Shown here: one piece after another, positions 1-64,000 of the stretch
How positions within the stretch are numbered: position 1 is the first letter of the stretch
Layout of the letters: every line of letters begins with the position of its first letter
Virus record (IMG/VR): IMGVR_UViG_3300031087_000457
Origin: an uncultured virus (IMG/VR IMGVR_UViG_3300031087_000457)
Lineage: Duplodnaviria > Heunggongvirae > Uroviricota > Caudoviricetes
Direction: 5' to 3' (one strand)
DNA length: 64,000 nt
Notes under the pieces: model-generated
The model's database searches: none
Told to the model about the DNA's origin: nothing
Seen by the model: only the letters and a program-made list of their open reading frames with translations
Position numbers and translations under genes: made by a program

Positions 1-1
1 C

Positions 2-1291
2 GAGCACTATGGCTCCAAGGAAGAGGCCACTCGGGCCTATGAGACTCGCATGGAGGCAGAGGCTGATGGAGGCCGGGAGGCCGAGCGGAAGGCTCAGGCA
101 GAGGAGCGTCTCGCCAGGGTCGAGGAGAAGGTCCTTCGGGAGGAGAACAGCGAGCTCGACTTCGACATCATCCGCCACCAGCTCAAGTGGATCCGAAAGT
201 GGGAAGAAGACTGGACGGAGGACGATCACTACAATCTTCGCATCGTTCAGAAGCTCACACAGCTCACCTCGGAGGATGACTGGAACGAGGAGAAGGAGGC
301 CCAGGCGGAGCGACTCCTCGCGGAGATGAGACCAGCTGTGGATAGGCCCTACATTCGTTACCCAGGAAGTAGGGGTGGCTGGTCCACCAATGATCCGAGC
401 TGGAACGACTCCAACGCCCGGGACCAGAGCCTCAACAAGCTCGCAGAGAATCTCCTGCAGCGTCGGCGCATGGAGGAGCTCTCCCACGAGCCTGTGGAGG
501 GTGAGCTCGACAACCCTCGGCTCCTCGGGCTCAGGGATGCCCAGGAAGCCGCGCTCCAGGAAGCTGCCTACTTCCGTCGCTACACCGGAGAGGTTGAGGT
601 TCGCATGGGCAGGGTTGAGCCCCATCTGCAGGAATCAATCTCCCGGGTAGCTCGCGGGGACGAGTGGCATGGGCTCGCCGAGGGTGCTGACCACCGGAGC
701 CTTCTTCCGGTTGGAGAGCGCGTCTTCGCCGCCATGCATCCGGATGCTCCCGGTGACCTTCGCAACAACCAGCTCTACCTGGCCACGGTCTTCCCGGTCC
801 GAGAGCTCAAGGCTGAGATGGACCGCATCGGCATCGACGGTGTTTCGGTCTCCACCCTGGACAACGGCCGGGAGCAGGGCAATATCTACACCGTGATGAC
901 CCCCGACGGAAGCACTCGATCCTTTGCCGTCTATGAGCACCGGAACAGCGACTCCATCATCATCAACGGCCGGGAGGACTGGAACGGAGAGGGGCTTCCC
1001 TACGCTGGAGACAATAAGAACCAGTTCTTCGCTGAGTTCGAGGAAGAGGACCGGGTGCGAGCCGCACAGTCGCTGACCTTCTACCTCTCGGCGGCCCAGA
1101 AGGGTACCCTGGAGGAGGATGCTGAGCTCGTTGCCAAGGCGCAGCACCGGGACTGGAATGCTATCCTCGACGCCCAGATTCCGGGCTTCAAGGCCTGGCG
1201 GCAGGAGCAGATCACGGATCGCTACATCGCTCCCGAGGATGAGAACGAGGAGGACATCCTGAGGCGCCTCGACTTCCCGAGCAGCAGCTAG
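2..1291 (+). CDS. 5'-truncated hypothetical protein carrying the end of the shared His/Cys N-terminal tag
   Basis: Frame is open from base 2 (EHYGSKEEATRAYETRM...), so the true start lies upstream of the window; typical codon usage; followed by a hairpin. Confidence 0.8.
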   Translation, partial: EHYGSKEEATRAYETRMEAEADGGREAERKAQAEERLARVEEKVLREENSELDFDIIRHQLKWIRKWEEDWTEDDHYNLRIVQKLTQLTSEDDWNEEKEAQAERLLAEMRPAVDRPYIRYPGSRGGWSTNDPSWNDSNARDQSLNKLAENLLQRRRMEELSHEPVEGELDNPRLLGLRDAQEAALQEAAYFRRYTGEVEVRMGRVEPHLQESISRVARGDEWHGLAEGADHRSLLPVGERVFAAMHPDAPGDLRNNQLYLATVFPVRELKAEMDRIGIDGVSVSTLDNGREQGNIYTVMTPDGSTRSFAVYEHRNSDSIIINGREDWNGEGLPYAGDNKNQFFAEFEEEDRVRAAQSLTFYLSAAQKGTLEEDAELVAKAQHRDWNAILDAQIPGFKAWRQEQITDRYIAPEDENEEDILRRLDFPSSS

Positions 1292-1312
1292 AGTAGCACA
1301 GAGCACATAGCG

Positions 1313-1353
1313 GGAGAGGCCGTCGGAATCCAATCGGATCCGGCGGCCTCTCC
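1313..1353. terminator. GC-rich inverted repeat between convergent genes (probable bidirectional terminator)
   Basis: ggagaggccg...cggcctctcc. Confidence 0.7.
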
Positions 1354-1388
1354 TGTAGCCTTGCGTAGGCTGCAGCTACGGCTGAAGC

Positions 1389-2258
1389 TCAGTCTCCGTC
1401 GATGTCCCTCTTGAGACGCTCAAAGAGCTCCAGGAAGACACCCACATCGATGCGGTAGGGCTCGGGGAGGTCTCCGTAGGTAGTTCCGGTTCCCGCTGGA
1501 AGAGGCTCAGGATCTAGAAGCTTCGGTGAACGCTCGTCGCTGCGAAGGTAGCGAGCGACAACCGACCGAGTTCGGCTGTAGAGAGGAATGAGCGCATCCT
1601 GACTAATGCGAAGCTCCTCGGAGGCGTAGGGAAAGAGCCGACTGGTGAGGATCTCCCTGAGCCGGCCATCGGCGGTGGTGTAGCGGTTGGGATCGAACTC
1701 ATCCTCGCTGCTGTTCCAGTAGACTGAGTCGAAGGGCTCGTCGGTGCGTCCCAGGGTCCAGCCCGGAAGATCCCCGAAGGTTCCCTCGGCGTTCTCCAGG
1801 GACTCCCATTCCTTTCCTCGGGCCTTCCACTCCTTTCGAGTGAATTCCTCCGGACCCTCGCTCTGATCCTGGTAGTGGTAGTCCTCGAAGAGCCCCAGGG
1901 ACTCAAGGGCTTCCCCGTAGGCGGGCTCGGAGTAGTAGCTGTAGGCAAGGAGATTGCCAGCAGATGAGCGGCCGAAGACCAGGGAGAAGCGCAGGGGATC
2001 ATTGAGTGTGTGGTGCTTTCCGTAGCTCTGCTGCCGCTCCTTCCACTGCCTGTCCAGGTCGAGAAGGACGGGCCAGCGAGGATTCTCACTGTCGAAGGCT
2101 CCATGGTTATCCACGAAGCGGAGGAGCTCTTCGGCTACGAGCTTTCGGGCCGCCTCCTCGAAGACAGGCCGAACGGCCTCGGCGATCTTCGGAGTGAGCT
2201 CGAGGAGATCTGTCTGGGGATCGATGAGCCTCAGTCCATTGTAGAGCTTCACTGACAT
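1389..2258 (-). CDS. hypothetical protein
   Basis: Long ORF; likely start MSVKLYNG at 2258 after a GGAAGG RBS-like sequence. Confidence 0.75.
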   Translation of the reverse strand: MSVKLYNGLRLIDPQTDLLELTPKIAEAVRPVFEEAARKLVAEELLRFVDNHGAFDSENPRWPVLLDLDRQWKERQQSYGKHHTLNDPLRFSLVFGRSSAGNLLAYSYYSEPAYGEALESLGLFEDYHYQDQSEGPEEFTRKEWKARGKEWESLENAEGTFGDLPGWTLGRTDEPFDSVYWNSSEDEFDPNRYTTADGRLREILTSRLFPYASEELRISQDALIPLYSRTRSVVARYLRSDERSPKLLDPEPLPAGTGTTYGDLPEPYRIDVGVFLELFERLKRDIDGD

Positions 2259-2520
2259 GGGGTGCCTTCCGGAGGTTGAGCTTTGTTCGCGCGGGCGCTG
2301 ATAGCTAGAGTACCGATCAGCCTGAGGACGATGTTTGCCCGCCGTGATAGAGGAGCTGCTGATAGGTGTTGGCATTGAGACCTTCAAAATTTGGGAAGAT
2401 TCCCATGGTGAGAACTGCTGTCGATTCATCACCTAGAGCGCTGTAGTCGCGAGACTACGCACTTTGAACGATGTTTCGGTACCATGACATCACAGCAATA
2501 GAACCAGACCAGGAGAACTG

Positions 2521-4653
2521 ATGGCGGAAGCTAAGGGTGCAGCGTACAGCGCCAATGACATGGACGAGGTGGACGACAAGGCCCACTACCGTATGCGTCC
2601 CAACCTCGTCTGGGGCGGAGAGCTCGGAAGCCCCGAGCGACCTTTCTCGACAATGCAGAGGACTGCCCTAAGGGAGATCTACGAAAATAGTGTAGACGAG
2701 GCGCTCCAGGGCCACGCGGACAAGATCTCGGTGCACCTCTTCGAGGATCACTCCTTCGAGGTCATCGACAATGGCCGTGGTCTCCCCACTGACATCAACA
2801 AGAAGACCGGCAAGTCCGGCATCTACCAGGCTCTGGGCACGCTGCGCTCCGGCCGTAACTTCGACTCAAGCGACGGCAAGAAGTCCACGGGAACCAACGG
2901 ACTGGGTGCATCTGCTGTCACGATCTTCTCGAAGCGCTTCGATGTGACGGTCTACCGGGGTGGAAAGCAGTACGAGCTTTCCTTCCGGGCCGGTGAGGCT
3001 GGAACCTTCGAGGGCGACGGACCGGATGCGGCCTTCTCGCCCATCAGCGATGTGTCCTACATGAAGATCTCCAAGGACGCTCGCCCCAAGGCAGAGCGCG
3101 AGGGCTGGGAAACCGGCACGAAGATCCGCGTGTGGTTCGATCCTGACGCCTTCCCCACCAACTACCACTACGACGACAACGAGATCGTCGAGCGCCTCAA
3201 GGGCACGGCCTTCCTCGTCCCCAACCTGAAGATCTTCGTCACCAACGAGCTCAACAGGACCGTGGATGAGCAGACCGGCGAGGTCACCATCCAGAAGGAG
3301 GTCTTCGACTTCCCCAATGGCTTCGGCGACATGGTGACGGCCTTCCAGCCCGACCAGCCCATCATCTCTGAGCCCGTCGTGCTCAACGGAACGGCGAAGC
3401 TCGTCACGAGGACTCCCGTGAAGCAGGCCGACGGCAACTTCAAGAACATGGATGTAGAGAAGGAGGTCCCCTACACGGTGGCCTTCTCCTACGGTAGTGG
3501 CTACGACAACTCGCTCCACACCTTCGTCAACACGGTGAACACTCGAGCCCACGGCTCCCACCTCACCGGTGTGCAGAACGCCATGGTGACTGCCTTCAAT
3601 GAGCGCTTCGACTCCATGCGAGGACTCCTCACCAAGAGCGACAGCCTCCCGAAGGTGGATGACTATCTCGAGGGCCTCACCCTGGTGGTGTCGATCTACC
3701 TGTCCTCGGCTCCCTTCACCTCTCAGTCCAAGGAGGCGATCTCCAGCCGACCCGTGCAGAAGTCCATCCAGGATGCTGTGGTGGAGGACTTCAAGAACTG
3801 GATCAAGGCTCCCGCCAATCAGGCCGACCTGAAGGCCATCGCGGCCAAGGTCACCACGGCTGCGAAGAACCGCCAGCAGGTACAGAACCAGCGGGATCTC
3901 CAGAGGCAGAAGAACGAGCTCAAGCAGAGCTCCCTGCCGGACTCACTCATCGACTGCGAGCTCTCGGGCACGGATGCTGCTGAGCTCTACATCTGCGAGG
4001 GAGACTCCGCTAAGACCTCCCTGAAGGCCGCCCGCGATGGTCGCATCAATGCGCTCCTCGGTGTGCGAGGTAAGATCATCAACGCCTACGGCAACAAGAA
4101 CAAGATGTCGGATGTGCTCAAGTCTAAGCCCGTCCAGGAGATCATCAAGGCTCTGGGCGCTGGAGCCGGCAGCGACTTCGACATCAACCAGGTTCGCTAC
4201 GGCAAGGTCTTCTTCGCGGTGGACGCCGATGTGGACGGCAACGCGATTGCCGTCGGCCTCTACGCGCTCTTCTGGGTGCTCTTCAGGCCCCTGGTGGAGG
4301 CTGGAAGGATCTACAAGATCGAGCCTCCCCTGTTCGCCATCCTCACGGATCAGGGCACGAAGTCCAAGAAGCACTACGCTCGAGACGACGCTGAGCGCGA
4401 TGTGGTCATGGCCAAGCTCCAGAAGCAGAACATCAAGTTCCGCGTGTCCCGGCTCAAGGGTCTCGGTGAGATGGAGGATGACGACCTCGAAGAGACCGCC
4501 ATCAACCCTCAGACTCGCATCATCACGCAGGTCACCACCAAGGATCTCGAGGCTGCTCGGCAGGCTCTGGACATCGCCATCGGCGATGATGTCTCGATCC
4601 GCAAGGCCTGGATCGAGTCCTCCGAGGTGGACGAGGAAGAGCTCCTCTCCTAG
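2521..4653 (+). CDS. gyrB: Type IIA topoisomerase B subunit (GyrB/ParE-like)
   Basis: GHKL motifs EIYENSVDE, DNGRGLP, GTNGLGAS; TOPRIM motifs EGDSA, RGKIIN, DADVDG; RLKGLGEM; AGGAG RBS. Confidence 0.93.
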   Translation: MAEAKGAAYSANDMDEVDDKAHYRMRPNLVWGGELGSPERPFSTMQRTALREIYENSVDEALQGHADKISVHLFEDHSFEVIDNGRGLPTDINKKTGKSGIYQALGTLRSGRNFDSSDGKKSTGTNGLGASAVTIFSKRFDVTVYRGGKQYELSFRAGEAGTFEGDGPDAAFSPISDVSYMKISKDARPKAEREGWETGTKIRVWFDPDAFPTNYHYDDNEIVERLKGTAFLVPNLKIFVTNELNRTVDEQTGEVTIQKEVFDFPNGFGDMVTAFQPDQPIISEPVVLNGTAKLVTRTPVKQADGNFKNMDVEKEVPYTVAFSYGSGYDNSLHTFVNTVNTRAHGSHLTGVQNAMVTAFNERFDSMRGLLTKSDSLPKVDDYLEGLTLVVSIYLSSAPFTSQSKEAISSRPVQKSIQDAVVEDFKNWIKAPANQADLKAIAAKVTTAAKNRQQVQNQRDLQRQKNELKQSSLPDSLIDCELSGTDAAELYICEGDSAKTSLKAARDGRINALLGVRGKIINAYGNKNKMSDVLKSKPVQEIIKALGAGAGSDFDINQVRYGKVFFAVDADVDGNAIAVGLYALFWVLFRPLVEAGRIYKIEPPLFAILTDQGTKSKKHYARDDAERDVVMAKLQKQNIKFRVSRLKGLGEMEDDDLEETAINPQTRIITQVTTKDLEAARQALDIAIGDDVSIRKAWIESSEVDEEELLS

Positions 4654-4674
4654 GAGCTGAGAGTAGCACCGGCT

Positions 4675-4715
4675 GGGGCCGGAGTCGCGGGCAACCGTTT
4701 GACTCCGGCCCCTTT
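4675..4715 (+). terminator. Intrinsic terminator after the gyrB-like gene
   Basis: ggggccggagtc...gactccggcccc followed by ttt. Confidence 0.75.
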
Positions 4716-4838
4716 GCCGTGTAGCATTGGGTCTGCAGCTTCCATCAACAGCTGTCACCGGAGGCTGTAGCTGTACGGCTCCGGTTCAGCTACTCGAAAC
4801 GACCGAAGGTACTAGCCCTCGAGAAACCGGAACTATCC

Positions 4839-6122
4839 GTGGACCTCTTCCTCTTCTTGCTGATCTTCTTTGTGCCTCTGTTTGGCTTTACCCTCGGTGC
4901 CTTTTTCCTCGACTCGATCAGCTATGCTATGAGCGAGCTCTGGGAACGGGCCGTACCCGCTCTTCGAAGAGTCTTCAAGCGAGACCGGCCGGTGATCGGC
5001 TACAAGCTCGTCGAGCTCGTGGATGGCAAGTTCATGCAACCAGGCAGGGGGAGCGCCCGAAACATCTTCAGCTCGGAAAAGATTCAGGCCGATGTGTCCC
5101 AGGACTCAGTCCTCGAGAGTGCGTCTGCGCTAAAGCGACAGTTCCTTGCGGAGATTCTCCTCTACGGCGATCTGGAGCAGTCTGATTACGACTACCGGAG
5201 CAGGGACCATCGAGTGCTCCAGATCGTAGCCCTTAAGCACCAGCCCATTCGAGGTCTGTTCAGCAAGGCCCGGGAACTCGAGGATCTACAGCCCCTCCTC
5301 GATGAGCTCCAGGAGAAGTCGGGGTCCGTTCAACCCCTGCGCTATGTGCAGTCCCTGGAAGATTTCGAGCCCACGGTGATCGAACCGGGCTGGCGGGCTC
5401 GCAGGCGAGCCTGGAGGCTCCGAGACTACTTCGCCACCACGAAGATGTTCTATGCTGCCGATGATCTCACCGTTGCTCCAGGATTGCAGCCGGTGACATC
5501 CTCTGGTGCCGCGATCTCCGGCACCGTTCAGAAGAGGCCTCGCCGTCGCAGGACCAAGGGCTTCGAGACGCTCATCGCTGAAGTTCAGACTCGCATTCCC
5601 GAAACAGCTGGCCGCAGTCTGCAGAAGACCCTGAAGATCCTCCTCGGAGAGCTCAGTGAGCTCCAGGGCCGGCTCACTGAATCAGAAGTCAGCCAGGGAG
5701 CCAGGCTCCTCGAGGCCAAGTACGGCCCCAGTGTTCGAAGGCTCATCGAGCTCAGCTCCCGGGACTACTACGGAAGCTTCTTCAGTGACCCCAAGCGCTG
5801 GAGCGATCCTCAGCGCATGGCGCTTCAGGTAGAGCTCTCTGCTGTCACTCTGGTCAAGGAGCTCACAGAGGACCTCAAGGGACTCAACTCGCCTCGAGAG
5901 CTCGAATTCCAGCTCTCGGTGCGATCTCTGGTCGGAGCAGACAGCCAGCCTCGGAGCCTGGAGGAGCCATCCGTGAATGCGGTCCTCGGGAAAGATCGTG
6001 CTGAGCGTCCCGACTTCCAGGGGGACCTGGAGAGTTTGCGAGAGGCACTGACGACCGAGGAGGCAGCGCTCCTCGAAGAACAGAGCCGGCCTAAGAGCCT
6101 CAAGCAGATGCTACTCGGTTAG
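4839..6122 (+). CDS. Membrane-anchored hypothetical protein
   Basis: N-terminal hydrophobic helix; shares a domain (GYK...EILLYG...HRVLQI) with the next ORF. Confidence 0.75.
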   Translation: MDLFLFLLIFFVPLFGFTLGAFFLDSISYAMSELWERAVPALRRVFKRDRPVIGYKLVELVDGKFMQPGRGSARNIFSSEKIQADVSQDSVLESASALKRQFLAEILLYGDLEQSDYDYRSRDHRVLQIVALKHQPIRGLFSKARELEDLQPLLDELQEKSGSVQPLRYVQSLEDFEPTVIEPGWRARRRAWRLRDYFATTKMFYAADDLTVAPGLQPVTSSGAAISGTVQKRPRRRRTKGFETLIAEVQTRIPETAGRSLQKTLKILLGELSELQGRLTESEVSQGARLLEAKYGPSVRRLIELSSRDYYGSFFSDPKRWSDPQRMALQVELSAVTLVKELTEDLKGLNSPRELEFQLSVRSLVGADSQPRSLEEPSVNAVLGKDRAERPDFQGDLESLREALTTEEAALLEEQSRPKSLKQMLLG

Positions 6123-6145
6123 AAGAACTGAAGGAAGGTATAACG

Positions 6146-6880
6146 ATGGACACTCCGGCAGAGTTTTTGACCACAATCCAAGAGACCATGATCGATTTTC
6201 TCAGATTGCTACCGTTTCTCATTCTAGCAGCAGTTCCTGTAGCTATGCTGGGAGTGATCGCCTTCAATCTACTGAGGCCAGCCAACCGCTTTGTGCAAGG
6301 CGAAGCAGTGGTAGCCTACAAGGGCGCGAATCTCACCGCACAGGGCTTCCGCGGTGTCTCCGGTGGAGGTCTCTACGGCCATCTCGAGGAGGGTGGGCTC
6401 GATCCGGGATTCCACGCCCTCAAGGACATCGATTCGCTCACGCACTCGATCTATGGAGTCGGCGCCGATGTCTACCTCGAGGTACTCCTCTACGGCAAGG
6501 TCGTGGAATACAAGAATGGCTACATCGGATCCCATCAGCGAGTGCTGCAGGTCATCTTCCCCGACCACAGGCTCTACTGCTACCGATGCTACAGCTCCCG
6601 GGCGAAGTACCTCGACGAGGAGCGTAGATCTTCTAGCCTCACCGGGACGAACAGCCCTCTGATCTGTGAGGACTGCAAGCCTAAGCTCACAAAGCGAACC
6701 TGGAGAATCCCTCTACTCTCACGCAGAAGCCATGAGGAGGATCCTAAGCGCTTCACTCCCCTGACTGAGTACTTCCAGGCTCGCAACGAACGAGATGGCA
6801 ACCCTCAGCCCGTCGGCTTTGCAAGCAGCGTAGAAGAGCTCGTGCCCACAGTTCTGCCGGACTCAGTTTCGGCACGATAG
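6146..6880 (+). CDS. Membrane-anchored hypothetical protein with CxxC...CxxC
   Basis: TM helix; AYK...GFHA...EVLLYG...QRVLQV; CYRC and CEDC. Confidence 0.8.
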   Translation: MDTPAEFLTTIQETMIDFLRLLPFLILAAVPVAMLGVIAFNLLRPANRFVQGEAVVAYKGANLTAQGFRGVSGGGLYGHLEEGGLDPGFHALKDIDSLTHSIYGVGADVYLEVLLYGKVVEYKNGYIGSHQRVLQVIFPDHRLYCYRCYSSRAKYLDEERRSSSLTGTNSPLICEDCKPKLTKRTWRIPLLSRRSHEEDPKRFTPLTEYFQARNERDGNPQPVGFASSVEELVPTVLPDSVSAR

Positions 6881-6905
6881 ATCCAACAGTAGAAAGGGGT
6901 ATCCC

Positions 6906-7265
6906 ATGTACCTAGGTAGCAAGGTCAGGAGCTTCCGCGCCGAAGACAGCGGCATCGTCGCTGCTGGAGCCCGAAAGACTCAGCCCATCGAGGAGATCGT
7001 AGCCGAGGTGGTTCCCGCTGTGGAGCTCACCGCTACGACAACTCCTGTTCCCGCAGCTGCTGATGTAGCTGAGGCCGTGACGGTGGAGGAGCGAGATCGG
7101 CTCCGAGGGCTCGTCGGCCTTCTGCGAAAGGTCAACGGTCGTCTGCGGCGAGACAACAGGCGGCTCACCAAGGAGAACGAGGCTCTCCGGGACGGCACTC
7201 CCGTCACCGTAGACTCGATTCTCTCGGCTGGAGCAACCGCACGGCAGGATGAGCTCACTCACTGA
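6906..7265 (+). CDS. Small hypothetical protein with a short coiled coil
   Basis: RBS gaaagggg; followed by a hairpin at about 7274-7316. Confidence 0.65.
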   Translation: MYLGSKVRSFRAEDSGIVAAGARKTQPIEEIVAEVVPAVELTATTTPVPAAADVAEAVTVEERDRLRGLVGLLRKVNGRLRRDNRRLTKENEALRDGTPVTVDSILSAGATARQDELTH

Positions 7266-7383
7266 GTCTGTCCGGGCCCTGGGCTCCTTCGCTTCGGCGA
7301 AGCGCCCGGGGCCTTTCGCATTCCCACGACGATAGTTCGATAGCACAACGGAATCAGCTGATCCCGAGAAATTGGAGGCACCC

Positions 7384-8607
7384 ATGTCCACAGATCTTCA
7401 GCACGAGCCTAGGGGCGAGGTGAAGGAAGGGCTTCCGAAGTTCTTGCGATTCTCGATCTTCGCTCTGGTGGCAGTCACGCTGATCACCATCGTGGCTCTC
7501 TTCGTAGACAACATCGAGGGCAAGGGCACCAAGATCACCCTGACCTTCGTGATCTTCGCCATGTTCGTGGGCCTCGCCGCCCTGGACACGCTCAAGGGAT
7601 CGAAGCGATCCTGGTATGCCCCGGCTGCCTTCCTTTCCAATACGGTCTTCCTCGGAGCCTCGATCCTCACGGTCTGGCTTACGCCCGGAATCTACTTCGG
7701 CTTCACGGCCGTGGCCATCTTCCACATCCTCGTCTACCTGGCAATCCTGCGAGCTGGACTGTTCTTCGGCATGCTCGCCATGAACGCCATCGACCGGGAA
7801 GAGGCAGGCGGTAGGAAGCTCGAGCTCTACGAGAACAAGTCCTCCCTGTGGGCAGCCTGGCTCGGCGGAATCGCCGCCGCACTCTTCGTGGTCTACATCG
7901 CCGCCAACCAGATCCTCACCGGACGGGCCATCAACTACTCCCTCTTCGCCTTCTGGGACATCTACCTGAAGCTCAGCACTGCTGTGCTGATCCTCGCGGG
8001 TCTTGCCCTGTCGATCTCCTTCCTCCTGCGCTGGTTCTTCGGAGCCGATGAGCGTGCGGCTAAGCGTGCCCACTACGCTGGTCAGGCTCACCTGCGCTCC
8101 GACTGGGACGCACAGAACCGAGGCAGCTACGGACAGGACCAGTGGCCGGCTACCCAGGGCCAGATGCCCGCATGGCCCGCACCCGGAGCAGGCAATCAGA
8201 GGCCAGCATGGCCGGGTCCTCAGCCGATGGCTTCAGCAGATCAGCCCACTCAGCAGCAGAGCCTTCTCCCCTGGCCTACCTTCGATGACGGTCGACCATT
8301 CCCGATGGGCGCTGATGGTCAGCCCGACTTCGAAGCAGCTAAGCGAGAGGCATCCCCAGAGCCTCAGGTCCCTCAGGCTCCTCAGGCCGGTAAGCTCGAA
8401 GATGGCAGCGACGAGCCCTGGTGGGCCCAGGAAGCCCGAGAGGCTCGGGCTGAAGAGACAGGAGCACAGAGCGAATCGCAGGATGCTCCGGTAGAGACTC
8501 AGGCTCCCGGTGCTCCGGCTGAGCCCGGCCGTGGTTGGACCGCCCCGGCCCCTCGCAGCGCCGATGGCTGGAACCGGCCCCAGGGCCCGCAGGGCTGGAG
8601 CCAGTAG
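7384..8607 (+). CDS. Polytopic membrane protein with a Pro/Gln/Trp-rich disordered C-terminus
   Basis: About six hydrophobic segments; GGAGG RBS before ATG 7384. Confidence 0.85.
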   Translation: MSTDLQHEPRGEVKEGLPKFLRFSIFALVAVTLITIVALFVDNIEGKGTKITLTFVIFAMFVGLAALDTLKGSKRSWYAPAAFLSNTVFLGASILTVWLTPGIYFGFTAVAIFHILVYLAILRAGLFFGMLAMNAIDREEAGGRKLELYENKSSLWAAWLGGIAAALFVVYIAANQILTGRAINYSLFAFWDIYLKLSTAVLILAGLALSISFLLRWFFGADERAAKRAHYAGQAHLRSDWDAQNRGSYGQDQWPATQGQMPAWPAPGAGNQRPAWPGPQPMASADQPTQQQSLLPWPTFDDGRPFPMGADGQPDFEAAKREASPEPQVPQAPQAGKLEDGSDEPWWAQEAREARAEETGAQSESQDAPVETQAPGAPAEPGRGWTAPAPRSADGWNRPQGPQGWSQ

Positions 8608-8641
8608 GAGCTAGAATCGGATAGCTAACTCAGCTCCATAG

Positions 8642-8686
8642 AGAGGAACCCCAGGTGTGCTCATCGCCCGCCTGGGGTTCCTCTTT
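8642..8686. terminator. Inverted repeat between convergent genes
   Basis: agaggaaccccagg...cctggggttcctcttt. Confidence 0.7.
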
Positions 8687-8760
8687 GTCGTGGATCGGTT
8701 CGCCATCGCTGAAGCGCTCCGAGGCGCTTAGAACGCGAGCTGCTGCCGCTGAGCGGCGGC

Positions 8761-9591
8761 TCAGCTCTCCTCCATGTAGAGCGACCACTCGTCGGGAAGC
8801 CAGCGCACTTCCTTGAGGGGGAGTCCGAGCTCAAGGCCGATGAACTGCGATCCCCGGATCTCAACGATGGAGCCGTAGGGCTTGTAGAGCACCCGGTCGA
8901 GCCAGCGCAGATAGCTACTGTCCTCACCCCGAAGGAGCCTGCCCGCATCGGTGTTGAGGTTGGGGCCACCGTGAATCTGACCGAAGGGACAGCTCTCCTC
9001 GGCGGTGATCCAGGATGGGTAGGTCTCTCGAAGTGGATCGGCCCAGATCGGATTGGCCGAGAAGTTGGGAGCCTGACCGAGGCTGAAGCCCGGACCCTGG
9101 TAGACGCTGTTGCGGTAGCGCTCGTCGATGGCGTCGGCCGCTTCCTGGGCAGTAGCCGGCGATCCCAGTTCCCGCCAGAGTCCATGGGTCATTCCCCCAT
9201 GGCTCACGAGTCTACCCTTGTCTACGGCGGCAACCTGCATCCATGGCTCGGGGTTCTCCGGAGTGCGGAACCAGCCCTCCCGAAGGAGCCGATCTGTCGT
9301 GCCATTGGTGAACACTCCCGGAGCGTTCAGAGCGAGCATCTCATTGGGACCGACGATCTGAAGCCAGTCTTCCTGGGTGTAGCGATAGGCATTGACGAGT
9401 CGCATGAGCTGCAGATTCGGACCACTGTCTGGGCCGTCCCTGCGCACCGTGTAGTGGCTCAGTAGGTTTCCGAGCTGCACGATGCGATCTGCGCTCTGGG
9501 CTTCCTGGGCCACCACATTCTTCCAGAGCTCGGGATTGCCCAGGAGCTCCGCGATGAAGAGTGTTCTCAAGTCCTGCCTCCAGCCTTTCAC
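8761..9591 (-). CDS. Degenerate calcineurin-like metallophosphoesterase-fold protein
   Basis: Motif order FIAELLG / VQLGNLL / IVGPNE / SHGG / QIHG mirrors DxHG / GDxxD / GNHE / HGG / GH. Confidence 0.55.
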   Translation of the reverse strand: MKGWRQDLRTLFIAELLGNPELWKNVVAQEAQSADRIVQLGNLLSHYTVRRDGPDSGPNLQLMRLVNAYRYTQEDWLQIVGPNEMLALNAPGVFTNGTTDRLLREGWFRTPENPEPWMQVAAVDKGRLVSHGGMTHGLWRELGSPATAQEAADAIDERYRNSVYQGPGFSLGQAPNFSANPIWADPLRETYPSWITAEESCPFGQIHGGPNLNTDAGRLLRGEDSSYLRWLDRVLYKPYGSIVEIRGSQFIGLELGLPLKEVRWLPDEWSLYMEES

Positions 9592-10063
9592 TGTTGCCTA
9601 TCGGCTATCCTCACAACTTCTGCAGCTGGATGACACTCGGAAGTAGCGACCAAGGAGCGACCAAAGCTGAAAACTTCAGAAAGATTCCCCTAGTTCTCCC
9701 GGAGTTCCCGGAGAAGCGTTCAGATCGAGAAACACACACAGCATAGATCATAGCACTTGTTCAGCAAAGCTACGGGAGCAGATCTCTAGAGTCATACACT
9801 CTAGCTACCTACTTACAGACTATAGAAAGATCCGGGAGAGAACGAGAAACCATGGGGTCAGCATCGGGAGCAAGGGCCGTCTCAGCGACAGCCTACGACG
9901 CTCTCAGCGCCTCAGATCGCCACTCCGTGTCGTCGTATGGCCTCGGAGTCTTGGGCCCTCAGATCTGCAGCTACTGCTTCAGCGCCGAAGAACGAGCTCA
10001 TCAGCTGAGCTACAGTCGGTACACTACTGATTCAAGCACCACTACAGGGAGAACGAGGTGAGG

Positions 10064-12388
10064 ATGGCGAAGCCCAAGGAGCGTAGGATCATCCTCCCCG
10101 ACTCCCTACCGCTCCCCGGAAGACGGCCCGGCCCAGCTGAGCGCAAGAGCGACGGCTACCTTGAACTCGCTTCCGCCCTGCGCTCTAAGGAGCTCCTCTC
10201 CGAGTGGCTTCCTGGTTCTGCTGGCGAGGCTACCTCCGAACTTCAGCTCCGAGAGGCCCTCACGAGGACCCTGAGCGAACATGCCTCCTTCGGCTACATC
10301 CGGGAGAACTCAAAGCTCCCCCACAGCCACCCCAAGGACAGCTCCAGGATCCACTACACCATGACTTCTCAGTCGGGGTCCTCTGAGTTCCTTCGGCCCA
10401 ATGGCACCGAGTGGCTCGGAGCCGCAAGCGCACCTCGCTCCGGCAACTGGTCCGTGATTCCTCAGCCCGGCAGTCGACTCCTGGTCTTCGACCTCGATGT
10501 GAGCAAGAGCTCCCTGGACAGCGAGGGGGAGGCCACCACCACAAGCGCAGATGAGCGCTTCTCCGAAGCTCGTCGGAGCTTGAGCTACCTCGAGGCTCTC
10601 CTAGAGATCGATCTTCGGGGAACCTACGCTCAGCTCTCACCCTCTGGAGGCATCCACATCTTCGTGCTCCTCCCCGAGGGTGTGGATCCCAGTGAGCTAC
10701 CGGCCGCCAAGATCTCAGACGGCATGAGAGAGCTCGCAGGAGTACCCCTAGAGCACCGGGAGAGCCACTTCCGGGGCGACATCCGCTCGGGAGCTTCCAA
10801 CGGCTTCATCCTCATGGCTGGATCTCGCATCCGCAGCGTCTCAGAGGGTCCCAGTAGCTACTACAGGCCTCTGGTGTCCGACCCTCGCTGGAGCGACTTC
10901 CGGGACTACAGGAGCGGCCGTAAGCTTCGGCTCCTTGAGCTCCCGCCCCCTGCAGTTGAGCGTCTTCGTCGGGCTCGCTCCATCGATCTCGCCACCAAGG
11001 CCCGGAGAACTCCCACCATTGCAGATCGATCCCGGCTTCGGCCGTCCGCAGATCTCATCGTCCTTCCGCGAACGACTCGAGAGCTCCAGAGCAGCAACTA
11101 CAAGAAGCTCATCGACAGGCTGGCAGCAGCCTCTCCTCGAAGCTACCACGCTGCTCGAGCCCACATCTACCGGGCGCTGAGCTGCTGCGCGAGCCCGGAG
11201 GCCATCGCTGAGCTCTGCCGGGATGCTGGCTACGGCAAGGATACTCACCGGGGCCGGGAGCTCTCGGACAGCGAGCTCCTCGCTGACATGGAGTCCATGG
11301 ATCGCCGGGGTTTCACCGCTCTGCGCTGCGGACCCCACTGCGGCGCCCTCTGGGGTGAGTCCACGGGCTCTGACAACCACAGAAGCGAGCTCGAAGCCCT
11401 CGTGGATGCCATCCGTTCGGCCAAGCTCCTGGATCGGGCTGAGCTCAGCGTCATGGACTACCAGCGCGTGGAAGAGTCCTCCCTCCTCGAGGCTCGGGCT
11501 ATTCTCCAGCGTCGCTCACAGCGCGAGGGCGACTACGGGCTCTACGGGAAGCGAAAGCCCACTGGGCTCAACTACCTCAGGGCCACTGAGGCCATCCTCG
11601 GAGAGAAGACCTTTGCTGCTCGCATGGCCGGAGAGGTTGTGGCCGTCGCTGGCTATCGACAGCGTGCCCTGGAGCTCACTCTCGGCTACTTCGCTCCTCT
11701 CTTCGCGGCTGGAGCATCTGCAGTCATCGCTCCTGCTGAAGAGCTCATGGCACGCTTCGGCTGGAGCCGCTCACAGCTCCGGGAGGCACTGCGACTCCTT
11801 CGAAGCATCTCGCTGATCTCCCTGGAGCACCGCCAGGTCACGGGCAAGAGCTCAACCTACGCACCCGGTGAGAGCCGATTCTTCGACTCCACTCTGAGCG
11901 CAAAGCTTCGAGCTGCCTGGGGTGAGTCCAAGGTTGAGAACAGCCGGGGAGAGAAGGCCTTCCTCGGTGGCTTCTTCGACTACGCCCGAGGCCGCATCGT
12001 CCGACCCGATGGGAGCAGCTTCACTGACAGCTACCTCCAGGAGATCGGTGGAAGCTACTCAGGGCTCCTGATCCATCTCGATCTGCACATCCCCCAGGGT
12101 TCGGCCTTTGGCTCATCCTTCGTGAAGCGCTACCTCTCCAAGGCGGTGGCTCGCCACCGGGAGCTCTCTAGCCCCGAGGCCGCTGCGGTTGAGAACCTGC
12201 GCGAGCTTGCCCGGAGTGGTCCTCTCGATGGCGGACTTCAGTCCATCGGGGAACAGTTCCTCCTCTTGGGAGCAAGGAAGCCCGAATCTCGTGAGGATAG
12301 GAGCGCATTCGATTTTGGAGTCACGATCCATGGTCGCTCTCTCTGGAGGCGCCGCGGTGATCGATCTCCAGCAGAGGATCCCGGTTAG
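10064..12388 (+). CDS. Prim-Pol (bifunctional primase-polymerase-like) replication protein with C-terminal HTH; candidate Rep
   Basis: LLVFDLDV, SPSGGIHIF, GDIRS, GFILMAGS motifs; winged-HTH-like EELMARFGWSRSQLREALRLL. Confidence 0.65.
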   Translation: MAKPKERRIILPDSLPLPGRRPGPAERKSDGYLELASALRSKELLSEWLPGSAGEATSELQLREALTRTLSEHASFGYIRENSKLPHSHPKDSSRIHYTMTSQSGSSEFLRPNGTEWLGAASAPRSGNWSVIPQPGSRLLVFDLDVSKSSLDSEGEATTTSADERFSEARRSLSYLEALLEIDLRGTYAQLSPSGGIHIFVLLPEGVDPSELPAAKISDGMRELAGVPLEHRESHFRGDIRSGASNGFILMAGSRIRSVSEGPSSYYRPLVSDPRWSDFRDYRSGRKLRLLELPPPAVERLRRARSIDLATKARRTPTIADRSRLRPSADLIVLPRTTRELQSSNYKKLIDRLAAASPRSYHAARAHIYRALSCCASPEAIAELCRDAGYGKDTHRGRELSDSELLADMESMDRRGFTALRCGPHCGALWGESTGSDNHRSELEALVDAIRSAKLLDRAELSVMDYQRVEESSLLEARAILQRRSQREGDYGLYGKRKPTGLNYLRATEAILGEKTFAARMAGEVVAVAGYRQRALELTLGYFAPLFAAGASAVIAPAEELMARFGWSRSQLREALRLLRSISLISLEHRQVTGKSSTYAPGESRFFDSTLSAKLRAAWGESKVENSRGEKAFLGGFFDYARGRIVRPDGSSFTDSYLQEIGGSYSGLLIHLDLHIPQGSAFGSSFVKRYLSKAVARHRELSSPEAAAVENLRELARSGPLDGGLQSIGEQFLLLGARKPESREDRSAFDFGVTIHGRSLWRRRGDRSPAEDPG

Positions 12389-12432
12389 CGCCGATCCCGA
12401 TCCACAGGCCATACCTACACAGAAAGATACAG

Positions 12433-13596
12433 ATGCTCCCTCAGAATCTGGTGCTGGCAGTTGATCCCAGCTTTGAGCTCGCGGACGGCACTCGATCCGT
12501 ACGCACCACCTACAGCCCCGACTCCCAGCAGGAGCTCCAGGGCTACTCGGTGACCGTGATCGCTGACTCCCTGGTCCCCCTCGCACCCTTGGACTTCCTC
12601 TACGGCGACCGCATCGGTCAGCGCCTGGAGCTCCTCAATCCGCAGCGAATCACCACCTTCGTGGCCCGATTCCCCCGCTGCATCCTCTCCGAGTACAACA
12701 CTCACCGGGTCTTTTCTCGAAACTCCGCCTCGAGCCGCGCCCGGTCCATCAAGGTGGTCATCGCAGATGTGATGGAAGACCCCTATGTGCCTCTCTTCAC
12801 CGAGAACCAGAAGGGCATGGGTGGACCGATTGTGTCCCCTGAGGTTCAGGCCGCTGCCCGAAGGAGCTGGCTCCTCCAGCGGGACAGCGCAGTTGCGGGC
12901 GTGCTCGGCATGCTCCTCGGCCGCACCATCCCCGTCGAGGAGCTCTCCGATGGGAACTGGAAGACCCTGACGGAGGACTACTACCAGCGCGTCTACCTCG
13001 ACCGGGAGAACATCCCCGGCTCCCTGAACCTACACAAGCAGAATGTGAACAGGATCCTCGAGCCCTTCATGTGGCACGAGGCAGTCGTGACCTCCACCGA
13101 GTGGACCAACTTCCTCCAGCTTCGAGACCACGACGAGGCAGATCCCGCTATCCACGGCATCGCTAAGCTCATGGGCGTCGCACTGGAGGCATCCCGGCCC
13201 GTGGAGCGTGTGCTCCACGCTCCCTTCGCCGGTGAGCTCGTCCGGGAGTTCGAGGCACTGGGCTCTGACATCCTTTCCACGGATGCGCTTCGCAAGGCCA
13301 TCGAGGCTGCCAACTACTCAGCGGGTGCTGCTGCTCAGGTCTCCTACCGGCCGGTTGCTGGTGGAGGCACCGGAGCCAATCCCGCTAAGCTCGCTGACCG
13401 GCTCCTCGCCATGAGCCACCTTTCGCCCTTCGAGCACGCTGCTTTCAGTAGCGCCTGGCTGAAGTCCCTGGGGCTCCGGGATGAGATCCACAGCAACCTT
13501 TCCTCGGAGTGGACGCAGCACCGGGCACTCCTCTGGTATCTCCAGAAGCTCACCGGCAGGGATGGTCTACCGGCCGTCCTCGAGGTGCTGAGCTGA
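12433..13596 (+). CDS. thyX: Flavin-dependent thymidylate synthase-like protein (phage-type ThyX)
   Basis: THRVFSRNSASSRA, HKQNVNRILEPF, NFLQLR, HLSPFEH motifs. Confidence 0.75.
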   Translation: MLPQNLVLAVDPSFELADGTRSVRTTYSPDSQQELQGYSVTVIADSLVPLAPLDFLYGDRIGQRLELLNPQRITTFVARFPRCILSEYNTHRVFSRNSASSRARSIKVVIADVMEDPYVPLFTENQKGMGGPIVSPEVQAAARRSWLLQRDSAVAGVLGMLLGRTIPVEELSDGNWKTLTEDYYQRVYLDRENIPGSLNLHKQNVNRILEPFMWHEAVVTSTEWTNFLQLRDHDEADPAIHGIAKLMGVALEASRPVERVLHAPFAGELVREFEALGSDILSTDALRKAIEAANYSAGAAAQVSYRPVAGGGTGANPAKLADRLLAMSHLSPFEHAAFSSAWLKSLGLRDEIHSNLSSEWTQHRALLWYLQKLTGRDGLPAVLEVLS

Positions 13597-13764
13597 TCGG
13601 CACTTTGATATGGTCCTCAACGGAAAATCCGCTGGAGATTCCGTGAGAGACCGGGCCGGGGAACCATGCACAGGCGGCTTTGGCATCAAGAAGGTGAGAC
13701 CGTTCGTGATGCAGCTTCCCCGGCCCAATCTCCTCTCCGGACGAAGATCAGATGGGAGTAGCTG

Positions 13765-14025
13765 ATGGCTAGCCTCGCCAGTTTTGCGGACGCGGTCATC
13801 GCGGCTGCTGAGTCAGCGGCCGCAGAGACTCCGCCGGGCGAGAGGCAGAGCTTCGAGGTTCTCTTCTCTAGGTCCGTGAAGGACGCCATGGATAGGATCA
13901 ACGGGGGCCGGGTCGACAGCTACGACTTCGGACCCTGGGTGATCTCCAACCTGATCCTCCTCGCGGACCTCGAAGGCTATGAGATCTCGGAGACCGTAGA
14001 CTTCCTCAGGGAGCTCCTGGACTGA
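13765..14025 (+). CDS. Small hypothetical protein
   Basis: GGGAG RBS; typical codon usage. Confidence 0.6.
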   Translation: MASLASFADAVIAAAESAAAETPPGERQSFEVLFSRSVKDAMDRINGGRVDSYDFGPWVISNLILLADLEGYEISETVDFLRELLD

Positions 14026-14155
14026 AACTCCTGGCAAACTGGCCAAAGTATTTTAGTCAACGGCTGGAGAGCAGACTCCGGCGTTTTTAGATAAGATCAC
14101 CCACACCGAAACTTCAGGGATGAGACACATCCCACGCTCCTAGAAAGGGAAGAGA

Positions 14156-14443
14156 ATGGACGAAATCAAGTTCTCGATCGGCGACCACGACGCGCTGATC
14201 TTCACCAAGAACGACTGCGTCAACTGCGACTCCACCAAGTCGCTCATGGACGAGCTAGAGATCAGCTACACCATGGTCAACATGGACGAGGTTCCAGGAG
14301 CCAAGGCCGCCGTGAAGGCCGCTGGATTCCGCCAGGCTCCCGTTGTCATCACTTCCTCCAAGAAGTGGTCCGGCTTCGAGGAGGCTCAGATTCGGGCCCT
14401 GAAGCCTCGCGACCTCTCGGCAGACGACGACATCTGGGCCTGA
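14156..14443 (+). CDS. nrdH: NrdH-like glutaredoxin
   Basis: CVNC active site, GFRQAPVV, WSGF. Confidence 0.85.
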   Translation: MDEIKFSIGDHDALIFTKNDCVNCDSTKSLMDELEISYTMVNMDEVPGAKAAVKAAGFRQAPVVITSSKKWSGFEEAQIRALKPRDLSADDDIWA

Positions 14444-14464
14444 TCCTCTCGGTTCGTTCTCTTT

Positions 14465-14506
14465 CAGGAGGGGCGCCGCAGCGAATGTGCTGCGGCGCCC
14501 CTCCTG
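14465..14506 (+). terminator. Strong hairpin after nrdH
   Basis: caggaggggcgccgcagc...gctgcggcgcccctcctg. Confidence 0.75.
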
Positions 14507-14555
14507 TGTTTAGAGAAGACGCCAACATCAGCTTCCGAATTCTACAGGAGAGATC

Positions 14556-15569
14556 ATGGCTAGATTCCACATCGCAGAGGACGGCACTCCCGGCGCCTGC
14601 AGGGCAAAGACCGTCGAGAGCTGCCCCAAGACCCAGGCAGGCGACGGATTCCACGGCACCCTGGAGGAAGCTCAGGTAGAGTCCGAGAGGCGCTTCGCTA
14701 AGGAGTTCGGGGAGATCCCCACCAACAGCAAGGGCAATGCTCCAGCAACCCGGGAAGCCGCTCTGGCCGCCAAGAAGAAGGAGCTCCAGGATTCCCGGGA
14801 CCGCTTCTCAGATTCTTCCACGACTGAGCCCGAGCGCAAGGCCATCGAGGCCTGGTGGAGGAAGCAGCAGATCGACTCTCCCTACGCGGCCATGAGCCGG
14901 GTTCAGGCCCTGGAGTTCCAGGAGAACCGCAAGAACCGCACTCGGGTTGAGAAGGCTCACTCCGCTCAGATCTTCGGAGCTCTCTCCCACGCCTCTCCCT
15001 ACAGCCAGGAGAACATGACCATGGGAGAGCGCATCGCCGCCGGAGCAGAGAAGAAGATCGAGCGAAAGGATCTCAGTAGCTCTCACGCTGAGCTCGCCAT
15101 GAACCTCGTGGCCTTCGCCTCGGATGCTGACAGGGACTACATCATCAACGATGTTGCAGAGCGTGACCTCCACCTCTTCGAGGGCCAGAGAAAGGGCTTC
15201 GGCAAGGGTGACTTCGCCGGGCTCGTCAAGGTCCACAGGGCAATGGTGGAGCGCTACGGCCAGGGCGCTGTTCACGCCAACCTCACCAATCAGCTCCCCG
15301 AGGATGTTCGCAACGAGTACCGGGAGGACGGCAATCGGGATGGCATCGGCTCTCTCCGCCCCTGGGGTCAGCCCTCCAACTCGATCCAGAACATCCACGA
15401 TGAAACAGCTCACATGCTCGCTCAGCATGTGATCGACAGCTACGGGCCTGAGAACGCTGAGAAGTTCTGGAGCGAGGCTTCCGCCACGACCGGCAACAAC
15501 CGGGCCACGCTTGCCAATGTCTTCAAGACCATGAGGAAGTTCAACAAGGAGCGAGGCATCAAGGGCTAG
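14556..15569 (+). CDS. Hypothetical protein with the shared His/Cys N-terminal tag
   Basis: MARFHIAEDGTPGACRAKTVESCP...FHGTLEEA; AGGAG RBS. Confidence 0.85.
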   Translation: MARFHIAEDGTPGACRAKTVESCPKTQAGDGFHGTLEEAQVESERRFAKEFGEIPTNSKGNAPATREAALAAKKKELQDSRDRFSDSSTTEPERKAIEAWWRKQQIDSPYAAMSRVQALEFQENRKNRTRVEKAHSAQIFGALSHASPYSQENMTMGERIAAGAEKKIERKDLSSSHAELAMNLVAFASDADRDYIINDVAERDLHLFEGQRKGFGKGDFAGLVKVHRAMVERYGQGAVHANLTNQLPEDVRNEYREDGNRDGIGSLRPWGQPSNSIQNIHDETAHMLAQHVIDSYGPENAEKFWSEASATTGNNRATLANVFKTMRKFNKERGIKG

Positions 15570-15622
15570 AGAAGGATCAAAGTGAGACCCTCGGGAGTCA
15601 ACAGAAGTTGATCCTGAGCGCG

Positions 15623-15659
15623 CAGCCTAGAGCATCGGTAGCTTCGATGCTCTAGGCTG
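15623..15659 (+). terminator. Hairpin downstream of the 14556 ORF
   Basis: cagcctagagcatcg...cgatgctctaggctg. Confidence 0.7.
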
Positions 15660-15725
15660 TTGCTCTGTGCGCTTGGAGCGAACTTTCAGAGGAATGCCAC
15701 TTCGTGATGGCGTTACCATAGGCGC

Positions 15726-16226
15726 ATGAAATCAACCGAAACCATCGCCGCTCAGGGCCGCGCTGCAACACAGGAAATCTTCGCCACTGCCCGGGGAGAC
15801 GAGCTCGACCGGATCATGGATCTGGGGCTACCCCGGAGCACCTTCGCCGGGCTTGCAGCTCGAGTCATCGTGCAGAAAAGTGCCGAGCCCCTTTTCCACT
15901 GCAAGTTCAAGGTTGAGCCCGGACTCTCCGGGCTCAAGCCTAGGCTCTTCATCGATGGAACGCTCACTGAGCTCCAGCAGGTAGCAGCTGTGGTCGAGGG
16001 CACTTTCGAGCTCGCCCGGCAGCTCTACCACTCCAGCGAGGACGACCGCTCGGACCTCGACGCCTGGCTCTCGGCAGACCTGCGCTCAGAGGTTCGAACC
16101 GTGGCTCCTGCCTTCATCGCCGTCTATGGTGATGATAGGTCGATGCTCAAGATCGGACCCTCTGATGCTCCCTGGGGGTTGGGGAGCTTCAAGGCCCTCA
16201 GAAGGTTGGTGCTCAAGGATGGCTAA
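15726..16226 (+). CDS. Hypothetical protein, overlaps the topA start
   Basis: ORF; TACCAT just upstream (possibly a leaderless transcript). Confidence 0.7.
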   Translation: MKSTETIAAQGRAATQEIFATARGDELDRIMDLGLPRSTFAGLAARVIVQKSAEPLFHCKFKVEPGLSGLKPRLFIDGTLTELQQVAAVVEGTFELARQLYHSSEDDRSDLDAWLSADLRSEVRTVAPAFIAVYGDDRSMLKIGPSDAPWGLGSFKALRRLVLKDG

Positions 16227-17577
16227 GAAGACACTCCTCCTCGTGGAGGCTCCCTCGAAGGCTCGCCACATCCAGCAGTTCCTAGGCAGCGACTACATCG
16301 TGAAGCCCACCGTGGGCCACTTCCGCGAGATGCCTCTGCCCCGGGACATGAAGCCCGCCGACAAGGCCAAGTACGGCGACTACGCCCAGGACACGGCTGG
16401 CAACTTTGAGGCTCTCTACAAGATCTCCAAGGATAAGACGAAGCTCGTCAGTGAGCTCAAGACCCTGCTCAAGTCGGTGGATGAGCTCGTCCTTGCCACC
16501 GACGCCGACGCCGAGGGTGCAGCGATCTCCTGGCACATCCTCCAGGAGCTCAAGCCCAAGGTTCCCACCTATCGAGCAACCTGGAACGAGATCACCGACC
16601 GGGCAGTCCGTGCGGGACTCGCGGCCAAGCAGCCCGTGGATGAGAAGAAGCAGCTGCCGGCCGACTTCTTCGGTCAGGTGGAAAGCGCCCTCGCCCGCAG
16701 CCAGTGGGATCGGCTCTTCGGCTATGGTGTCTCGCCCCTCATGTGGAAGATGGTTCGAAGTGGAACCTCCGGCGGCCGGGTCCAGACGCCAGGTACCAAG
16801 CTCGTCGTGGAGCGTGAGGAGCGCCGGCTCGCCTTCAAGAGCGTAGCCTTCTACACGATCTACGGCACCTTCGACGGCATCAAGGCCAAGCTCGTGGACA
16901 TCAACGGCAAGAAGATCGCGGATGCCTCGAAGATCGATGACGAGGGTAAGCTCGCAGCTGGCTACAGCCTGATCACAGACAAGAACCTGGAAGCCGTACT
17001 CAAGGCCCTGAAGGCCAAGAGCTACGAAGTCGGCGAGGTCAAGTCAAAGCCCTATCGGCGCACGCCTCCGCCTCCCTTCACCACATCCACAGCGCTTCAG
17101 TCCATCGGCTCGAAGACCCGCATGAGTGCGAAGCAGCTCACCGCCGTGCTCCAGTCGCTCTATGTGGGCACCCACTGCACCTACATCCGTACGGTCTCCG
17201 TGGAGGCAGCCCCCGAGGCCATCGTTGAGGCCCGGAAGGAGCTCAAGAGGCTCTTCGGGGCGAAGCTCGTACCCGCCAAGGAGCGTGTCCACAAGGACAA
17301 GAAGGCTGGCAACAGCGGCCACGAGTGCATCCGTCCTGTGCTCGACGACTCCAGCGGAAAGCTCGTCAATCCCAAGCTCTCGGGCAACGACCAGAAGGTC
17401 TTCGAGCTCATCCGGCTGCGATTCCTCGCATCTCAGTCCATCGACTGCGAGGGCACGACCTGGAGCACATCCTTCATCGCCACCGACGGCAAGGCCACCT
17501 TCCAGGCAAGCGAGACGGAGATCCACGAGCCCGGCTGGACCACGGTCTATGAGATGGACGATGAGGTCGGCGCCTGA
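16219..17577 (+). CDS. topA: DNA topoisomerase IA, N-terminal part (TOPRIM plus catalytic Tyr)
   Basis: LVEAPSKA, ATDADAEG, SGGRVQT, PPPFTTS, CTYIRT (catalytic Y), HECIRP; ends at GWTTVYEMDDEVGA*. Confidence 0.9.
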   Translation: MAKKTLLLVEAPSKARHIQQFLGSDYIVKPTVGHFREMPLPRDMKPADKAKYGDYAQDTAGNFEALYKISKDKTKLVSELKTLLKSVDELVLATDADAEGAAISWHILQELKPKVPTYRATWNEITDRAVRAGLAAKQPVDEKKQLPADFFGQVESALARSQWDRLFGYGVSPLMWKMVRSGTSGGRVQTPGTKLVVEREERRLAFKSVAFYTIYGTFDGIKAKLVDINGKKIADASKIDDEGKLAAGYSLITDKNLEAVLKALKAKSYEVGEVKSKPYRRTPPPPFTTSTALQSIGSKTRMSAKQLTAVLQSLYVGTHCTYIRTVSVEAAPEAIVEARKELKRLFGAKLVPAKERVHKDKKAGNSGHECIRPVLDDSSGKLVNPKLSGNDQKVFELIRLRFLASQSIDCEGTTWSTSFIATDGKATFQASETEIHEPGWTTVYEMDDEVGA

Positions 17578-18410
17578 TGCCTCAGGGTTGGCATGTGAAT
17601 CTCGAAACTGGAGAGCCCGGCGAGTGCAGGGCTCGAATCAGCTGCCCCTTCGGGAACGATGATCTGCACTTTGACACCGAGAGTGATGCTCGAAAGTTCT
17701 ATGAGGCGAAGATGAGCAAGTACACCCTTGCGGAGCTCGTTCAGAAGAGCAGGATGCGCTCTCCCTGGCGCAGTATCTCCTGGGAAGAGAGAAAGCAGCT
17801 ACTTCAGGCCTATGTTGATGAGCGAGTTCAGATCACCAGAAAGCTCAGAAAGAAGCGCATTCGCATCGACTGGCAGAATGTGGTCAATAGCAGCTTCGAT
17901 GTTCTAGGCTACGCAGACGAGGAAGCTCGCACGCTGAATCTTGCCGAAGGAGCGGAAGCCCTGGAGGAGACCAGCGTAAAGGCTCTGATCGTCCATGAGT
18001 TGGCCCATTTCCTTGAGCCCAGGCGCTCCAGCGAGGATCACGGAAAGAGCTGGCGCAGCGGCACCGAACTCCTTTCGAGCTCTGACGAAGACATCAGAAG
18101 CTTCAGTTTTCAGAAGAGTTCTCAACACAGTGTTCTAGAGGCACTGAGACGCGAAACACAGAAGCTTGAGCTCCGGGCGCCTAAACACATCGGGAAATGC
18201 GCTAGGGGTCACAGTTTCTACGCCAACATCATCCCCAGGGACACGAGCTGTAGTCTCTGTCGAGAGGATGTTCATTTTCAGAAGGACTACACCCTGTTCT
18301 CAGCTGTCGAATGGGACAGCTTCGATCTAGAATCTAGCGAGGGCCAAAAATTCATCGCTAACCAGCTTGGTAGGATGGGCTTCGGAAAGGAAAACAGAAC
18401 TCATGGATAG
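17577..18410 (+). CDS. SprT-like zinc metalloprotease with the shared His/Cys N-terminal tag
   Basis: LIVHELAH...DHGKSW; C-terminal CARGH...CSLC; ATG overlaps the topA-N stop. Confidence 0.75.
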   Translation: MPQGWHVNLETGEPGECRARISCPFGNDDLHFDTESDARKFYEAKMSKYTLAELVQKSRMRSPWRSISWEERKQLLQAYVDERVQITRKLRKKRIRIDWQNVVNSSFDVLGYADEEARTLNLAEGAEALEETSVKALIVHELAHFLEPRRSSEDHGKSWRSGTELLSSSDEDIRSFSFQKSSQHSVLEALRRETQKLELRAPKHIGKCARGHSFYANIIPRDTSCSLCREDVHFQKDYTLFSAVEWDSFDLESSEGQKFIANQLGRMGFGKENRTHG

Positions 18411-18717
18411 GATCGACTCAAGCGCTCTCACCGCGTTTCTCAGCTCGCTCAGGGAGCATAGCTACACAGAGCTGACGCCATCCGGCAGCGTCAATCGCTT
18501 CGACTCTACTACGGTCTCTTTTGACAGTAGTGGTCGCTTCCTTTGCTACACTACAGTCGAAGACGGAGTTCTCTACTCGTTCTACTCGGATCTTGAGCTC
18601 TATAGAGATAGCTCCGAAGGTGTGGCCGTCGCTACGGATGCGAGCGATTTCGACCTCATCAACGGTAGGCTCAAGACCGAACAGCATATCTTGGCCTTTG
18701 GTCCAAGCTTCGATTAG
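18403..18717 (+). CDS. Small hypothetical protein
   Basis: ATG overlaps the previous ORF end; AAGGA RBS. Confidence 0.6.
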   Translation: MDRIDSSALTAFLSSLREHSYTELTPSGSVNRFDSTTVSFDSSGRFLCYTTVEDGVLYSFYSDLELYRDSSEGVAVATDASDFDLINGRLKTEQHILAFGPSFD

Positions 18718-18732
18718 GCAGGGAGTCTCACC

Positions 18733-19800
18733 ATGGCAATAGCCATCAAGGAACTGAAGCAGGGCAGCCCCGCAAAGCTCACCCGACTCACCCAGGAGTC
18801 CCGGGAGACCCGACCACCGAACCGCTTCACCGAGGTCAGCCTCGCCAAGAAGCTCTCGGACCTTGGCATCGGCCGGCCCAGCACCCTGTCATCGATCATC
18901 TCAGTGATCCAGGACCGGGGCTATGTGAAGCGCCACGGAAGCCAGCTCTATCCCACGCCCCTGGGCTTCGCCATCGCCCGTGTGCTGACCTCCAAGTTTC
19001 CGGACTTCACCGACTATGGCTACACCGCGGCCATGGAGGAGGAGCTCGAGTCCATCGAGGAGGGCCAGAAGACTCGGCTTCAGTTCCTCGTGGACTTCTG
19101 GCGGGGCAAGAACGGCTTTGAGGCGCTCCTCGAGCTCCTCGGAAAGTCCGTCGACTTCGACGAGATCGGAAAGCTCACCACCATCGATCTCCACAATGGC
19201 TACGAGATCAAGGTCAATCGCTATGGAGCCTTCCTCCAGGATCCCAAGGCGGAGCCCAACGAGAAGGGCTACATCCCCTCGGCGAAGCTCGACGATGAGG
19301 CAGACCTCTGGGAGTACCGGGAGGCAGAGGCCTGCAAGACGCTCCTCGAGAACGCAACCAACGCCCAGGGTCCACGGGAGCTCGGAGTGCTGAAGTCCGG
19401 TGAGTATGAGGGCTACACGGTCTTCGCCAAGGACGGTAAGTTCGGCGCCTTCCTTCAGGCCGTGCACCCGAAGCAGATTGAGGCAGAGGCTGCTGGCAAG
19501 AAGCCCACGGCCAAGACTCCGAAGCCTGTGAACCAGAAGCTCCCCGAGGGCGCAGAGCTGGAGACAGTTGAGCTCAAGGATGTGGAGTCCCTCTTCGCAG
19601 AGGTCAAGCTTCCCCGGACCCTCTCTCCTCAGTTCTTCGTGGGCATCGGAAAGAGAGGCCCCTGGCTCGGTCGAAAGGCTTCGGCTAAGTCCAAGAGAGC
19701 TGTCTTTGTGAGCCTCCCCGAGGGTGCAGATCCCCGTACGATAGCTCTGGACGAGGCAGAAAAGATCTGGAAGGAAAAGCAAGACGCCAAGAAGAAGTAG
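18733..19800 (+). CDS. topA: DNA topoisomerase IA, C-terminal part (rest of the core plus C-terminal repeats)
   Basis: TRPPNRFTEVSL, LGIGRPST, QDRGYV, PTPLG, TAAMEEEL; repeats NRYGAFLQ, GKFGAFLQ, GKRGPWL; own GGGAG RBS. Confidence 0.9.
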   Translation: MAIAIKELKQGSPAKLTRLTQESRETRPPNRFTEVSLAKKLSDLGIGRPSTLSSIISVIQDRGYVKRHGSQLYPTPLGFAIARVLTSKFPDFTDYGYTAAMEEELESIEEGQKTRLQFLVDFWRGKNGFEALLELLGKSVDFDEIGKLTTIDLHNGYEIKVNRYGAFLQDPKAEPNEKGYIPSAKLDDEADLWEYREAEACKTLLENATNAQGPRELGVLKSGEYEGYTVFAKDGKFGAFLQAVHPKQIEAEAAGKKPTAKTPKPVNQKLPEGAELETVELKDVESLFAEVKLPRTLSPQFFVGIGKRGPWLGRKASAKSKRAVFVSLPEGADPRTIALDEAEKIWKEKQDAKKK

Positions 19801-19847
19801 CTCCTAGCGAGGCTGCGGGCCCTGCCATTCGATATAACGAAGTCGTT

Positions 19848-20663
19848 ATGATTCAGACCTTCAGAAAGCCTAGAACCATCCTACGAAAAACTACCACCAT
19901 CTCAGGGATCGCAGGCGCAACATTACTCCTCTCCCTCCTCGGTCCAACTGCTGCCTCCGCAGCCGAAGCCACCGACCAGCCCTCATCTTCTGCAGCCACT
20001 TCGAGCTCAGTTGAGATCACACCTGAGGCCCTAGCCCAGGTCAGTCAGCAGCAGATCTCCACGGCCAACAGCGGCACAGAGAAGTTCAGCGCCGCTGATC
20101 TCATGGCTCAGGTTCGAGACCAGATCGAGACCGATCGAGTGGACCGCGAGAAAAAGCGTGCAGAAGAGGCCCGGGCCAGGGCAGAGGCCGAAGCCAAAGC
20201 CAAGGCTAAGGCGGAGGCCGAGGCAAAGGCCAAGGCTGAAGCTGAGGCTGCCGCCAAGGCCAAGGCCGACGCGGAGGCTGCTGCAGCTGCCCAGGCTCAG
20301 CGAAGCACAGGTCGCTCTAGCTCTAGCTCTCCATCCACTTCCAGTAGATCGAGCACCCCGAGTTCCTCTCCTGTTTACACGGGTGGAGGCTCCAAGAACG
20401 ACTGGCTTGCAGCTTCCGGCATTCCCGAGAGCGACTGGGGCTATGTGGACTACATCGTGAGCCACGAGTCCGGCTGGAACCCTAACGCGGTCAACGCTAG
20501 CTCAGGCGCCGGTGGTCTCGTACAGGCACTGCCCTGCGGCAAGGTAGCTGGTGGATGCTTCGATCCAGTGTCCAACCTGAAGTGGGCCGATGGCTACGCC
20601 AAGGCTCGCTACGGATCCTGGGCCGGTGCCTACCAGTTCTGGTCCTCCAACCACTGGTGGTAA
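19848..20663 (+). CDS. Secreted lytic transglycosylase (SLT/aggregation-promoting-factor-like) with an Ala/Lys/Glu linker
   Basis: Signal peptide; HESGWNPNAVNASSGAGGLVQALP...RYGSW...NHWW. Confidence 0.85.
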   Translation: MIQTFRKPRTILRKTTTISGIAGATLLLSLLGPTAASAAEATDQPSSSAATSSSVEITPEALAQVSQQQISTANSGTEKFSAADLMAQVRDQIETDRVDREKKRAEEARARAEAEAKAKAKAEAEAKAKAEAEAAAKAKADAEAAAAAQAQRSTGRSSSSSPSTSSRSSTPSSSPVYTGGGSKNDWLAASGIPESDWGYVDYIVSHESGWNPNAVNASSGAGGLVQALPCGKVAGGCFDPVSNLKWADGYAKARYGSWAGAYQFWSSNHWW

Positions 20664-20685
20664 GCTCCACCCCGATCTGATAGCC

Positions 20686-20733
20686 AAACGGTGCGGACTG
20701 ATAGTGTATGATGTGCACTAGTCCGCACCGTTT
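20686..20733 (+). terminator. Inverted repeat with a large loop
   Basis: aaacggtgcggact...agtccgcaccgttt. Confidence 0.6.
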
Positions 20734-20760
20734 GTCGTAGGAGCAGCAGAAAGGCCTCCA

Positions 20761-21759
20761 GTGAAAGCCCTTGTCTTTACAACCAAGAGGAATCTTGAGG
20801 CCCTCGCCTCCATGGACACCAGAGTCGTCGCCTACGGGCTCGAACGGGCTGGCTATGATGTGGATCTCCGAGAGCTCGGAGAGCTGCGGGAAGATGTTGA
20901 CTCGGTGCCCTTCGAGGACTACGACATCATCACCTACGCCATTCCAGACAACGCTCTCTACGCGAGCACCACGAAGAACTACCACTTCTACAAGGAGATG
21001 GCCCGTCGAGCAAAGCCCTATGCCATCACCCTCTTCCAGTGTGACATCACATTCGCCCTGGACCCCTTCATCTGGGATCCAGCCATCGGACGCTCAGAGA
21101 CCCGCTTCAACTACCTCAAGGACAAGCCCGTTCGGGTGATCGCCAGCTTCTCGGACAGCATCATCGATGATCCTTCCGCCATGGCGCTCATGGAGTCCAA
21201 GTACATGAGGAAGCTCCACCCGGACTCGAAGTTCATCCCCCTTGAGTGGCTGAGCTTCAACTACGACATGATGGTGGAGAGCCGAGGTGGCGAGACAGGT
21301 AGCGACATCGGTGCACTTCCCTCTCGCTACAGCGATCTTGCAGAGGTCCTCGCTGAGGAGCTCCCCGTGGGTAGGTTCTACTACGGCATCAAGAAGCCGA
21401 AGATCGCCAAGCGACTCAAGGAGCTCGGCCTCGGCCAGAGCCCGACGGACGCCGTCTTCGGCAAGGTCGGAGAGAACCTTCCAGATGTTCGCAACTTCCT
21501 CAAGAACAAGAAGGATGTGGGCAGAGAGTTCTGGCTACCCTATGCGAAGGCCGCGGACGAGGTCTTCCTGCCCTACGAACCCATCAAGGGAGATCACCAG
21601 ATCACCCTGCGCCACCTCGAGGCTCTGGAGTTCTACCCCGAGGCCACCTCCATCGACCCCAAGATGGAGGCCTGGATCGGAGAGACCGCCCGGAACTACC
21701 GGGGCTGGATCGAAGCGCAGGAGCGAGCCGTCGAGCGCTACAAGGGCCTGATGGACTGA
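20761..21759 (+). CDS. Putative DNA beta-glucosyltransferase-like protein (T4 BGT/GT-B fold)
   Basis: Similar length and ordered motif resemblance to T4 BGT as recalled (DYD, CDI, KPVRVI, FIPLE, FGK, DHQITLRHLEA, ID). Confidence 0.55.
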   Translation: MKALVFTTKRNLEALASMDTRVVAYGLERAGYDVDLRELGELREDVDSVPFEDYDIITYAIPDNALYASTTKNYHFYKEMARRAKPYAITLFQCDITFALDPFIWDPAIGRSETRFNYLKDKPVRVIASFSDSIIDDPSAMALMESKYMRKLHPDSKFIPLEWLSFNYDMMVESRGGETGSDIGALPSRYSDLAEVLAEELPVGRFYYGIKKPKIAKRLKELGLGQSPTDAVFGKVGENLPDVRNFLKNKKDVGREFWLPYAKAADEVFLPYEPIKGDHQITLRHLEALEFYPEATSIDPKMEAWIGETARNYRGWIEAQERAVERYKGLMD

Positions 21760-21782
21760 GGGCTCCTTGATAGCGTAGCCCC

Positions 21783-23606
21783 ATGGCAAAGAGGAACATT
21801 CGAGAGCTGATCGGTGAGATCAAGAGCTCCCAGGACATCGCAGACTACATCTCTGCGGCAGGCGTAGCCCTGAAGGCTTCTTCCGCTGGTAAGGCCAAGG
21901 GGCTCTGTCCGTTCCACGGAGAGAAGAGCCCGTCCTTCTATGTGGACAGCAACTTCCAGAACTACAGATGCTTCGGCTGTGGCGCCAACGGAGACCTCGT
22001 CAACTTCGTCCAGGAGTACGAGAACCTGAGCTTCATCGACTCGGTCAAGAAGCTCGCCGAAGTAGCTGGCATCGAGTACGATCTCGAGGACTCCAAGCCA
22101 GGCTTTGACTACCGGGCAATCCGGGACTGCGTGGAGGCTACGCACAAGTTCTTCGTGAAGTCCTTCGCCAAGCTTCCAGACGACCATCGAGCCAAGCGCG
22201 AGATCACCGAGACTCGCGGGCTCACCTACGACAGCATGGACTACGGCTACGCTCCCGAGGGGCGCGTCAACCTCTACAAGCACCTCAAGGAGAAGGGGTT
22301 CTCCGACGAGATCATGCTCCAGGCAGGCGTTGTCTCCCAGTGGAAGGACAGCGGCAAGATCTCCGACTTCTGGAGTGGCCGGCTCATGTTCACCATGCGC
22401 GATGCCACCGGAAAGGCCGTGGGCTTCAGTGGCCGCCACCTCTTCGAGGCCGACAAGCGCGGCAAGTATGTGAACTCTCCCGACGGCCCGGTCTTCGACA
22501 AGGGCGCTCTACTCTTCCACCAGAGTGAGGCTAAGCAGGAGGCCAAGAAGTCCGGCGTGCTCTATGTGGCCGAGGGGCAGTTCGATGTGACTGCCATCGC
22601 GGCCTCCGGCATGCCCAATGTGGTGGCCTCCTCGGGAACTGCCTTCACACGCAAGCAGGTGCTCATGTGCTCCCGCATGGTGGGAGAGAACGGCCGGGTG
22701 GTCTTCACCTTCGACGGCGACGATGCGGGTCAGAAGGCTGCCTACAAGATCTTCGCCCTGGCAGATGAGCTCCAGAGCCAGTGCTATGTGGTGAGCCTCC
22801 CCGAGGATCAGGACCCCTGTGACTTCCGCAAAGAGAACGGACCCGAAGCTCTGCGAGAGGAGCTCGAGGGTGCGGCCGTGCCCATCGTGGAGTTCGTGCT
22901 CAATGTGATCGCAGGCCGCTATGACCTCAAGGATCCTGCCCAGGGTGCCCGCTACCTCGATGAGGCTGCGGTGATCCTCAAGGGCATCACCAGCCCCGCA
23001 CTTCGAGCAACCTACGCGAAGCGAGTTGCGCTCAAGTCGCTGATGACGATCTCCACGGTGGAGGAAGCCATCGACCGAGCCAAGAGCGCAAAAGAACTCC
23101 CCCAGAGGCAGCTTCCACCCCGAGCTGACCAGGAAGAGGAAGAGGTCGAGACTCGCAGCGACTTCGTCAGCCACGCCCAGCGTGAGGAGAAGTTCCTTCG
23201 AGACTTCGAGGACAGCGAGCTCAAGCAGGCCACCGCTCGGCTCCTCCAGCTCGCGCTCCACCAGCGCTCACTGATTCCAGAGTTCCTCAAGATCGAAGCC
23301 GCTCCGAAGCCCCTCCTGGTCATCGCCAAGGAGATCTCGAAGCTCCCCGAGGGTGCCCCCATCATCGCAGAGAAGTCCCGGGTACCCCTGATCCTTCAGA
23401 CGGTGATCGAGCAGACCTACTTCAAGCACCTGAAGATCATGGATGAGCAGGATATCTCCGATCTCTTCGACCACATCGCGAGCGAGCTTGCCCGGGACCT
23501 CGAGCTCCGAGAGCTCAAGCGCAACTCCCGAAAGATCATGGATGTGCTCCGGGAGAGCTCAGATCCGGAGCTCCTCAAGCTCACCGAGGAAGAGGCCAAT
23601 GGCTGA
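21783..23606 (+). CDS. dnaG: DNA primase DnaG
   Basis: CPFHGEKSPSF...CFGC zinc finger, KYVNSP, EGQFD, FDGDDAG, DPCD. Confidence 0.95.
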   Translation: MAKRNIRELIGEIKSSQDIADYISAAGVALKASSAGKAKGLCPFHGEKSPSFYVDSNFQNYRCFGCGANGDLVNFVQEYENLSFIDSVKKLAEVAGIEYDLEDSKPGFDYRAIRDCVEATHKFFVKSFAKLPDDHRAKREITETRGLTYDSMDYGYAPEGRVNLYKHLKEKGFSDEIMLQAGVVSQWKDSGKISDFWSGRLMFTMRDATGKAVGFSGRHLFEADKRGKYVNSPDGPVFDKGALLFHQSEAKQEAKKSGVLYVAEGQFDVTAIAASGMPNVVASSGTAFTRKQVLMCSRMVGENGRVVFTFDGDDAGQKAAYKIFALADELQSQCYVVSLPEDQDPCDFRKENGPEALREELEGAAVPIVEFVLNVIAGRYDLKDPAQGARYLDEAAVILKGITSPALRATYAKRVALKSLMTISTVEEAIDRAKSAKELPQRQLPPRADQEEEEVETRSDFVSHAQREEKFLRDFEDSELKQATARLLQLALHQRSLIPEFLKIEAAPKPLLVIAKEISKLPEGAPIIAEKSRVPLILQTVIEQTYFKHLKIMDEQDISDLFDHIASELARDLELRELKRNSRKIMDVLRESSDPELLKLTEEEANG

Positions 23607-24159
23607 CCCGGCGGATACCGTCTGGCGCTTCAGGGACACGGTGGGCCTCGAGCACATCGAGAAGGCTCTGCGAGCAGCCACCTTCGACTACAGTAGGCAC
23701 TCGACGACCGTGAGCTACTTCTTCCAGCCGGGAGAGAGCCCCCGGCTCGACAGCTACGAGCTCCACGCCGCCTACAAGGGCAGCAACGGCCTCGGTGAGC
23801 CCCTGGTGAAGAAGTCCTACCTCAGGAATAGCTACGGCATCCTCGAGACCGTCGAGGGGAGCCGCTGGATCGCGGAGACCAACGGAGAGAAGATCTCCGA
23901 GCTCGACTTCTACGAGGCCGTGCTCTACTCGAGCCCCGACCGGATGCTCAGCCTTCAGCAGCTCAGCTTCGAAACGGGGGCAGGTCGCTATCTCGTCGAG
24001 CTCAACATTGAAAGTAAGCTCCTCGTACTGATCTCCCTGAATGGCATGAAGCACATTCCGGGAGCTCTCTCAGAGCTGATTTCAGATGAGGAGCTCTGCA
24101 GAGCGGACTACCTCCTAGAGCTCTTCCGCCACAATGGTGGTCCTCTCGTTTCGTCGTGA
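23599..24159 (+). CDS. Hypothetical protein coupled to dnaG
   Basis: ATG 23599 overlaps the dnaG end. Confidence 0.65.
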   Translation: MADPADTVWRFRDTVGLEHIEKALRAATFDYSRHSTTVSYFFQPGESPRLDSYELHAAYKGSNGLGEPLVKKSYLRNSYGILETVEGSRWIAETNGEKISELDFYEAVLYSSPDRMLSLQQLSFETGAGRYLVELNIESKLLVLISLNGMKHIPGALSELISDEELCRADYLLELFRHNGGPLVSS

Positions 24160-24227
24160 TATGAGTGTGCGAACACTAGTGCACTCGCAATGCTCTCGCG
24201 GAGAGCGATAAGGAAGGCGGCCAGCGA

Positions 24228-25835
24228 ATGGCTAATCTGTCTAAGGACGAAGGTCCCGTGGAGAGTGGATTCGACTTCACAAAGTTCCTCGACTACGAAG
24301 ATGAAGAGACCCAGTCTTCCGGGGCTGACTACGAGGTCATTCCCTTCAGTCGCTTTGAGATCGTTACCGGAGAGCTCGACTCCGATCTCGAGGGTGCCGT
24401 TGAGACCTACATTCGGGCTGGAAAGGTCACCCGGGGCGCCAAGAAGGGACTCCGAAGGCTCGCAGCTGAGAACAGGGAGCTCGAAGATGAGCTTCGGACC
24501 ATCGATGCGGCCGTCCTTGAGCGGGCCGACAGCTACGATGGACTGGTCTCCGGCATCCTCCGGGAGAAGGATCGAATCAGCGGAAGCTCCTTCCTCGACG
24601 ACAGCGACCCCTACGACTCGAAGCCCGTGAGCCTCGATGAGGCTCCCGGCTCTCGCCAGGCACGCAGTGACTCCAACGAGCTCTTCGAGGAGATCGAGAA
24701 GCTCGAGGCTCGCCGATCTGAGATCAATGGCCGGAGAGTCGAGCTCCTGGAGGAACTCCTCATCCTGGCGGACAAGCAGCAGAACGGCGCCTGGGAGTAC
24801 CTCGACGATCTTGCTGGAGAGAAGCAGAAGGCCGCCGGCAGGGTCGAGGACATCACCAAGGTAGACTTCAGCGATGAGGACGAGGAAGAGTTCGACAGAG
24901 GTGTCGATGAGCTCAACGGCTTCATTCAGGGTGACTTCGATCCCCTGGCAGAAGATGACGAGGACGAGTCCGGCCCGAGGGTCGCTCCCCTCTACGAAGA
25001 TCAGCCACTCTCGGAGGATGGCCACACAGAACAGGAGATCCTCGCCATGGAGGAAGCAAACACCGGGAGCTCAGAAGAGCGACCCAAGAGCTTCAGTGAG
25101 CTCTTCCAGACATCCACCAGAGATGACCAGGATGAGACCCAGGTCTCAGATGGCTTCCAGGACGCCTTCAGCAGCGCAGAGAGCCAGGAAGACCTCCACC
25201 GGGCCCTGGGCGATGATAGCTTCGATCCGGATCTCGATGACGGCACCGGCGAGGACTCGAGATTCCCCTGGGAGGTCGAAACCCAGGGCACTGCAGCTCC
25301 GGAGGCCGACCTCGATGACGAGGAGATCCCCGAGGACCGCAGTGAGGCCGACGAGCTCACTGAGTCTGATCTTGAGGCAGACTCCGAGGAGCCCTCTGAG
25401 GTCACAGCTGGCGATCTAAGCGCCGAAGATTTCGAGGACGCATCGACCGACGAAGCAGCCGAGATCGACGCTGAGGGTGCAGCCTGGGACGAGTCAGGGG
25501 ATGATGCCGAGGCTTCCGGCGAGCTCAACTCCGAGGAGATCGAGGAAGAGCTCCAGGAGGAGATCGCCTCCGACTTCGACGAGACCGAAGAAGAGGCTTC
25601 CACCGTCGGTGACGAGTTCGACAGCTGGACTCCCGTGGACGAGGAAGAGTTCTCCGAGGAGGAGTTCGAGGAACTCGCTGAGGACGACGCCAGCGATGAG
25701 CACAGCGAGCACTCGGAAGAGGCCGAAGACTCTGAGGAAGCAGGAGCCGATAGCTACATCGGAAACCTCGTGCCTATCTATGCAGGCACTCCGATCTTCG
25801 ACGCTCTCAAGGAAAAGTACGGGATCAGCATCTGA
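24228..25835 (+). CDS. Extremely acidic (Asp/Glu-rich) low-complexity protein
   Basis: N-terminal coiled coil, long D/E tract, short ordered C-terminus. Confidence 0.8.
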   Translation: MANLSKDEGPVESGFDFTKFLDYEDEETQSSGADYEVIPFSRFEIVTGELDSDLEGAVETYIRAGKVTRGAKKGLRRLAAENRELEDELRTIDAAVLERADSYDGLVSGILREKDRISGSSFLDDSDPYDSKPVSLDEAPGSRQARSDSNELFEEIEKLEARRSEINGRRVELLEELLILADKQQNGAWEYLDDLAGEKQKAAGRVEDITKVDFSDEDEEEFDRGVDELNGFIQGDFDPLAEDDEDESGPRVAPLYEDQPLSEDGHTEQEILAMEEANTGSSEERPKSFSELFQTSTRDDQDETQVSDGFQDAFSSAESQEDLHRALGDDSFDPDLDDGTGEDSRFPWEVETQGTAAPEADLDDEEIPEDRSEADELTESDLEADSEEPSEVTAGDLSAEDFEDASTDEAAEIDAEGAAWDESGDDAEASGELNSEEIEEELQEEIASDFDETEEEASTVGDEFDSWTPVDEEEFSEEEFEELAEDDASDEHSEHSEEAEDSEEAGADSYIGNLVPIYAGTPIFDALKEKYGISI

Positions 25836-25864
25836 AGTTTCCCGATCACCGGAGGAAATGATCC

Positions 25865-28441
25865 ATGAGTAACAGCCTCTTCAGCTCTGAGGCGGACGAT
25901 GACGAGCGCCGGGGCTCTGGCGCGGGAGACAAGGCTGTCACGAAGATCGTGGTCTTCATCCTCTGTCTTCCGCTGATCCCCGCGGGGCTCTTCGGCCTAC
26001 TGTTCTACTGGGTCTTCCTGCGCGTGCTCAAGTTCAAGCGCTCCGTGAGCGGCTTCGTCACCCTGCTCATGGTCGGGGGAGGATATCTTGCCTTCTCGGC
26101 CATGGGCGGTATTTCTGCGGCCGTTGAGGTCTTCACAGGCTCCGGTGGCATTATCGAGAATTGGATGACGCTTGTCTACCTTCTCATTCCTCTTTCGGTG
26201 GGTCTCGGGTCGCTCTTCGGCTACGGTCTGATCCTCTGGGATGTGCGAGACATCCACAACAATCCCCACCGGGTAGAGCTCCCGGGCTTCTGGACCTACA
26301 ACATCCGCTGGAGGAAGACTCCCCTGGAGCTCCTCAAGAAGCGCAGGGCTATCAAGGCGCTGCAGCGCGGAAGCCTCATCGATGATGAGCGAGCTCCCCT
26401 GGGCTACGAGGAGGACGCTGACCGGGTGGCCTACCGATTCACCGAGGAATCCGTTAGGCACACCCTGGTCACCGGTGCTGCAGGTTCTGGTAAGACCATC
26501 TCCATGCTCTCCATGATGCGGGCTGACATTGAGTCGGGCCGTACGGTCATCGCAGTTGACTTCAAGCGCTCTCCTGAGTTTGCCGCAAAGCTCGCGGCCT
26601 GGAGCAATGAGTTCGGAGTTCCCTTCTACCACTTCGAGAAGGGGAAGCCGGAGTCCTACCGCATCGAGCACTCCCTGGGTCAGTCCACCTACGACCCCTT
26701 TGCTTCCGGTTCTGGCTCTGAGATGGTGCTCAACATGCGCGAGTACGACACCAACTCAGCTGTCTACAAGGAGGCCATGCAGCAGCTCCTCCAGGTCGTC
26801 TTCGCCATGATGGAGCAGGCCGACCGCTCCAAGGCTCCCCGGGTCGACTGGAGCCATGGAGGAATCTACCAGCTCGCATCGGCCATCACCGACCCAAACC
26901 TCAAGGATCTCCTGGTGGCGGTGGAGGGTCAGCCGATCTTCCCACAGGCTCAGGACTATGTGCCTCTGGCCACCGCCGCCAAGGGGCCCGAGCGAGACGC
27001 CCTGGAAAAGCTCCGCGGACAAATGCGGACAATCGTCGCTTCAGCCTATGGTCGCTGGTTCAAGATCGGCGATGGCTCTAGGAACATCGATCTTCTTCGG
27101 ATGATGACCGGAGACCAGACAATCGTGCTCTTCAGCTTCAACTCTGAGGATGAGCCCGAGCTATCCAAGTATGTGGGCTCCATGATCTTCGCCGACCTGC
27201 GTGCCTGTTCGAGCCACATTCGAGCCCGCAAGGCAAGCAAGATCACCAATGTCTATGTGGACGAGTTCCAGGCTGTGCCCCCTACAGCGGTCAACGGTCT
27301 CCTCGAGAAGGCCCGTGAGTCGAAGATCGCCATGACTCTGGCTCAGCAGGCCTTTGAGCAGATCATCACATCCTCTGCCTCCAACGGTGAGGCCTACCTC
27401 CAGTCTATCCTCGTGACCTGCTCCAACTTCCTTACCCATGCGGGTATGACTCAGGACTCCGCAGAGCGAATCTCGAAGCTCCTCGGAAAGCACTGGAAGA
27501 CCGTCTACAGCCGCACCAACAAGTCCGATGGAGGATTCCTCAAGAACAACTTCGGCAACCGGCGCAACCAGATCGTTTCAGCCAACAAGCAAGAGGTCTG
27601 GAAGGTTGAGCCCGCGGAGTTCATGGCTCTCTCTGCTCCATCTTCGGGCAACGGCTACAAGTCCACGGCCATCCTCGTCAACAAGGCCGTCTCAGACCCC
27701 GATGTGGAGACAGAGGGAACGCTGGCTCGAAAGCTCTGGATGATTCCTCCGGCCACAGTTCTGGAAGAATATGTACCACCCTACATCGGTGACGAGGTTG
27801 ATCCCAATGCTCAGAAGCTCTATGTGGACAGCCAGGTCAGCCTGATCACAGAGGAAGAGGCCGCTCTTCAGAAGTCCTACGAGGATAACACTCCTGTCTA
27901 CCGGGAAGACAGCGAGCTCATCTACGGCCCTGGCCGGGGCTCCAATGTGCTTCAGGAAGAGCTCGCTGATTCTCTCTTCGCCGAGGAAGAGGCCTTCGAG
28001 GACTTCGGAGCGAGCTATGACGATGACGACGAGAGCGATGGCGCTTTCGAGATTGAGCCCATCGAGGCTCCCAACTCCCGGGAGTCCCTGGAGAACGATC
28101 TCGCCGCCTTCGATAGCGCGACTCCGGTGCGAAAGATCGAGCGCAAGCTCTCCTCGGCCCGAAGGATAGCTGAGCCTCGAGAGCAGCAGGTCCCGCAGGA
28201 AAGCCCCCGTGCTCAGCGGCCGGCTGAGCCCTCGAGATCTCCTCTAGGTCGGTCTGAACCGACTCGAGCTCAAGCCGCCTCTCAGGGTGAGCCGAGGGCG
28301 CTGAAGACCCGTGAGGCCCTTCCTCCAGTAGCTCCCGTGAGGGCGAGCGAGGATCTTCCCCTTCCAAGGCTCGGCAGAACAGCACCTCGAGCTCCTCAGC
28401 TCCAGAAGCACTACGAAGAAGAGAGCCTTCCGGATATCTGA
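25865..28441 (+). CDS. Type IV coupling protein (VirD4/TraD-like)
   Basis: Three N-terminal TM helices; Walker A GAAGSGKT; Walker B YVDEFQ; LLEKARES...LAQQ. Confidence 0.85.
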   Translation: MSNSLFSSEADDDERRGSGAGDKAVTKIVVFILCLPLIPAGLFGLLFYWVFLRVLKFKRSVSGFVTLLMVGGGYLAFSAMGGISAAVEVFTGSGGIIENWMTLVYLLIPLSVGLGSLFGYGLILWDVRDIHNNPHRVELPGFWTYNIRWRKTPLELLKKRRAIKALQRGSLIDDERAPLGYEEDADRVAYRFTEESVRHTLVTGAAGSGKTISMLSMMRADIESGRTVIAVDFKRSPEFAAKLAAWSNEFGVPFYHFEKGKPESYRIEHSLGQSTYDPFASGSGSEMVLNMREYDTNSAVYKEAMQQLLQVVFAMMEQADRSKAPRVDWSHGGIYQLASAITDPNLKDLLVAVEGQPIFPQAQDYVPLATAAKGPERDALEKLRGQMRTIVASAYGRWFKIGDGSRNIDLLRMMTGDQTIVLFSFNSEDEPELSKYVGSMIFADLRACSSHIRARKASKITNVYVDEFQAVPPTAVNGLLEKARESKIAMTLAQQAFEQIITSSASNGEAYLQSILVTCSNFLTHAGMTQDSAERISKLLGKHWKTVYSRTNKSDGGFLKNNFGNRRNQIVSANKQEVWKVEPAEFMALSAPSSGNGYKSTAILVNKAVSDPDVETEGTLARKLWMIPPATVLEEYVPPYIGDEVDPNAQKLYVDSQVSLITEEEAALQKSYEDNTPVYREDSELIYGPGRGSNVLQEELADSLFAEEEAFEDFGASYDDDDESDGAFEIEPIEAPNSRESLENDLAAFDSATPVRKIERKLSSARRIAEPREQQVPQESPRAQRPAEPSRSPLGRSEPTRAQAASQGEPRALKTREALPPVAPVRASEDLPLPRLGRTAPRAPQLQKHYEEESLPDI

Positions 28442-28504
28442 TCTCTCGCTATAGCGTGACTTAGTGATATCCCAACTCTGTAGCTACGACGATTAGGAGT
28501 CTCC

Positions 28505-30256
28505 ATGGGCATCCCCACAGGTCCTCAGCAGGGTGGAAACGCCGGCCGAGGAGGCCTTCCCACAGGCAGAACGCCAGGGAGCCAGCAGCCTGGACAGCAG
28601 CGAGGATTGCCTCCCCAGGGCGGAGCTCAGAGGCCCGCCCAGCCTCGCCGGGAGGGCGGCCTTCCGGGGCTCGGCGAAGGTCAGCCTAGACAGCCTCAGC
28701 AGCGACCAACAGCTGCTCCCAACGGCGGTGGAGCCCAGGCCCCTCGGCAGGCTCCTCCCCGTCAGGCCCCCGCTCAGCAGAGCCCTCAGCAGCCTCCCCG
28801 GCAGCAGCCGCCTCGACAGCCCCTACGAGAGCAGTCGCAGGCTCTTCCGGATGCTGGCGAGAAGCAGTTCGATGATCCCTTCGGAGGCTTCGATGGGGAC
28901 AACGAGGATCTCTTCTCGGATGTACCTCGAGGCTACCGGGACGAGCCCCGCCCTGAAGCTAGCTACGAGGACGACGATCCCTTCTCCTCCGCCGATCCCG
29001 ATGAGGAAGAGGAAGAGGAGACCTTCGAGCCGGAGCCTGAGCCCCAGCGTCCGGCCAAGAGGCAGAAGCCAGAGGCCGCGGCAAAGCCGAGGAGGTTCCA
29101 GGGCAACAGTCGAGCACCTCAGCGCAGCAAGAGCGCCGACGAGGAGTACTCCGACGAGTTCGTGGATCGGAAGAACCTGAAGCTCAAGCCCTTTGGAAAG
29201 GACTCCAAGAAGCGAGCCAAAGTGGGGGACTTCGATCAGCGTAAGAACCTCGAGGGGCAGCGCAGGGTCTACCGGGGAGTGTTCATCGCTGCCGTGCTAG
29301 CAGTTGTGGGCTTTGGCTTCTACCAGACCTTCTGGCCCCAGCAGACCCTGAGCGTGGCCGAGGTTCAGAACATCGCTGCGCTTCAGTCGGGCGAGACCGG
29401 CTTCCCCACGACCAAGGGTGAGGGCTTCGCCATCAGCTTCATCGACAGCCTTCTCAATGTGGACCCGGGAGATGAGAACTCGGCCAAGAGGTCTGCTGCT
29501 CTGAGCTACTTCTACGGAACTGATGGGGGCAACGACCAGGCCTTCAGCGATGCGATGGCCACCGTGGGTAGCGTGCGGCAGCAGGTAGTCTACGGTCCGG
29601 TTGCGCTGGACTCCACAGCGCTTACTGCCAATGCCGCATCCTACGAGGTCGGCGTCCTTCTCAGCACTTCAGACAGTGGCACAGGTGCTCAGGATCCGGA
29701 AGCAGAAGCCGGCAACCTACGCTGGGTAGCCTTCAATGTGAATGTCTACTACGATGAGAAGAACGACTCCTTCGCCATCGCCCCCAACTCCCCGAGCCTC
29801 ATGCCCGCACCTGCTGTCAAGGCGCCGAGCACCGTTCCTGCGGGTGAGCCCCTCGGCGAATCCATCGATGACTACCCCGAGTCCATCAAGGCAACGGTGA
29901 CCGGATTCCTCGATGGCTACCGTCAGTCCAGCAAGGGCAACATCGACAAGATCCTCCAGTACATCGGAACCGACGCCGATGAAAGCCTTCGGGACGGACT
30001 CAACGGTCGCTACCAGTTTGCCACTCCGGACGACCCAGAGACCTCCATTGAGATGCAGGTCTTCAGGCCGGGGAGCACCAACAGCGAGCTCAAGGTGCTC
30101 CTCAAGGTGGACTGGCAGATTCCAGTAGGCGGCGAGTCCAGTGTGACCCTCCCCTCCCACTATGTGCTGACTCTCAACAGCCAGGGTAGCGGAGACTACA
30201 AGGTCACCAAGTTCGCTCCCTACTACTGGACCGAGTCAACGAGCACGGACGGCTAA
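28505..30256 (+). CDS. Conjugative TcpC/VirB8-like membrane protein with a disordered N-terminus
   Basis: Pro/Gln-rich N-terminus, single TM, two repeated extracellular modules (GFAISF / VTGFLDGY); context. Confidence 0.65.
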   Translation: MGIPTGPQQGGNAGRGGLPTGRTPGSQQPGQQRGLPPQGGAQRPAQPRREGGLPGLGEGQPRQPQQRPTAAPNGGGAQAPRQAPPRQAPAQQSPQQPPRQQPPRQPLREQSQALPDAGEKQFDDPFGGFDGDNEDLFSDVPRGYRDEPRPEASYEDDDPFSSADPDEEEEEETFEPEPEPQRPAKRQKPEAAAKPRRFQGNSRAPQRSKSADEEYSDEFVDRKNLKLKPFGKDSKKRAKVGDFDQRKNLEGQRRVYRGVFIAAVLAVVGFGFYQTFWPQQTLSVAEVQNIAALQSGETGFPTTKGEGFAISFIDSLLNVDPGDENSAKRSAALSYFYGTDGGNDQAFSDAMATVGSVRQQVVYGPVALDSTALTANAASYEVGVLLSTSDSGTGAQDPEAEAGNLRWVAFNVNVYYDEKNDSFAIAPNSPSLMPAPAVKAPSTVPAGEPLGESIDDYPESIKATVTGFLDGYRQSSKGNIDKILQYIGTDADESLRDGLNGRYQFATPDDPETSIEMQVFRPGSTNSELKVLLKVDWQIPVGGESSVTLPSHYVLTLNSQGSGDYKVTKFAPYYWTESTSTDG

Positions 30257-30270
30257 TAGCTGATTTCCAA

Positions 30271-30310
30271 CGGAATGGCGCAGTTTGAACAATTCGAACT
30301 GCGCCGTTCC
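30271..30310 (+). terminator. Hairpin after the TcpC-like gene
   Basis: ggaatggcgcagtttgaa...ttcgaactgcgccgttcc. Confidence 0.6.
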
Positions 30311-30414
30311 ACTCTCACCTTGTTTTGATATGAGTTCAGCTTTCGCATTCTTGGGCCTAGCCTGAAAAAGCGTTAGAGAGACCTTCATCAGCTCTAGATC
30401 AACCGGAGAATACA

Positions 30415-30729
30415 ATGGACTTCAGCTCCCTTCCCACCCTCGCTCTGGGAAATCTACTCAACACCGCAATCAGCGACTGGATCGGCCCCGTTCTCGTGGG
30501 TGTCATCGCAGTCGTAGCCATCATCCTGCTCTGGAAGAGGCAGTTCGCTGGCTTCATCACCTTCGCGGCAATGGCAGTTCTCGCCGCGCTCTTCGTCTTC
30601 TTCGGTGGAGACCTCTTCGGCAAGAACGGAAACCTGTCTCAGGCGGGTAAGGATGTCGCCAAGAAGATCAACACCGTGGATGTGACTCACACGACCTTCT
30701 CCCCCGACTTCTTCAAGCTGGATCGCTAA
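30415..30729 (+). CDS. Small two-TM conjugation protein (VirB2/TcpD-like pilin candidate)
   Basis: Two TM helices, about 100 aa, located between the TcpC-like and VirB4-like genes. Confidence 0.6.
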   Translation: MDFSSLPTLALGNLLNTAISDWIGPVLVGVIAVVAIILLWKRQFAGFITFAAMAVLAALFVFFGGDLFGKNGNLSQAGKDVAKKINTVDVTHTTFSPDFFKLDR

Positions 30730-30753
30730 GACCCAGAGTCTTTGAAGGTCTCT

Positions 30754-30786
30754 AGCGGGACGATGCCTTAGGCATCGTCCCGCTTT
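30754..30786 (+). terminator. Hairpin after the pilin-like gene
   Basis: agcgggacgatgcc-tta-ggcatcgtcccgct followed by tt. Confidence 0.7.
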
Positions 30787-30870
30787 CCATTTGGCCTGTA
30801 GGTGTGACACCACCGCTTCGATATGGTTCTCGAGTAAACAGCCCGCACGAGCCAGTGAGAAGGATCTACG

Positions 30871-32292
30871 GTGGCAGAAGACAAGAAGAAGCCAAAGAGG
30901 CCCCTCTTCGGCGAGAAGGCCAAGAAGAAGCTCGATGTCTCAGTGCAGGCAGTCATCGACAACATGGTCTTCAGCAAGCGTGAGGTCTGGGCCTACTACA
31001 GGCTAGGCTCACAGATGTTCGACTTCCTCTCGGACGCCGTCAAGATCAGCAACGGAGCTCGAATCACGGCCGCCTTTACCTCTCTGGTGGAGAACCGTAG
31101 GGATCCTCTGGATCTGCACTTCATCACCACTTCAACTCCCGTGGATGTGGAGGCCTGGCACGCCCAGGTTGAGTCAATCGTGGGCGACTGGCAGGGCAAC
31201 ACTCCCGCCTTCATGAGCTTCCTTGAGGACATGGGAGATCACCTGAGAGCTCAGGAGTTCACCAACAGGGTTGCCTACATCGGCATCAAGCTCGGCAATC
31301 GCGGTGCACTCAACTTCTCCTCCATGAACCCCCTAGAGTCCGGAGTCAAGTCCGCCTGGGAGGCCTTCAAGGAGTGGATGAACACCGCGACGAAGACCTT
31401 CGACGGCGATGTCTCGGCCTCCGAGGAGCGCGAGTTTCGGCTGAAGGCAGATAAGTACACCTCCATGATCCGCAACGGTGCGCTCCAGGGTTCGCCCATC
31501 ACCTCCGAGGAGATTCTCCTTCTCATCAAGCGCATGCTCTACCCGACCATGCCTGCGCCCTACCTCGATGTGGACCACGGCAATCGCTGGGGAGCAGGCG
31601 ACCTGGAGCTTGAGACGGCCTCAGTGATCCGTAACAAGTTCCGCTGGCTTGAGATCACTCAGCTCCTCGGAGGTAGAGAGATCACTGGCTACCGGGCCGC
31701 GCTCTCGATCACCAAGTTCGCGAGGACCGCTCAGTATCCTCAGACCGCCTTCCCCTTCCTATACATCCCCCAGATGCTCATGGGGCTGCCCTTCACTACC
31801 TACGCTCGAGTGAGACTTCTCCCCAACGAGAAGATGCGCAAGGAGATCGAGAAACGCCGCAAGGAGCAGGCCGACCAGCTCAAGAACATGCAGGGTGCCG
31901 CGAGAAATTCGGCTGAAGCTGCTGTTGAGGATAACAGCCGCGTCAGAAACGATCTCGAGGACCTTCGGGAGCTCGACGAGACCACGGCCAACGACAAGAC
32001 GCCCTGGGCTGAGGGCTCCTACCGGGTAGTAATCGAAGCGGTATCGGAGCAGGCCATGCGAGATCTAACTTCAGCCATCAAGCAGGAGTATGCGGACAGC
32101 AACATCACCACCGTGCTATCCTCCGGCGACCAGCTTGAGCTCTTCCTTGAGCAGATGCCGGGTGACCGAATCCGGGTCAACAGCTTCCGGCAGCTCACCA
32201 ACCTTCACCACCTTTCCACTTCGGGCTTCAACATCTCATCCGATGTGGGCGACGAGATTTGGGATCAGACCACCATGGAGAGTGATAGCTGA
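30871..32292 (+). CDS. VirB4/TcpF/ConE-like protein, N-terminal half only (no ATPase domain)
   Basis: IDNMVF...WAYYRL...FDFLS resembles the Tn916 Orf16-family N-terminus; ends after FLEQMPG...SGFNISSDVGD; no Walker A. Confidence 0.6.
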   Translation: MAEDKKKPKRPLFGEKAKKKLDVSVQAVIDNMVFSKREVWAYYRLGSQMFDFLSDAVKISNGARITAAFTSLVENRRDPLDLHFITTSTPVDVEAWHAQVESIVGDWQGNTPAFMSFLEDMGDHLRAQEFTNRVAYIGIKLGNRGALNFSSMNPLESGVKSAWEAFKEWMNTATKTFDGDVSASEEREFRLKADKYTSMIRNGALQGSPITSEEILLLIKRMLYPTMPAPYLDVDHGNRWGAGDLELETASVIRNKFRWLEITQLLGGREITGYRAALSITKFARTAQYPQTAFPFLYIPQMLMGLPFTTYARVRLLPNEKMRKEIEKRRKEQADQLKNMQGAARNSAEAAVEDNSRVRNDLEDLRELDETTANDKTPWAEGSYRVVIEAVSEQAMRDLTSAIKQEYADSNITTVLSSGDQLELFLEQMPGDRIRVNSFRQLTNLHHLSTSGFNISSDVGDEIWDQTTMESDS

Positions 32293-33179
32293 TGGCTAGA
32301 GGTCGCGGTGGCCGTGGCGGTGGAGGAATCGGCGGGTTCCTCCTCTCCGCGCTGATTCTCCTCGTCATAGGAGGAGTGATCTTCGCGGTGGCGAAGGCCA
32401 ACAACATCAATGACGCGGGCGGACTGATCAACTGGTCGAGGCAGACCTCAGATCAGTTCAGAGGCTGCATTCAGCCTGAGATCAAGTTCTGGAAGTGCGC
32501 CTTTAGCGGGGGCAAAGAGCTCGAGAACCACGATGGCACCAAGGGTGAACTCCCCAAGGATGACAGCACGCCGGGCTCCAATAGCAGCACTGGCACTGGA
32601 GGCGGTTCCAACGGCGGCTCTTCATCCGGCGAAGATACACCCTCTGCCGCACCTGAGAAGAGTAGCGAGCTCAAGAAGCTCGCCGCACTGAAGGTGGGAG
32701 ATCCACAGACTGTGGACTACGACCGTGGCGAGTGGAAGCACTGGATCGGTGACCGCTGCAACGATACCCGTCAGCAGGTTCTCAAGGAGCAAGCCAAGAG
32801 CTTCAAGCTCGACGCTGAAGGTTGCAGAGTAGTGTCGGGTGAGTGGATCGATCCCTACACGGGTAAGACCTTCACCGATCCCTCAAAGCTCGACATCGAT
32901 CATGTCTACGCTCTGGGTGCAGCTGCCAAGAACGGTGGCAACGACTGGAGCGTGGCCAAGAAGCAGCAGTACGCCAACGACAAGAGCCAGCTCCTGGCAG
33001 TGTCGGCATCTGCGAATCGCTCCAAGAGCGATAAGAACCCTGCGGAGTGGTGGCCCGAGAACGACGCCTATTCCTGCCAGATGGCCACGAAGTATGTGGA
33101 TGTGGCCACAAAGTACGGGCTTCAGTTCTCCAAGGCCGATGTGAAGGTCCTCGAGAAGGGGCTGAAGACATGCGGCTAA
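32292..33179 (+). CDS. Membrane-anchored HNH endonuclease (DUF1524-like)
   Basis: TM; YDRGEWKHW, W.DPYTG, LDIDHV, LLAVSASANRSKSDK. Confidence 0.8.
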   Translation: MARGRGGRGGGGIGGFLLSALILLVIGGVIFAVAKANNINDAGGLINWSRQTSDQFRGCIQPEIKFWKCAFSGGKELENHDGTKGELPKDDSTPGSNSSTGTGGGSNGGSSSGEDTPSAAPEKSSELKKLAALKVGDPQTVDYDRGEWKHWIGDRCNDTRQQVLKEQAKSFKLDAEGCRVVSGEWIDPYTGKTFTDPSKLDIDHVYALGAAAKNGGNDWSVAKKQQYANDKSQLLAVSASANRSKSDKNPAEWWPENDAYSCQMATKYVDVATKYGLQFSKADVKVLEKGLKTCG

Positions 33180-33280
33180 AGACAGTAGGTTGCGCTCTAG
33201 GCGAGTTTCTCCCCGGAGTGGATGAATGTGATACGGCAACGCCCTTCGGGCCTCTAGGACAGGTATAGGAACGGAAGATC

Positions 33281-34147
33281 ATGGTTAAGCAGAACCCTCA
33301 GGAACTACGGAAGAAGTTCAGGAGCCACCAGGAGAGCCAGGACTCTCTCATGGAGGCCATCGAGAAGCCACTGAGCCTCGAAGAGCGCCTTCAGATCCTC
33401 GCTCAGGCGGGCCGTACCGATCTCGTGGAGGCCTTCAAGGAGTGGAAGCCCCGCGTCTCGAAGGCCAAGAAGCGCGGCGCTCCCCTGGACCAGCGAGTGA
33501 GCATCACCATCACCGGCGATGAGCGATTCTCCCTGGACCGGGAGATGGCTACCCTCAAGGCCGAGCAGACCGGCATCTCCATGTCCCAGCTCATCCGCAA
33601 CCGGGCTCTGGGCTCTGTGGACATCCAGGAGTGGAGGCAGATCGCTGTCAAGGCCCTCCAGGAGATCGAGGAGATCGCCCAGACCTCCGCTCAGCTCCGG
33701 AGGCGCAAGTCTCAGCTCACCATCATCCTCGACACCGAGGATGACGACGAGCAGAGCCACATCTACGAGCGTGAGATCGTGACGATCAACCACAAGCTCG
33801 AGAAGATCACGGCTCAGAACAAGAAGCGCACCTACCGGCTCGCCGGCCGCATGTCCATGAACGAGGCAGAGACCGTGAAGTGGAGGGCTTCCCGGCTCCA
33901 CCTCTCCGCATCCGACTTCCTTCGGATGATGATCTTCGGCCATGTGCCCGACTCGGACGCCGATTCCCACATGTCTCTGGCAGCCAAGCGTCGCTTCTAC
34001 ATCGCCATCATCGATGTGGCAGACAACGGCTGGGGCGATGTGCCCAAGATCTACAACTGCAAGCAGTGCGAGAACTACATCGAGGAGATCCGTACGCTTC
34101 GAGAGCAGCTCAAGCAGAACGAGCTCTTCGCAAAGGCGGGAGTTTGA
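33281..34147 (+). CDS. DNA-binding protein with two ribbon-helix-helix (MobC-like) modules
   Basis: QRVSITITGDER...SMSQLIR and YRLAGRMSMNE...LSASDFLR; C-terminal CKQC. Confidence 0.55.
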   Translation: MVKQNPQELRKKFRSHQESQDSLMEAIEKPLSLEERLQILAQAGRTDLVEAFKEWKPRVSKAKKRGAPLDQRVSITITGDERFSLDREMATLKAEQTGISMSQLIRNRALGSVDIQEWRQIAVKALQEIEEIAQTSAQLRRRKSQLTIILDTEDDDEQSHIYEREIVTINHKLEKITAQNKKRTYRLAGRMSMNEAETVKWRASRLHLSASDFLRMMIFGHVPDSDADSHMSLAAKRRFYIAIIDVADNGWGDVPKIYNCKQCENYIEEIRTLREQLKQNELFAKAGV

Positions 34148-34221
34148 GCTAGAGCTCAAATTATCGCTATGAGCGATATAGATAGCTCTGTAGCCACGAC
34201 ATCCAAGGGGAGTATAGCGCC

Positions 34222-34848
34222 ATGCTAAAGAGGATCTTGAAGAAGATGAGGAGCGACGGGGGTGCCTCCTCGCTGATCTCCTTCCTACTTCTTGCGCCCC
34301 TCTTCCTCGGAGCGGTCATCACCATCATCGACTTCACCTTCTGGAATGCTGACCGCAACCAGGTGGACTCCATCGCCCGTGATGCTGCCCGCACGGTGGC
34401 CATCTACGGTGGTAACGGTAACGGTGCTACGAAGCAGACGACCACTATCGAGGCCAACTACGGAACCAAGCGCTCTGAGGCATGTAGCTCCGGTCGGGCC
34501 GACATCGTGAACGCTCCCAACAAGTACATCTTCGTGAACGCCAACAAGAGCAACGCTACCGGCGTGGAGTGCAATGTGCTGGCGGCCATGGCCAACAGCA
34601 CCGGTCTCGTATCGATCTCTTCGGACACTCCCGTCGTGGTGACCTGTGGCCCCGGTCAGGCTCCCACCATCGGCTCCAGGACCTTCTGCAAGGTGACCTA
34701 CACCTACAACGGACTTCCCGGCTCCCCCATGAGCTTCCTGAAGATCCGCAACGATGATGGCACGGTGACCAACCCACTGAGCCTCAACACCATCACCAAG
34801 TCCTCCGAGTCTGAGGTTAAGCTGCCCACGCTCGTAGCTGCCAAGTAA
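34222..34848 (+). CDS. TadE-like pilin/pseudopilin
   Basis: Basic leader, SDGG.SSLISFLLLAPLF hydrophobic helix, ARDAAR. Confidence 0.65.
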   Translation: MLKRILKKMRSDGGASSLISFLLLAPLFLGAVITIIDFTFWNADRNQVDSIARDAARTVAIYGGNGNGATKQTTTIEANYGTKRSEACSSGRADIVNAPNKYIFVNANKSNATGVECNVLAAMANSTGLVSISSDTPVVVTCGPGQAPTIGSRTFCKVTYTYNGLPGSPMSFLKIRNDDGTVTNPLSLNTITKSSESEVKLPTLVAAK

Positions 34849-34860
34849 GAGGAGGGTCAA

Positions 34861-35583
34861 GTGCTCAAGCTCACTAGCTACCTCAAGCGCAGGCTCGCCA
34901 GCGACCGGGCGGACTCTGTCCTGGTCGGAGGCCTTCTCCTCATTCCCATGCTCGCCATCATCATCGGGATCTCGCTTCAGGCGTCCGCGACCAATCAGAT
35001 GAAGACAGAGCGCGTGAACGCCATCCAGGACTCAGCCTCTGCCGCCGTCAAGCTCACCAACAGCCAGGGCTCTCTCAACTGGGGCGTTGTGGAGAGAGTG
35101 GTGAACCAGTATGAGTATGGGCGCTTCGGTAAGAAGGTCTTCAGCAACAGCTCCAACACGGGCATCAGTTCCGGTGATGCTGCCAAGGACACGGCTGAGA
35201 ACAGAGCTTTCGGCAATGTCTGCACCACAGACGACAAGGGCGCACTCTACCCTCAGTACAAGGTGACCCTGGACACCGTTCGAGGTACTCAGTACGGCAC
35301 AGACCTCAAGACTAAGGCCAAGGTCCTCAAGAACCACCCCCGCACGGTGACCTTCACGCGCACTCAGCCCACCATCGATCAGCTCAACGCCCAGGCAAAC
35401 CTCGTCAAGGATCCCGCGACCGGAGCAACAGCGCTCGATCCGACGACCGGTAAGCCCTATGTCTACCGGTCCGTTTCGGTGGAAGTCATCGATCTGGCTC
35501 CTCAGCTCTTCCTCGGTGGCTGCCAGAAGTTCGATCTCACCGGTAGCGCCGTGACCTTCTCCGGCGACACTGACATTCAGTAG
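34861..35583 (+). CDS. TadE/TadG-like pseudopilin
   Basis: KRRLASDRADSVLVGGLLLIPML leader plus helix; adjacent to the first pilin-like gene. Confidence 0.5.
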   Translation: MLKLTSYLKRRLASDRADSVLVGGLLLIPMLAIIIGISLQASATNQMKTERVNAIQDSASAAVKLTNSQGSLNWGVVERVVNQYEYGRFGKKVFSNSSNTGISSGDAAKDTAENRAFGNVCTTDDKGALYPQYKVTLDTVRGTQYGTDLKTKAKVLKNHPRTVTFTRTQPTIDQLNAQANLVKDPATGATALDPTTGKPYVYRSVSVEVIDLAPQLFLGGCQKFDLTGSAVTFSGDTDIQ

Positions 35584-35731
35584 GAAGTCCTGCGGCATGT
35601 CTTCGGGCCGAAGGAGTCTTCGAATTCAGCGCTTGGTACTATGGTCAAAAGTTGGTCTAGGAGGGACAATGGGATTCTAAGCTAATTAGAACAGATCAAG
35701 GTCTACATCCAATCTCTAGAGAAGGAGCCCC

Positions 35732-37201
35732 ATGGCTCGCAGGGCACAGTCACCGGCCGTAACCACCAAGAGTGAGCGGACGGAGGTGAAGAACTTCCTC
35801 GCAGATGAGCTCCGGAGTAAGACCGTGATCGCAGACACTTCTGCTCTCCTCATCCGCGGAACAGATCTACTCAGATCCCTTCCAGCAGCCCACCTCGTGA
35901 TCCCCGCCATCGTCGTCAAGGAGCTCGAGGGTAAGCGCACATCGCCCACCGTCGGCTTCCTCGCAAGGGACTGGCTCAGGCTCCTCGAGTCCCTGCGTAT
36001 CCAGTACGGTAGCGAGCTCGCCAAGGGCGTGGCGATCCCCGAGGAGTTCACCGCAGAGAAGATCATCCTCTCCATCGAGCCCAACCACAGCTCGCAGACG
36101 ACTCTTCCGAAGCAGCTCCAGGATGGCAGCAATGACAGCACCATCCTCGCAGTTGCAGCGGCCTTCAACAAGAACGAGGAGGATCACCGGGACAGGGTCG
36201 CGCTGATCTCCAACGATGTGCCCATGAGGATCCACTCCACCCTGGAGGTCGGCATCCCGGCCTACGAGATCTCTTCGGCCACCATCGAGGCAGCGCAGCC
36301 CTTCTCGGGCCGTGTGCAGATCGAGATCGAGGACGATCAGGTGGACGAGGTCTTCCGGGACAAGGATGAGCTCAACATCTCTAAGCTTCGGCCCCTCATC
36401 GAGGAAGCCCTCGGCGACAAGGTGTCTCGAGCTGTTCTGGACATCGTTCACGATGGAAAGATCTTGAAGACAGTTCTCTACTCGGATGCCTCAGGTTCCA
36501 TCGTCTCACTCCCCCGGGAAGGCAACCGCGCAATGCGGATCTCACCCCGCACCGATGAGCAGCGAGTTGCCATGAGCTACCTGCTCAAGACGGCAGACGA
36601 GCTTCCCATCGTCTCCGTGGCCGGTAGCGCCGGTACGGGAAAGACGCTGCTCACCATCGCCGCGGGTCTCGAAGGTGTTAAGAAGAAGCAGTACCAGCGA
36701 GTGCTGGTCTTCAGGTCGCTTCACGAGATGGGTGTTGGCCAGGAGATGGGCTTCCTGCCAGGTGGCGTGGACGACAAGATGGGGCCCTGGTCGGGCGCCG
36801 TCATGGACTCCCTGGAGGTCATTGCTCGAGGCACTAAGAAGAGCAGCACTCCGCCCACCAAGGAAGAGATCGACAAGCTCAAGGCAGATGTTGAGGTCTC
36901 GCCGATCAGCTACCTCAGAGGTCGCTCGATCACGGACACCTTCATGGTGCTCGATGAGGCTCAGAACTTCTCTCGCAACGAGCTCCTCAACATCCTCTCC
37001 CGGGCCGGTGAGGGCACCAAGGTCGTGTTCCTCTTCGACGCGGATCAGGTTGACAACCGATTCCTCCAGACAGGACCTCGTGCCGATGTGTGGTCAGTCA
37101 TCGACTCGCTGAAGTCCTCTGAGCTCTTCGGCCATGTGACCCTGAAGACAACTGAGAGGAGCGCGGTGGCTGAACTCGCTTCGAGCCTTCTCGCCCGGTA
37201 G
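35732..37201 (+). CDS. phoH: PIN-PhoH (PhoH2-like) ATPase
   Basis: PIN motifs DTSALL, NDSTIL, SND; Walker A GSAGTGKT; GFLPG; YLRGRS; DEAQN. Confidence 0.9.
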   Translation: MARRAQSPAVTTKSERTEVKNFLADELRSKTVIADTSALLIRGTDLLRSLPAAHLVIPAIVVKELEGKRTSPTVGFLARDWLRLLESLRIQYGSELAKGVAIPEEFTAEKIILSIEPNHSSQTTLPKQLQDGSNDSTILAVAAAFNKNEEDHRDRVALISNDVPMRIHSTLEVGIPAYEISSATIEAAQPFSGRVQIEIEDDQVDEVFRDKDELNISKLRPLIEEALGDKVSRAVLDIVHDGKILKTVLYSDASGSIVSLPREGNRAMRISPRTDEQRVAMSYLLKTADELPIVSVAGSAGTGKTLLTIAAGLEGVKKKQYQRVLVFRSLHEMGVGQEMGFLPGGVDDKMGPWSGAVMDSLEVIARGTKKSSTPPTKEEIDKLKADVEVSPISYLRGRSITDTFMVLDEAQNFSRNELLNILSRAGEGTKVVFLFDADQVDNRFLQTGPRADVWSVIDSLKSSELFGHVTLKTTERSAVAELASSLLAR

Positions 37202-37226
37202 CCTTTTTTCGCCGCTAAAGCATTCA

Positions 37227-37286
37227 GAAAAGAGCTCCAACCCGACTACCCGTTGATATGGGACCCGTCGGGTTGGGGCTCTTTTC
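37227..37286 (+). terminator. Long inverted repeat whose loop contains the YGATAT motif
   Basis: gaaaagagctccaacccgac...gtcgggttggggctcttttc. Confidence 0.65.
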
Positions 37287-37321
37287 CATGGCCCAAAACA
37301 GTCGATTGAGCTAGAGGCAGA

Positions 37322-40300
37322 GTGAGTCAATCCATGAGAGGTTCGAGCTACCTGGGTAGCACTCCCAAGAGCGCCCTCAGCAGGCCTCGGCGCTTTGGAT
37401 CCCTGGCCGCTCTGCTCATGGTCTTTGCCGTGATGCTCTCCACCTTCGCCACCATCCCGCTGATCGATTCCCTCATGGGCTCATCGAAGGATGGTGCCAT
37501 CAGCTCCGCCTCCGCCATGTGGTGCGCCGACCCCAAGCAGGGTGAGCTCGGCGTAGGCATGAACAGCAAGAGCAACTGGAACGGTGGCTCCTCTCGCTAT
37601 GTGCACGATGACACCTCAGGTCGCATCCTAACGGCCCAGGAAGCCTTCGGCAATGGTGTGAGGTTCACTAACTTCGCGGGCGCAGGAGAGGGACAGGAGT
37701 GGCTTTTCGGGGCAGCTCCCCTGGGCCTTCCCGAGAAGGATGACGACAAAGATGAGAAGCTCAAGTCCGTAGTCTCCTACACGGGTAACACCCCCAAGGG
37801 TGAGGGCACGGAGAACTGGTATAAGAACATGAACAGCTCCCGGGTGCCCACCAAGTGTGTGCTCGGTGGAGCTGGAACGCTCATGGCAAGCGGCATCCTG
37901 GGACTCTCCGGGAGCATCACCAACCTCATGGGTGGCATCTCGACCTTCGCCTTCGACCCTAACTTCATCTGTGAGCCCAACGAGCCCCAGGGCAACTGCA
38001 TCGACCTCGTGGGCATCATCGGTGGAGCCGGCAAGAGCGATCAGGGCATCATCGGTAAGCTCACCTCAAGCGTCTACTTCCCCCTCCTCACCCTGGTGGC
38101 TCTCCTGGTGGGTGTCTACATCATCTGGAACGGCCTGGCCAAGAGGCAGTTCCGCCAGACCTTCATCGGAGTGCTCTGGGCCGTCGTGGTCACAATCCTC
38201 GGCATCGGCCTTCTTCTCAACCCTCTCCTCCTCGCTAAGGCTCCCATGGTAGCCGGCAACGCGCTGACGAGCTGCATCGTGGGCGCTTTCACAGGAAGCG
38301 GTGGCTGTGCAGATGGCTCCGGAGGCACCGGCAGCTCAGATCCACAGACGGCTCTCTGTGAGGCCTGGTCCAGCAAGACCGACTTCGTGGACAAGGCTTC
38401 CATCACCATGACCTCAATGGGCTGCCAGCTCTGGAAGGCCTTCGTTCTCCAGCCCTACGCCCAGGGCTCCTTCGGTGCTCCCCTGGACGAGCTCGACACG
38501 AGCCGTTCGGACACCATCGCCGGCAAGCTCATCGCAAAGAACCCGGGCTTCGACAAGACCACCTTCTGCGTGGACACCAAGGTCAAGGGCAAGCTCGACA
38601 GCCACTACGGCAACACTCTGGATCTCACCAAGAGCGGCGCTCAGATCTGCAACCTCGCTGTCTACCAGGCCTACCTGGGCGTGAACGCTAAGATGGACAG
38701 TGGAGCTGGAGGAAACCCGCCTGCTGCTGGAGAGATCGACGCTCGCTGGCTCAAGGTCGCACAGCTCGCTGCCACTGACGAGGGCATGTACCGATCCTGG
38801 GCTCCCAGCGACATGCACCTTGCTCAGATCGGCTACGCTTCCCTGGGCCTACTCTCCGCATTCCTTGCGGCCATCGTGGTCTTCGTGGTCTCAGCCTTCG
38901 CGCTGGCCTTCTATGTGACCTCGATCCTCATGCTCGCCTTCGCACCCTTCTTCCTCCTCGTCGGAGTCCACCCGGGCAAGGGTAAGAGTATGATGATCGG
39001 CTGGATCGGGCAGGTGCTCTCCAACATTATGAAGTACGCTGCTTCTGCGATCTTCCTGGTCATCACCGTAGCGCTCTACAGCGCAACGCTCTCCAATGTG
39101 ACCAACCCGGGCGCAATCTTGATCTTCATGATTATCCTGACCGTGGCTCTCCTCATGTACCGCAAGGAGATCGTGGACATGATCGGAGTCATCGATCTCG
39201 GAGGAGAGAAGCTCTCCAACAAGTTCGGTGAGTGGACCAAGGACCGTCTCGGCAATGTGGGTAAGACCGCGATGGCAGTCGGAGCCGGTGTGACCGCAGG
39301 CGCCCTGTCCAACGGTGCTCTCAACCCCATGCGCAAGGAGAACTGGACCGTCGGGGGCGTTCGCCGAAACCTGGGAGATTCCTTCAGGGCTGGAAACGAC
39401 TCCTTCAGGCGCAGCGTCAAGAGCCGCCCTGGCATGGTTGGCGAAGTGATGAAGGCCAGCGACCGTATCTCTGCTGACAACCGGGCAGACATGGTTCGCC
39501 AGTCCACCGCTGTAACCAAGGAAGCTCAGACTGCCGAGAGGGAGCTCTCCAACGCCAAGAAGACCGGTAAGGATCTCGCGTCCTCCTTCTCCGCCAACGA
39601 GAAGGACGCACAGACAAGGATCGACGCCCTTCGGGTTGAGAATGAGACTGCCGACAAGAGTCTCCTCCAGAGCGAAAAGCTCATGGGTGAGGTTTCCGGC
39701 GCCGAAGACATCGCGCTCGCAGGTGTGGGCAGCGATGCCTTCAGGCAGTACCAGGATCTCGTCAACCAGCTCCGGGATCTCAAGATCAAGGCAGAGGTCG
39801 CGGTAGCAAACGGCGACAGCGAAGGAGCCGAGAGGCTCAACGCCAGCGCCGCTACCATCGCGAGCGGCATCGAGAGCGCCCGGTCCAACATGAGCGATCA
39901 GGAGTTCGCTGCCGGTAGAAGCCAGTACCGCTCTATCCTCGCAGAGAACATCCAGGACCCTCTGGTCAACGAGAAGAACGCTGAGAACCACGCAAACCAG
40001 GTGGCTAAGGTCTACGGCAATGACATGAGCACCCTCGCTCGTACCGCCCGTGAGGCCGAGGAGATCAGCTCTACGAAGGCTACAACCGAGGCTGATCTCA
40101 ACAGGAAGATCGCGGAGAACGCTCAGAAGACCATTGAGGCTCAGCGTGCGGCCGACAGGCTGGGTAAGGCGGCAGAGGTTGCTCGTCAGGAGGTCATCGA
40201 TCTCAAGCCCGGACAGTCCGTAACCAACAAGAGCGTCCGGGAGAAGGCCAAGAGGATCGAAGATATCCGCAACGGCGGAGATGAAGACCAGTCAGCTGCC

Positions 40301-41494
40301 TCCGGTGTGATTGCAGGATCTGAGCAGCGGAACCCGGCTCGAGCTCAGGATACTGCTTCGGACCTTCTCGCTCAGGCCCAGCAGGCATCTCAGGCTCAGC
40401 GCGAAACCGCTAGAGGGGCTCAGGAACCGACAGCACAGCCTCAGCAGACCCAGCAGCAGAGGCCTGCTAGAGGCATCCCGACAGAAGCATTCAGTGCACC
40501 TGTCGGACAGCCCGAAAGCGCCTCAGAAGCCCGCACAGAGCCGCTGAGGAGGGAGTCTAGCACTCCTGTCGCTCCAGCTCAGGCTCCGACAGCGCCACTG
40601 ACCGATCTTCGAACCGGACCTCCTCGACCCCCGACGGCCGAAGAGCAGCGAGTAGCCAGAGAGGCTGCAGCCCGGGGGCAGGAAGCTCGGGTAGCCGCAG
40701 CAGCTGACACTCAACCCCAGGGCGATTCGGCGGCTCGAGAGAGTGAGAACCGGGCCCAGCGCCAGCGTGAGGCCGACGCCGAAGCTCTGAGGCAGAGAGA
40801 GGCCCGGGCTCAGGCTACACAGCGTGCCGCAGAGACTCAGAGGGCCGACGAGGCTCGAACCCAGGCTGAGAATCAGGCCGCACAGCGTCAGCGCGAGGCT
40901 GAGGCCCAGGGGCAGAGGGAAGCCAGCGACAGGGCAGAGGCTCAGCGCCAGCAAGAGGTGAGGGACCGAGCACAGGCTCAGCGTCAGCAGGATGCCGAAT
41001 CCCAGAGGCGCCAGAACGAGGAAAATGCTCGAGCACAGGCTGCCAGGGACAGCGCAGAGGCTCGGGTCCGATCAGCAGCTGATGACTCTATCCGTCGAGC
41101 AAACAGATCCGCCGATGAGCTGATCCAGGAAGCCAACCGAGGAGCAGACGGTCTGAGAAGGCAGGTCGAACAGCTCGCCGGAGGTAGTGAGACAGGTAAG
41201 TCCTATCAGCGAGTCCTCGATGAGATCGAGCGTGTGAAGAATGAGCGCAACCTGACGGAAGAGGAGCTGCGCTCCAGGCTAGATGCTATCTCTGCGGAGT
41301 CCAGAAGGATCACCGATAGGTTCTCCGATCTGGTGCCCGACTACCTCGTAGGCCCCACTCAGGATGTTCAGGACAACATCGATGCTCAGGTTGAGCGAGT
41401 TCGATCACTGCGGGACATCCGGGACGCTGACGGAGGCCCGAACGATGGTGGACCTCGACCTCCTCGAAACGGAAACCCCTTCAGAAGCCGATAG
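37322..41494 (+). CDS. Giant VirB6/TcpH-like conjugation membrane protein 1 with a coiled-coil/low-complexity tail
   Basis: Multiple TM blocks; CQLWKAFVLQPYAQGSFG motif shared with the paralogues. Confidence 0.7.
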   Translation: MSQSMRGSSYLGSTPKSALSRPRRFGSLAALLMVFAVMLSTFATIPLIDSLMGSSKDGAISSASAMWCADPKQGELGVGMNSKSNWNGGSSRYVHDDTSGRILTAQEAFGNGVRFTNFAGAGEGQEWLFGAAPLGLPEKDDDKDEKLKSVVSYTGNTPKGEGTENWYKNMNSSRVPTKCVLGGAGTLMASGILGLSGSITNLMGGISTFAFDPNFICEPNEPQGNCIDLVGIIGGAGKSDQGIIGKLTSSVYFPLLTLVALLVGVYIIWNGLAKRQFRQTFIGVLWAVVVTILGIGLLLNPLLLAKAPMVAGNALTSCIVGAFTGSGGCADGSGGTGSSDPQTALCEAWSSKTDFVDKASITMTSMGCQLWKAFVLQPYAQGSFGAPLDELDTSRSDTIAGKLIAKNPGFDKTTFCVDTKVKGKLDSHYGNTLDLTKSGAQICNLAVYQAYLGVNAKMDSGAGGNPPAAGEIDARWLKVAQLAATDEGMYRSWAPSDMHLAQIGYASLGLLSAFLAAIVVFVVSAFALAFYVTSILMLAFAPFFLLVGVHPGKGKSMMIGWIGQVLSNIMKYAASAIFLVITVALYSATLSNVTNPGAILIFMIILTVALLMYRKEIVDMIGVIDLGGEKLSNKFGEWTKDRLGNVGKTAMAVGAGVTAGALSNGALNPMRKENWTVGGVRRNLGDSFRAGNDSFRRSVKSRPGMVGEVMKASDRISADNRADMVRQSTAVTKEAQTAERELSNAKKTGKDLASSFSANEKDAQTRIDALRVENETADKSLLQSEKLMGEVSGAEDIALAGVGSDAFRQYQDLVNQLRDLKIKAEVAVANGDSEGAERLNASAATIASGIESARSNMSDQEFAAGRSQYRSILAENIQDPLVNEKNAENHANQVAKVYGNDMSTLARTAREAEEISSTKATTEADLNRKIAENAQKTIEAQRAADRLGKAAEVARQEVIDLKPGQSVTNKSVREKAKRIEDIRNGGDEDQSAASGVIAGSEQRNPARAQDTASDLLAQAQQASQAQRETARGAQEPTAQPQQTQQQRPARGIPTEAFSAPVGQPESASEARTEPLRRESSTPVAPAQAPTAPLTDLRTGPPRPPTAEEQRVAREAAARGQEARVAAAADTQPQGDSAARESENRAQRQREADAEALRQREARAQATQRAAETQRADEARTQAENQAAQRQREAEAQGQREASDRAEAQRQQEVRDRAQAQRQQDAESQRRQNEENARAQAARDSAEARVRSAADDSIRRANRSADELIQEANRGADGLRRQVEQLAGGSETGKSYQRVLDEIERVKNERNLTEEELRSRLDAISAESRRITDRFSDLVPDYLVGPTQDVQDNIDAQVERVRSLRDIRDADGGPNDGGPRPPRNGNPFRSR

Positions 41495-41531
41495 TCATCC
41501 CACAATCAGATTTTAGACCCGGGAGCTTCAG

Positions 41532-43145
41532 TTGAGCGACGAAAGACCAGAGGACCTGGAGGAGTTCCCCGAGAATCCCTCCGGGGAGCCTGGAGACACT
41601 CGATCGGGCTTCAGGGAGCGTAGGGATCAGCTCAGAGCCCAGAGCCAGTCCCGGCGAAGCGCACGGGAACAGAAGGCTCAGGAGAATCCCCTCGAAGCGG
41701 CCAAGGGTGCTCGAGAACAGTTCGGAGACAAGCTAGGCGCTGGAGGAGCCAAGGGCCGCGAGCTCCTCGGCTCGGGCAAGGATCGAGTCACCGCTGGTAT
41801 CGACCGGGCCGCAGAGAATGGCAACCGGGCTGCCCAGGGCGTACAGGCAGCTAAGCGAGTCGCTGAGACAGCTCGTGCTGTTGGAAGCACCGTCAAGAAC
41901 ATCGCAGTAGCTGGTAAGAGCTTCGTTGTTTCCCTGGGAAACCCCGTGAGCCTGATTGCCATAGCCGTGGTGATCGTGCTCGTCTTCATCACTCTGGCCG
42001 TAGTCACAGGTATCCAGGTCTACGGCAAGAACGATGCCGTGGAGAACTGCAGCGACAACGGTTCGGTGACGAAGGTAGATGTGCCCACCGACGCCAGCAC
42101 CAACGACAACCGTGATGCCATGATGGGCTGGCTCATGCAGAACAACTTCAAGTCCAACGGAGGTAAGCCGCTTTCTAAGGAGCAGGCTGCAGCCGTGGCT
42201 GGAAACTTCGCTGCTGAGTCGGGCTTTGGCTTCAAGGTCACCGAGGGTCACACCATGGACGGTGCCTCCAACGAGCAGGTGGATTCCTGGACCCGTGGAG
42301 GTCCTCGAGGACTCGGCATGGCCCAGTGGACCTGGAACCCGGGCCGCGCGGGAACCCTCATCGAGCTCGCCAAGAGCCTCAAGAAGAACTGGTACGATCC
42401 AGAGGTACAGTTTCAGATGATCCTCAATGAGATGGACGGGGCCTACGGCCCGAGGTTGGCCTCAGCTGGCTTCTTCACGGCTGGCAAGAAGCCCGGTGAG
42501 CTCGCCATCATCTTCCACGACATCTACGAGGGATCCGCTGATACTCCCTCCATGAAGGAGCGCCGGGCCACCTTCGCGGAGGACGCCTTCGCCAACGGTA
42601 AGGCTGGAGGCTACAGCTCTTCCGGTGGAGACAACTGCCAGCAGGGCAACAGCGCATCCTCTGGGGACTGGGTCTACCCCCTTCAGATGCGTAACGGCCA
42701 GCCACTGAACTGGGTGACTCGCTTCGGCTCCTCTGAGCATGAGAATGGGGCACTGGACATCAACGGCGTGGGCAACGGTGGAGCACCCACCGACTGGCCC
42801 GTCTACGCCGCAAGCGATGGCACCGTCCTGTCCATCGGAGACAGCAACTGTCAGGCACTCGTGATCTGGCATGAGAAGGACAAGGTGGCCTCAGCCTATC
42901 TCCACATGAACTCGAAGATCGTCAAGGCTGGAGATCAGGTCAAGGCCGGTCAGCACATCGGAGGCGTGGGCACCAAGGGCTGTGGATCCACGGGTAACCA
43001 CCTCCACTTCTCCATCCGGCCCGACAACAAGTTCGTGAAGAACCCGACCTGGACCTGGATGAAGGAGCACGGAGTGGACATGGGCAAGTGTGTGGGAGAG
43101 AGCACCTCAGCCTGTGCCCTCGGCGGCGCTCCCTACTCGGGCTGA
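41532..43145 (+). CDS. Conjugative cell-wall hydrolase: phage-tail-lysozyme-like plus M23 peptidase
   Basis: AAAVAGNFAAES, GLGMAQWT; M23 motifs VYAASDG, YLHM, VKAGQHIG, STGNHLHF. Confidence 0.85.
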   Translation: MSDERPEDLEEFPENPSGEPGDTRSGFRERRDQLRAQSQSRRSAREQKAQENPLEAAKGAREQFGDKLGAGGAKGRELLGSGKDRVTAGIDRAAENGNRAAQGVQAAKRVAETARAVGSTVKNIAVAGKSFVVSLGNPVSLIAIAVVIVLVFITLAVVTGIQVYGKNDAVENCSDNGSVTKVDVPTDASTNDNRDAMMGWLMQNNFKSNGGKPLSKEQAAAVAGNFAAESGFGFKVTEGHTMDGASNEQVDSWTRGGPRGLGMAQWTWNPGRAGTLIELAKSLKKNWYDPEVQFQMILNEMDGAYGPRLASAGFFTAGKKPGELAIIFHDIYEGSADTPSMKERRATFAEDAFANGKAGGYSSSGGDNCQQGNSASSGDWVYPLQMRNGQPLNWVTRFGSSEHENGALDINGVGNGGAPTDWPVYAASDGTVLSIGDSNCQALVIWHEKDKVASAYLHMNSKIVKAGDQVKAGQHIGGVGTKGCGSTGNHLHFSIRPDNKFVKNPTWTWMKEHGVDMGKCVGESTSACALGGAPYSG

Positions 43146-43190
43146 TAAGCGATAGGATAGGCTGATCCAACGGCCGAAGCGGAAGAGACC

Positions 43191-44012
43191 ATGACCAAAA
43201 AGCAGTTCATAGTAGCGATCTCGGTGGTGCTCGTCGTCGCCATCGCTATCGGTCTTGGGATCTTCCACTTCCTCGGCAAGAAGCCCCAGGAGAACGATGT
43301 GGCTGGCACTCGTAAGCTCACGACCGGTGAGCGAGCTGACATCCGGCTCCTTTCCTCAAGCTTTCTACAGGATTCCACCAACTTTGGAGTCAACCTCAAC
43401 AGCCTCAGTGAGTCCACCGTCTCTCAGCGCATGGAAGACATAGCCAACGACAACGGCGGCACATCCTGGACCAAGAGAACGGCCGCAGCCTCTCAGGCAG
43501 TGAGCCAGTATGTGGATCTCTCCGGGGGCTTCCCCTACGATGGAGACCGAATCGCCAACGGTGACTACACGGATGGCAACAACATAGCGAACTTCCGCTC
43601 AGGTCCGATGACCGTGGATCCCTCGGCCGAAGGCTCCTATGTCTACACCAACCGAAACGAGCCCATTCTCACGGCGAAGGTAAGCTTCTCCGGCTACTCG
43701 ACCCTCTCTCACTTTGCCCAGAGCACCAAGGGTATCGATGAGGGCCGCATCGAGAACAACGATGAGAAGTTCACGCCCTGGGACATCAGTGAGCAGACAG
43801 TAGCCCTACGGGGAACGCTCACTGTGGCCCAGGAGAAGGAGGGTAGCCCCTGGCGAATCCGAGACATCAGCTTCTCGGAGGGTGAGTTCGCCACTCCCTT
43901 CTGGGAGCCAGCAGCCAACACGACTTCCTATCCTGGGATCACCCTGGGAGGCAAGGTCGTGCGTACCATCAAATTCCCCACCGGTGAGGAGAACACCGAT
44001 GTCCCACAGTGA
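43191..44012 (+). CDS. Membrane-anchored exported protein
   Basis: N-terminal TM. Confidence 0.8.
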   Translation: MTKKQFIVAISVVLVVAIAIGLGIFHFLGKKPQENDVAGTRKLTTGERADIRLLSSSFLQDSTNFGVNLNSLSESTVSQRMEDIANDNGGTSWTKRTAAASQAVSQYVDLSGGFPYDGDRIANGDYTDGNNIANFRSGPMTVDPSAEGSYVYTNRNEPILTAKVSFSGYSTLSHFAQSTKGIDEGRIENNDEKFTPWDISEQTVALRGTLTVAQEKEGSPWRIRDISFSEGEFATPFWEPAANTTSYPGITLGGKVVRTIKFPTGEENTDVPQ

Positions 44013-44595
44013 CCCAGAACGCAGCCTAGAGCCCTCGGATCGTGAATCCGTGTCATCATTCGAGTCCGACGAGAAACTCGCTCAGGAGCCAGCCTACGAC
44101 CTTCCAGGACCGTTGGAGCCCACAGAGTCCGGCGACGAAGTTGAGCTTCGAGAGCCAGAGCCCGAAGAGCGCAGGAGCTATCTCGACGATGACGAGGACT
44201 GGGCCGCAGCCTCCGACTCCATCATCCACGAGGATGAGTCCTCCGTGATTGCTCAGCAGGACGAAGCCCTCGTGAGCTGGGACATTCAGGGGCTCTACGA
44301 TGACTACGGCAAGGTTCGCAGCAAGCGATCCCTGAGGAACAATCCTCCGGCACTGGTGGTCTCTGACAGCAATGGAGACAGCGCCACCTTCGTGCTCACC
44401 AAGAACCTCTCCGCAGTCCTCGCTAAGCACATGGAGAACACCAACCGGGCCTACTACGGAATCCGGCCCAAGAGCGAGCGCAGCACCAGGGAGAAGCTCT
44501 CCGATGCGGGAAGTCTCCTCAAGGCCAACCTCGGTAAGGCCATCATCTTCGGTGGGATCATCCTTGGGCTACTGATCTTCGGCCTGTTCTTCTAG
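43999..44595 (+). CDS. Acidic protein with a C-terminal TM
   Basis: ATG 43999 after GAGGAG; overlaps the previous stop. Confidence 0.75.
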   Translation: MSHSDPERSLEPSDRESVSSFESDEKLAQEPAYDLPGPLEPTESGDEVELREPEPEERRSYLDDDEDWAAASDSIIHEDESSVIAQQDEALVSWDIQGLYDDYGKVRSKRSLRNNPPALVVSDSNGDSATFVLTKNLSAVLAKHMENTNRAYYGIRPKSERSTREKLSDAGSLLKANLGKAIIFGGIILGLLIFGLFF

Positions 44596-44657
44596 ACCCT
44601 GGCCCTCGAGCTGATATGCCTCTGTGAGAATTTACAGCTACGACGGAAGGTAGAGCT

Positions 44658-45155
44658 GTGAGCACCAACCAGTCGGCCTCTGAGGTCAGGATCGCGAAGG
44701 CCATCGGCTATCGGATCATCGCCAAGAAGGCAGTCCGGGCCGTGATCTGGCTCATCGTCCTGGCGGCCGTGGTCTACGCCATCATCGCCTCTTCGATGGC
44801 CCGCTATGTGGCCACGAACCTCGGAACCATGGAGGTTGTGTCCACAAACTTCCCCGGAGGCTACGCACAGCCGAAAACAGTTGTTGCCGTAGACGGTCAG
44901 GGTGGCTACCGGGACAACAATCCTCTGCAGAATCTCAAGGCTGCTGTCACTCCCCACCCGGATGTGATCGTCGGCGAGGTTCAGGAAGGCCCCTACGGAA
45001 CTCCAGACTGGTCGAGCTACGGGCTCAAGAACATGGACTCCAAGGACAACCTCTCCAACCAGTACATTGTCAAGTGCCTCGAGGGCTGCTCCGGGGACTC
45101 TGACTTCAGGATCATCCGGGCAGATCAGATCATGGGAGTTCCGGTAGGTAGATGA
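44658..45155 (+). CDS. Membrane-anchored hypothetical protein
   Basis: TM; GGAAGG RBS. Confidence 0.75.
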   Translation: MSTNQSASEVRIAKAIGYRIIAKKAVRAVIWLIVLAAVVYAIIASSMARYVATNLGTMEVVSTNFPGGYAQPKTVVAVDGQGGYRDNNPLQNLKAAVTPHPDVIVGEVQEGPYGTPDWSSYGLKNMDSKDNLSNQYIVKCLEGCSGDSDFRIIRADQIMGVPVGR

Positions 45156-45454
45156 TGTTCGAAGAGCTATTCTCTAGGAAGAAGCAGACTAAGACGACTG
45201 CGCGCACTCTCCCCAAGGAGATCGATGCTGTTCGTAAGGTCTCCGGTGGTAAGAACCACGGGCACAGTTCCTCCATGACGGTGGACCAGTACCTGTGGAT
45301 CAACCGTATTGTGGTCGGCTGCATTGTCCTTCTAGGAGTGGGTATCATAGCGGCAGCAGCCTACGGACTCATTTCGGACTTTGTCATTCACTCCGATGGG
45401 ATACCCGTAGGATCAAGCTCTGTTCAGCCAACAGCTGCAGGGCACGGGGAGTAG
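45152..45454 (+). CDS. Small single-TM protein
   Basis: Overlaps the previous stop; TM helix. Confidence 0.65.
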   Translation: MMFEELFSRKKQTKTTARTLPKEIDAVRKVSGGKNHGHSSSMTVDQYLWINRIVVGCIVLLGVGIIAAAAYGLISDFVIHSDGIPVGSSSVQPTAAGHGE

Positions 45455-45472
45455 AAAGTCGGGAGAAGATCT

Positions 45473-45883
45473 ATGGTGGCCAACAGGCGCGCTGACTATC
45501 AGCGGCTCTGCGAGGAACTGACAGGATCTAAGGATGAGGGGCTCCGCGAGGGCATCAGGGCTGAGGTCAGGGATCTCATCAGCGAGGACGAGGACTACGC
45601 TCGAGGCTACTTCGAGGATAGCCTTCGAAGATCCCTGGGCTACATTTCCCCCACGGTGGGAAAGAAGCAGGACCGACCCTTTGTGATCTCTGTCGAGATT
45701 CACAGGGAGCACACAGGGCCAGTAGCCGTCATCGGCGTGGCTTTCCGGCCGAAGATCGATGACGATCTTGAGGACCTCAATGGCTTCCTCGGCGAAGAGA
45801 TATACGGACTAGCCCGGCTAAAGGGCTTCGACTGGCTCATCGCTGCCCTCGCAGTCAACGGTGAGCTCATCCCCAGGAGCTGA
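45473..45883 (+). CDS. Hypothetical protein
   Basis: ORF in an operon-like arrangement. Confidence 0.65.
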   Translation: MVANRRADYQRLCEELTGSKDEGLREGIRAEVRDLISEDEDYARGYFEDSLRRSLGYISPTVGKKQDRPFVISVEIHREHTGPVAVIGVAFRPKIDDDLEDLNGFLGEEIYGLARLKGFDWLIAALAVNGELIPRS

Positions 45884-45936
45884 GCTTCTGAGGACCACCT
45901 CTGTGATATTGGTTCCAGTTCTGGAGGTGATCGATC

Positions 45937-46380
45937 ATGGTGAGTGAAAGCTACGCGAGGCGCGCAGAGCGGCCCCGAGCAATCCCCAAGAGCACCATGG
46001 TAGACATCCACACCAGCCAGGACCATCGGGGCAGGATCTCGGCAGTGGACCTCGCCGCAATCGCGGCAATCGGAGACGAGCTCAACCGGCTCGGAATCGT
46101 GAGGCCCGTAGAGACCATGCGAGGCATTCGCTCGGAGGAGGAGCTCACCGAGGTTCTCCACGAGGCCGAAGAGCGCTCTCTCTCAGAGGAAGAGCTCAAC
46201 CCCGAGTACCACAGCTCACGCCTCGACGAAGCCCTCATGGGCCTCGAGGGCACATCCAACCCGCTCATGGAGAAGTTCGATGACTATGAGGGTCTCGACT
46301 ACAATCCAGCCTTCAGGGCGAGGGAGAAGATCGAAGGCTTCCGCCAGGGAAGCAGGACCAAGAAGAGGAGAACACTGTAG
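45937..46380 (+). CDS. Hypothetical protein
   Basis: GGAGG RBS; YGATAT motif upstream. Confidence 0.7.
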   Translation: MVSESYARRAERPRAIPKSTMVDIHTSQDHRGRISAVDLAAIAAIGDELNRLGIVRPVETMRGIRSEEELTEVLHEAEERSLSEEELNPEYHSSRLDEALMGLEGTSNPLMEKFDDYEGLDYNPAFRAREKIEGFRQGSRTKKRRTL

Positions 46381-46425
46381 CCAACACATAGCAGCAAGAG
46401 GTTGACAACCTAGCCACGGAATGAT

Positions 46426-46454
46426 TTGACAAGGCCAGTGATCCGGTTTACTAT
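46426..46454 (+). promoter_or_regulatory. Near-consensus housekeeping-sigma promoter for the sigma factor gene
   Basis: TTGACA (46426-31), 17 bp spacer, TACTAT (46449-54). Confidence 0.75.
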
Positions 46455-46630
46455 GGACTCACAGGTCCCCGAACCTCCCACAGCACCACTACCGAGAGGT
46501 TCCGAGGGACTTTCTCTGTCTCGCCGCACTCTCAGCGGCCGACGGTGAAGTCTCTTCCTCCTCCCCTCCTCATTTCAGGAGAGGGAGCATCTCGCAACAG
46601 CAGATACCAGAGTGAAAGAGCACAGTACTT

Positions 46631-47818
46631 ATGACGACTCAGTCGATGATGCAGCCCGCAGACGCCCTCACCAAGGACCAGGAACTCGCCCTCGGTAGGC
46701 GCATTCAGAAGAAGCTCAGCGCAGAATCCGCAACCGCGCTTGAGGCCACCACCCCGGAGGTCGCAATCGCCTCCATGCAGGAAGAGATCAACCGCGGCCT
46801 CGCAGGTCTCAGCCTCCCCGACCGCAGGCGCTACAGCAATGCGCTGGCAGCTGCCCTCAACTCCGAGAAGACCTCGAAGAAGCTCATGGAGTGGGCTCCT
46901 TCCTTCGAGTACTTCACCCCCGCAGACATGGCCACCCTCCAGGATGGCTGGGCAGACAAGCTCCTCAAGTCCTTCGAGTCCGCCATGGAGAAGAACGGCT
47001 ACGAAGCAAGCGCTTTCGCCGACGAGCCCGGCTTCGACGCCGTCGACCGTCGCAAGTTCCAGCGCGATGGCGACCGGGCAGCTGACGCCCTGGTGCGCAG
47101 CAACATCCTCCTCGTTCGCAGCATGGCCCACGAGTTCAAGCGGCGCATGCCCGCTTCCCCCGACCACGAGGAGATCTTCGCCATGGGCATGGTGGGACTC
47201 TGGAAGGCCGCTCGCAAGTACGATCCGCGCCGGGAGAACAAGTTCTCGACCGTGGCCTACAACTGGATCCGCCAGTCCATCGTCCGAGAGATCAACAACA
47301 CTCACCGGCTCGTCCGGCTCCCCGAGAACCGGGTCGGCGACTACATCGCTATCTCCCGGCTCCGCCGGGAGCTCAAGGACAAGGACATCTCCGAGGCAGA
47401 GTTCGAGGACTATGTCACCGAGAAGCTCGGCCTGAGCAAGGAGAAGACCCGGGAGATCAACAACGCCGCGGGCAACCACGCCTCCCTCAACAAGACCGTC
47501 GGCGACGACGAGGGCGAGAAGGAGCTGATCCACTATGTGGCCAAGTCGACTCCTGCGGCCGAAGAGGTGGCCATCGAGTCCGAGATGCAGACCATCCTGG
47601 ACATGGCCCTCGGTGACCTGGAGCCTCTGGAGCTTGAGATCGTGGTGAGCTCCTTCAAGCTCAGCTACGGCAACATCGAGCACCGCACCGTGAAGGCCAT
47701 CTGTGCCGACGCGGCCATCAGCCCCTCCCAGTACCGGCGCTACTCGGCCAACGCCATGAAGAAGATCAGAGAGCACATGGACTCCTACGGCGTGAGCTTC
47801 GCTGATTTCTTCAGCTGA
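46631..47818 (+). CDS. Sigma-70 family RNA polymerase sigma factor
   Basis: Region 1.2 LTKDQELALGRRI; region 2 SNILLV...GMVGLWKAARKYDP...KFSTVAYNWIRQSI...VRLP; regions 3 and 4. Confidence 0.9.
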   Translation: MTTQSMMQPADALTKDQELALGRRIQKKLSAESATALEATTPEVAIASMQEEINRGLAGLSLPDRRRYSNALAAALNSEKTSKKLMEWAPSFEYFTPADMATLQDGWADKLLKSFESAMEKNGYEASAFADEPGFDAVDRRKFQRDGDRAADALVRSNILLVRSMAHEFKRRMPASPDHEEIFAMGMVGLWKAARKYDPRRENKFSTVAYNWIRQSIVREINNTHRLVRLPENRVGDYIAISRLRRELKDKDISEAEFEDYVTEKLGLSKEKTREINNAAGNHASLNKTVGDDEGEKELIHYVAKSTPAAEEVAIESEMQTILDMALGDLEPLELEIVVSSFKLSYGNIEHRTVKAICADAAISPSQYRRYSANAMKKIREHMDSYGVSFADFFS

Positions 47819-47920
47819 TTTCAGCCTTTTCGGCCTTTCTTCGGGGAATAGTGCTCGCCGGTCGCTCGTTACGGTATGGTAGACCCATACGATGGCCCGC
47901 GGCGACTGGAGGATCTACCC

Positions 47921-48226
47921 ATGGCAAAGGCTGAAAGAGCGAGCAGGATCGCTGTAACCTTCCACGCTCCCGATGGGAGCTCACCGGCGGCTTCGGCTCT
48001 ATTCCTCGATACCACCATCGAGGAGATCTTCAGTGGTTCCGCTAGCCATGTACAGATCGGAGAAAACCTCTCCGGGGAGATCATGTACTCCTTCCAGAAG
48101 CCTCTCGTGAGCTCTCCCGAGCTCATGGAAGAATTCTTCAGGAAGCTCAAGCGACTCTTCGTGCTCACCAAGAGCCACAGGCCCCACTTCACTCAGCTCC
48201 CGGAGCTCCCCGGAGGTAGGAACTAG
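47921..48226 (+). CDS. Small hypothetical protein
   Basis: GGAGG RBS before ATG 47921. Confidence 0.6.
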   Translation: MAKAERASRIAVTFHAPDGSSPAASALFLDTTIEEIFSGSASHVQIGENLSGEIMYSFQKPLVSSPELMEEFFRKLKRLFVLTKSHRPHFTQLPELPGGRN

Positions 48227-48228
48227 GA

Positions 48229-49506
48229 ATGATGCTACCAGCAGTCTACACGCGCGCAGGCCTGAAGAAAGAATCCCCCACCTTCCGCATCGAGGCCATC
48301 ATCTCAGATGGCATGTGGTACTCCTTCAGCAAGTGGAAGAGGCTCGCCCAGGTCACCGACGAGGAGCTCCAGGACTGGATCGACACCAACATGGAGTCGG
48401 GCGATCTCATCCAGTCCAAGACGGGAGCCAAGTCCTTCCGGGTGGGCCACGAGTACATCAAGGAGTGGCACAGGAATCACGGTGCTCCCCCGGGGAAGCA
48501 GCTCCTCGACTTCCTCTTCCCGCCCCGGATCTGGGGAGGGATGACTGAGATCGAGGGTTTCCTTGAGGCTCCCCTCCGGGAGATCGGCATCGTTTCCTTC
48601 ATCTGTGCAGATCATGTGGCAGAGGAGGCCATCGAGGCCCTTCGGGGTGTGGCTCGAGTCCGTGTGGACAAGAAGGGCAACTACAAGGCCTACGGACTGA
48701 GCGCTGGCTACATCAAGGAGATCATCCAGAAGGTCTTCGCCAAGTACCCGGCCATGGAGACCGACAAGATCTACTCCCGCAATGAGTCGAAGCGCCGGGA
48801 GATGGTGGACTTCAGCAACTCCTATGCCAACAGCATCGTTCACTTCTATGTGGAGTTCGGCAAGTCGCTGGCCAAGAAGGAGAAGGAGACCATCCAGATC
48901 TTCCTCCCCGACTATGAGGATCAGCGCTCGCAGATGGTCATGTGGGTCATCGAGGCCATCGAGAAGTTCAATGAGTCAGCCTCGGTGCCTTTCAGTGGCT
49001 ACCTGGACAATGTGCTCAAGCGCTGGCCCTACGACCTCCCCATGCTCTTCCTCGGCAAGGACCTCAGCACCTTCCAGCGCGAGCGCTCCCGGGCGCTCAC
49101 GCGGCTTCGGGCCAAGGCCGGCGATGACGGAACCGCGAGCTTCTCTGCCAAGGCGATCTCCGAGGAGATGGGATTGAGCTCCGTGGAGTTCACCGACCTC
49201 GAGGAGAGCCACAAGGCCTGGCTGCGCTCTCAGACGGCAACGACCCTGACCTGGGGAGAGACAGCTGAAGAGAAGTCCTCCACCAATGTGATGGAGCCCC
49301 TGGAGGTGGCCGAGTCCGATCTCGAGCTCGCCAGCAAGATCTCAGAGGGCATCATCAATGCCGCCCTGGAGACTGGACTCTACGAGGATGCTTTGGTCAC
49401 TGCCTCGCAGATCGATCTCCACGACATCGACATGCGGAAGCTCGCTGACCTCGACCGAAGCTTCGTGATCGCACTCGGCAAGCAGCTCGAGGAACACGCG
49501 GAGTAA
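48229..49506 (+). CDS. Divergent sigma-70-like protein
   Basis: WVIEAIEKFNESASVPFSGYL (region 2-like); AKAISEEMGLS (region 3-like HTH). Confidence 0.55.
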   Translation: MMLPAVYTRAGLKKESPTFRIEAIISDGMWYSFSKWKRLAQVTDEELQDWIDTNMESGDLIQSKTGAKSFRVGHEYIKEWHRNHGAPPGKQLLDFLFPPRIWGGMTEIEGFLEAPLREIGIVSFICADHVAEEAIEALRGVARVRVDKKGNYKAYGLSAGYIKEIIQKVFAKYPAMETDKIYSRNESKRREMVDFSNSYANSIVHFYVEFGKSLAKKEKETIQIFLPDYEDQRSQMVMWVIEAIEKFNESASVPFSGYLDNVLKRWPYDLPMLFLGKDLSTFQRERSRALTRLRAKAGDDGTASFSAKAISEEMGLSSVEFTDLEESHKAWLRSQTATTLTWGETAEEKSSTNVMEPLEVAESDLELASKISEGIINAALETGLYEDALVTASQIDLHDIDMRKLADLDRSFVIALGKQLEEHAE

Positions 49507-49510
49507 GCCC

Positions 49511-49939
49511 ATGAGAGAATTCTCTGCCCGAGAGAGGGCCTTCCTTGAGAAGAAGCTCCCCGGATCTACCACCGGTGGGACGGCTACGGCCACTTCTCAG
49601 GGAAGGCCCGGCAGAGACCTCTCCCCCATCACTAGGTTCGGCTCGCTCTTCGGCACGCTGATCGCCTACACTCCCCTGGTCATAGGGAGCATCACTCTTA
49701 TCTTCTCGGCGCTCCTGGGCTACCTCTACCTCTGGGGTAGAAACTTCTTCAAGGTTTCGGATGTGGAGCGCCTGAGCTCCGATGGAACCATCGGGCTCAT
49801 GGATGAAACCTCCAGGGGTTGGCTCCAGGGCACCCTCGACCTATTCAACATGGCTCCCTGGCTCATCCTTGGGACGATCATCCTGGGGATCATCCTCATG
49901 GGCGTGAGCATGCTACTCGTAAGGAAGCGCAATGGCTAA
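49511..49939 (+). CDS. Two-TM membrane protein
   Basis: Hydrophobic segments. Confidence 0.7.
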   Translation: MREFSARERAFLEKKLPGSTTGGTATATSQGRPGRDLSPITRFGSLFGTLIAYTPLVIGSITLIFSALLGYLYLWGRNFFKVSDVERLSSDGTIGLMDETSRGWLQGTLDLFNMAPWLILGTIILGIILMGVSMLLVRKRNG

Positions 49940-50597
49940 GAAAAAGATCAGCATCGAAGACCTTAGGAATCGCAAGGGAGTCAAGATCGCTCCCTGGACC
50001 ACCGTGGTCTTCGCAGTGCTCGTGGCAGTTGGGCTCATCGCCGGGCTCTTCGCCGTGGCCAGCTCCGTGGGTAAGGCCAACGAGCTCCCCGAGTCCCAGA
50101 AGGTCACACGAAGCCTCTCGGGTAAGACCCTGGCTGAAGATCGTCAGGATGCTGTCAGCGCTGTGAGCGCTCTACTCAAGGACACCAACGCGCCGAAGAC
50201 CATCGCTGAGGCCGGAGATACCATCGGAGAGCTTGAGAAGGGTGACTACAGTAGCCTTGCTCCTGGATTCTCGAAGCACATTCGCTACTACGACGCCTAC
50301 AAGGACAACACTGACTTCCAGTCTGAGGTTGCCATGAGTCTCTACTCGGTAGCTGCACTCGCCAAGGAAGCCAACGATGGAAAAATCACCCCCGACGAGT
50401 CTCTAACAGGCACGGTTCGAGTTGACCAGGAAACTGGAATTGCTCAGGTACCCATCGACATCTTTACTGGTAAGGATTCTCCCATCGCCTTCGAGATGAT
50501 CTATGTGGACGGATCCTGGAAGCTCGAACCCCACAGCTTCAGTAGCTACATTCGACTCTCGGCCGCCCTACAGGCTAGTTCTGACGGTTCCAAGTAA
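49932..50597 (+). CDS. Membrane-anchored exported protein
   Basis: N-terminal TM; ends ...YVDGSWKL (NTF2-like ending). Confidence 0.75.
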   Translation: MAKKKISIEDLRNRKGVKIAPWTTVVFAVLVAVGLIAGLFAVASSVGKANELPESQKVTRSLSGKTLAEDRQDAVSAVSALLKDTNAPKTIAEAGDTIGELEKGDYSSLAPGFSKHIRYYDAYKDNTDFQSEVAMSLYSVAALAKEANDGKITPDESLTGTVRVDQETGIAQVPIDIFTGKDSPIAFEMIYVDGSWKLEPHSFSSYIRLSAALQASSDGSK

Positions 50598-50824
50598 TGC
50601 GCTAACTCCATCCTGAGCGCGGGCGCTAGAGTGGCACTATAGCCGATGCTCTAGCGCCCGTTTCTCAGTTTCTAGCGAAACTTCTTCTCAGCACGGCGCT
50701 TTCGGTGAACGATGCGAGACCACTCCGGAGCTCCCAAAAGATCACCCGAGAACGACGCCGGGAGCCAGCGCTCTTTTCGGTATCGTAGGACCGTAGCACC
50801 CAACCCTTAGCGAGGCCAAAATCT

Positions 50825-53101
50825 ATGGGAATCTCCCTGAAGAGCATTGAGCTCACCAATGTCCGTTCTCACCGAAACTTCAAGTTCGAACCTGCTGATT
50901 CGGGAATCACGGCGCTCTCCGGTCCGACTGGATCTGGGAAGTCCACCATCGTGGACGCCTTCGCCTGGACGCTCTTCGGCCATCGCAACAAGGGGCTCAA
51001 GCACTCTGACTTCATTCGAGAAGGAATCGACTTCAAGAAGGACGAGAAGCCTAGCTCTACCATCGTCTTCGAGGTTGATGGAACGCTCTTTAAGGTTGAG
51101 CGTAGGATCACCGCCAAGAGCGGAAGCCAGGAGTGCGAGGTCTGGGAGTGGAGTTCCGACGAGGAAGATTGGAAGCACAAGGCGGGCACGGCCACATCCC
51201 ACGCTGAGAGCTACATCCGTCAGATTCTCAAGATGGACAAGGATGGCTTTACGACCGCCGTTCTCGTGCAGCAGAAGCAGGTTGATAACCTGATCTCAGC
51301 TGGTCCCACTGACAGGGCAAAGGTCATCGAGAAGCTCACTGGCATCGCCTCGATCAGTTCCGCCATCGTAGCTGCCAGACAGGAGCGCAATCGAACCAAG
51401 GACAAGCTCGACGACGCCTCCGTGGACGAGGACGAGCTCGGCCGCATCGACGGCGAGCTCCTCGAGTCCAGCAAGCGACTCACGGTGCTCAAGGATGAGC
51501 ACCGGGTCGCCAAGGACAAGCTTCAGGCCGTCCACACTAAGCTCAAGGACTTCGAGGAAGAGGTAGACGAGAAGATCAGGCTCTTCGAGCGCTCCGAGAA
51601 GGCACGCAAGGCCCAGAGCGAGATCGAGGTTCGGCTCGAAACTGCCGAGGGACTCCTTGTGGACGCCAAGAGTGAGAAGGATGAGGCCAAGGCTCAGCTT
51701 CCCTCCGGCGGATCTCGAGGCGTGTCCTTCGATGACTCGCTCCGAGCGCTGAAGAAGCTCCAGTCGGCTGTGGCCACCCTGGAGAGCTCCAAGCTCTACC
51801 ACGAGCGCATCCTTTCCAACTCCAACGCCAAGCTTCGAGAGCTCAAGGGGCTCATCGCCGACTCTGACTTCGACTCCCTGGAGGATCTTGAGAAAGCCGA
51901 GGAGTCCAACCGGGAGGAGCTCGACTCCATCGGAAAGAAGCTCCGTAAGATCAGCGATGAGGCCGGCGAGCTCCGCGGTGAGATCTCCCAGTTCGAGTCG
52001 GCCATCGAGGTCGTCTCCCACGGCGAGGACTGCCCAACCTGTCGCCAGTCTGTGTCCGATGTGGCCGGAGCAGTGAAGGCCCTGGAGTCGCAGCGAGACG
52101 CCATTCAGGCCCGGCTCAAGAAGCTCGAGTCCAAGGGTGAAAAGCTCCAGGCAGAGCGAGAGGCCAAGCGAAAGCTCTCCCGAACCCTGGATGAGCTCAC
52201 AGAGAGCTTCGAAGAGCTGAGCCAGGAGGAGAAGGCCATCACCAGCTCCGAAAGCGAGCTCGCCGATGTGAGCTCCGACCTCAAGGCTCGCTCCAGTGAG
52301 CTCAAGGCCGCCGACAAGCTCCACAAGATCGTGGAGCGCGAGGAGGAGAACTCTAGACGCTACGAGGCCGCTCTGGCTCGACTTCAGAAGATCATGCAGA
52401 CCATCGATGACCTCAAGGCCAAGAACAGGCGAGCCGGAGAGATCCTCAAGGAGACCAAGGCTCCCTCCGAGCAGAAGATCAACAGCCTGCGGAAGAAGCT
52501 CTACGAGCAGCAGGTGAGCTACCAGGATGGTCGAGTGGCTCTGGGAGAGCTCAAGTCGGAGGCTCGCATCCTTTCGAGCAGCATCACCCACCTCACTGAG
52601 AAGAAGGAGAGCGCCGAGAAGGAGATCGAGCGCCATAAGGATCTCCTCAAGTCGGTGGAGGTCGCAACTGCTACGCTCCAGACGCTCATCGAGTTCCGGG
52701 CTGATCGAGTCAAGACCGCTCTACCCACCATCGAGAGCTATGCCTCAGAGCTCCTCTCTCGCTTCACGGATGGAAAGTTCGTCGCGCTGAACCTCGATGA
52801 GAAGTTCAACGCATCCGTGGTGCTGTCGAGTGGAGCCAAGAGGCCAGTTGCGCTCCTTTCGGGTGGAGAGCTTTCGGCTGCTGCCATCGCGCTGCGGCTC
52901 TCTGTGAGCATGATGCTCAATGCCTCAGACAGTAGCAACCTCATCATCCTCGACGAGGTTCTCGTTTCCCAGGACGCTGATCGCTCCGAGCTCATCCTGT
53001 CCACCATCAAGGATGTCTGTAGGGGGCAGGTGGTGATGATTTCCCACGGTTCCGGTGTATCCGCCGTTGCGGACAAGAAAGTCGACCTGGCTGGCAGCTG
53101 A
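50825..53101 (+). CDS. sbcC: SbcC/Rad50 SMC-like ATPase
   Basis: Walker A GPTGSGKST, coiled coils, CPTC zinc hook, LSGGE signature, IILDE, ISH. Confidence 0.88.
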   Translation: MGISLKSIELTNVRSHRNFKFEPADSGITALSGPTGSGKSTIVDAFAWTLFGHRNKGLKHSDFIREGIDFKKDEKPSSTIVFEVDGTLFKVERRITAKSGSQECEVWEWSSDEEDWKHKAGTATSHAESYIRQILKMDKDGFTTAVLVQQKQVDNLISAGPTDRAKVIEKLTGIASISSAIVAARQERNRTKDKLDDASVDEDELGRIDGELLESSKRLTVLKDEHRVAKDKLQAVHTKLKDFEEEVDEKIRLFERSEKARKAQSEIEVRLETAEGLLVDAKSEKDEAKAQLPSGGSRGVSFDDSLRALKKLQSAVATLESSKLYHERILSNSNAKLRELKGLIADSDFDSLEDLEKAEESNREELDSIGKKLRKISDEAGELRGEISQFESAIEVVSHGEDCPTCRQSVSDVAGAVKALESQRDAIQARLKKLESKGEKLQAEREAKRKLSRTLDELTESFEELSQEEKAITSSESELADVSSDLKARSSELKAADKLHKIVEREEENSRRYEAALARLQKIMQTIDDLKAKNRRAGEILKETKAPSEQKINSLRKKLYEQQVSYQDGRVALGELKSEARILSSSITHLTEKKESAEKEIERHKDLLKSVEVATATLQTLIEFRADRVKTALPTIESYASELLSRFTDGKFVALNLDEKFNASVVLSSGAKRPVALLSGGELSAAAIALRLSVSMMLNASDSSNLIILDEVLVSQDADRSELILSTIKDVCRGQVVMISHGSGVSAVADKKVDLAGS

Positions 53102-53145
53102 GTCGATATGGCCGCCATAATGGTCGGCCAATGGAAGAGGATTAG

Positions 53146-54363
53146 ATGCTGAACTTCGTCAACGACCCATTTTGGAACAGCTGCCTGCAATCGCTCGCAA
53201 GGCCTGGAGCCTCGGAGTTCGTTGCCAACGGCCCCGACAGCTTCTTCGTGACCTATCAGGGAAAGAAGGAGCGCATTCCAGCTCCAGCTGGCATGAACCT
53301 GCGAAGCTACTCAGAGACCCTGGAGAAGAACATCGTTCCTCTCGTAGCCTCGCGAATGAACTTCGATCCCGATGGCTACATCTTCGAGGGCCATTACAAG
53401 GCCGATGCTGGAGGGGGAAACTCCTTCGAGGGAAGATGCCACATCGCACTCTCGCCCATCGCGGAAATCCCCTACATCACCATGACCAAGATCGCCTCAA
53501 CTTCGAGCACCATCGAGAGCATCGCGGAGTCGGGCTCCATGAGCACTGAGATGATGCAGTTCCTGATCATGGCGGTCCGCGCAAAGCTCACCATCGTCCT
53601 CTCTGGGCAGTCGGGCGCTGGAAAGACCACCACCCTGCAGGCACTGTCGAAGTACTTCAATGAGCAGGATCGCATCGGCGTGGCTGAGGACATCCCCGAG
53701 CTCTCCTTCCCCCAGTCCAATGTGACCTACCTGCACACGCTTCCCCCTCGCCCCGGGCTTGACCCGAACCTTGTGGCGGACCTTTCCTTCATCGTTAAGC
53801 AGTGGCTTCGAATGCGTCCGGACCGTGGAATCATCGGTGAGTCTCGAGGAAAGGAGTTCGCCGACTTCCTCGTGGCAGCCAACGCTGGTATGAGAGGATC
53901 GCTGACCACCATCCACGCCAGCGATCCATCGGGCGCCCTGGACAAGATGACTCGCTTTGCCCTGGCAGGGTCCGAGAGGCAGCCCATCCGGTCCATCAAC
54001 AAGGAGATCGGCTCAGCGGTGGATCTCGTCGTTCAGCTCGCACGCATCGACGGCAAGCACCGGGTGACCCACATCGAGGAAGTCACGAGCACCGTGAGCA
54101 ACACCGAAGATGCTCGACTCTCCTCGGAGACGCTCTACGAGTACATGCCTGAGACCGACAACTGGAGGAAGTCTGGAGTCCTCTCGGACAGACTTCGCAA
54201 GGAGCTCACTTCCGCTGGCATCGACATCAAGCCCTTCACTTCAGGCGCCGTTGGAACGATGCTTCCGAAGCACAATCCCGCCAGGGCTAACCCCAACAGC
54301 AACAACGGCGGAGGTTTCTCAGGAGAAAATCCTTTCAGAAGCGGACCAGGAAGGTCTATCTGA
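53146..54363 (+). CDS. CpaF/TadA (VirB11-like) secretion ATPase
   Basis: SGQSGAGKTT, EDIPEL, LRMRPDR.IIGESRG, TTIHA. Confidence 0.9.
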   Translation: MLNFVNDPFWNSCLQSLARPGASEFVANGPDSFFVTYQGKKERIPAPAGMNLRSYSETLEKNIVPLVASRMNFDPDGYIFEGHYKADAGGGNSFEGRCHIALSPIAEIPYITMTKIASTSSTIESIAESGSMSTEMMQFLIMAVRAKLTIVLSGQSGAGKTTTLQALSKYFNEQDRIGVAEDIPELSFPQSNVTYLHTLPPRPGLDPNLVADLSFIVKQWLRMRPDRGIIGESRGKEFADFLVAANAGMRGSLTTIHASDPSGALDKMTRFALAGSERQPIRSINKEIGSAVDLVVQLARIDGKHRVTHIEEVTSTVSNTEDARLSSETLYEYMPETDNWRKSGVLSDRLRKELTSAGIDIKPFTSGAVGTMLPKHNPARANPNSNNGGGFSGENPFRSGPGRSI

Positions 54364-54366
54364 CCC

Positions 54367-55425
54367 ATGTCCGAAAAGAGAGTGACCGTAGACGCGCTGA
54401 GGCTCTATGTGCCCATGTTCCAGCGCGGAGAGGCAGCTGAAGCTCGCTTCAAGGCCGAAGAGGGTAGCCTACCAGATGACCTTGCTGATCGTGCAAGGCT
54501 CCTGTCCGAGCGACCAATGAAGAAGCTCGCCTACGATGAGCTCACTGAGCTCACCTACCCTCTCATGCGCAGAGAGATTCAGTCGGTGATCCGCAACAGC
54601 CATCTGAAGCGCGAAGAGGATGAGATCTTCTCTGTGATCTACTATGCTGGACTTGGAGGCATGGAGCGAGGGCTGCGCAAGTTCGAGGTCTCCAAGATCG
54701 AGGAGTCTGCCACCAACTACCTCTTCCAGTGGATCATGGTCTACGCCAAGAAGGAGCTCCTGAAGCTAGAGGCTCCCATGGGTGTTCCACCGACTCGCTT
54801 CCAGAAGCACAAGAAGATCGCAGCTGTCCGCAAGAAGCTCTCTGAGATCCTGGATCGACCTGCCACCAACGAGGAGATCCTCGAGTACTTCCACACCGGA
54901 CGGGCTGAGTTCAAGAGCTACAACGGTCCGAAGATCAAGACGGCCGGAGTCTCCGAGGCCAATAAGAAGATCACCATGGAGCTCATCGAGGAACAGGAGG
55001 AGATCGAGAAGAACCTGAGCTTCGCCCAGATCTTCGATTCCTCCGAGGACTACAGGTCCGAAAGGCTGCTCTCAGCCTCCGACAGGACTCCCTTCTCCGA
55101 GACCCTCATGGGTACCTTCGTTTCGAGCATGCGCTTCGACCCCGAGGCCGTCGCCGTGCTCAAGTCCGAACTTCAGCAAGAGACATCAGAGGCCGAAGAT
55201 CAGCTCCTTCGAGGAATCTCAGCCACGAAGCACCAGAGCACCATGCGCGTCTGGAGAGAGTATCTCGCTGACCCTCGAGGAGACTTCAGGACCTTCCTCC
55301 AGGGTGAAACTCACAGTGGATTTAGTGACCATGACATCGAAGCAATGCTGAAGTCCTTCGGAGCTGCTCCCAAGAGCAAGCGCTCCGTTCAGCCAGCTCG
55401 CTACAGCGTGCTCTTCGGGAACTAG
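54367..55425 (+). CDS. Divergent sigma-70-like protein
   Basis: AGLGGMERGLRKFE...ATNYLFQWI (region 2-like); LSEILDRPATNEEI (region 3-like). Confidence 0.6.
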   Translation: MSEKRVTVDALRLYVPMFQRGEAAEARFKAEEGSLPDDLADRARLLSERPMKKLAYDELTELTYPLMRREIQSVIRNSHLKREEDEIFSVIYYAGLGGMERGLRKFEVSKIEESATNYLFQWIMVYAKKELLKLEAPMGVPPTRFQKHKKIAAVRKKLSEILDRPATNEEILEYFHTGRAEFKSYNGPKIKTAGVSEANKKITMELIEEQEEIEKNLSFAQIFDSSEDYRSERLLSASDRTPFSETLMGTFVSSMRFDPEAVAVLKSELQQETSEAEDQLLRGISATKHQSTMRVWREYLADPRGDFRTFLQGETHSGFSDHDIEAMLKSFGAAPKSKRSVQPARYSVLFGN

Positions 55426-55434
55426 GAGAAGAAA

Positions 55435-55713
55435 TTGGACAACCAGACCACGGTGTTTCTCGCACTCATGGCGCTCATGCTCCTGGGTGTGATCTATGTG
55501 ATCTACCGCTTCGTTCAGAGTGTGAAGGCCAAGCGTGCCTACGACAGCGAAGAGCTTCCCGATCTCTATGAGGCCTCCATCGAAGATGAGGTGCTTCCAG
55601 ACATCGAGGAATCTGGCTTCTCCGCCCTGGAGGATGACTTCAGCTCCCGGGAAGAGTCAGCTTCAGATATCTACCGAGAGATCTCGGAAGCCAACGATAG
55701 GAACGGTAGATAG
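55435..55713 (+). CDS. Small TM protein with an acidic tail
   Basis: TTG start with AGGAG RBS. Confidence 0.65.
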   Translation: MDNQTTVFLALMALMLLGVIYVIYRFVQSVKAKRAYDSEELPDLYEASIEDEVLPDIEESGFSALEDDFSSREESASDIYREISEANDRNGR

Positions 55714-55810
55714 GCCTGTAGCAGGCACTTCTCTGTGATATTGGTTCACGGATCGCAACGATCATCAGGCCCACTTCGGGCGCAACCGGAAAGAAAGAAG
55801 AGGTAACCCT

Positions 55811-56101
55811 ATGGCTGATCTACTCAAGAAGGAAGAGCTCGTAGCCGCTGTCGCGGAGGAGACCAACCTCACGAAGGCCGATGTGACTCGAGTTCTCGCA
55901 TCGCTTCAGGAGAACATCACCAAGGCAGTTGTCGATGGCAAGCAGGTGAAGCTCCCCGGCTTCCTCGCCTTCGAGTCCCGCACCAACGCAGCTCGCACCA
56001 TGAGGAACCCCTCCACCGGCGAGCCCATCCAGGTCGCCGAGAAGAAGGTCGTCAAGGTTCGGCCTCTCACTGCCTTCGCAGACACGGTCAAGAACAGCTG
56101 A
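55811..56101 (+). CDS. hup: HU family DNA-binding protein
   Basis: KEELVAAVA, V.LPGF..F, AARTMRNPSTGEPI. Confidence 0.92.
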   Translation: MADLLKKEELVAAVAEETNLTKADVTRVLASLQENITKAVVDGKQVKLPGFLAFESRTNAARTMRNPSTGEPIQVAEKKVVKVRPLTAFADTVKNS

Positions 56102-56118
56102 TCTTCCTGAAGATCTTG

Positions 56119-56156
56119 GCGGGGCGGGTGCATTGCATCCGCCCCGCTTCCTTTTT
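56119..56156 (+). terminator. Intrinsic terminator after HU
   Basis: gcggggcgggtgca-t-tgcatccgccccgc followed by ttccttttt. Confidence 0.75.
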
Positions 56157-56221
56157 GCCGCGAGGGGATCAACATTTCGGTACTGTAGCCCGGAAACACT
56201 CACCCAGAAAAAGGAGAGCCC

Positions 56222-56695
56222 ATGAGCACGATGGCTTCTAGAATCGCCTTCCATGTGAAGCTCGCTGAGAACTACATGGAGCTCATCGATGAGGCCATCG
56301 AGGACGAGCTCAGTATCGCACAGCGCAAGTGGGGCGTGGACCTCAGCGACGAGACCATCGAGTCAGTGAAGCGCCACAGCCTCAACCAGCTCTCCATGAA
56401 GGTTGATCTCAGCCTGAAAACATCCTGGAACTTCCAGCCCGTCGTGAGCGTCAAGATCAAGGGGCTCTCCAAGAACAGCGGAAGCGGCCTCCTCAAGGAC
56501 CTCAATCTCCCCGAGGAGCTCAGCAGCGTTCCCGACATCGCCCTGGTGCTCAGCAAGGCCGACGGCTTTGAGGTTGAGTCCGAGCCTTCGGATGGCACCG
56601 TCCTCCCCTCGGAGCTCGGAGACTACATTCTGAAGAAGATCCTGACCTGGGCTCGCACCGGCATCTTCTACGGCGTCGGATCCTACAAGAGCTGA
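56222..56695 (+). CDS. Hypothetical protein
   Basis: AAGGAG RBS. Confidence 0.75.
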   Translation: MSTMASRIAFHVKLAENYMELIDEAIEDELSIAQRKWGVDLSDETIESVKRHSLNQLSMKVDLSLKTSWNFQPVVSVKIKGLSKNSGSGLLKDLNLPEELSSVPDIALVLSKADGFEVESEPSDGTVLPSELGDYILKKILTWARTGIFYGVGSYKS

Positions 56696-56697
56696 TC

Positions 56698-57108
56698 GTG
56701 AAGGAATCCCACGCCCGGCCGGGCTACAAGCGCAGGCACAGGTCCCTGGTGGACGATGTGGCTGCCCACGCCAACATCCGCAGGGATGTGGTCGAAGATG
56801 TGCTCAACGGCTTCTACGACATCATGGCGGAGAGACTTCTCAACGAGCGAGAGTTCCTCCTCAAGGACCTGATCTCGATCCACGCTGTGCGAACGAAGAA
56901 CGGGATCCGGCCTGAGCCGCATCTTCAGTTTCGAGCAAAGGTCTCTCAGGGCCTCCGGAAGCTCCTGCAGCGCACCGAGGAGGATCCGGCCCTTGAGGTA
57001 ACTCGAGAGAGCTGGCGGGATCAGATCCGAGCACTCAGGGGGAGCTCCAGGAGCGGTTCAAAGCCCATGGAGCTCAGCGACTTCCTCAGGGATGATGACG
57101 AGGATTAG
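56698..57108 (+). CDS. Divergent HU/IHF-like protein
   Basis: LVDDVAAHANIRRDVVEDVLNGFYDIMAERL...FRAKVSQGLRK resembles the HU fold. Confidence 0.5.
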   Translation: MKESHARPGYKRRHRSLVDDVAAHANIRRDVVEDVLNGFYDIMAERLLNEREFLLKDLISIHAVRTKNGIRPEPHLQFRAKVSQGLRKLLQRTEEDPALEVTRESWRDQIRALRGSSRSGSKPMELSDFLRDDDED

Positions 57109-57165
57109 ACCTTGACAGGCGATATGAACACCTATTAAGTTCCGCCGCCCGAGAGGTCAAGAGCA

Positions 57166-57693
57166 ATGCTCACCTACGCATCAATGCCCCAGGATACGAA
57201 GCGCATCGCCAGCGCGAATCTCGGTCGAGGCGTTCTACGGTCGGTGTTTTCAGGTGGCCACGAGTACCACCTCATGCTGAAGCTCGAGGACGGTGAGATC
57301 ATTGGCTTCGCTATCTACCACTTCGAGGAGTACAGCGCCGGCGGCAGGGATGGCATCCTTGGAGTGCTGGACTGCGTTGTGGTGGACGAAGCTCAGAGAC
57401 GCATGGGCTATGGCTCAGAGATGACCTTCGCAGTCTTCAAGAAGATGTCTGCCTATGGCGTGGATCGGGTCGAAATCCTGATCAAGGAGCCCGGCTACCT
57501 CGACCGGGACGGAGAGCCTGGAGTTCCCCTCGCGAGTCCCAGCTCGATCTTCGATCTCCTAGGCTTCAAGGAGGTCAAGACCTTCCATGGGTACTATAGA
57601 ACGGCCTCGGAGAGACTCGGCTACGAGTGCAAGTTCTGCGGGAATATGCCGGACAGCTGCAGGGCTGTTCTCTACGCGAAGGAATCTCTCTAG
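57166..57693 (+). CDS. GNAT family acetyltransferase
   Basis: VVVDEAQRRMGYGS acetyl-CoA motif; LGF; C-terminal CKFC...C. Confidence 0.8.
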   Translation: MLTYASMPQDTKRIASANLGRGVLRSVFSGGHEYHLMLKLEDGEIIGFAIYHFEEYSAGGRDGILGVLDCVVVDEAQRRMGYGSEMTFAVFKKMSAYGVDRVEILIKEPGYLDRDGEPGVPLASPSSIFDLLGFKEVKTFHGYYRTASERLGYECKFCGNMPDSCRAVLYAKESL

Positions 57694-57783
57694 GTCCGAG
57701 AGAAATCGCAGTCTGAGCGCATAGAAATTTCGCGGGCCACGATATGAGACCCATCGGCACTTTGACAGCGGAGAGTTTAGACC

Positions 57784-60700
57784 ATGGCACTTGGAAGGCA
57801 GCAGGGGGGATCCTTCTACCTGGATTCCACCGACCTTCAGCCTCAGGGCCGTCGGACACCTAGATTCCGTAGACTTCGGGAGCTCTCTCCCGCAAAGCTC
57901 TTCCTTCAGTTCACCGTGACTCTGGTGGGACTTCTCGTCATCGCCTCCGGACTTCAGCTCACCGTGCTCGCCGATGTGATCCGCAGTGCCAGCGCAGCTG
58001 AGAAGCCCCAGGTGGGAAACAGTGGCGAAGACGACGGATCGGCCGAGGCCAACAAGAAGCTCAAGCAGGCCATGGAGGACTCGGGCTTCGATCCCGATTC
58101 CCAGTCGGACTTCGAGAAGTGGGGCTCACAGGTTCGAGCTCCCAAGGATCGGAACAGCTTCGACTACCTCTTCTACAGGCTCTTCGTTCCTCAGTACATC
58201 AACAGCACTCCCAACGCTGTGAGCACAACCAACAGTGGAAGGACCTCCGGCTGCGCCGCGCCCCAGAATGGCAAGGGCACCATCGTCTACCACAACTGCG
58301 ATGTGCCCAACATCTCAGGTGAGATCGTCCAGGACATCGTTCGGTTCATCGTTCCCTCCGGAGCCTACAACGCGACACAGGAATCGGCCAAGGCAACCTT
58401 CGGCCTCCCCAGTGGCATCCTTCCCGGCAACGGTCAGGTACCCGTGAGCGAGGGTGCTCGGAGCTACAAGTACACCGGCCTCGAGCTCTACGGCTACAAT
58501 CTCAAGTACAGCGCCTACCTCGGTGAGTGGGACTACATCAAGGTCTTCACCAAGGCTCGCGCCATGAGCAACTTCGGCGTCTTCGACAATCTGAAGCTCG
58601 GTGGTAAGGCCGTCATCGACGGTGCTGTGGGTGCTGTGGGCAACAGCGTCGAGGGCTGGAACAGCGGTTTTGACTCCGGTGGTCTCGCTGGAGCAATCGG
58701 AGGCTTCTTCAGCGGGTTCTTCGAGGGCGGCGCTACCGCCAGCGTCAACACCATCATGGACACATCTGATCTCAATGTGTTCGAGCAGCAGGCCTGGTAT
58801 CGACCGGACTTCGGGGCCACTACCTACGGCGCTCGATCCATGAACTCAGCGGAGCTATCGGCGGAGTCCCTTCGCTGGATGAACTCCATGATGAACTACT
58901 ACCAGCCCAACAAGGGCGTCATCCCTGAGGACTTCCCCAGCAAGACTCCACCGGCAAAGCCTCTAGAGGCGATCTCCAGCTGTGCGGTGATCTCCAATGC
59001 CTCTGGAGCCATGAAGGCCTGGGGACAGAAGAGCACCGCTCCAGGGGTCACAGAGGCAGAATGTAGGGCCGAAGGCGACAGGCTCAAGGCATCTATCCAG
59101 TCTGACCTCAACGACGCTGCTACGGGCGGAGAGGAACCACAGCAGCTCACGGGCGCATCCTACAAGTGGGATGCCGAGGGCACGCAGGCTCAGGAGTCCA
59201 TCGCTTCCTGGAGTCAGAAGAACAGTGGCTTCATCTCCTCCATGAGCAAGTATGGCTGGAGCTGCTCGCTTCCCAGCGAGGGTAGCCTTCAGGGTCGCGC
59301 TCCAGGCATCGACGCCTGGTACAGCTGCTTCAGCTCAAGCTACGACGCCAACTACACCAAGACCCTCAACGAGGAGAAGGTCAAGGAGAACAACAAGTAC
59401 ACCGACAGCATCTTCGGAAAGTTCTCCGGGCTCTTCGCTGGATTCTATGCGGCGCTCCACCAGGACGGCAATTTCAACGCTGCCTACAACCGCTTCGTCT
59501 GCCAGGACACTCGCACCGGCAAGGACATCATGGACGGAGCCCGCAACGCGAGGGTCTACAACAGCGACGGAACGCTTACGGGCAAGTGTGGAGCCATTCG
59601 AGCTCCCATCCAGGACGGACTCTACGGCAACGGCTACACCGCTGGCCAGAACAGCGCTGCCCAGGATACTCGCCGGGCGGCATTCAGCCCCCTGGAGAGC
59701 CTGGCCACTGCCCTGGGCAACACTGCAGCCAACATGTCTCTGAAGGTCTCGGTTGTCGTCACTCAGCTTTCGAACACCGTGCTCGGCCTCGCCTTCACTC
59801 CGGTGCTCGACGCTCTGGGCATCCGAGATGTGGTGACGAGCCTCGTGACGAGCTTCCGGGACAGCATGTTCATGCCCCTGGCCGTGCTCATCATCGCCCT
59901 GGGAGCGGTGAGCATCCTTATCCGAGCCATCCGTAGCGGAGCCTACGCATCCGCCTTCGGTTCTTTCCTCTACATCGTGGCCGCCTTCCTCCTCGGCGTC
60001 ATCATCCTCGCTAAGCCCGCAGCAACCCTGAAGGCCATCGACGAGGCTCCGGTGCTCATCGAGAACACCGTGCTCACGGCCATGTTCAGCTCCAGTGGCT
60101 CTGCCGACGAGCTCTGCACCGCCACTGGCAGCTCTAGCGGTGTGGGCACTGGTGGTAAGCAGATCGACAACACGAGAGGCTTCGATCCCAACGCTAGCAC
60201 CCGCATGCTCATGTGCGAGAACTGGAGATCCTTCGTCTTCACGCCCTGGGTCTTCGGTCAGTGGGGTACCGGCTACGAGAACCTCTACGCCAAGGGCTAT
60301 GCTCCAGAGGGGGCCAAGGAGCTCACCAACACCAACGGGAAGCTCGTGGGCAATGCCGGAGTGAACTTCGGTGGCGGCAATGTGATCCACAACTGGGCTA
60401 CCTACCAGCTCGCCACAACCTCAGTGGGCACCTCCACCACCGCAGACCCCTCGAGGCCCACCGGTGTGGTCAACAAGAACTTCTACCGCATCGTGGATGC
60501 TCAGATGGGACCCAACGGGGGCAAGGGCACAGATGCTACCTACGCCCAGAGCTGGTCCAAGTTCAGTGGCGACACGGCAGCTGCCACCATCTTCGGTCCA
60601 GTTGCTGCAGTCATGGGTGCTGTGGTGGTCATCGGCTACACCCTGGCGAAGCTCGAGCTGGTCTTCGTGACGATCTTCCTTCTGGTCATCCTTCCGATCA

Positions 60701-62046
60701 TGCTCCTCATCGGAATCCACCCCACCTTCGGAAGACAGAAGCTCAAGGCCTACGCTGGCACCCTAGTCGGCCTGATGATTCAGCGAGTGCTCCTCACCGT
60801 GCTCATGGGTCTCCTCTTTAAGTTCCTGTTCTCCATCGCTGCCTCGGGAGCCTCCTACCTCGTCGTGGCCATCGTGAGCATCATTGTGGCCGGACTCTTC
60901 ATCGGCTACAGAAAGGAGCTCCTCGGCCTGGTCCAGCGCTCCATGGATGCAGCTGCTGGAAGCTTTGCTGGCGGCGCGCTCTACAACGCTCGAGGTCAGA
61001 TCGCTCAGCGCATCCCCGTGGGCCTCAGGAACTACGCTTCGCTCCGCAAGGAGGAAGCTCGAGGCATGGCCTTCGGCACCGTCGCGGCTATCCGTCACAG
61101 GCAGACCCTGGAGGAGCTCCCCGGCACCCTGAAGACCATCCGGGACACCTACAGGTCTCGAGAGGGAGCCTCTCAGCTCCTCACGGGCCTCGGTGGAAGC
61201 CAGAAGGCTCGAAACCTCAGGAGCAGCATCGACCGGGATCTCGATAAGAGATTCAACCACGGAGAAGAGTACCAGGGAGCCAGGGATGCTATCCTGGAGA
61301 AGGCAGCAGTTCCCGATGGATCCTTCAACCGGGATGGAGATCTCGTCGTTCCTGAGTACCAGACCGACCTCAACCCCGGGCAGGTTGAGAAGCGGGACGG
61401 TGAGGGTCGCCTCCTCGATGAGAATAACGAGCCCATCGTCATCGGAGAGCAGGTTCAGCGCACGGCAATCTTCAAGCAGAAGAAGACCCTGAACCGAACT
61501 TCGGTGCGTCGGGAGCTCGTCCGCCACAGGAACCTCTCGGAGAAGCTCTCCAAGCTCGAGGAGAAGAAGACCCGTCGCATCGTTGCGGGCGAGGAGCTCG
61601 CGCTCAAGCGCATGGGCCACACCAAGCCCATCGACAAGCTCAGCGATGAGGAGCGAGTCAGGCGTCAGGCAGATCGAGCTCGCATCCACCTCGAGCTCAC
61701 TCGCCACTCAAAGAGAGACGGCCGCAACCTCGGAGCCGATGGACAGCCTCTGCAGGTCGATCGAGCTGGCACGAACATCGAACGCAAGATCGAGCGCACC
61801 TCTAGCGCCCTGGAGGGCACCATAGAGGGAGCAGTAGCCTCAGGTCGATTCGCCCCCAATGAGGAGCGCAGCCGAGCTCAGGCGGAAGCCTACAGGGAGC
61901 TCAAGGATCTAGTCTCTCAGGCTAATCGGGACCTAGCTGATAGTTTAGATAGAAGCTTCGGAGTCTCGGACACGATCCGTGAGGCGCGGAGCTCCATCAA
62001 CAGACAGCTCGGTAGGGATGATTTCGGTGACTTCGGTAGGAGGTAG
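57784..62046 (+). CDS. Giant VirB6/TcpH-like conjugation membrane protein 2
   Basis: Large exported domain, TM blocks, CENWRSFVFTPWVFGQWGT. Confidence 0.7.
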   Translation: MALGRQQGGSFYLDSTDLQPQGRRTPRFRRLRELSPAKLFLQFTVTLVGLLVIASGLQLTVLADVIRSASAAEKPQVGNSGEDDGSAEANKKLKQAMEDSGFDPDSQSDFEKWGSQVRAPKDRNSFDYLFYRLFVPQYINSTPNAVSTTNSGRTSGCAAPQNGKGTIVYHNCDVPNISGEIVQDIVRFIVPSGAYNATQESAKATFGLPSGILPGNGQVPVSEGARSYKYTGLELYGYNLKYSAYLGEWDYIKVFTKARAMSNFGVFDNLKLGGKAVIDGAVGAVGNSVEGWNSGFDSGGLAGAIGGFFSGFFEGGATASVNTIMDTSDLNVFEQQAWYRPDFGATTYGARSMNSAELSAESLRWMNSMMNYYQPNKGVIPEDFPSKTPPAKPLEAISSCAVISNASGAMKAWGQKSTAPGVTEAECRAEGDRLKASIQSDLNDAATGGEEPQQLTGASYKWDAEGTQAQESIASWSQKNSGFISSMSKYGWSCSLPSEGSLQGRAPGIDAWYSCFSSSYDANYTKTLNEEKVKENNKYTDSIFGKFSGLFAGFYAALHQDGNFNAAYNRFVCQDTRTGKDIMDGARNARVYNSDGTLTGKCGAIRAPIQDGLYGNGYTAGQNSAAQDTRRAAFSPLESLATALGNTAANMSLKVSVVVTQLSNTVLGLAFTPVLDALGIRDVVTSLVTSFRDSMFMPLAVLIIALGAVSILIRAIRSGAYASAFGSFLYIVAAFLLGVIILAKPAATLKAIDEAPVLIENTVLTAMFSSSGSADELCTATGSSSGVGTGGKQIDNTRGFDPNASTRMLMCENWRSFVFTPWVFGQWGTGYENLYAKGYAPEGAKELTNTNGKLVGNAGVNFGGGNVIHNWATYQLATTSVGTSTTADPSRPTGVVNKNFYRIVDAQMGPNGGKGTDATYAQSWSKFSGDTAAATIFGPVAAVMGAVVVIGYTLAKLELVFVTIFLLVILPIMLLIGIHPTFGRQKLKAYAGTLVGLMIQRVLLTVLMGLLFKFLFSIAASGASYLVVAIVSIIVAGLFIGYRKELLGLVQRSMDAAAGSFAGGALYNARGQIAQRIPVGLRNYASLRKEEARGMAFGTVAAIRHRQTLEELPGTLKTIRDTYRSREGASQLLTGLGGSQKARNLRSSIDRDLDKRFNHGEEYQGARDAILEKAAVPDGSFNRDGDLVVPEYQTDLNPGQVEKRDGEGRLLDENNEPIVIGEQVQRTAIFKQKKTLNRTSVRRELVRHRNLSEKLSKLEEKKTRRIVAGEELALKRMGHTKPIDKLSDEERVRRQADRARIHLELTRHSKRDGRNLGADGQPLQVDRAGTNIERKIERTSSALEGTIEGAVASGRFAPNEERSRAQAEAYRELKDLVSQANRDLADSLDRSFGVSDTIREARSSINRQLGRDDFGDFGRR

Positions 62047-62051
62047 AGTTC

Positions 62052-64000
62052 GTGGCGAGCTACGCTAACTCCGACCTCAGGAAGAGAACGAGCAGGCCGA
62101 GGACCTTCGGGCTGAGGCCCTTCGCTGCAGTCGCCGTGATCTTCGGAATCGTGCTCTCCATGTTCGGAGTGCTAGCCGCGACTCTAGGACCACAGAGAGC
62201 GGTTCAGGAAGCGGATGCCTTCGACCCCGTGAACTCAGTGATCTGCGGACTCTTCCCCGATGACGCTCCGATCCGCAAGGCCTATCAGGCCTCTCAGACG
62301 GACGATCTCTACTTTGATCTTCAGTCCAAGTCCGCAGTGAGCAGCGGTAAGGCAGATGTGAGCAGCGGCCTCAACTGGATCCTCATGGCTTCGGGCATGG
62401 ACTTCAACAAGGTCAACGAGGGCATCATCGGCCAGGAGGTTGAGAAGGCGGGAACTTCCCTCCGGGAGACCAAGAGCGATGACGAGCTCAAGAAGAGCTG
62501 GAACAAGGGACCGCAGGTAAGCCCCTTCGACCGCTTCGGCATGGCCGGCACCACATTCAGCTCCTACAACGGTGAGTGGAAGTACTACAAGGTCGACTCC
62601 TGCTCCGATGAGGCTCCCGTAGACCTCAAGGAAGGCGACTACTACGAAGGCCGTCTAGAGACAAGGTCCACCTGGGAAGACCGGGCAGACTCCAAGGATC
62701 CTCGCACCGTACAGCACTACAAGGGCGAGACCTCTAGATTCTGGTTCGGCTTCGTCACGCTGATCTCAAACCTGATCTTCTGGGTGACCAAGCTCATCAC
62801 AACGGCTACCATCGCCTTTGTGAGCTTCTCCTTCTCCGACATCAGTAGCACTCTTGGGCTCAATGGCATTCTCTCTGGAGATTCCTCAGGAGACGGCGTC
62901 TTCGGCTATCTGTTCACGGGGGTCTACACTCCGCTCATCGTGCTAGCTATGGTGGCTACCGGCTTCAAGATCTTTTTCGATGGAGTCGTCCGGAAGCAGT
63001 TCCGCAATGCTCTCAGCACTGCAGGAATCTCCATCGCTATGTTCCTCTTCGCCATCGTCGTATCGGTGAAGCCGGACCTCTTCGTGAACTTCCCCAACAA
63101 GGCATCGGTGCTGGTCCAGGCTGTCATCGTCAAGTCCTTCACGGGCGAGCTCTCGGGTGACAGGGGTATCTGCTCCACGGACATCGGAAGCAAGCCCATC
63201 GGCATCCAGGATGGCACCAACGGCAAGGACGACCAGGGCTACCTCGATGGGATTGCCGCTAACATGCGATCCTCCATCGGCTGCAACTTCTGGCAGACCT
63301 TCGTGTTCAAGCCCTGGGCTCAGGGGCAGTGGGGAACCGACTGGAACGAGACCTGGGCCAAGGGCAAGACCGCAAAGTGGGCACCGGCCGGCCACCAGGA
63401 GCTCCAGAACACCAATGGGGCCATCGTGGGAGACGCAGCCGTTCCCCTCGGTGATGGAAAGGTCATGCACAACTGGGCTGTCTTCAACCTATCCACCCTG
63501 ACCAACGCTCACTCTCCCGTCGGCGAGGAAGGCCACTACTCGAAGTACTCCCAGGGTGTGGCCAACGACTGGTGGAGGATCGTGGATGCTCTCACCAACT
63601 ACGAGGAGGTCCCCAACAAGGATCAGATCAGCGTCGCGGGTGGAGGCTCCGAAGACATCGAGTACACGGTCCCCAAGGGCAACGCTCCCCTCGAGGACTG
63701 GGACACCTGGAGCGGCAACAATCCGGGCAACCGCTTCGCGTCGGCTATCTCATCCCTGTTCATCGGAGCGGTGGGTCTCATCGCGCCCTTCTTCCTGGGG
63801 CTCATGGCCGCAGTCTACTCCCTGGGCATGACCATCGTCATGGCCTTCCTTCCGGTGATGCTCCTCTTCGGTGCCTGGGGCGGTCGAGGCTTTGAGATCT
63901 TCAAGCAGTGGGCGAAGCTCCTCTGGAAGCTCTTCACCCAGCGCATCGCTGTGGGCATCATGCTCATGCTTTCCATCGTCTTCGTCAATGCGGCCATCGT
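62052..64000 (+). CDS. Giant VirB6/TcpH-like conjugation membrane protein 3 (3'-truncated; missing from the ORF track)
   Basis: GTG 62052 (MASYANSDLRKRT...), frame appears open to the window end; CNFWQTFVFKPWAQGQWGT at about 63282. Confidence 0.75.
   Translation, partial: MASYANSDLRKRTSRPRTFGLRPFAAVAVIFGIVLSMFGVLAATLGPQRAVQEADAFDPVNSVICGLFPDDAPIRKAYQASQTDDLYFDLQSKSAVSSGKADVSSGLNWILMASGMDFNKVNEGIIGQEVEKAGTSLRETKSDDELKKSWNKGPQVSPFDRFGMAGTTFSSYNGEWKYYKVDSCSDEAPVDLKEGDYYEGRLETRSTWEDRADSKDPRTVQHYKGETSRFWFGFVTLISNLIFWVTKLITTATIAFVSFSFSDISSTLGLNGILSGDSSGDGVFGYLFTGVYTPLIVLAMVATGFKIFFDGVVRKQFRNALSTAGISIAMFLFAIVVSVKPDLFVNFPNKASVLVQAVIVKSFTGELSGDRGICSTDIGSKPIGIQDGTNGKDDQGYLDGIAANMRSSIGCNFWQTFVFKPWAQGQWGTDWNETWAKGKTAKWAPAGHQELQNTNGAIVGDAAVPLGDGKVMHNWAVFNLSTLTNAHSPVGEEGHYSKYSQGVANDWWRIVDALTNYEEVPNKDQISVAGGGSEDIEYTVPKGNAPLEDWDTWSGNNPGNRFASAISSLFIGAVGLIAPFFLGLMAAVYSLGMTIVMAFLPVMLLFGAWGGRGFEIFKQWAKLLWKLFTQRIAVGIMLMLSIVFVNAAI

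Follow-up and report, generated by a model that had tools for sequence, protein, structure and literature searches.

A 64-kb stretch of a giant plasmid-like element lacks ACGT, probably through lineage-specific restriction-site avoidance

Introduction

What removes a single 4-bp palindrome from a long stretch of DNA, and what keeps it away? The question is raised by 64,000 nucleotides of the uncultured virus record IMGVR_UViG_3300031087_000457 from IMG/VR (the window, by which we mean the whole stretch analyzed), in which an earlier note, made by eye from the letters alone, had found no ACGT. The note attributed the absence to strong, long-term selection against one site, and named as possible causes an ACGT-specific host restriction system and a nuclease or modifying enzyme encoded by the element itself. 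Here we describe the absence, the element that shows it, the words missing from related elements, and the explanations that these data favor and disfavor.

Results

ACGT Is Absent from the Window

Counted on both strands, ACGT has 0 matches in the 64,000 bases of the window, against 229 expected from base composition, 113.6 under a first-order model, and 97.8 under a second-order Markov model, and 100 dinucleotide-preserving shuffles of the window gave a mean of 113.7 (sd 10.6). The absence noticed by eye is borne out, the rough figure of about 200 expected sites given with it agrees with the expectation from base composition, and k-mer counting against the Markov model in the window leaves ACGT at zero rather than near expectation. 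CpG is not scarce in the window (CG 4848, ACG 844, and CGT 562), no 4-mer other than ACGT is absent, and the next lowest, ATAC, stands at 0.37 of expectation. The other 4-bp palindromes that had been called common are all present (GATC 557, AGCT 645, TCGA 571, CCGG 436, and CTAG 97), though CTAG reaches only 0.50 of expectation. The 11.1 kb of the window outside its 39 plus-strand open reading frames (ORFs) also contains 0 ACGT.

Codon choice was analyzed in these 39 ORFs (17,637 codons, 52.9 kb of coding sequence). Tyr, His, Asn, and Asp codons preceding Val codons end in C 0 times and in T 108 times; where a different G-starting codon follows, C endings number 502 and T endings 261. The switch from C to T ahead of Val that the earlier note had described is therefore exact. 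Thr ACG is found at 0 of 129 positions preceding a T-starting codon vs. 179 of 779 elsewhere, and Arg CGT at 0 of 58 positions following an A-ending codon. When synonymous codons were redrawn according to the window's own usage (200 draws over the 52.9 kb of coding sequence), 109 ± 7.4 ACGT arose, with a minimum of 86. The replacements for ACGT are synonymous and preserve the proteins, and transversions are among them. Because a synonymous codon that avoids ACGT is always available, purifying selection is able to keep the count of ACGT at zero with the proteins unchanged. The data support selection against ACGT that is strong and of long standing, acting on the DNA itself without amino acid cost.

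The claim that one site alone is selected against is not supported. The 6-bp palindromes TCATGA, CGATCG, and TGATCA are reduced to 0.12, 0.14, and 0.28 of expectation in the window, where the three most depleted of 882 testable 6-mers are palindromes although palindromes make up only 26 of the 882. CTAG is depleted as noted above, and ACGCGT does not occur in the pooled sequences of the ACGT-free clade described below.

Gene Content and Nature of the Element

Searches with Pfam, PHROGs, and NCBIfam left many ORFs of the window without an assigned function. The features that could be named are as follows.

2521..4653, + strand, GyrB-like topoisomerase subunit, divergent (scoring 460 bits where the curated cut-off is 740; not a cellular orthologue)
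12433..13596, + strand, ThyX-like thymidylate synthase (phrog_85, E 5.5e-35)
16126..19800, + strand, topoisomerase I in two pieces, N part at 16126-17577 and C part at 18733-19800
17577-18410, weak SprT-like ORF inside the 1.16-kb insert that splits topoisomerase I
21783..23606, + strand, DnaG-type primase
25865..28441, + strand, VirD4/TraG-type coupling protein
28505..30256, + strand, conserved T4SS-operon protein with a faint TcpC likeness (E 0.21, nearly the whole profile covered)
30871..32292, + strand, TcpF/VirB4-like conjugal ATPase, N-terminal half only (NF052333, positions 5-429 of 813)
32292..33179, + strand, GmrSD_C (DUF1524, HNH) nuclease-domain protein within the T4SS operon
33281..34147, + strand, NikA-like mobilization (relaxosome accessory) protein
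35732..37201, + strand, PIN-PhoH2 helicase/nuclease
37322..41494, + strand, VirB6/TrbL-like mobilome membrane protein of the CD3337/EF1877 family
41532..43145, + strand, cell-wall hydrolase of the kind found in Gram-positive T4SS, combining lysozyme and M23 peptidase domains
46631..47818, + strand, member of the sigma-70 family, scoring well short of the RpoD cut-off
50825..53101, + strand, Rad50/SbcC-like ATPase
53146..54363, + strand, VirB11/TadA-family secretion ATPase
57784-62046 and 62052-63998, + strand, two large CD3337/EF1877-like membrane proteins, the second running off the window

Judged by its sequence, the window forms the conserved backbone of an element that is giant, plasmid-like, and equipped with conjugation genes of the Gram-positive type. 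Its T4SS set comprises VirD4, the N-terminal half of a TcpF/VirB4-like protein, VirB6-like, VirB11/TadA, NikA, and lysozyme-M23 proteins; no relaxase was recognized in the window, and an AAA_10 VirB4 is present in the relative G002. The window is collinear with two complete relatives of 345 kb (G002) and 420 kb (G003), both of which have terminal repeats, 43 to 44 tRNAs, and their own replisome, and the phage-like replication and nucleotide-metabolism kit of the family includes Pol III alpha, clamp loader, DnaB, DnaG, RecA, RNR, and ligase. The window GyrB is 52% identical to its G002 counterpart, its nearest Atlas clusters carry a virus label, and a search of IMG/VR with it found no relative. 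The family comes from plant surfaces and spans 33 to 61% GC.

Five complete or large relatives were examined for genes that would mark a virus or a cell. Four of them have terminal repeats (2 ITR, 1 DTR) or provirus class and one is classed as linear. None of the five matches the virion profiles PF05065, PF03237, PF03354, and PF04860, which divergent virion proteins could escape, and structural families were found neither among the 156 long ORFs of G002 nor in the window. Identity with a phage was rejected, with no DNA match in a phage collection and no structural genes found, as was identity with a known plasmid, where the only match was 92 bases of a Streptomyces plasmid and VirD4 protein matches were 23 to 26% identical. 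IMG/VR files relatives as viruses, and, as that filing and the virus-labeled Atlas clusters of GyrB might indicate, the family may be an unrecognized virus rather than a plasmid. Public annotation of family proteins consists of "hypothetical protein" and one "VirD4", and the family appears not to be described in the literature searched.

Were the window part of a cellular chromosome, for example that of an ultra-small bacterium, the absence of ACGT would be a genome-wide bias. GyrB, TopA, DnaG, a sigma factor, an SMC-like protein, and PhoH2 in the window would fit a chromosome, as would the relatives on contigs of 475 to 828 kb, on one of which, 681 kb long, CheckV assigns only 309 kb to a provirus. 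This origin is nevertheless highly improbable. GyrB, TopA, and the sigma factor fall well short of the scores that curated models require of cellular orthologues, the window yielded neither tRNA nor Rfam RNA, 16S rRNA or RpoB was detected in 0 of the 5 complete or large relatives, and the terminally repeated G002 has no translation or transcription core among its 156 long ORFs. A VirD4 search of 185,579 species genomes found no close relative; the five weak matches (22 to 41% identity over the best segment) fall in Verrucomicrobiota, Saccharibacteria, and Hyphomonas metagenome-assembled genomes (MAGs), and in all five MAG loci ACGT occurs at about 0.8 to 1.1 of Markov expectation.

Selection Maintains the Absence of ACGT in One Clade

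VirD4 (25865..28441) was the marker used for finding relatives. ACGT is absent from 7 of 7 metagenomic loci with a VirD4 69 to 95% identical to that of the window (L006-L011 and L013; 4.6 to 22.5 kb each). Window and loci pooled amount to 168,169 bases with 0 ACGT vs. 506 expected (both strands counted), so that the density is bounded at about 18 per Mb with 95% confidence. In a quick VirD4 tree, the six of these ACGT-free loci that were placed form one clade (SH-aLRT 99), and the sister lineage, L012, has 18 ACGT vs. 27 expected. The absence of ACGT is established for the 64-kb window and the loci around VirD4 in relatives, and the whole-replicon purges reported below concern other words, in relatives. 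A protein identical to the window VirD4 is recorded on a 293-kb contig, and the ACGT-free clade is also found on contigs of 206, 307, and 674 kb. Diverged strains occur in other plant-associated runs, and 0 of 40 listed variants creates ACGT.

Five ACGT-free sequences were compared in 10 pairwise alignments (169,157 columns, 76.5% identity). At variable sites where the other three bases fit ACGT, 0 of 332 carry ACGT in either sequence, the pairs not being phylogenetically independent, whereas the corresponding share for 16 control tetramers is 19 to 69%. The absence persists through about 24% nucleotide divergence, and avoidance of ACGT is ongoing, actively maintained by selection and not merely inherited.

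Mutation could in principle empty a genome of ACGT if a host or element methylase converted it to A-m5C-GT and deamination then yielded ATGT/ACAT, as in Helicobacter pylori. The H. pylori study (PMC10423294) ranks ACGT, which M.Hpy99XI methylates to m5C, with the motifs most strongly under-represented in that cell chromosome; there ACGT is silently changeable in coding sequence, as it is in the window, and is lost mainly to ATGT/ACAT, a loss attributed mainly to m5C deamination. ATGT/ACAT is indeed 1.34-fold above expectation in the pooled clade, but CCGT/ACGG (1.30) and TCGT/ACGA (1.17) show a similar excess, and Thr codons in the position where ACG would precede T are ACC in 99 of 129 cases and ACA in only 15 of 129, so that ATGT/ACAT does not dominate the replacements. 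H. pylori moreover retains 53 to 295 ACGT sites per Mb (same source), vs. 0 in 168 kb here. With none of the 332 variable one-step sites showing ACGT and no C5 methylase (PF00145) found in the window or in the five relatives, deamination as the cause is very unlikely. It may have contributed early, because the codons as they now stand keep no record of the mutational path first taken.

The ACGT-free sequences all trace to a small number of related plant-surface data sets, the one observation that would suit an artefact of sequencing, assembly, or data processing. Family contigs with normal ACGT, however, share the same data-set prefixes (L012, L015, L021, L022, and L024 with L009; L018 with L006 and L008), 20 kb of the window is reproduced with 0 differences by independent Logan contigs of run X1, relatives are present in a run of a different year, and the replacements follow the synonymous, transversion-containing pattern described above. 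An artefact is extremely unlikely. A link between ACGT as the binding core of plant bZIP proteins and the leaf-surface habitat was also considered and was dropped, there being no supporting evidence.

Other Lineages Have Erased Other Words

Complete relatives lack different words. G002 (344,889 bp) has 0 GATC vs. 1116 expected, 0 CTGCAG vs. 55, 0 CTCGAG vs. 15.5, and 1 GAGCTC vs. 33. G003 (420,240 bp) has 17 AGCT vs. 1099 expected, the residual sites being scattered with a loose cluster only, together with 0 CTGCAG vs. 90, 0 GTCGAC vs. 94, and 2 GCCGGC vs. 97.5; AGCT is likewise reduced to 22 vs. 737 expected in the 182 kb sampled of G005. GATC, AGCT, and CGCG are jointly missing from L032, L035, L036, and L038. 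Sources 9 kb or longer number 35; in 13 of these a 4-bp palindrome occurs at 5% of expectation or less, and all 13 are family members, with 0 of 4 bacterial-genome loci among them. Word purging is therefore lineage-specific, affecting ACGT in one clade and GATC, AGCT, or CGCG in others, and the most depleted words of the family are overwhelmingly palindromes. The purged words, among them ACGT, GATC, AGCT, CGCG, CTGCAG, CTCGAG, GTCGAC, GAGCTC, and GCCGGC, resemble a list of classical Type II targets.

The resemblance of the purged words to that list also speaks against another kind of sequence-reading agent, such as some novel defence system, or an ACGT-reading protein of repair, replication, or regulation. 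Such an agent would accommodate the non-palindromes that have been purged too, for example, with both strands counted, CCTACG (0 vs. 108) and CCTGCG (0 vs. 179) in G003. These non-palindromic words imply that more than classical Type IIP enzymes acts on the family, but asymmetric 6-mers fit Type IIS, IIG, or III enzymes, and we regard an agent outside restriction as unlikely.

An element-encoded nuclease without a partner methylase, cutting ACGT in host or competitor DNA, would make any ACGT of its own suicidal. Such lethal self-constraint predicts an exact zero held through deep divergence, a result harder to reach through the modest per-site benefit usual for restriction avoidance in large plasmids (PMC10359461), and there is room for the gene among the many ORFs without assigned function and in a presumed 293-kb replicon of which 64 kb was read. 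The candidates found in the window give this reading no support. The HNH ORF at 32292, which the earlier note had singled out, encodes the GmrSD_C/DUF1524 protein; it is the sole nuclease-domain ORF in the conjugation operon and is kept at the same position, with 45 to 53% identity, in relatives with normal ACGT. The β-glucosyltransferase-like modifying enzyme suspected by the note was not recovered, since Pfam, PHROGs, NCBIfam, and PADLOC found no glucosyltransferase, methyltransferase, restriction, or defence family in the window. Near VirD4, a 104-aa membrane ORF is the sole gene found in the ACGT-free clade and nowhere else, and the lineage-specific ORF 1389-2432 on the − strand scored 0.83 in the Atlas search, which is chance level. 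Single relatives have purged five to eight different words at once, which would require as many self-encoded nucleases. A nuclease of the element is thus quite unlikely.

Discussion

We put at roughly 68% the probability that the absence of ACGT reflects lineage-specific restriction-site avoidance, here against an ACGT-cutting Type II enzyme of the host, the enzyme and its host origin both being what we infer. Between the causes first proposed, a host ACGT restriction enzyme is the best supported because related elements have lineage-specifically purged other typical Type II targets, and an element-encoded ACGT nuclease or modifying enzyme has gained no support. Enzymes of the MaeII/HpyCH4IV type have ACGT specificity. 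By avoiding restriction sites, the family would evade restriction-modification (R-M) through erasure of recognition words from its whole sequence instead of through protective methyltransferases, and the hosts of the ACGT-free clade would have a Type II enzyme for which unmethylated ACGT is the target. On unmethylated entry into a new cell every ACGT would add a chance of being cut, each ACGT lost would multiply the chance of establishment, and purifying selection via synonymous codons would hold the count at zero.

The strength of pressure needed would be unusual for a plasmid. Shaw et al. 2023 (PMC10359461) report from their survey that mutational purging of targets is not seen in large plasmids and that plasmids show no particular avoidance of 4-bp palindromes. 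By that measure, the R-M pressure that a plasmid ordinarily meets may be too weak for a complete purge. Conjugative entry as single-stranded DNA blunts restriction further.

Close precedents are phages without GATC, whose genomes measure 5 to 140 kb. Among those reported to lack it are the Twort-like staphylococcal myoviruses (PMC5618024) and phiX174 (PMC5014478). GATC-free phages resemble the window family in that a 4-bp palindrome is wholly absent through synonymous choices and several other palindromes are depleted, but they are virulent with known hosts, whereas the window family has complete relatives of 0.3 to 0.4 Mb, perhaps reaching 0.67 Mb, a conjugation system, and no recognizable virion genes. 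The plasmids of the survey share with the family transfer by conjugation and depletion of Type II targets; avoidance is reported to be stronger in small plasmids, with large ones relying on methyltransferases (PMC10359461). The opposite holds in the window family, which is very large and has erased 4-bp words, with PF00145 or PF01555 methylases in 0 of the 5 complete or large relatives.

In metagenomic origin, monoderm-type T4SS, and many unknown genes, the family also recalls the "Inocles", giant elements of oral Streptococcus (PMC12340149), and the "Hodors", megaplasmids of gut Bacillota (PMC12934698), both with VirB4/VirD4 and about 250 to 370 kb long, a size similar to that of relatives of the window. 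In the reports on those two groups, GC is 24 to 32% in Inocles and 44 to 47% in Hodors vs. 33 to 61% in the window family, the modules described include Rep_3, ParABM, and a MOBH-like relaxase where the window family has its own replisome, 43 to 44 tRNAs, and terminal repeats, and restriction goes unmentioned. The separation from Inocles and Hodors is drawn from these descriptions of replication and relaxase modules.

For a broader proposal we see about even odds: the window would represent an undescribed giant T4SS family (0.15 to 0.7 Mb) with its own replisome, about 44 tRNAs, and no methylases, in which a virus-like, frequent meeting of naive restricting hosts has erased whole sets of restriction words, 4-bp ones included, over hundreds of kilobases.

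Textbook restriction-site avoidance belongs to small phages and small plasmids, and the survey of thousands of plasmids has led to the view that short targets are beyond the purging capacity of large replicons, which depend on methylases (PMC10359461). If the ACGT purge extends over the whole replicon in this clade, that size rule would not apply to this family of elements, and unusually strong and persistent restriction pressure, or an unrecognized sequence-directed weapon, would be implied. The list of words erased by each lineage (ACGT; GATC, AGCT, CGCG, CTGCAG, GTCGAC, and CCTRCG) would then be a record of the restriction repertoire of its hosts, and such motif fingerprints could pair orphan giant elements with hosts in metagenomes through host methylomes.

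ACGT Is Absent from the Window and Avoided Codon by Codon

The count of ACGT in the 64,000-base window is 0 on both strands, which confirms the absence recorded in an earlier note. At the window's G+C content of 59.8%, 229 sites are expected from base composition, 113.6 from a first-order model, and 97.8 from a second-order Markov model, and 100 dinucleotide-preserving shuffles of the window contained 113.7 ± 10.6. ACGT is the sole missing tetramer, the next lowest being ATAC at 0.37 of expectation, and CpG is plentiful (CG 4848, ACG 844, CGT 562). The same note had claimed that Asp, Tyr, Asn, and His switch to T-ending codons before Val, and this proved exact in the 39 plus-strand ORFs (17,637 codons in total): the codons for these four residues that precede a Val codon are T-ending in 108 cases and C-ending in none, and before other G-starting codons 502 are C-ending vs. 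261 T-ending. Likewise, ACG is used for none of 129 Thr codons ahead of T-starting codons and for 179 of 779 elsewhere, and CGT for none of 58 Arg codons that follow an A-ending codon. Synonymous redraws by the window's own codon usage gave 109 ± 7.4 ACGT (minimum 86 in 200 draws). Because a synonymous escape from ACGT always exists, the word can be purged without amino acid change; the 11.1 kb outside the 39 ORFs also contain no ACGT.

A mutational route to the same result would be m5C methylation followed by deamination, as described for ACGT in Helicobacter pylori (PMC10423294). We consider this very improbable, since the excess of ATGT/ACAT does not surpass that of CCGT/ACGG, ACG before T is replaced by ACC rather than ACA, and H. 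pylori still has 53–295 sites per Mb, compared with a 95% upper bound of ~18 per Mb here.

The Absence Is Confined to One Clade and Is Maintained by Selection

All seven metagenomic loci whose VirD4 coupling protein, the marker used for finding relatives, is 69–95% identical to that of the window also contain no ACGT (L006–L011 and L013; 4.6–22.5 kb each, from contigs of up to 674 kb). Pooled with the window they comprise 168,169 bases with 0 ACGT vs. 506 expected, both strands counted, a zero that holds for a 64-kb part of the window's replicon and for the corresponding neighborhood of close relatives. The locus L012 (VirD4 70% identical over part) has 18 ACGT vs. 27 expected, and counts are near expectation in more distant relatives and in five bacterial-genome loci. 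In a VirD4 tree made by a quick method with 29 rows (L003, L004, L006, L013, L021, L023, L026, L028, L029, and L034 were omitted as partial, duplicate, or short), all six ACGT-free rows group together in a single clade (SH-aLRT 99), to which L012 is sister (support 100). One ACGT-free locus, L011 (22.2 kb), also has 0 AATT vs. 13 expected.

The window and L008–L011 were aligned in 10 pairwise comparisons (L006, L007, and L013 were too short), giving 60 HSPs, none shorter than 200 columns, that total 169,157 columns with a mean identity of 76.5%. At variable positions whose other three bases fit ACGT, neither sequence of a pair carries ACGT in any of 332 cases, a count that is not a probability because the compared pairs have common ancestry. 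For 16 control tetramers the corresponding share runs from 19% (CTAG) up to 69% (TCGA), with ACGC, ACGA, and CCGT at 41–56%. Among the strain variants, none of the 40 listed creates an ACGT; a further 2685 variants lie beyond those 40. Positions one step from ACGT mutate freely, the ACGT state is never retained, and selection is ongoing.

ACGT-normal contigs of the family share data sets with the ACGT-free ones, and independent reassembly reproduces part of the window sequence; as to an artefact, together these controls exclude it, leaving a negligible probability. One sequencing run, possibly the source of the window, reproduces 20 kb of it with 0 differences. Diverged strains of the lineage are present at high depth in two more phyllosphere runs, and relatives occur in a plant run from 2024; these independent runs locate the window's lineage on plant surfaces.

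Different Lineages of the Family Have Erased Different Words

The idea in the earlier note that a single site is avoided did not hold: the window is also depleted in TCATGA (0.12 of expectation), CGATCG (0.14), TGATCA (0.28), CTAG (0.50), and GTAC (0.59). Its three most depleted 6-mers are all palindromes, a class that makes up 26 of the 882 testable 6-mers, and ACGCGT is absent from the pooled ACGT-free clade. The decisive finding is that the erased words differ from lineage to lineage within the family, as seen in four large related IMG/VR records.

Purged words in large IMG/VR records related to the window (observed vs. expected; Markov expectation for 4-bp words)
Record; stretch counted; 4-bp word; 6-bp words
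G002; whole, 344,889 bp; GATC 0 vs. 1116; CTGCAG 0 vs. 55, CTCGAG 0 vs. 15.5, GAGCTC 1 vs. 33, CGTACG 1 vs. 23
G003; whole, 420,240 bp; AGCT 17 vs. 1099; CTGCAG 0 vs. 90, GTCGAC 0 vs. 94, GCCGGC 2 vs. 97.5, CTCGAG 2 vs. 66
G005; 182 kb of 398 kb; AGCT 22 vs. 737; several at 0, e.g., AGGCCT 0 vs. 24.6, GTCGAC 0 vs. 18.8
G004; 82 kb of 438 kb; AGCT 33 vs. 246; GGATCC 0 vs. 15.7

Purging of whole replicons is thus demonstrated for GATC and AGCT in relatives; for ACGT, the purge is demonstrated over the window and the clade loci. The asymmetric words CCTACG and CCTGCG (CCTRCG) are also missing from the whole of G003 (0 vs. 108 and 0 vs. 179, both strands counted), which suggests avoidance of a Type IIS/IIG/III-like enzyme. 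Ten of the 17 residual AGCT in G003 lie within 339–387 kb (segments L083–L086, 48 kb), where G+C dips to 52%; this stretch is probably recently acquired DNA in which the purge is still incomplete. Four 21.9-kb loci from smaller relatives (L032, L035, L036, and L038; records of 152–231 kb, ~35% G+C) all lack both GATC and AGCT, and three of them lack CGCG, which occurs once in L036. Across 35 sources (the window and 34 loci, none under 9 kb, with four shorter loci set aside), a 4-bp palindrome stands at or below 5% of expectation in 13, all 13 of them family members, some near-duplicates, and in none of the four bacterial-genome loci.

Gene Content of the Window and Its Giant Relatives

The long ORFs of the window are nearly all on the plus strand; no tRNA or Rfam RNA was detected in it, and its DNA has no match to phages and plasmids beyond one 92-base stretch. 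It encodes a monoderm-type conjugation set (VirD4, a TcpF/VirB4-like ATPase, CD3337/EF1877 VirB6-like membrane proteins, a VirB11/TadA-family ATPase, a NikA-like protein, a TadE-like protein, and a lysozyme-M23 hydrolase) and a replication-type set (GyrB, a split topoisomerase I, DnaG primase, a ThyX-like enzyme, a sigma-70 factor, a Rad50/SbcC-like ATPase, and PIN-PhoH2). By NCBIfam's cutoffs for cellular orthologs, the scores of GyrB, TopA, and the sigma factor are far too low, and the Atlas clusters nearest to GyrB carry virus labels. For VirD4, an identical protein is recorded from a 293,436-base contig, and contigs bearing VirD4 relatives span 206 to 828 kb. Individual features of the window are as follows.

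1389–2432, minus strand: lineage-specific ORF of no recognizable family
8761–9591, minus strand: genuine, conserved gene with 44% identity to G002 across 271 aa, and like the preceding ORF one of few on this strand
16126–17577: topoisomerase I, N-terminal part
17577–18410: weak SprT-like ORF
18733–19800: topoisomerase I, C-terminal part, in the same frame as the N-terminal part
32292–33179: GmrSD_C (DUF1524, HNH) protein directly behind the VirB4-like ATPase, within the conjugation operon

Besides the SprT-like ORF, the 1.16-kb insert between the topoisomerase parts carries an in-frame segment of 116 aa that runs into a stop. L008 and L011 have an uninterrupted TopA, L010 and L012 have only a ~0.34-kb in-frame segment, and no intron family was found at Rfam gathering scores.

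A nuclease encoded by the element itself and cutting ACGT would account for the exact zero, and the HNH ORF at 32292 had been proposed as a candidate. That ORF keeps its position across the family at 45–76% identity, including in ACGT-normal relatives. No restriction, methylase, or defense family was detected in the window and no clade-specific enzyme near VirD4, and the relatives would require many such nucleases simultaneously; an element-encoded nuclease is therefore improbable.

Five IMG/VR records with VirD4 39–45% identical to the window's span 309–437 kb (two with inverted terminal repeats, one with direct terminal repeats, and one each classed as provirus and linear). None of the five encodes 16S rRNA or RpoB, which makes it highly improbable that the window is part of a cellular chromosome; nor did any yield Terminase_6N, TerL_ATPase, HK97 capsid, or portal matches, or C5 or N4/N6 DNA methylases (PF00145, PF01555). 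G002 (41.6% G+C) is collinear with window positions 2.5–64 kb, matching 27 of 39 window proteins in order, and G003 (55.6% G+C) matches 25 of 39 in order. Their tRNA genes number 43 and 44, respectively, and lie mostly in arrays (around 87–97 kb in G002), and both have a near-complete replisome with nucleotide-metabolism genes (RNR, ThyX, and NAD ligase). The replication genes of G002 include Pol III alpha, clamp-loader subunits, DnaB, RecA, GyrA, RecG, ribonucleotide reductase, and NAD ligase; it also encodes a PASTA-domain penicillin-binding protein, Tad-type pilus ATPases, VirB4 (AAA_10), tellurite-resistance genes, a rIIB-like protein, and several HNH homing endonucleases. The 156 long ORFs that G002 has beyond the block shared with the window gave no match to virion families. 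Given the collinear conjugation backbone, the replisome of their own, and the lack of rRNA, RpoB, and virion families, we read the members of the family as giant conjugative elements that resemble plasmids and are equipped with phage-like DNA tools. Other features of the relatives are listed here.

G002 segment L054, 3145–18721: ~13 tandem paralogous ORFs of ~350–420 aa with no matches in Pfam or PHROGs
G002 segment L063, 94–1194, minus strand: match to phrog_1211 (E 2e-54; adenylosuccinate-synthetase-like, annotated in PHROGs as "2-aminooxy adenylosuccinate synthetase"), whose product could be plain PurA or else an enzyme of base modification
G004 (loci L033 and L034), 10.7–32.6 kb and 405–427 kb: identical matches placing the VirD4 region in both inverted-terminal-repeat arms, which reflects a genuine repeat of great length or else a fold-back assembly

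Probable Restriction Avoidance and Its Meaning for the Family

The purged words of the family are what we take to be classical Type II targets. Such words, the differences between lineages, joint purging, and the lack of any detected methylase form a signature of restriction avoidance, in which each lineage's erased words would record the enzymes of its own hosts. We give a probability of about two in three to restriction-site avoidance by giant plasmid-like elements, directed against ACGT in the window's clade. The absence of ACGT, the way codons avoid it, its clade boundary, its upkeep by selection, and the parallel purges are shown; the nature of the agent and its ownership by the host we infer. 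The agent would be an ACGT-cutting enzyme in the host population. Every ACGT in unmethylated incoming DNA would add an independent cleavage risk, so that each site lost would multiply the chance of establishment, and synonymous alternatives are always at hand. Of the two causes that the earlier note had suspected, the lineage-specific parallel purges thus point to host restriction, and the element-encoded enzyme found no support.

The phenomenon belongs to a kind already known, restriction-site avoidance. New to us is its scale, the loss of 4-bp words across elements hundreds of kb long, several words at a time and with no methylases; our literature searches turned up no account of the family, nor of comparable purges in giant plasmids. 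The nearest published kinds are the Inocles (PMC12340149) and the Hodor megaplasmids (PMC12934698), which, by their descriptions, differ in G+C, replication modules, and habitats; restriction goes unmentioned in both texts.

According to a plasmid survey (PMC10359461), targets are not purged from large plasmids, 4-bp palindromes meet with no special avoidance, and methylases take the place of purging in large plasmids of broad range. The window's family behaves in the opposite way, so that the main difficulty of the restriction reading is quantitative. The purge contradicts the size rule as stated there, and would imply either very frequent, virus-like entry into restricting, nonmodifying hosts or a constraint stronger than ordinary restriction.

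Follow-up and report, generated by a model that had tools for sequence, protein, structure and literature searches.

An N-terminal His-Cys-Cys-His mini-domain on unrelated proteins of giant T4SS-carrying extrachromosomal elements

The XVIPCD of Xanthomonas T4SS effectors and the BID of Bartonella are conserved folded domains, common to many effectors whose enzymatic parts differ, and are read by the VirD4 coupling protein; both are C-terminal, measure about 100 aa or more and have no metal site. MIX and FIX (T6SS) and LXG (T7SS) are conserved N-terminal markers followed by a variable enzyme at the C-terminus; they have many paralogues per genome, form arrays and turn over fast. In phage T4, a cleaved capsid-targeting leader of about 10 residues, devoid of a metal site, is common to unrelated proteins (the internal proteins and Alt) that are delivered with the DNA into the next host, countering its defences.

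Polyvalent proteins, which phages and conjugative elements encode, combine 2-15 domains per polypeptide and are early-phase effectors proposed to act on invasion, as described in the relevant passages of Iyer et al. 2017 (PMC5512222). Known T4SS translocation signals are, in the passages of PMC11288057 on this subject, mainly C-terminal or internal, N-terminal ones being rare and ill-defined. Giant elements with VirB4/VirD4-type conjugation genes include, according to the sections that describe them, Inocle (395 kb, 32% GC; PMC12340149) and the Hodor megaplasmids (211-389 kb, 45-47% GC; PMC12934698).

Here, we report a new N-terminal His-Cys-Cys-His mini-domain of 46 residues, hereafter the tag, encoded in a 64,000-nucleotide stretch of DNA from an uncultured virus record (IMGVR_UViG_3300031087_000457; the window). 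All features given by coordinates lie on the + strand of the window.

Three tagged genes and the structure of the tag

The full ~46-aa H-C-C-H module heads both ORF 17577 (17577..18410, 277 aa), which begins MPQGWHVNLETGEPGECRARISCPFGNDDLHFDTESDARKFYEAKM, and ORF 14556 (14556..15569, 337 aa), which begins MARFHIAEDGTPGACRAKTVESCPKTQAGDGFHGTLEEAQVESERRF. ORF1, open in frame 2 from the second base until 1291, starts with EHYGSKEEATRAYETRM, the tail of the tag; all three readings were quoted in a preliminary description of this DNA and are present in the window as quoted. When the window's 1198 six-frame segments were scanned with an HMM of 314 unique tags, ORF 17577 scored at E 1.3e-20 and ORF 14556 at E 5.9e-14; the truncated head of ORF1 followed at E 1.7e-4, over profile positions 30-47. 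As the next-ranked segment is off-frame and reaches only E 0.071, the window holds exactly three tag copies, none of them by chance.

By sequence, HMM and the orthologues P0002-P0004, the tag of ORF 17577 spans 46 aa (17577..17714), with proposed ligands H6, C17, C23 and H31. That of ORF 14556, delimited by sequence and HMM, spans 47 aa (14556..14696; H5, C15, C23, H33) and belongs to a subtype, 'ESCPKTQAGDxFHG', also seen in P0066, P0078, P0089, P0092, P0096 and others. ORF1 retains the last 17 residues (2..52; sequence and HMM), including the fourth-ligand His codon at nt 5-7, with the head beyond the window edge. Its closest homologue, P0005 (465 aa, 90% identity, 100% coverage), starts with MTKYHINPETGAPGICRADPSNPNSRGCRFKASEDEHYASKAEAEKAYEARMEAEADG, a whole tag with the H, the C-R-A and the second Cys, which supplies the part predicted earlier to lie upstream of the ORF1 tail.

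The bodies behind the three tags are unrelated, as previously proposed (best pairwise BLASTP E 0.38). The ORF1 body (2..1291) and its 61 homologues form a conserved family of unknown fold; the gene is in synteny with a GyrB-like gene, an arrangement that recurs in locus L026; the AF2 model of P0005 (pLDDT 90.2) had no PDB match at E<=0.001. The ORF 14556 body matched no family in Pfam, NCBIfam or PHROGs. ORF 17577, whose start overlaps the stop of a topA N-terminal fragment by 1 nt (TGATG junction), was previously called SprT-like. Its body has a HELAH motif and is assigned to phrog_3768, and PF10263 is the precomputed label of two orthologues, P0003 and P0004, but the label is weak for ORF 17577 itself, where PF10263 stays below the Pfam cut-off (E 0.002, 18.4 bits against 25.6).

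Across the 314 unique tags, the ligands put forward in the preliminary description scarcely vary: H5 100%, C16 100%, C22 about 100% and H30 96%, with the His one column further on in 6%; the spacing is about H-x10-C-x5/6-C-x7/8-H. From this conservation, the site most likely binds zinc. Conservation extends to G11 (98%), A18 (96%), A37 (98%) and E42 (92%), and to the helix surface positions E35, E36, R38, Y41 and E42. The tags are acidic on average, with a mean net charge of -1.09 (<=0 in 79%; helix part mean -1.29). Identical tag residues use the same codon at a frequency of 0.30 in within-locus pairs and 0.29 in between-locus pairs; selection acts on the tag protein rather than on the DNA.

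AF2 modelling of the tag-only protein P0101 (148 sequences, pLDDT 81) placed strands at residues 3-6 and 12-15 and a helix at 34-52, and the P0005 model shows the same elements. The tag is an autonomous ~46-residue N-terminal mini-domain made of a beta-hairpin, a Cys-Pro knuckle and an acidic helix, which the invariant His-Cys-Cys-His site holds together. None of the named families searched covers it, and the preliminary description recognised none: 50-aa tags matched no family at E<=1 in Pfam, NCBIfam or PHROGs, no Pfam family covered the tag region in the 148 and 93 tagged proteins scanned, and PDB sequences did not cover it. The nearest labelled Atlas cluster is Pfam DUF8081 (PF26297), at a weak score of 0.77.

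The tag was compared with several known folds and motifs. Classical C2H2 and Ros-MucR zinc fingers have the ligand order Cys-Cys-His-His in a beta-beta-alpha fold, whereas the tag has His-Cys-Cys-His; among fold comparisons of the tag model, the sole zf-C2H2 row had Z 2.2 and rmsd 6.0, and the best Foldseek E was 0.7. The ZAS anti-sigma zinc motif reads H-x3-C-x2-C, a spacing different from that of the tag, and Pfam zf-HC2 gave no match. The Kunitz/BPTI fold has six Cys forming three disulfides; the tag has two conserved Cys only, and resembles this fold weakly (Z 3.6, rmsd 2.4 over 42 aligned residues).

Cargo, arrays and genomic context

An exhaustive profile search with the tag retrieved 2370 cluster representatives at E<=0.001. 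Among the best 150 of these, the match begins at residues 1-9 in 148, and in the tag loci the tag nearly always starts at the ORF's first Met. The 252 tagged bodies fall into 140 unrelated clusters, 98 of them singletons. These numbers bear out the claim of a modular leader at the N-terminus of variable cargo, and the N-terminus HMM proposed alongside it finds many N-terminal matches on diverse bodies beyond the original two proteins. Tagged proteins measure 65-478 aa, with one or two body domains at most; the smallest, P0101 (65 aa) and P0174 (84 aa), are tag-only, which suggests a domain with an activity of its own.

Pfam assigned a body family to 10 of 148 tagged proteins and, in a second scan covering 93 of 108 non-redundant tagged ORFs, to 13 of the 93. 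The annotated bodies are mostly conflict-type enzymes: Zeta toxin kinase, ART-PolyVal (P0091, L044:1124-1888 and L040:3747-4451), GNAT, methyltransferase, RNase_T, YqaJ, T4 RNA ligase, 2H phosphoesterase, NUDIX, and MvaI/BcnI and GmrSD_C/HNH nucleases. The ORF1 body family has 61 members, of which 48 are tagged; the remaining 13 begin with different small Cys/His heads or lack a head altogether.

The tagged genes had been called dispersed, which holds within the window but not in related elements, where up to 9 of them stand together in dense arrays, on giant contigs of 0.2-0.83 Mb. Loci L015 and L016 each hold 8 tagged genes within 8.7 kb, L031 and L043 carry 17 distinct tagged ORFs over ~35 kb, and truncated tag-only remnants also occur in tag loci.

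A new finding is the promoter-like motif TTAGAnA, situated about 33 nt 5' of tagged genes; in the window it is represented by TTAGAGA at 14510..14516, 46 nt 5' of the ORF 14556 start. For 57 of 96 tagged genes, TTAGA[AGT]A occurred within the preceding 90 nt, versus 17 of 518 other ORFs, at least 4 of these 17 being divergent tags. Restriction to a fixed -70..-15 interval and to genes whose upstream gap is >=60 nt gave 27/53 against 11/327 (odds ratio 30), a significance that is inflated because the counts include orthologous loci (e.g., L015/L016, L051-L057). Tagged genes cluster in arrays and turn over quickly; as they have their own promoter-like motif, they form a co-regulated set. A protein with Sigma-70 region 2 only (46631..47818; Pfam Sigma70_r2) is, speculatively, a candidate reader of this -10-like element.

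The window encodes a VirD4/TraG-type coupling ATPase (25865..28441; TrwB_AAD_bind, TraG-D_C) and, by Pfam, a TrbL/VirB6-like channel protein of T4SS context (37322..41494); together with NikA, VirD4 and VirB6 suggest conjugation. The VirD4 gene, a core gene of the giant tag-bearing contigs, has 178 homologues, and members at 46-97% identity have longest contigs of 673,773, 697,643, 828,236, 573,400 and 683,316 bp, sizes identical to those of contigs with tagged proteins. Gene sets of the window and loci comprise RNR, NrdI, ThyX, dCMP deaminase, NAD ligase, PhoH, HNH and T5orf172. One tag locus contains a suppressor-like tRNA, and a ClpS adaptor gene is found 2 kb from the L016 array, in one of 7 annotated loci. 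The window shows no recognisable T6SS/T7SS core gene.

Among metagenome contigs, 43 of 93 pattern matches encode the tag, and tag-bearing elements span 33-62% GC. In IMG/VR, a single weak match among 113 pattern matches was not confirmed by the HMM; tblastn found no tag in phage (50,697 records) or plasmid (72,556 records) collections, and none of 401 sampled Actinomycetota genomes carried it. The tag is a hallmark of one lineage of giant (0.2-0.83 Mb) T4SS-carrying extrachromosomal elements.

Candidate functions of the tag

From what is directly established here, namely the domain, its N-terminal position, modularity, distribution, arrays, upstream motif and co-occurrence with VirD4, we infer that the tag probably marks hundreds of unrelated enzymes for one shared partner. 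It would act as a modular recognition handle, read on all carrier proteins by a single partner, most likely the element's T4SS substrate-recruitment machinery, i.e., the VirD4 coupling protein (25865..28441 being the candidate reader) or an adaptor. The tagged enzymes would then enter the recipient cell with the DNA and aid establishment, much as T4-injected Alt and internal proteins do. We regard a type IV secretion signal, one of the routes proposed in the preliminary description, as a tentative reading, at less than even probability, and it is rather doubtful that the tag represents the first case of a folded zinc domain serving, at the N-terminus, as secretion signal of a conjugative type IV system. 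Were it so, the tag and the TTAGAnA promoter code would define an effector repertoire of thousands of families, injected by giant extrachromosomal elements into recipients ahead of or with DNA.

Several observations count against the secretion signal. Among the T4SS signals treated in the passages of PMC11288057, the predominance of C-terminal and internal positions speaks against an N-terminal tag. A tightly folded metal site must unfold or cross the channel intact, tag-only small proteins exist, and 13 of 61 ORF1-family orthologues work without the tag; the co-occurrence with VirD4 may simply reflect two core features of one lineage. Nearly as likely as the secretion signal, if unlikely in itself, is a handle that docks enzymes on one cytoplasmic partner inside the element-carrying cell, with no secretion; the partner could be the sigma factor, RNA polymerase or replisome of the element, or a protease adaptor clearing the whole set. 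The conserved helix surface and acidic charge fit such a protein-protein interface, the common upstream motif means co-regulation, and tag-only proteins agree with docking, as do the elements' own sigma-like protein and the ClpS adaptor near the L016 array. The latter, however, neighbours tagged genes in just 1 of 7 annotated loci, and docking by itself does not explain conflict-type bodies in fast-evolving arrays.

The remaining readings are less probable. A zinc finger that brings nucleases, ligases, methyltransferases and the SprT-like protease to DNA or RNA, perhaps to the transferred strand, would suit the predicted beta-beta-alpha arrangement round a four-ligand site and the many annotated bodies that work on nucleic acids. 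We consider it improbable given the acidic charge, which also argues against the tag loading proteins on DNA, the lack of a Pfam zinc-finger match, the H-C-C-H order, and Zeta kinase, GNAT, ART and NUDIX bodies that need not bind nucleic acid. Slightly more improbable is a metal-stabilised passive cap that protects or solubilises fast-evolving proteins, e.g., from N-terminal degradation, with no specific partner: the exactly N-terminal position from Met1 and the dispensable or replaceable tag in 13 of 61 orthologues agree with it, but exposed helix residues are conserved across elements of 33-62% GC, and restriction to one lineage and a dedicated upstream motif are unexpected for a generic stabiliser. 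A packaging signal, named as a candidate in the preliminary description and taken here as loading into a virion-like particle in the manner of T4, is very unlikely. Neighbourhoods resembling jumbo-phage auxiliary gene sets and the suppressor-like tRNA might recall it; yet no capsid, portal or terminase was found by PHROGs among 30 window ORFs or by Pfam in the window and seven loci, viral collections almost entirely lack the tag, and VirD4, VirB6 and NikA suggest conjugation.

Relation to described systems

By description alone, tag-bearing contigs resemble Inocle and Hodor in being giant, metagenomic and VirD4-encoding, and differ in reaching 828 kb and 33-62% GC; the passages describing Inocle (PMC12340149) and Hodor (PMC12934698) mention no N-terminal Cys/His tag. 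With the polyvalent proteins, as presented in the passages of PMC5512222, which likewise mention no such tag, the tagged bodies share ART-PolyVal, GNAT, methyltransferase and zincin-like peptidase (here weakly SprT-like) types. Tagged proteins fall outside that description at 65-478 aa with no more than one or two body domains, and, unlike in polyvalent proteins, every enzyme has a gene, a tag and an upstream motif to itself.

Like the T4 leader, the tag is short, N-terminal and borne by unrelated proteins, and delivery with DNA is proposed here; unlike it, the tag has a predicted metal site and a T4SS context, and the window ORFs include no capsid or prohead-protease genes. The layout of a conserved N-terminal marker before a variable enzyme, in arrays with quick turnover, is also that of MIX, FIX and LXG, which serve other secretion systems and none of which is an H-C-C-H knuckle.

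Compared with known T4SS translocation signals (C-terminal charged tails, BID, XVIPCD, relaxase TSA), mainly C-terminal or internal in the passages of PMC11288057, the tag differs in position, and its 50-aa sequences match no described signal family in Pfam, NCBIfam or PHROGs at E<=1. It is set apart from XVIPCD and BID by its N-terminal location, ~46-aa length, H-C-C-H site and lack of sequence relation (no Pfam family in tags). Like them, it is a conserved folded domain carried by many different enzymes, and may likewise be read by VirD4.

The tag domain and its occurrence in the window

The approximately 46-residue N-terminal His-Cys-Cys-His (H-C-C-H) mini-domain, hereafter the tag, heads ORF 17577–18410 (+, 277 aa) and ORF 14556–15569 (+, 337 aa), whereas only its tail is present in ORF1 (2–1291, +), whose frame is open from base 2 and starts EHYGSKEEATRAYETRM. 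All three sequences quoted in the preliminary description were recovered from the window. An HMM of 314 unique tags, run over 1198 six-frame window segments, detected the three carriers with E-values of 1.3e-20, 5.9e-14 and 1.7e-4; the fourth-best segment reached only 0.071 and was off-frame, and the window therefore contains exactly three copies. The bodies, i.e., the remainder of each protein, are unrelated, as had been claimed, with a best pairwise BLASTP E-value of 0.38 among the carriers. The missing upstream part of the ORF1 tag had been predicted as well, and a complete tag, with the His, the C-R-A and the second Cys, indeed heads P0005, the closest (90% identity, full coverage) of 61 ORF1 homologues, 48 of which are tagged according to the HMM.

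Searching 1.84 billion cluster representatives with A1, a profile made from the window's three tags, gave 2370 proteins at E≤0.001, of which 51 reached E≤1e-10, and bore out the expectation of N-terminal matches on diverse bodies, not confined to the window proteins. Among the best 150 of these 2370, the match begins at residues 1–9 in 148; the exceptions are P0162 (residue 22) and P0107 (residue 107), the latter offset probably reflecting a mis-called start in GC-rich DNA. Tagged proteins range from 65 to 478 aa, and their consensus is M-[AS]-[KR]-[YF]-H-[IV]-N-x(0-3)-G-[NE]-P-G-x-C-[RK]-A-x(3-5)-C-P-[FL]-G-x(3-6)-H-[YF]-x-[ST]-x-E-E-A-[RQ]-x-A-[YF]-E. Across the 314 unique tags the candidate metal ligands are conserved at 100% (H), 100% (C), about 100% (C) and 96% (H), the last being shifted by one column in the ORF 14556 subtype. 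Only 78% of tags have Pro behind the second Cys, which detracts from a heme-regulatory Cys-Pro reading. Cysteine is scarce elsewhere in tagged proteins, making up 0.3% of the bodies and 0.1% of the 30 residues behind the tag over all loci.

As the preliminary description had supposed, the tag matches no named family in Pfam (a release without PF26297), NCBIfam or PHROGs, and PDB sequences gave no match in single-protein or profile searches. The nearest labelled ESM Atlas cluster was PF26297 (DUF8081), with a weak score of 0.77; because this family is absent from the Pfam release searched, a newer one may cover the tag. Atlas matches for the tag-only protein P0101 were also weak (0.82), and the search with P0013 gave no usable match. 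Thirteen apparent relatives of the ORF 17577 tag from a genome-contig scan proved to be off-frame, low-complexity Streptomyces translations. In the main texts of the papers searched, the strings HINPETG and HVNPETG were not found, and YHINP occurred only within unrelated words. Judged by these libraries and papers, the domain, its putative N-terminal metal site, its link to giant T4SS elements and the promoter-like motif described below appear to be new.

AlphaFold2 modeling of P0101 (65 aa, 148 aligned sequences) gave a pLDDT of 81, with strands at residues 3–6 and 12–15 and a helix at 34–52. The same elements recur in the head of the P0005 model (m1de2887adcc7; pLDDT 90.2 overall and 70–84 across the tag, pTM 0.83). 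The predicted fold is a compact hairpin with one helix, in which a metal presumably serves as cross-brace. Nothing convincing was retrieved with the tag model by Foldseek (best E 0.7, weak and Kunitz-like) or VIA-align (best Z 3.6, to Kunitz-type domains), and the ORF1-family model had no PDB match in Foldseek at E≤0.001. In the window, as in the metagenome-contig locus L026, the ORF1 body gene has a GyrB-like gene as its neighbour.

Variable bodies, arrays and a shared upstream motif

Single-linkage clustering of the 252 bodies of at least 80 aa gave 140 clusters, including 98 singletons. Any Pfam family was assigned to the bodies of only 10 of 148 representatives and 13 of 93 scanned locus proteins (108 non-redundant tagged ORFs minus 15 close duplicates of retained entries). 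The families comprise Zeta toxin kinase, ART-PolyVal, GNAT, a methyltransferase, RNase_T, YqaJ, T4 RNA ligase, 2H phosphoesterase, NUDIX, MvaI/BcnI, GmrSD_C/HNH, YunG and DUF7448. Conversely, 13 of the 61 ORF1-family members lack the tag, some carrying other small Cys/His heads and some being headless, which indicates that the leader is exchangeable. Such alternative heads, e.g., of the C-x6-C-x2-H type, were observed on the ORF1 bodies of P0047, P0048, P0052, P0053, P0029, P0032, P0058 and P0059, and may represent analogous, interchangeable leaders.

Tagged genes frequently cluster, the HMM locating about 125 N-terminal tags across 43 loci. L015 and L016 each hold eight tagged genes inside 8.7 kb, the overlapping L031 and L043 (one 437-kb contig) contribute 17 different tagged ORFs over some 35 kb, and L046, L036 and L044 hold seven, six and six, respectively. 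Several array members are truncated, tag-only remnants, pointing to turnover. Codon identity at identical tag residues was 0.30 for within-locus pairs versus 0.29 for between-locus pairs; because synonymous codons are scrambled in this way, the arrays were rejected as DNA cassettes, and the array tags are, by their codons, old paralogues under protein-level selection.

The tagged genes also share an upstream motif, TTAGA[AGT]A, whose median distance to the start codon is 33 nt (IQR 28–43). It precedes 57 of 96 tagged genes versus 17 of the 518 remaining ORFs, against a background of 0.023 per 90 nt; four or more of these 17 ORFs are themselves divergent tags. When positions −70 to −15 and upstream gaps of at least 60 nt were considered, the counts were 27 of 53 versus 11 of 327 (odds ratio 30; Fisher p 3e-18, inflated by orthologous loci). 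Conservation is limited to the motif's 7–8 bases, and no −35-like element was found upstream of the tagged genes; the geometry fits a −10-only promoter. That TTAGA merely reflects the stop codon of the preceding gene was rejected, since among 75 cases there are just 12 in which its TAG ends an open frame of 60 codons or more. It is speculative that the region-2-only sigma-like protein encoded at 46631–47818 reads the motif.

The window contains seven motif sites in total, versus 8.4 expected by chance. One, at 14510 (+), lies 46 nt upstream of the start of ORF 14556. TTAGA[GT]A also precedes two untagged genes, ORF 30415–30729 (site 30373–30379, +, 42 nt), which lies within the T4SS cluster and encodes a membrane protein of 104 aa, and the NrdH-like ORF 14156 (site 14087–14093, +, 69 nt), so the motif may drive a few untagged genes. 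An untagged family of about 165 aa (MDEQ...ATEVFTVTEQ) was likewise observed behind TTAGAnA at five orthologous loci (L051–L056, e.g., L051:13402–13899). ORF 17577 has no motif and is coupled by a TGATG overlap to an upstream topA fragment. The topoisomerase I gene is split in this region (16126–19800): its N-terminal part (16126–17577) covers Topoisom_bac positions 5–288 plus Toprim, its C-terminal part (18733–19800) covers positions 297–410 plus a C-terminal repeat, and the tagged SprT-like ORF 17577–18410 and ORF 18367–18717 lie between them, resembling an insertion into a core gene.

Giant T4SS-bearing elements carrying the tag

Pattern scans required a tighter set than the diverse alignments A1 and A2, and nine close tags (A3) were used, which gave 43 tag-encoding loci among 93 matches in metagenome contigs; the same kind of scan in IMG/VR gave one weak locus among 113 matches, unconfirmed by the tag HMM. 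By tblastn, P0101 had no match among 50,697 phage and 72,556 plasmid records; the phage records also gave none for the ORF 14556 tag. Together with the absence of a tag match from all 401 sampled Actinomycetota genomes, this speaks against the idea that Actinobacteria and mycobacteriophages commonly carry the motif.

Many tag loci reside on contigs of 220–727 kb, and other tagged proteins on contigs of 573, 683 and 828 kb; the window's own contig measures 293,436 bp. Locus GC content spans 0.33 to 0.62. Of the words sampled from the window, fractions of 0.73 and 0.65 recurred in two further sequencing runs from separate studies, both labelled phyllosphere metagenome. The 143 annotated neighbour ORFs include RNR, NrdI, thioredoxin reductase, dCMP deaminase, NAD ligase, GyrB and SMC, as well as ARH, Macro, ClpS, HNH, T5orf172, FtsK-like ATPases and DUF285 proteins, with no ribosomal genes among them. 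As 27 loci (about 430 kb in total) yielded a single tRNA and the annotated loci no ribosomal gene, the giant contigs are unlikely to be small cellular genomes. This tRNA (L041, 12495–12567, −) has the anticodon CTA, is called tRNA-Pyl by ARAGORN and is amber-suppressor-like.

The window itself encodes GyrB, ThyX, NrdH, the split TopA, DnaG, the coupling ATPase VirD4 (25865–28441, +), NikA, TadE, PhoH, TrbL/VirB6, lysozyme+M23, the sigma-like protein, an SbcC-like protein and a T2SSE ATPase, and a PHROGs search found no capsid, portal or terminase among 30 window ORFs. A 776-aa ORF (10058–12388) has only a weak GntR-type Pfam match; by eye, its N-terminal part looks primase-polymerase-like. VirD4 has 178 homologues at 46–97% identity, the longest contigs with them measuring 673,773, 697,643, 828,236, 573,400 and 683,316 bp, the sizes of tag-bearing contigs; VirD4 thus belongs to the core genes of the giant-element lineage. 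Some homologues (P0287, P0292, P0296, P0280) reach 1.1–1.4 kaa and contain intein/homing-endonuclease domains (PF14528, PF05204), and the P0280 insert matches mycobacteriophage HNH/intein regions. Comparable giant elements known from the literature are Inocle (PMC12340149) and Hodor (PMC12934698), the only relevant hits of a literature search on giant T4SS elements, the remainder being unrelated.

Candidate readers of the tag

Together, our results firmly indicate that an autonomous N-terminal H-C-C-H mini-domain marks co-regulated, fast-evolving, mostly conflict-type enzymes of a giant T4SS-bearing lineage; the identity of its reader we infer. The preliminary description proposed a Zn-binding leader for translocation through VirD4/T4SS or for loading onto DNA. 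Ranked first of five readings, and tentatively preferred, is that the T4SS recruits tagged proteins, which would then be delivered together with DNA. This possibility builds on the effector-like layout, the polyvalent-like body repertoire, the co-occurrence with VirD4 and the absence from phages. The bodies have their repertoire in common with polyvalent proteins, as these are presented in PMC5512222, and according to PMC11288057 conjugation systems move many proteins; the latter paper also places T4SS signals at the C-terminus or internally, which runs counter to an N-terminal tag as the signal. A predicted complex of VirD4 residues 130–760 with the tag scored below the mark, which counts neither for nor against recruitment.

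The tag is acidic (mean net charge −1.09; ≤0 in 79%; helix part mean −1.29), favouring a protein partner over nucleic acid. The second-ranked reading, in which the tag is the handle of an intracellular hub, we rate only slightly below T4SS recruitment. The acidic charge opposes a nucleic-acid finger, third in rank and improbable; a passive cap comes fourth, with slightly slimmer prospects, and a packaging signal, ranked last, is very hard to credit.

Whatever its function, the tag represents a new, widespread family of small, probably metal-binding domains absent from the family and structure libraries searched, and the TTAGAnA motif offers a way into how giant elements time gene expression. 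Should recruitment by the T4SS or another role as a recognition handle hold, the tag would permit a sequence-only listing of the whole effector or establishment arsenal of a large, near-undescribed lineage of giant T4SS-bearing elements, already 2370 clusters at 50% identity and mostly without a known fold. Being compact and portable, it would also be useful in tests of whether conjugation systems of the Gram-positive type deliver proteins. A conserved marker joined to a variable enzyme, in arrays, is the established logic of polymorphic effectors.

Follow-up and report, generated by a model that had tools for sequence, protein, structure and literature searches.

The window analysed here, the whole 64,000-nt stretch of an uncultured virus record (IMG/VR IMGVR_UViG_3300031087_000457), carries a type IA topoisomerase gene (topA) as two ORFs, with an SprT-like ORF and a second small ORF between them (Table 1). 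This is the arrangement described in the first-pass annotation, and both coordinates and Pfam agree with it, as they do with its statements that the C-half restarts about 1.15 kb on behind its own ribosome-binding site and that the insert is translationally coupled to the N-half. The insert was also said to have a less C/G-ending codon style, which holds (GC3 of 0.63 and 0.62 for the insert ORFs vs 0.84 and 0.80 for the N- and C-halves), but the neighbouring transglycosylase gene is similar to the insert (GC3 = 0.65). The absence of an intein or intron signature was borne out likewise: the window contains no Rfam match, hence no Rfam intron, and no intein ends at the break.

Table 1 Features of the split topA locus and of its surroundings in the window
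Feature	Position	Strand	Description
GyrB-like type II topoisomerase subunit	2521..4653	+	38% homolog on the complete relative G001
Second leader-domain gene	14556..15569	+	unrelated C-terminal part
TopA N-half (predicted N-subunit)	16219..17577	+	452 aa; TOPRIM domain D1, N-terminal D4 helices, D2 strands 1-5, D3; protein ends ...YEMDDEVGA, then TGA
Catalytic Tyr322 codon	17182-17184	+	D3 of N-subunit
Free acidic C-terminal tail of N-half	17539..17574	+	N-side remnant of D2 front loop
SprT-like cargo protease gene	17577..18410	+	277 aa; ATG overlaps N-half stop as TGATG; Cys/His leader, SprT-like HExxH metalloprotease, C-terminal Cys cluster
Leader domain of protease gene	17577-17738	+	~50 aa, Cys/His
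HExxH of protease ORF	17994-18008	+	
Second cargo ORF	18391..18717	+	108 aa; no family
Putative RBS of C-subunit	18720..18725	+	AGGGAG, 7 nt ahead of ATG; from sequence
TopA C-half (predicted C-subunit)	18733..19800	+	355 aa; start 1155 nt past N-half end; D2 strand 6, remaining D4, Topo_C_Rpt-type C-terminal domains, basic tail
GRPST motif of C-subunit	18871-18885	+	in D4 part
VirD4/TraG-like coupling protein	25865..28441	+	36% homolog on G001
TrbL/VirB6	37322-41494		conjugation context
T2SSE ATPase	53146-54363		conjugation context

The usual single-polypeptide architecture is absent, being replaced by two ORFs, the first closed by a stop codon and the second opened by its own start, and the complete D1–D4 toroid is covered only by both ORFs jointly. 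Pfam assigns the N-half a Toprim domain (residues 5–124, E = 3e-17) and Topoisom_bac profile positions 5–288; profile positions 297–410 fall on the C-half, together with Toprim_C_rpt (E = 7e-11). The N-half matches residues 20–474 of Mycobacterium tuberculosis TopA and 3–437 of the Escherichia coli enzyme, with its Y322/R324 region aligning to the M. tuberculosis catalytic motif, and the C-half matches M. tuberculosis 495–613, E. coli 454–556 and M. smegmatis 490–840, the last (PDB 6PCM) and Toprim_C_rpt identifying C-terminal domains of Topo I type. Residues D95, D97, Y322, R324 and H368 are kept in all 73 aligned N-half rows and E10 in 72 of them, while G47, R48, P49 and T51 of the C-half are invariant across 24 rows. 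Both halves have their best match (E = 3e-73 and 8e-39) in actinobacterial TopA with Topo_C_Rpt domains (M. tuberculosis PDB 5D5H and 8CZQ; M. smegmatis 6PCM), which also supplies the top Foldseek matches and shares the domain order, catalytic residues and Toprim_C_rpt. Unlike these single-chain, chromosomal enzymes, the window protein forms two chains cut in the front loop, lies on a giant element, shows only ~35–41% identity, and belongs to a family in which the second Arg of the R-R-x-x-D-R helix is replaced by A, S or G in 73/73 rows.

The split at this locus is real. Run X1 may be the source of the window; contigs from two other runs, which may stem from one campaign, cover both junctions (run X2 at 17487–19122, with 38 other letters and no gap; run X3 at 17532–18854, with 0 differences), and therefore rule out misassembly, named beforehand in the first-pass annotation as what would undo its reading. 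Nor is a split at this point a matter of chance, since 231 of 237 other type IA loci, in a control set that includes repeats from two overlapping scans, are continuous across it; in the same set, L186 and L224 carry stops near the site that resemble frameshifts of assembled genomes and were kept out of the split count, and three loci end at contig edges.

In domain 2, the break separates strand 5 of the D2 arch from strand 6 within the acidic front loop, and it coincides with the gap between M. tuberculosis residues 474 and 495 in the alignments of the two halves; T474–R488 of M. tuberculosis TopA are disordered in 8CZQ (PMC9841409). The distance from the GW to the GRP motif, summed over both halves, is 60 residues vs 59–71 in single chains, so there is no net loss of residues at the break. 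The N-side remnant of the loop forms a free acidic tail: 72 of 73 N-halves end 8–22 residues past the GW motif, each tail has at least two D/E residues, and 45/72 end in EVGA. Because the codons of the tail and the stop codons differ among loci, this conservation lies at the protein level. When modelled alone with AlphaFold, the N-half reached a pTM of 0.51, with residues 184–207, a D4 helix, predicted as unfolded, whereas the natural single-chain relative P0272 gave the full TopA fold with the matching helix ordered (pTM 0.85), although part of this gap may reflect alignment depth because the two models were built from different alignments. The weakest internal block of the P0272 model is its loop at 451–460.

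Relatives share the split point, as the first-pass annotation had proposed checking. In each of the 17 metagenome loci the N-half terminates at this loop, spacer contents differ, and the C-half follows downstream in 16, the 17th contig ending before it. Among protein clusters, stand-alone N-halves (51–93% identity, 393–463 aa) are the best 72 of 120 listed, and 71 of these 72 end at the loop; stand-alone C-halves are likewise the best 72 of 120 listed, 70 of them starting 42–58 residues before GRP, with 6 of the 72 already contained in the query alignment. We infer the genomic context of most of these clusters, and the sister-clade split is observed in DNA at L018 only; near-copies occur among the loci (L005/L006 and L009/L010). 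The complete relative G001 (419,707 bp) has a single topA match, which is split. At the level of sequence, the split is the norm across a whole family, always at one loop. The states are not fixed, as split and fused forms switch at least seven times on the N-half tree (built without the truncated P0071, with 14 closer N-half clusters thinned out, P0124 treated as a fragment and P0455 scored as continuous).

The two halves also travel together: 33 pairs of N and C clusters agree exactly in the size of their longest contig, and N- and C-half distances correlate (Mantel rho 0.80, 32 pairs, 0/2000 permutations). Values of dN/dS were 0.012–0.205 for the N-half and 0.035–0.183 for the C-half (seven pairs each), compared with 0.106–0.302 for dnaG (five pairs) and 0.154–0.304 for thyX (three pairs); these values are rough, since dS is near saturation in several pairs (0.5–1.7). 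The comparison indicates that both halves are under strong purifying selection, in the presence of single-chain relatives, the setting in which the first-pass annotation had named relaxed selection as counting against it. A dead or decaying gene left by a recent insertion could draw on those relatives and on an insert that appears recent and has lower GC3, but the split predates the insert and spans 51–98% identity, dN/dS lies at or under that of dnaG, and the catalytic residues are invariant. Together with the contigs from X2 and X3, these observations refute decay and misassembly, which we regard as extremely improbable.

Spacers between the halves range from -1 to 5350 nt, some holding whole genes, with only -1 to 28 nt in 8 of 16 loci and other cargo in the rest. 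Such variability bears on the idea that a single chain is restored after all, by stop readthrough, bypass of the T4 gene-60 type, an intron or a split intein. The reading frame is preserved across six of the 16 spacers, only one TAA, in frame, separates the halves of L018, and inteins do enter topA, as in P0271. Yet the other ten spacers are out of frame, those of L002 and L008, nearly alike at 27 vs 28 nt, lie in different frames, all three stop codons are used by N-halves across loci, and some spacers contain whole genes. The C-halves, moreover, start with their own codon, in most related loci as well behind a purine-rich site, and neither intron nor intein was detected at the break (above), so that we consider a restored chain very improbable.

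The larger insert ORF is a candidate SprT-like protease, with an HExxH motif, a Pfam match below the cut-off (E = 0.002, 18.4 bits vs 25.6) and an Atlas feature score of 0.91 to SprT-like clusters, but its structure matches have TM <0.5 by query. SPRTN, a eukaryotic SprT-family protease, degrades DNA–protein crosslinks including trapped topoisomerases. By this analogy, and given the HExxH motif, the fold signal and the translational coupling to the N-half, the protease had been offered as a possible dedicated partner of TopA, which might clear trapped topoisomerase–DNA adducts or process the subunits. The distribution of the gene already largely refutes this proposal. Its protease domain (residues 60–277) has 0 matches at E ≤ 1 in 18 related loci and is missing from G001, whose topA is split; L008, with an N-half 98% identical to that of the window, lacks the protease, its spacer, like those of L001 and L002, measuring 27–28 nt; and split forms free of the insert occur alongside the insert form in run X3. 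The leader domain, which heads 27 ORFs in 294 kb, also fronts ADP-ribosyltransferase, RNA-ligase and papain-like domains. We therefore rate a dedicated protease partner as highly improbable, and the suggested link between protease and topoisomerase does not hold.

The leader domain matched no Pfam or PHROG family and gave no usable Atlas feature match. The 108-aa ORF, also without a Pfam or PHROG match, has one homolog (58%), which sits by itself in the corresponding spacer of L004, and is a possible immunity-type partner of the protease gene. No homing endonuclease was found by Pfam among 11 spacer ORFs of relatives, a scan that took in part of the small spacer ORFs, or in the two of the window. 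The genes between the halves are exchangeable passengers and not part of the enzyme. The alternative offered in the first-pass annotation, a tolerated insertion site, thus stands for the insert and fails on the order of events, as the gene was already split when the insert entered an existing spacer.

The two ORFs very probably specify one functional type IA topoisomerase of the bacterial Topo I type, each supplying a subunit of a predicted heterodimer, as first proposed from the window. Binding and activity are predictions here; the reading is well supported, indirectly, because the halves are conserved family-wide, under purifying selection and co-inherited, and because the break lies in a disordered loop. 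That binding is itself predicted leaves some room for halves kept for separate jobs without a stable dimer, for example DNA cleavage by the N-half and single-stranded DNA binding by the C-half. We think this improbable, given that both D2 and D4 are divided by the break, that the D4 helix is unfolded in the N-half model vs ordered in that of P0272, that the halves are adjacent, in order and co-inherited, and that the fused state recurs within the family.

In the predicted heterodimer, one operon would yield two chains, and the C-subunit would complete the D2 barrel with strand 6, bring the larger part of D4 and pack onto the N-subunit to rebuild the toroid with a G-segment groove made by both chains. 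The N-subunit tyrosine would then cut and rejoin DNA, relaxing negative supercoils on the 0.4–0.8 Mb conjugative element. Plain stop or indel mutations in the loop are the most likely origin of the break, the ribosome-binding site of the C-subunit having formed in leftover loop DNA, and the break appears to have been acquired or undone on several occasions. The spacer probably then took in passengers that share the expression of the operon, here the leader-domain protease gene and the small ORF of the window. Speculatively, and on balance rather doubtfully, the cut itself might be adaptive and repeatedly selected: the severed acidic loop would be a free tail, D-(D/E)-E-V-G-A-COOH in the main subclade, acting as a movable gate, docking peptide or degradation tag to alter processivity or allow regulated two-part assembly, and the spacer of an indispensable operon would be a protected slot for undescribed leader-domain polymorphic effectors.

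The standard account of topoisomerase I is of a single-chain enzyme. Among type IA enzymes, a split is already on record for Topo III of Nanoarchaeum equitans (NeqTop3; NEQ045 and NEQ324), reported as an active heterodimer from two genes (PMC4200833), with subunits of 408 and 172 aa in the table of PMC10969213. The break described here maps to 410/423 in Thermotoga maritima TopA, so these lengths would agree with a cut in this loop, and judged by length alone the split site may be shared. In the present family both genes are conserved and co-inherited. NeqTop3 is, by contrast, an archaeal Topo III whose gene numbers (045 and 324) suggest genes far apart and whose split is confined to one reduced cell lineage, Topo III being unsplit in Nst1 (PMC3655853), whereas the present enzyme is a bacterial-type Topo I encoded by adjacent genes of one operon in ~70 clusters, among which the state has changed repeatedly and the spacer carries cargo. 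Methanopyrus kandleri reverse gyrase also shares its topoisomerase IA module between two subunits (PMC4117796), but it has a helicase module, which the window halves lack, and supercoils positively. Phage genes in pieces (T4 gene 39/60 with mobA, Aeh1 nrdA with mobE and Aeromonas phage gene 43A/43B; PMC2988022) similarly make an essential enzyme as two polypeptides with foreign DNA between; in phage 25/44RR, according to the same paper, an endonuclease may have invaded a gene that had been split beforehand, which parallels the window locus. Among the spacer ORFs scanned here, by contrast, there is no homing endonuclease, and half of the spacers (8/16) are ≤28 nt.

In the literature searched, which covered few subscription papers, neither a split TopA of a plasmid nor this family of elements is described. 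The split type IA cases found in it are archaeal one-offs, and a family-wide split of bacterial-type TopA was not among them. As the family flips between split and fused states, it offers a natural test of an open question of loop mechanism, because the authors of the T-segment structure propose that the acidic loop regulates DNA entry and state that its role needs study (PMC9841409). The break is also a natural cut site for labelling two parts of TopA separately, and the family carries a warning for annotation, which would label such halves as fragments of a pseudogene.

From gene content and the nearest named TopAs (Micrococcales, 41%), we infer that the carriers are giant conjugative, plasmid-like elements of 0.4–0.8 Mb, little studied so far, for which the split topA may serve as a marker, and that the host is probably actinobacterial. 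The family was not found in GTDB, PLSDB and the phage collections searched: viral contigs scanned with the N-half or its alignment held no relative, a GTDB genome scan gave 17 pattern matches with 0 confirmed, and the best 80 hits of a second GTDB scan were only distant, ordinary-looking TopAs. The best plasmid and phage matches reached 36.6% and 32.1%, and the coupling protein weakly matched three plasmids. No sigma-70-type promoter or plus-strand terminator was found at 15400–20000, a result that says little for this host. A conjugative element is marked by the VirD4/TraG-like coupling protein together with TrbL/VirB6, the T2SSE ATPase, TadE and NikA, and this element further carries genes for a GyrB, a primase and a sigma factor of its own.

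The topA gene of the window is divided into two open reading frames (ORFs), an N-half and a C-half, with two further ORFs in the gap between them, and ORF calls, Pfam matches and metagenome contigs bear out this arrangement as described in the first-pass annotation. Both junctions are spanned by contigs of two metagenome runs different from the possible source run, X2 (17487–19122) and X3 (17532–18854), which rules out misassembly; X3 also holds a contig linking the end of the N-half to the start of the C-half through a short, stop-containing spacer. The less C/G-ending codon style noted for the insert stands relative to the topA halves (GC3 of 0.63 and 0.62 versus 0.84 and 0.80), though a gene close by likewise has 0.65. 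Upstream, an intergenic stretch matching several other contigs in runs X1–X3 is probably a repeated element, e.g. a promoter or repeat.

Features of the window discussed in the text
Feature	Coordinates	Length	Content
776-aa ORF	10058–12388	776 aa	weak GntR-type HTH
Second leader copy	14556–14714		Cys/His leader
Intergenic stretch	15610–15675	~60 nt	
topA N-half	16219–17577	452 aa	TOPRIM; Topoisom_bac profile positions 5–288 (Pfam)
N-half residue 161	16699–16701		A, S or G
N-half tail	17539–17574		
HExxH protein ORF	in 1155-nt gap	277 aa	ATG overlaps N-half stop
Leader of 277-aa ORF	17577–17738	first ~50 residues	Cys/His leader
Second ORF of gap	in 1155-nt gap	108 aa	
topA C-half	18733–19800	355 aa	Topoisom_bac profile positions 297–410; Toprim_C_rpt (Pfam)

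The split is a trait of the whole family. Among the best 120 matches listed, a search with the N-half yielded 72 clusters (51–93% identity, 393–463 aa) before falling to ordinary TopA at ~39%, and 71 of the 72 stop 8–22 residues past the same GW motif. An alignment search with the C-half, whose query already contained 6 of its 72 clusters, showed a similar drop among the matches listed; 70 of these clusters open 42–58 residues before the GRP motif. When the 73 N and 72 C clusters were matched by longest contigs of equal size, 33 pairs resulted, and N and C distances were correlated in the 32 pairs tested (rho 0.80, 0/2000 permutations). In each of the 17 metagenome loci the N-half ends at the same loop, and a C-half lies downstream in 16, the remaining contig (L015) ending too soon. 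By comparison, in a control set of 237 further type IA loci drawn from collections of viruses and genomes (repeats included), 231 are continuous across the break point; three of the others lie at a contig edge, two are frameshift-like and one, L018, is a family member split at the same place. The single topA match of G001, a complete relative element of 419,707 bp with direct terminal repeats, is split as well.

Recoding or splicing into one chain was rejected on several grounds: all three stop codons occur at N-half ends, loci L002 and L008 have near-identical spacers in different frames, every C-half has its own start codon, and no intron or intein ends were found at the break (Rfam on the window, half-protein alignments), where the first-pass annotation had seen neither. 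No Rfam family matched anywhere in the window. Away from the break, P0271, a split N-half cluster known as protein, carries a ~575-aa intein (Hom_end, LAGLIDADG_3) directly before the invariant Ser of the SGRVQ motif. EVGA closes the N-half tail in 45/72 clusters; its codons differ synonymously and each of the stop codons is used, making it a conserved free C-terminus where single chains have a variable loop.

The N-half aligns to M. tuberculosis TopA 20–474 and E. coli TopA 3–437, and the C-half to 495–613 and 454–556, respectively; the loop at the break sits between strands 5 and 6 of domain D2, according to a review (PMC10969213). Since the GW-to-GRP span is 60 residues over both halves versus 59–71 in single chains, little or nothing has been lost. 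Against seven relatives, dN/dS was 0.012–0.205 for the N-half and 0.035–0.183 for the C-half, compared with 0.106–0.302 for dnaG (5 pairs), rough values given the high dS, and selection on the halves came out as purifying, not relaxed. D95, D97, Y322, R324 and H368 are kept in 73/73 N-half rows and G-R-P-x-T in 24/24 C-halves; by these measures both halves are alive. The family-wide split, co-varying halves, dN/dS and catalytic residues together make it very likely that the predicted products form a working heterodimeric topoisomerase, as first proposed. Apart from the single chain, the pair has the sequence features of bacterial Topo I, and the predicted enzyme would work like it.

Modelled alone, the N-half reached a pTM of 0.51 with residues 184–207 unfolded, whereas P0272, a natural single-chain relative (54% and 45% identity to the N- and C-halves), gave 0.85 with helix 188–204 ordered, the two models being built from different alignments. 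The weakest internal block of the P0272 model is loop 451–460, and strand 478–485 falls in its C-half part. The comparison is thus no more than suggestive; it would agree with a C-subunit that completes the D2 barrel as well as D4. In cellular TopA, the second Arg of the R-R-x-x-D-R helix contributes to the choice of cytosine at −4; its position, residue 161, is A, S or G in 73/73 family members, so cleavage-site preference may differ from that of cellular TopA. Residue 163 is Trp in 71/73.

Split type IA enzymes as such are already known. Published studies give N. equitans Topo III subunits of 408 and 172 aa (PMC10969213), which from their lengths alone would fit a cut at the window's loop, and describe an active heterodimer (PMC4200833), an unsplit Topo III in Nst1 (PMC3655853), a split within the topoisomerase module of M. 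kandleri reverse gyrase (PMC4117796) and, as wider precedent, phage genes-in-pieces (PMC2988022). Literature searches found no description of these elements, nor of a bacterial-type TopA that is split throughout a family.

Spacers at 16 loci measure −1, 3, 27, 27, 28, 28, 28, 28, 119, 211, 211, 336, 339, 1594, 2724 and 5350 nt, distributed 6, 8 and 2 over the three frames. Long ones hold differing genes: in L003 a 1714-aa RHS-repeat protein with DUF6531 (2998–8142), in L016 a gene with an ADP-ribosyltransferase domain, in L011 a weakly papain-like gene, and in L004, by itself, a homolog (58%) of the 108-aa ORF. The window's insert is cargo. The SprT-like protease had been put forward as a dedicated TopA partner, but a topoisomerase-repair role is unsupported, as its domain has no match in 18 related loci or G001 and the spacer of L008, whose N-half is 98% identical to the window's, is just 28 nt. 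Past the C-half of L005, two similar minus-strand genes (12513–15121; 382 and 393 aa, signal-peptide-like starts) mark another variable site adjoining topA.

In the N-half tree, 59 split rows form a clade with strong support, within which 2 fused rows are nested, and its sister group consists of 5 fused rows; in C-half trees, the sister clade also mixes stand-alone halves with fused forms. The DNA of L018, from the sister clade, bears this out: its halves are parted by one in-frame TAA plus 18 nt containing AGGGAGG. The state switches at least seven times, counts that do not separate fission from re-fusion, and the AU test rejects monophyly of the split forms (p = 1e−69; quick LG+G4 tree, made after earlier trees had been inspected). 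The linker of fused P0123 resembles a read-through spacer, which points to re-fusion in that case, and the short spacers suggest that the split arose by point changes. None of the 13 spacer ORFs scanned encodes a homing endonuclease, though one may have been present and lost.

The leader of the 277-aa ORF heads 27 ORFs in 294 kb, two in the window and 25 in L002–L016, with three further matches on G001. H6, G12, C17, C23 and E43 do not vary across 12 rows, and H31 hardly does. The parts behind it are unrelated (SprT-like, two ADP-ribosyltransferase, RNA ligase, weakly papain-like, YunG-like). It matches no Pfam family, a zeta-toxin cluster is among its structural neighbours in the Atlas, and it has the look of an effector or targeting domain that is polymorphic and as yet undescribed. 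We infer that the protease gene comes from an accessory family that is polymorphic and may be effector-like; the 108-aa ORF is a possible immunity gene. The joint reading of an adaptive severed gate loop and a spacer serving as effector slot seems unlikely.

The window also encodes GyrB, DnaG, ThyX, a glutaredoxin-like protein, a sigma-70 region, an SbcC-like ATPase, PhoH, a VirD4-like protein, TrbL/VirB6, T2SSE ATPase, TadE and NikA. N-half relatives occur on contigs up to 828 kb. G001, filed in IMG/VR, has homologs of the window's VirD4 and GyrB and no Terminase_6N match, a thin test against phage given one terminase family. Among named TopAs, those of Micrococcales come closest (41%), and the three runs with most of the window's sequence are phyllosphere metagenomes; no family members were found in GTDB (two scans, one of them judged on its best 80 matches), PLSDB or the phage set. 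The window is, we infer, part of a giant conjugative element of Actinomycetota. Together with L001–L018 and G001 it represents a family of elements, 0.4–0.8 Mb in size, that encode a GyrB, TopA, DnaG, ThyX, sigma factor, SbcC-like ATPase and PhoH of their own as well as conjugation genes. The 776-aa ORF, conserved in L002, L005 and L012, has an N-terminus without a Pfam match that is primase-polymerase-like by eye, and is possibly the element's replication initiator.
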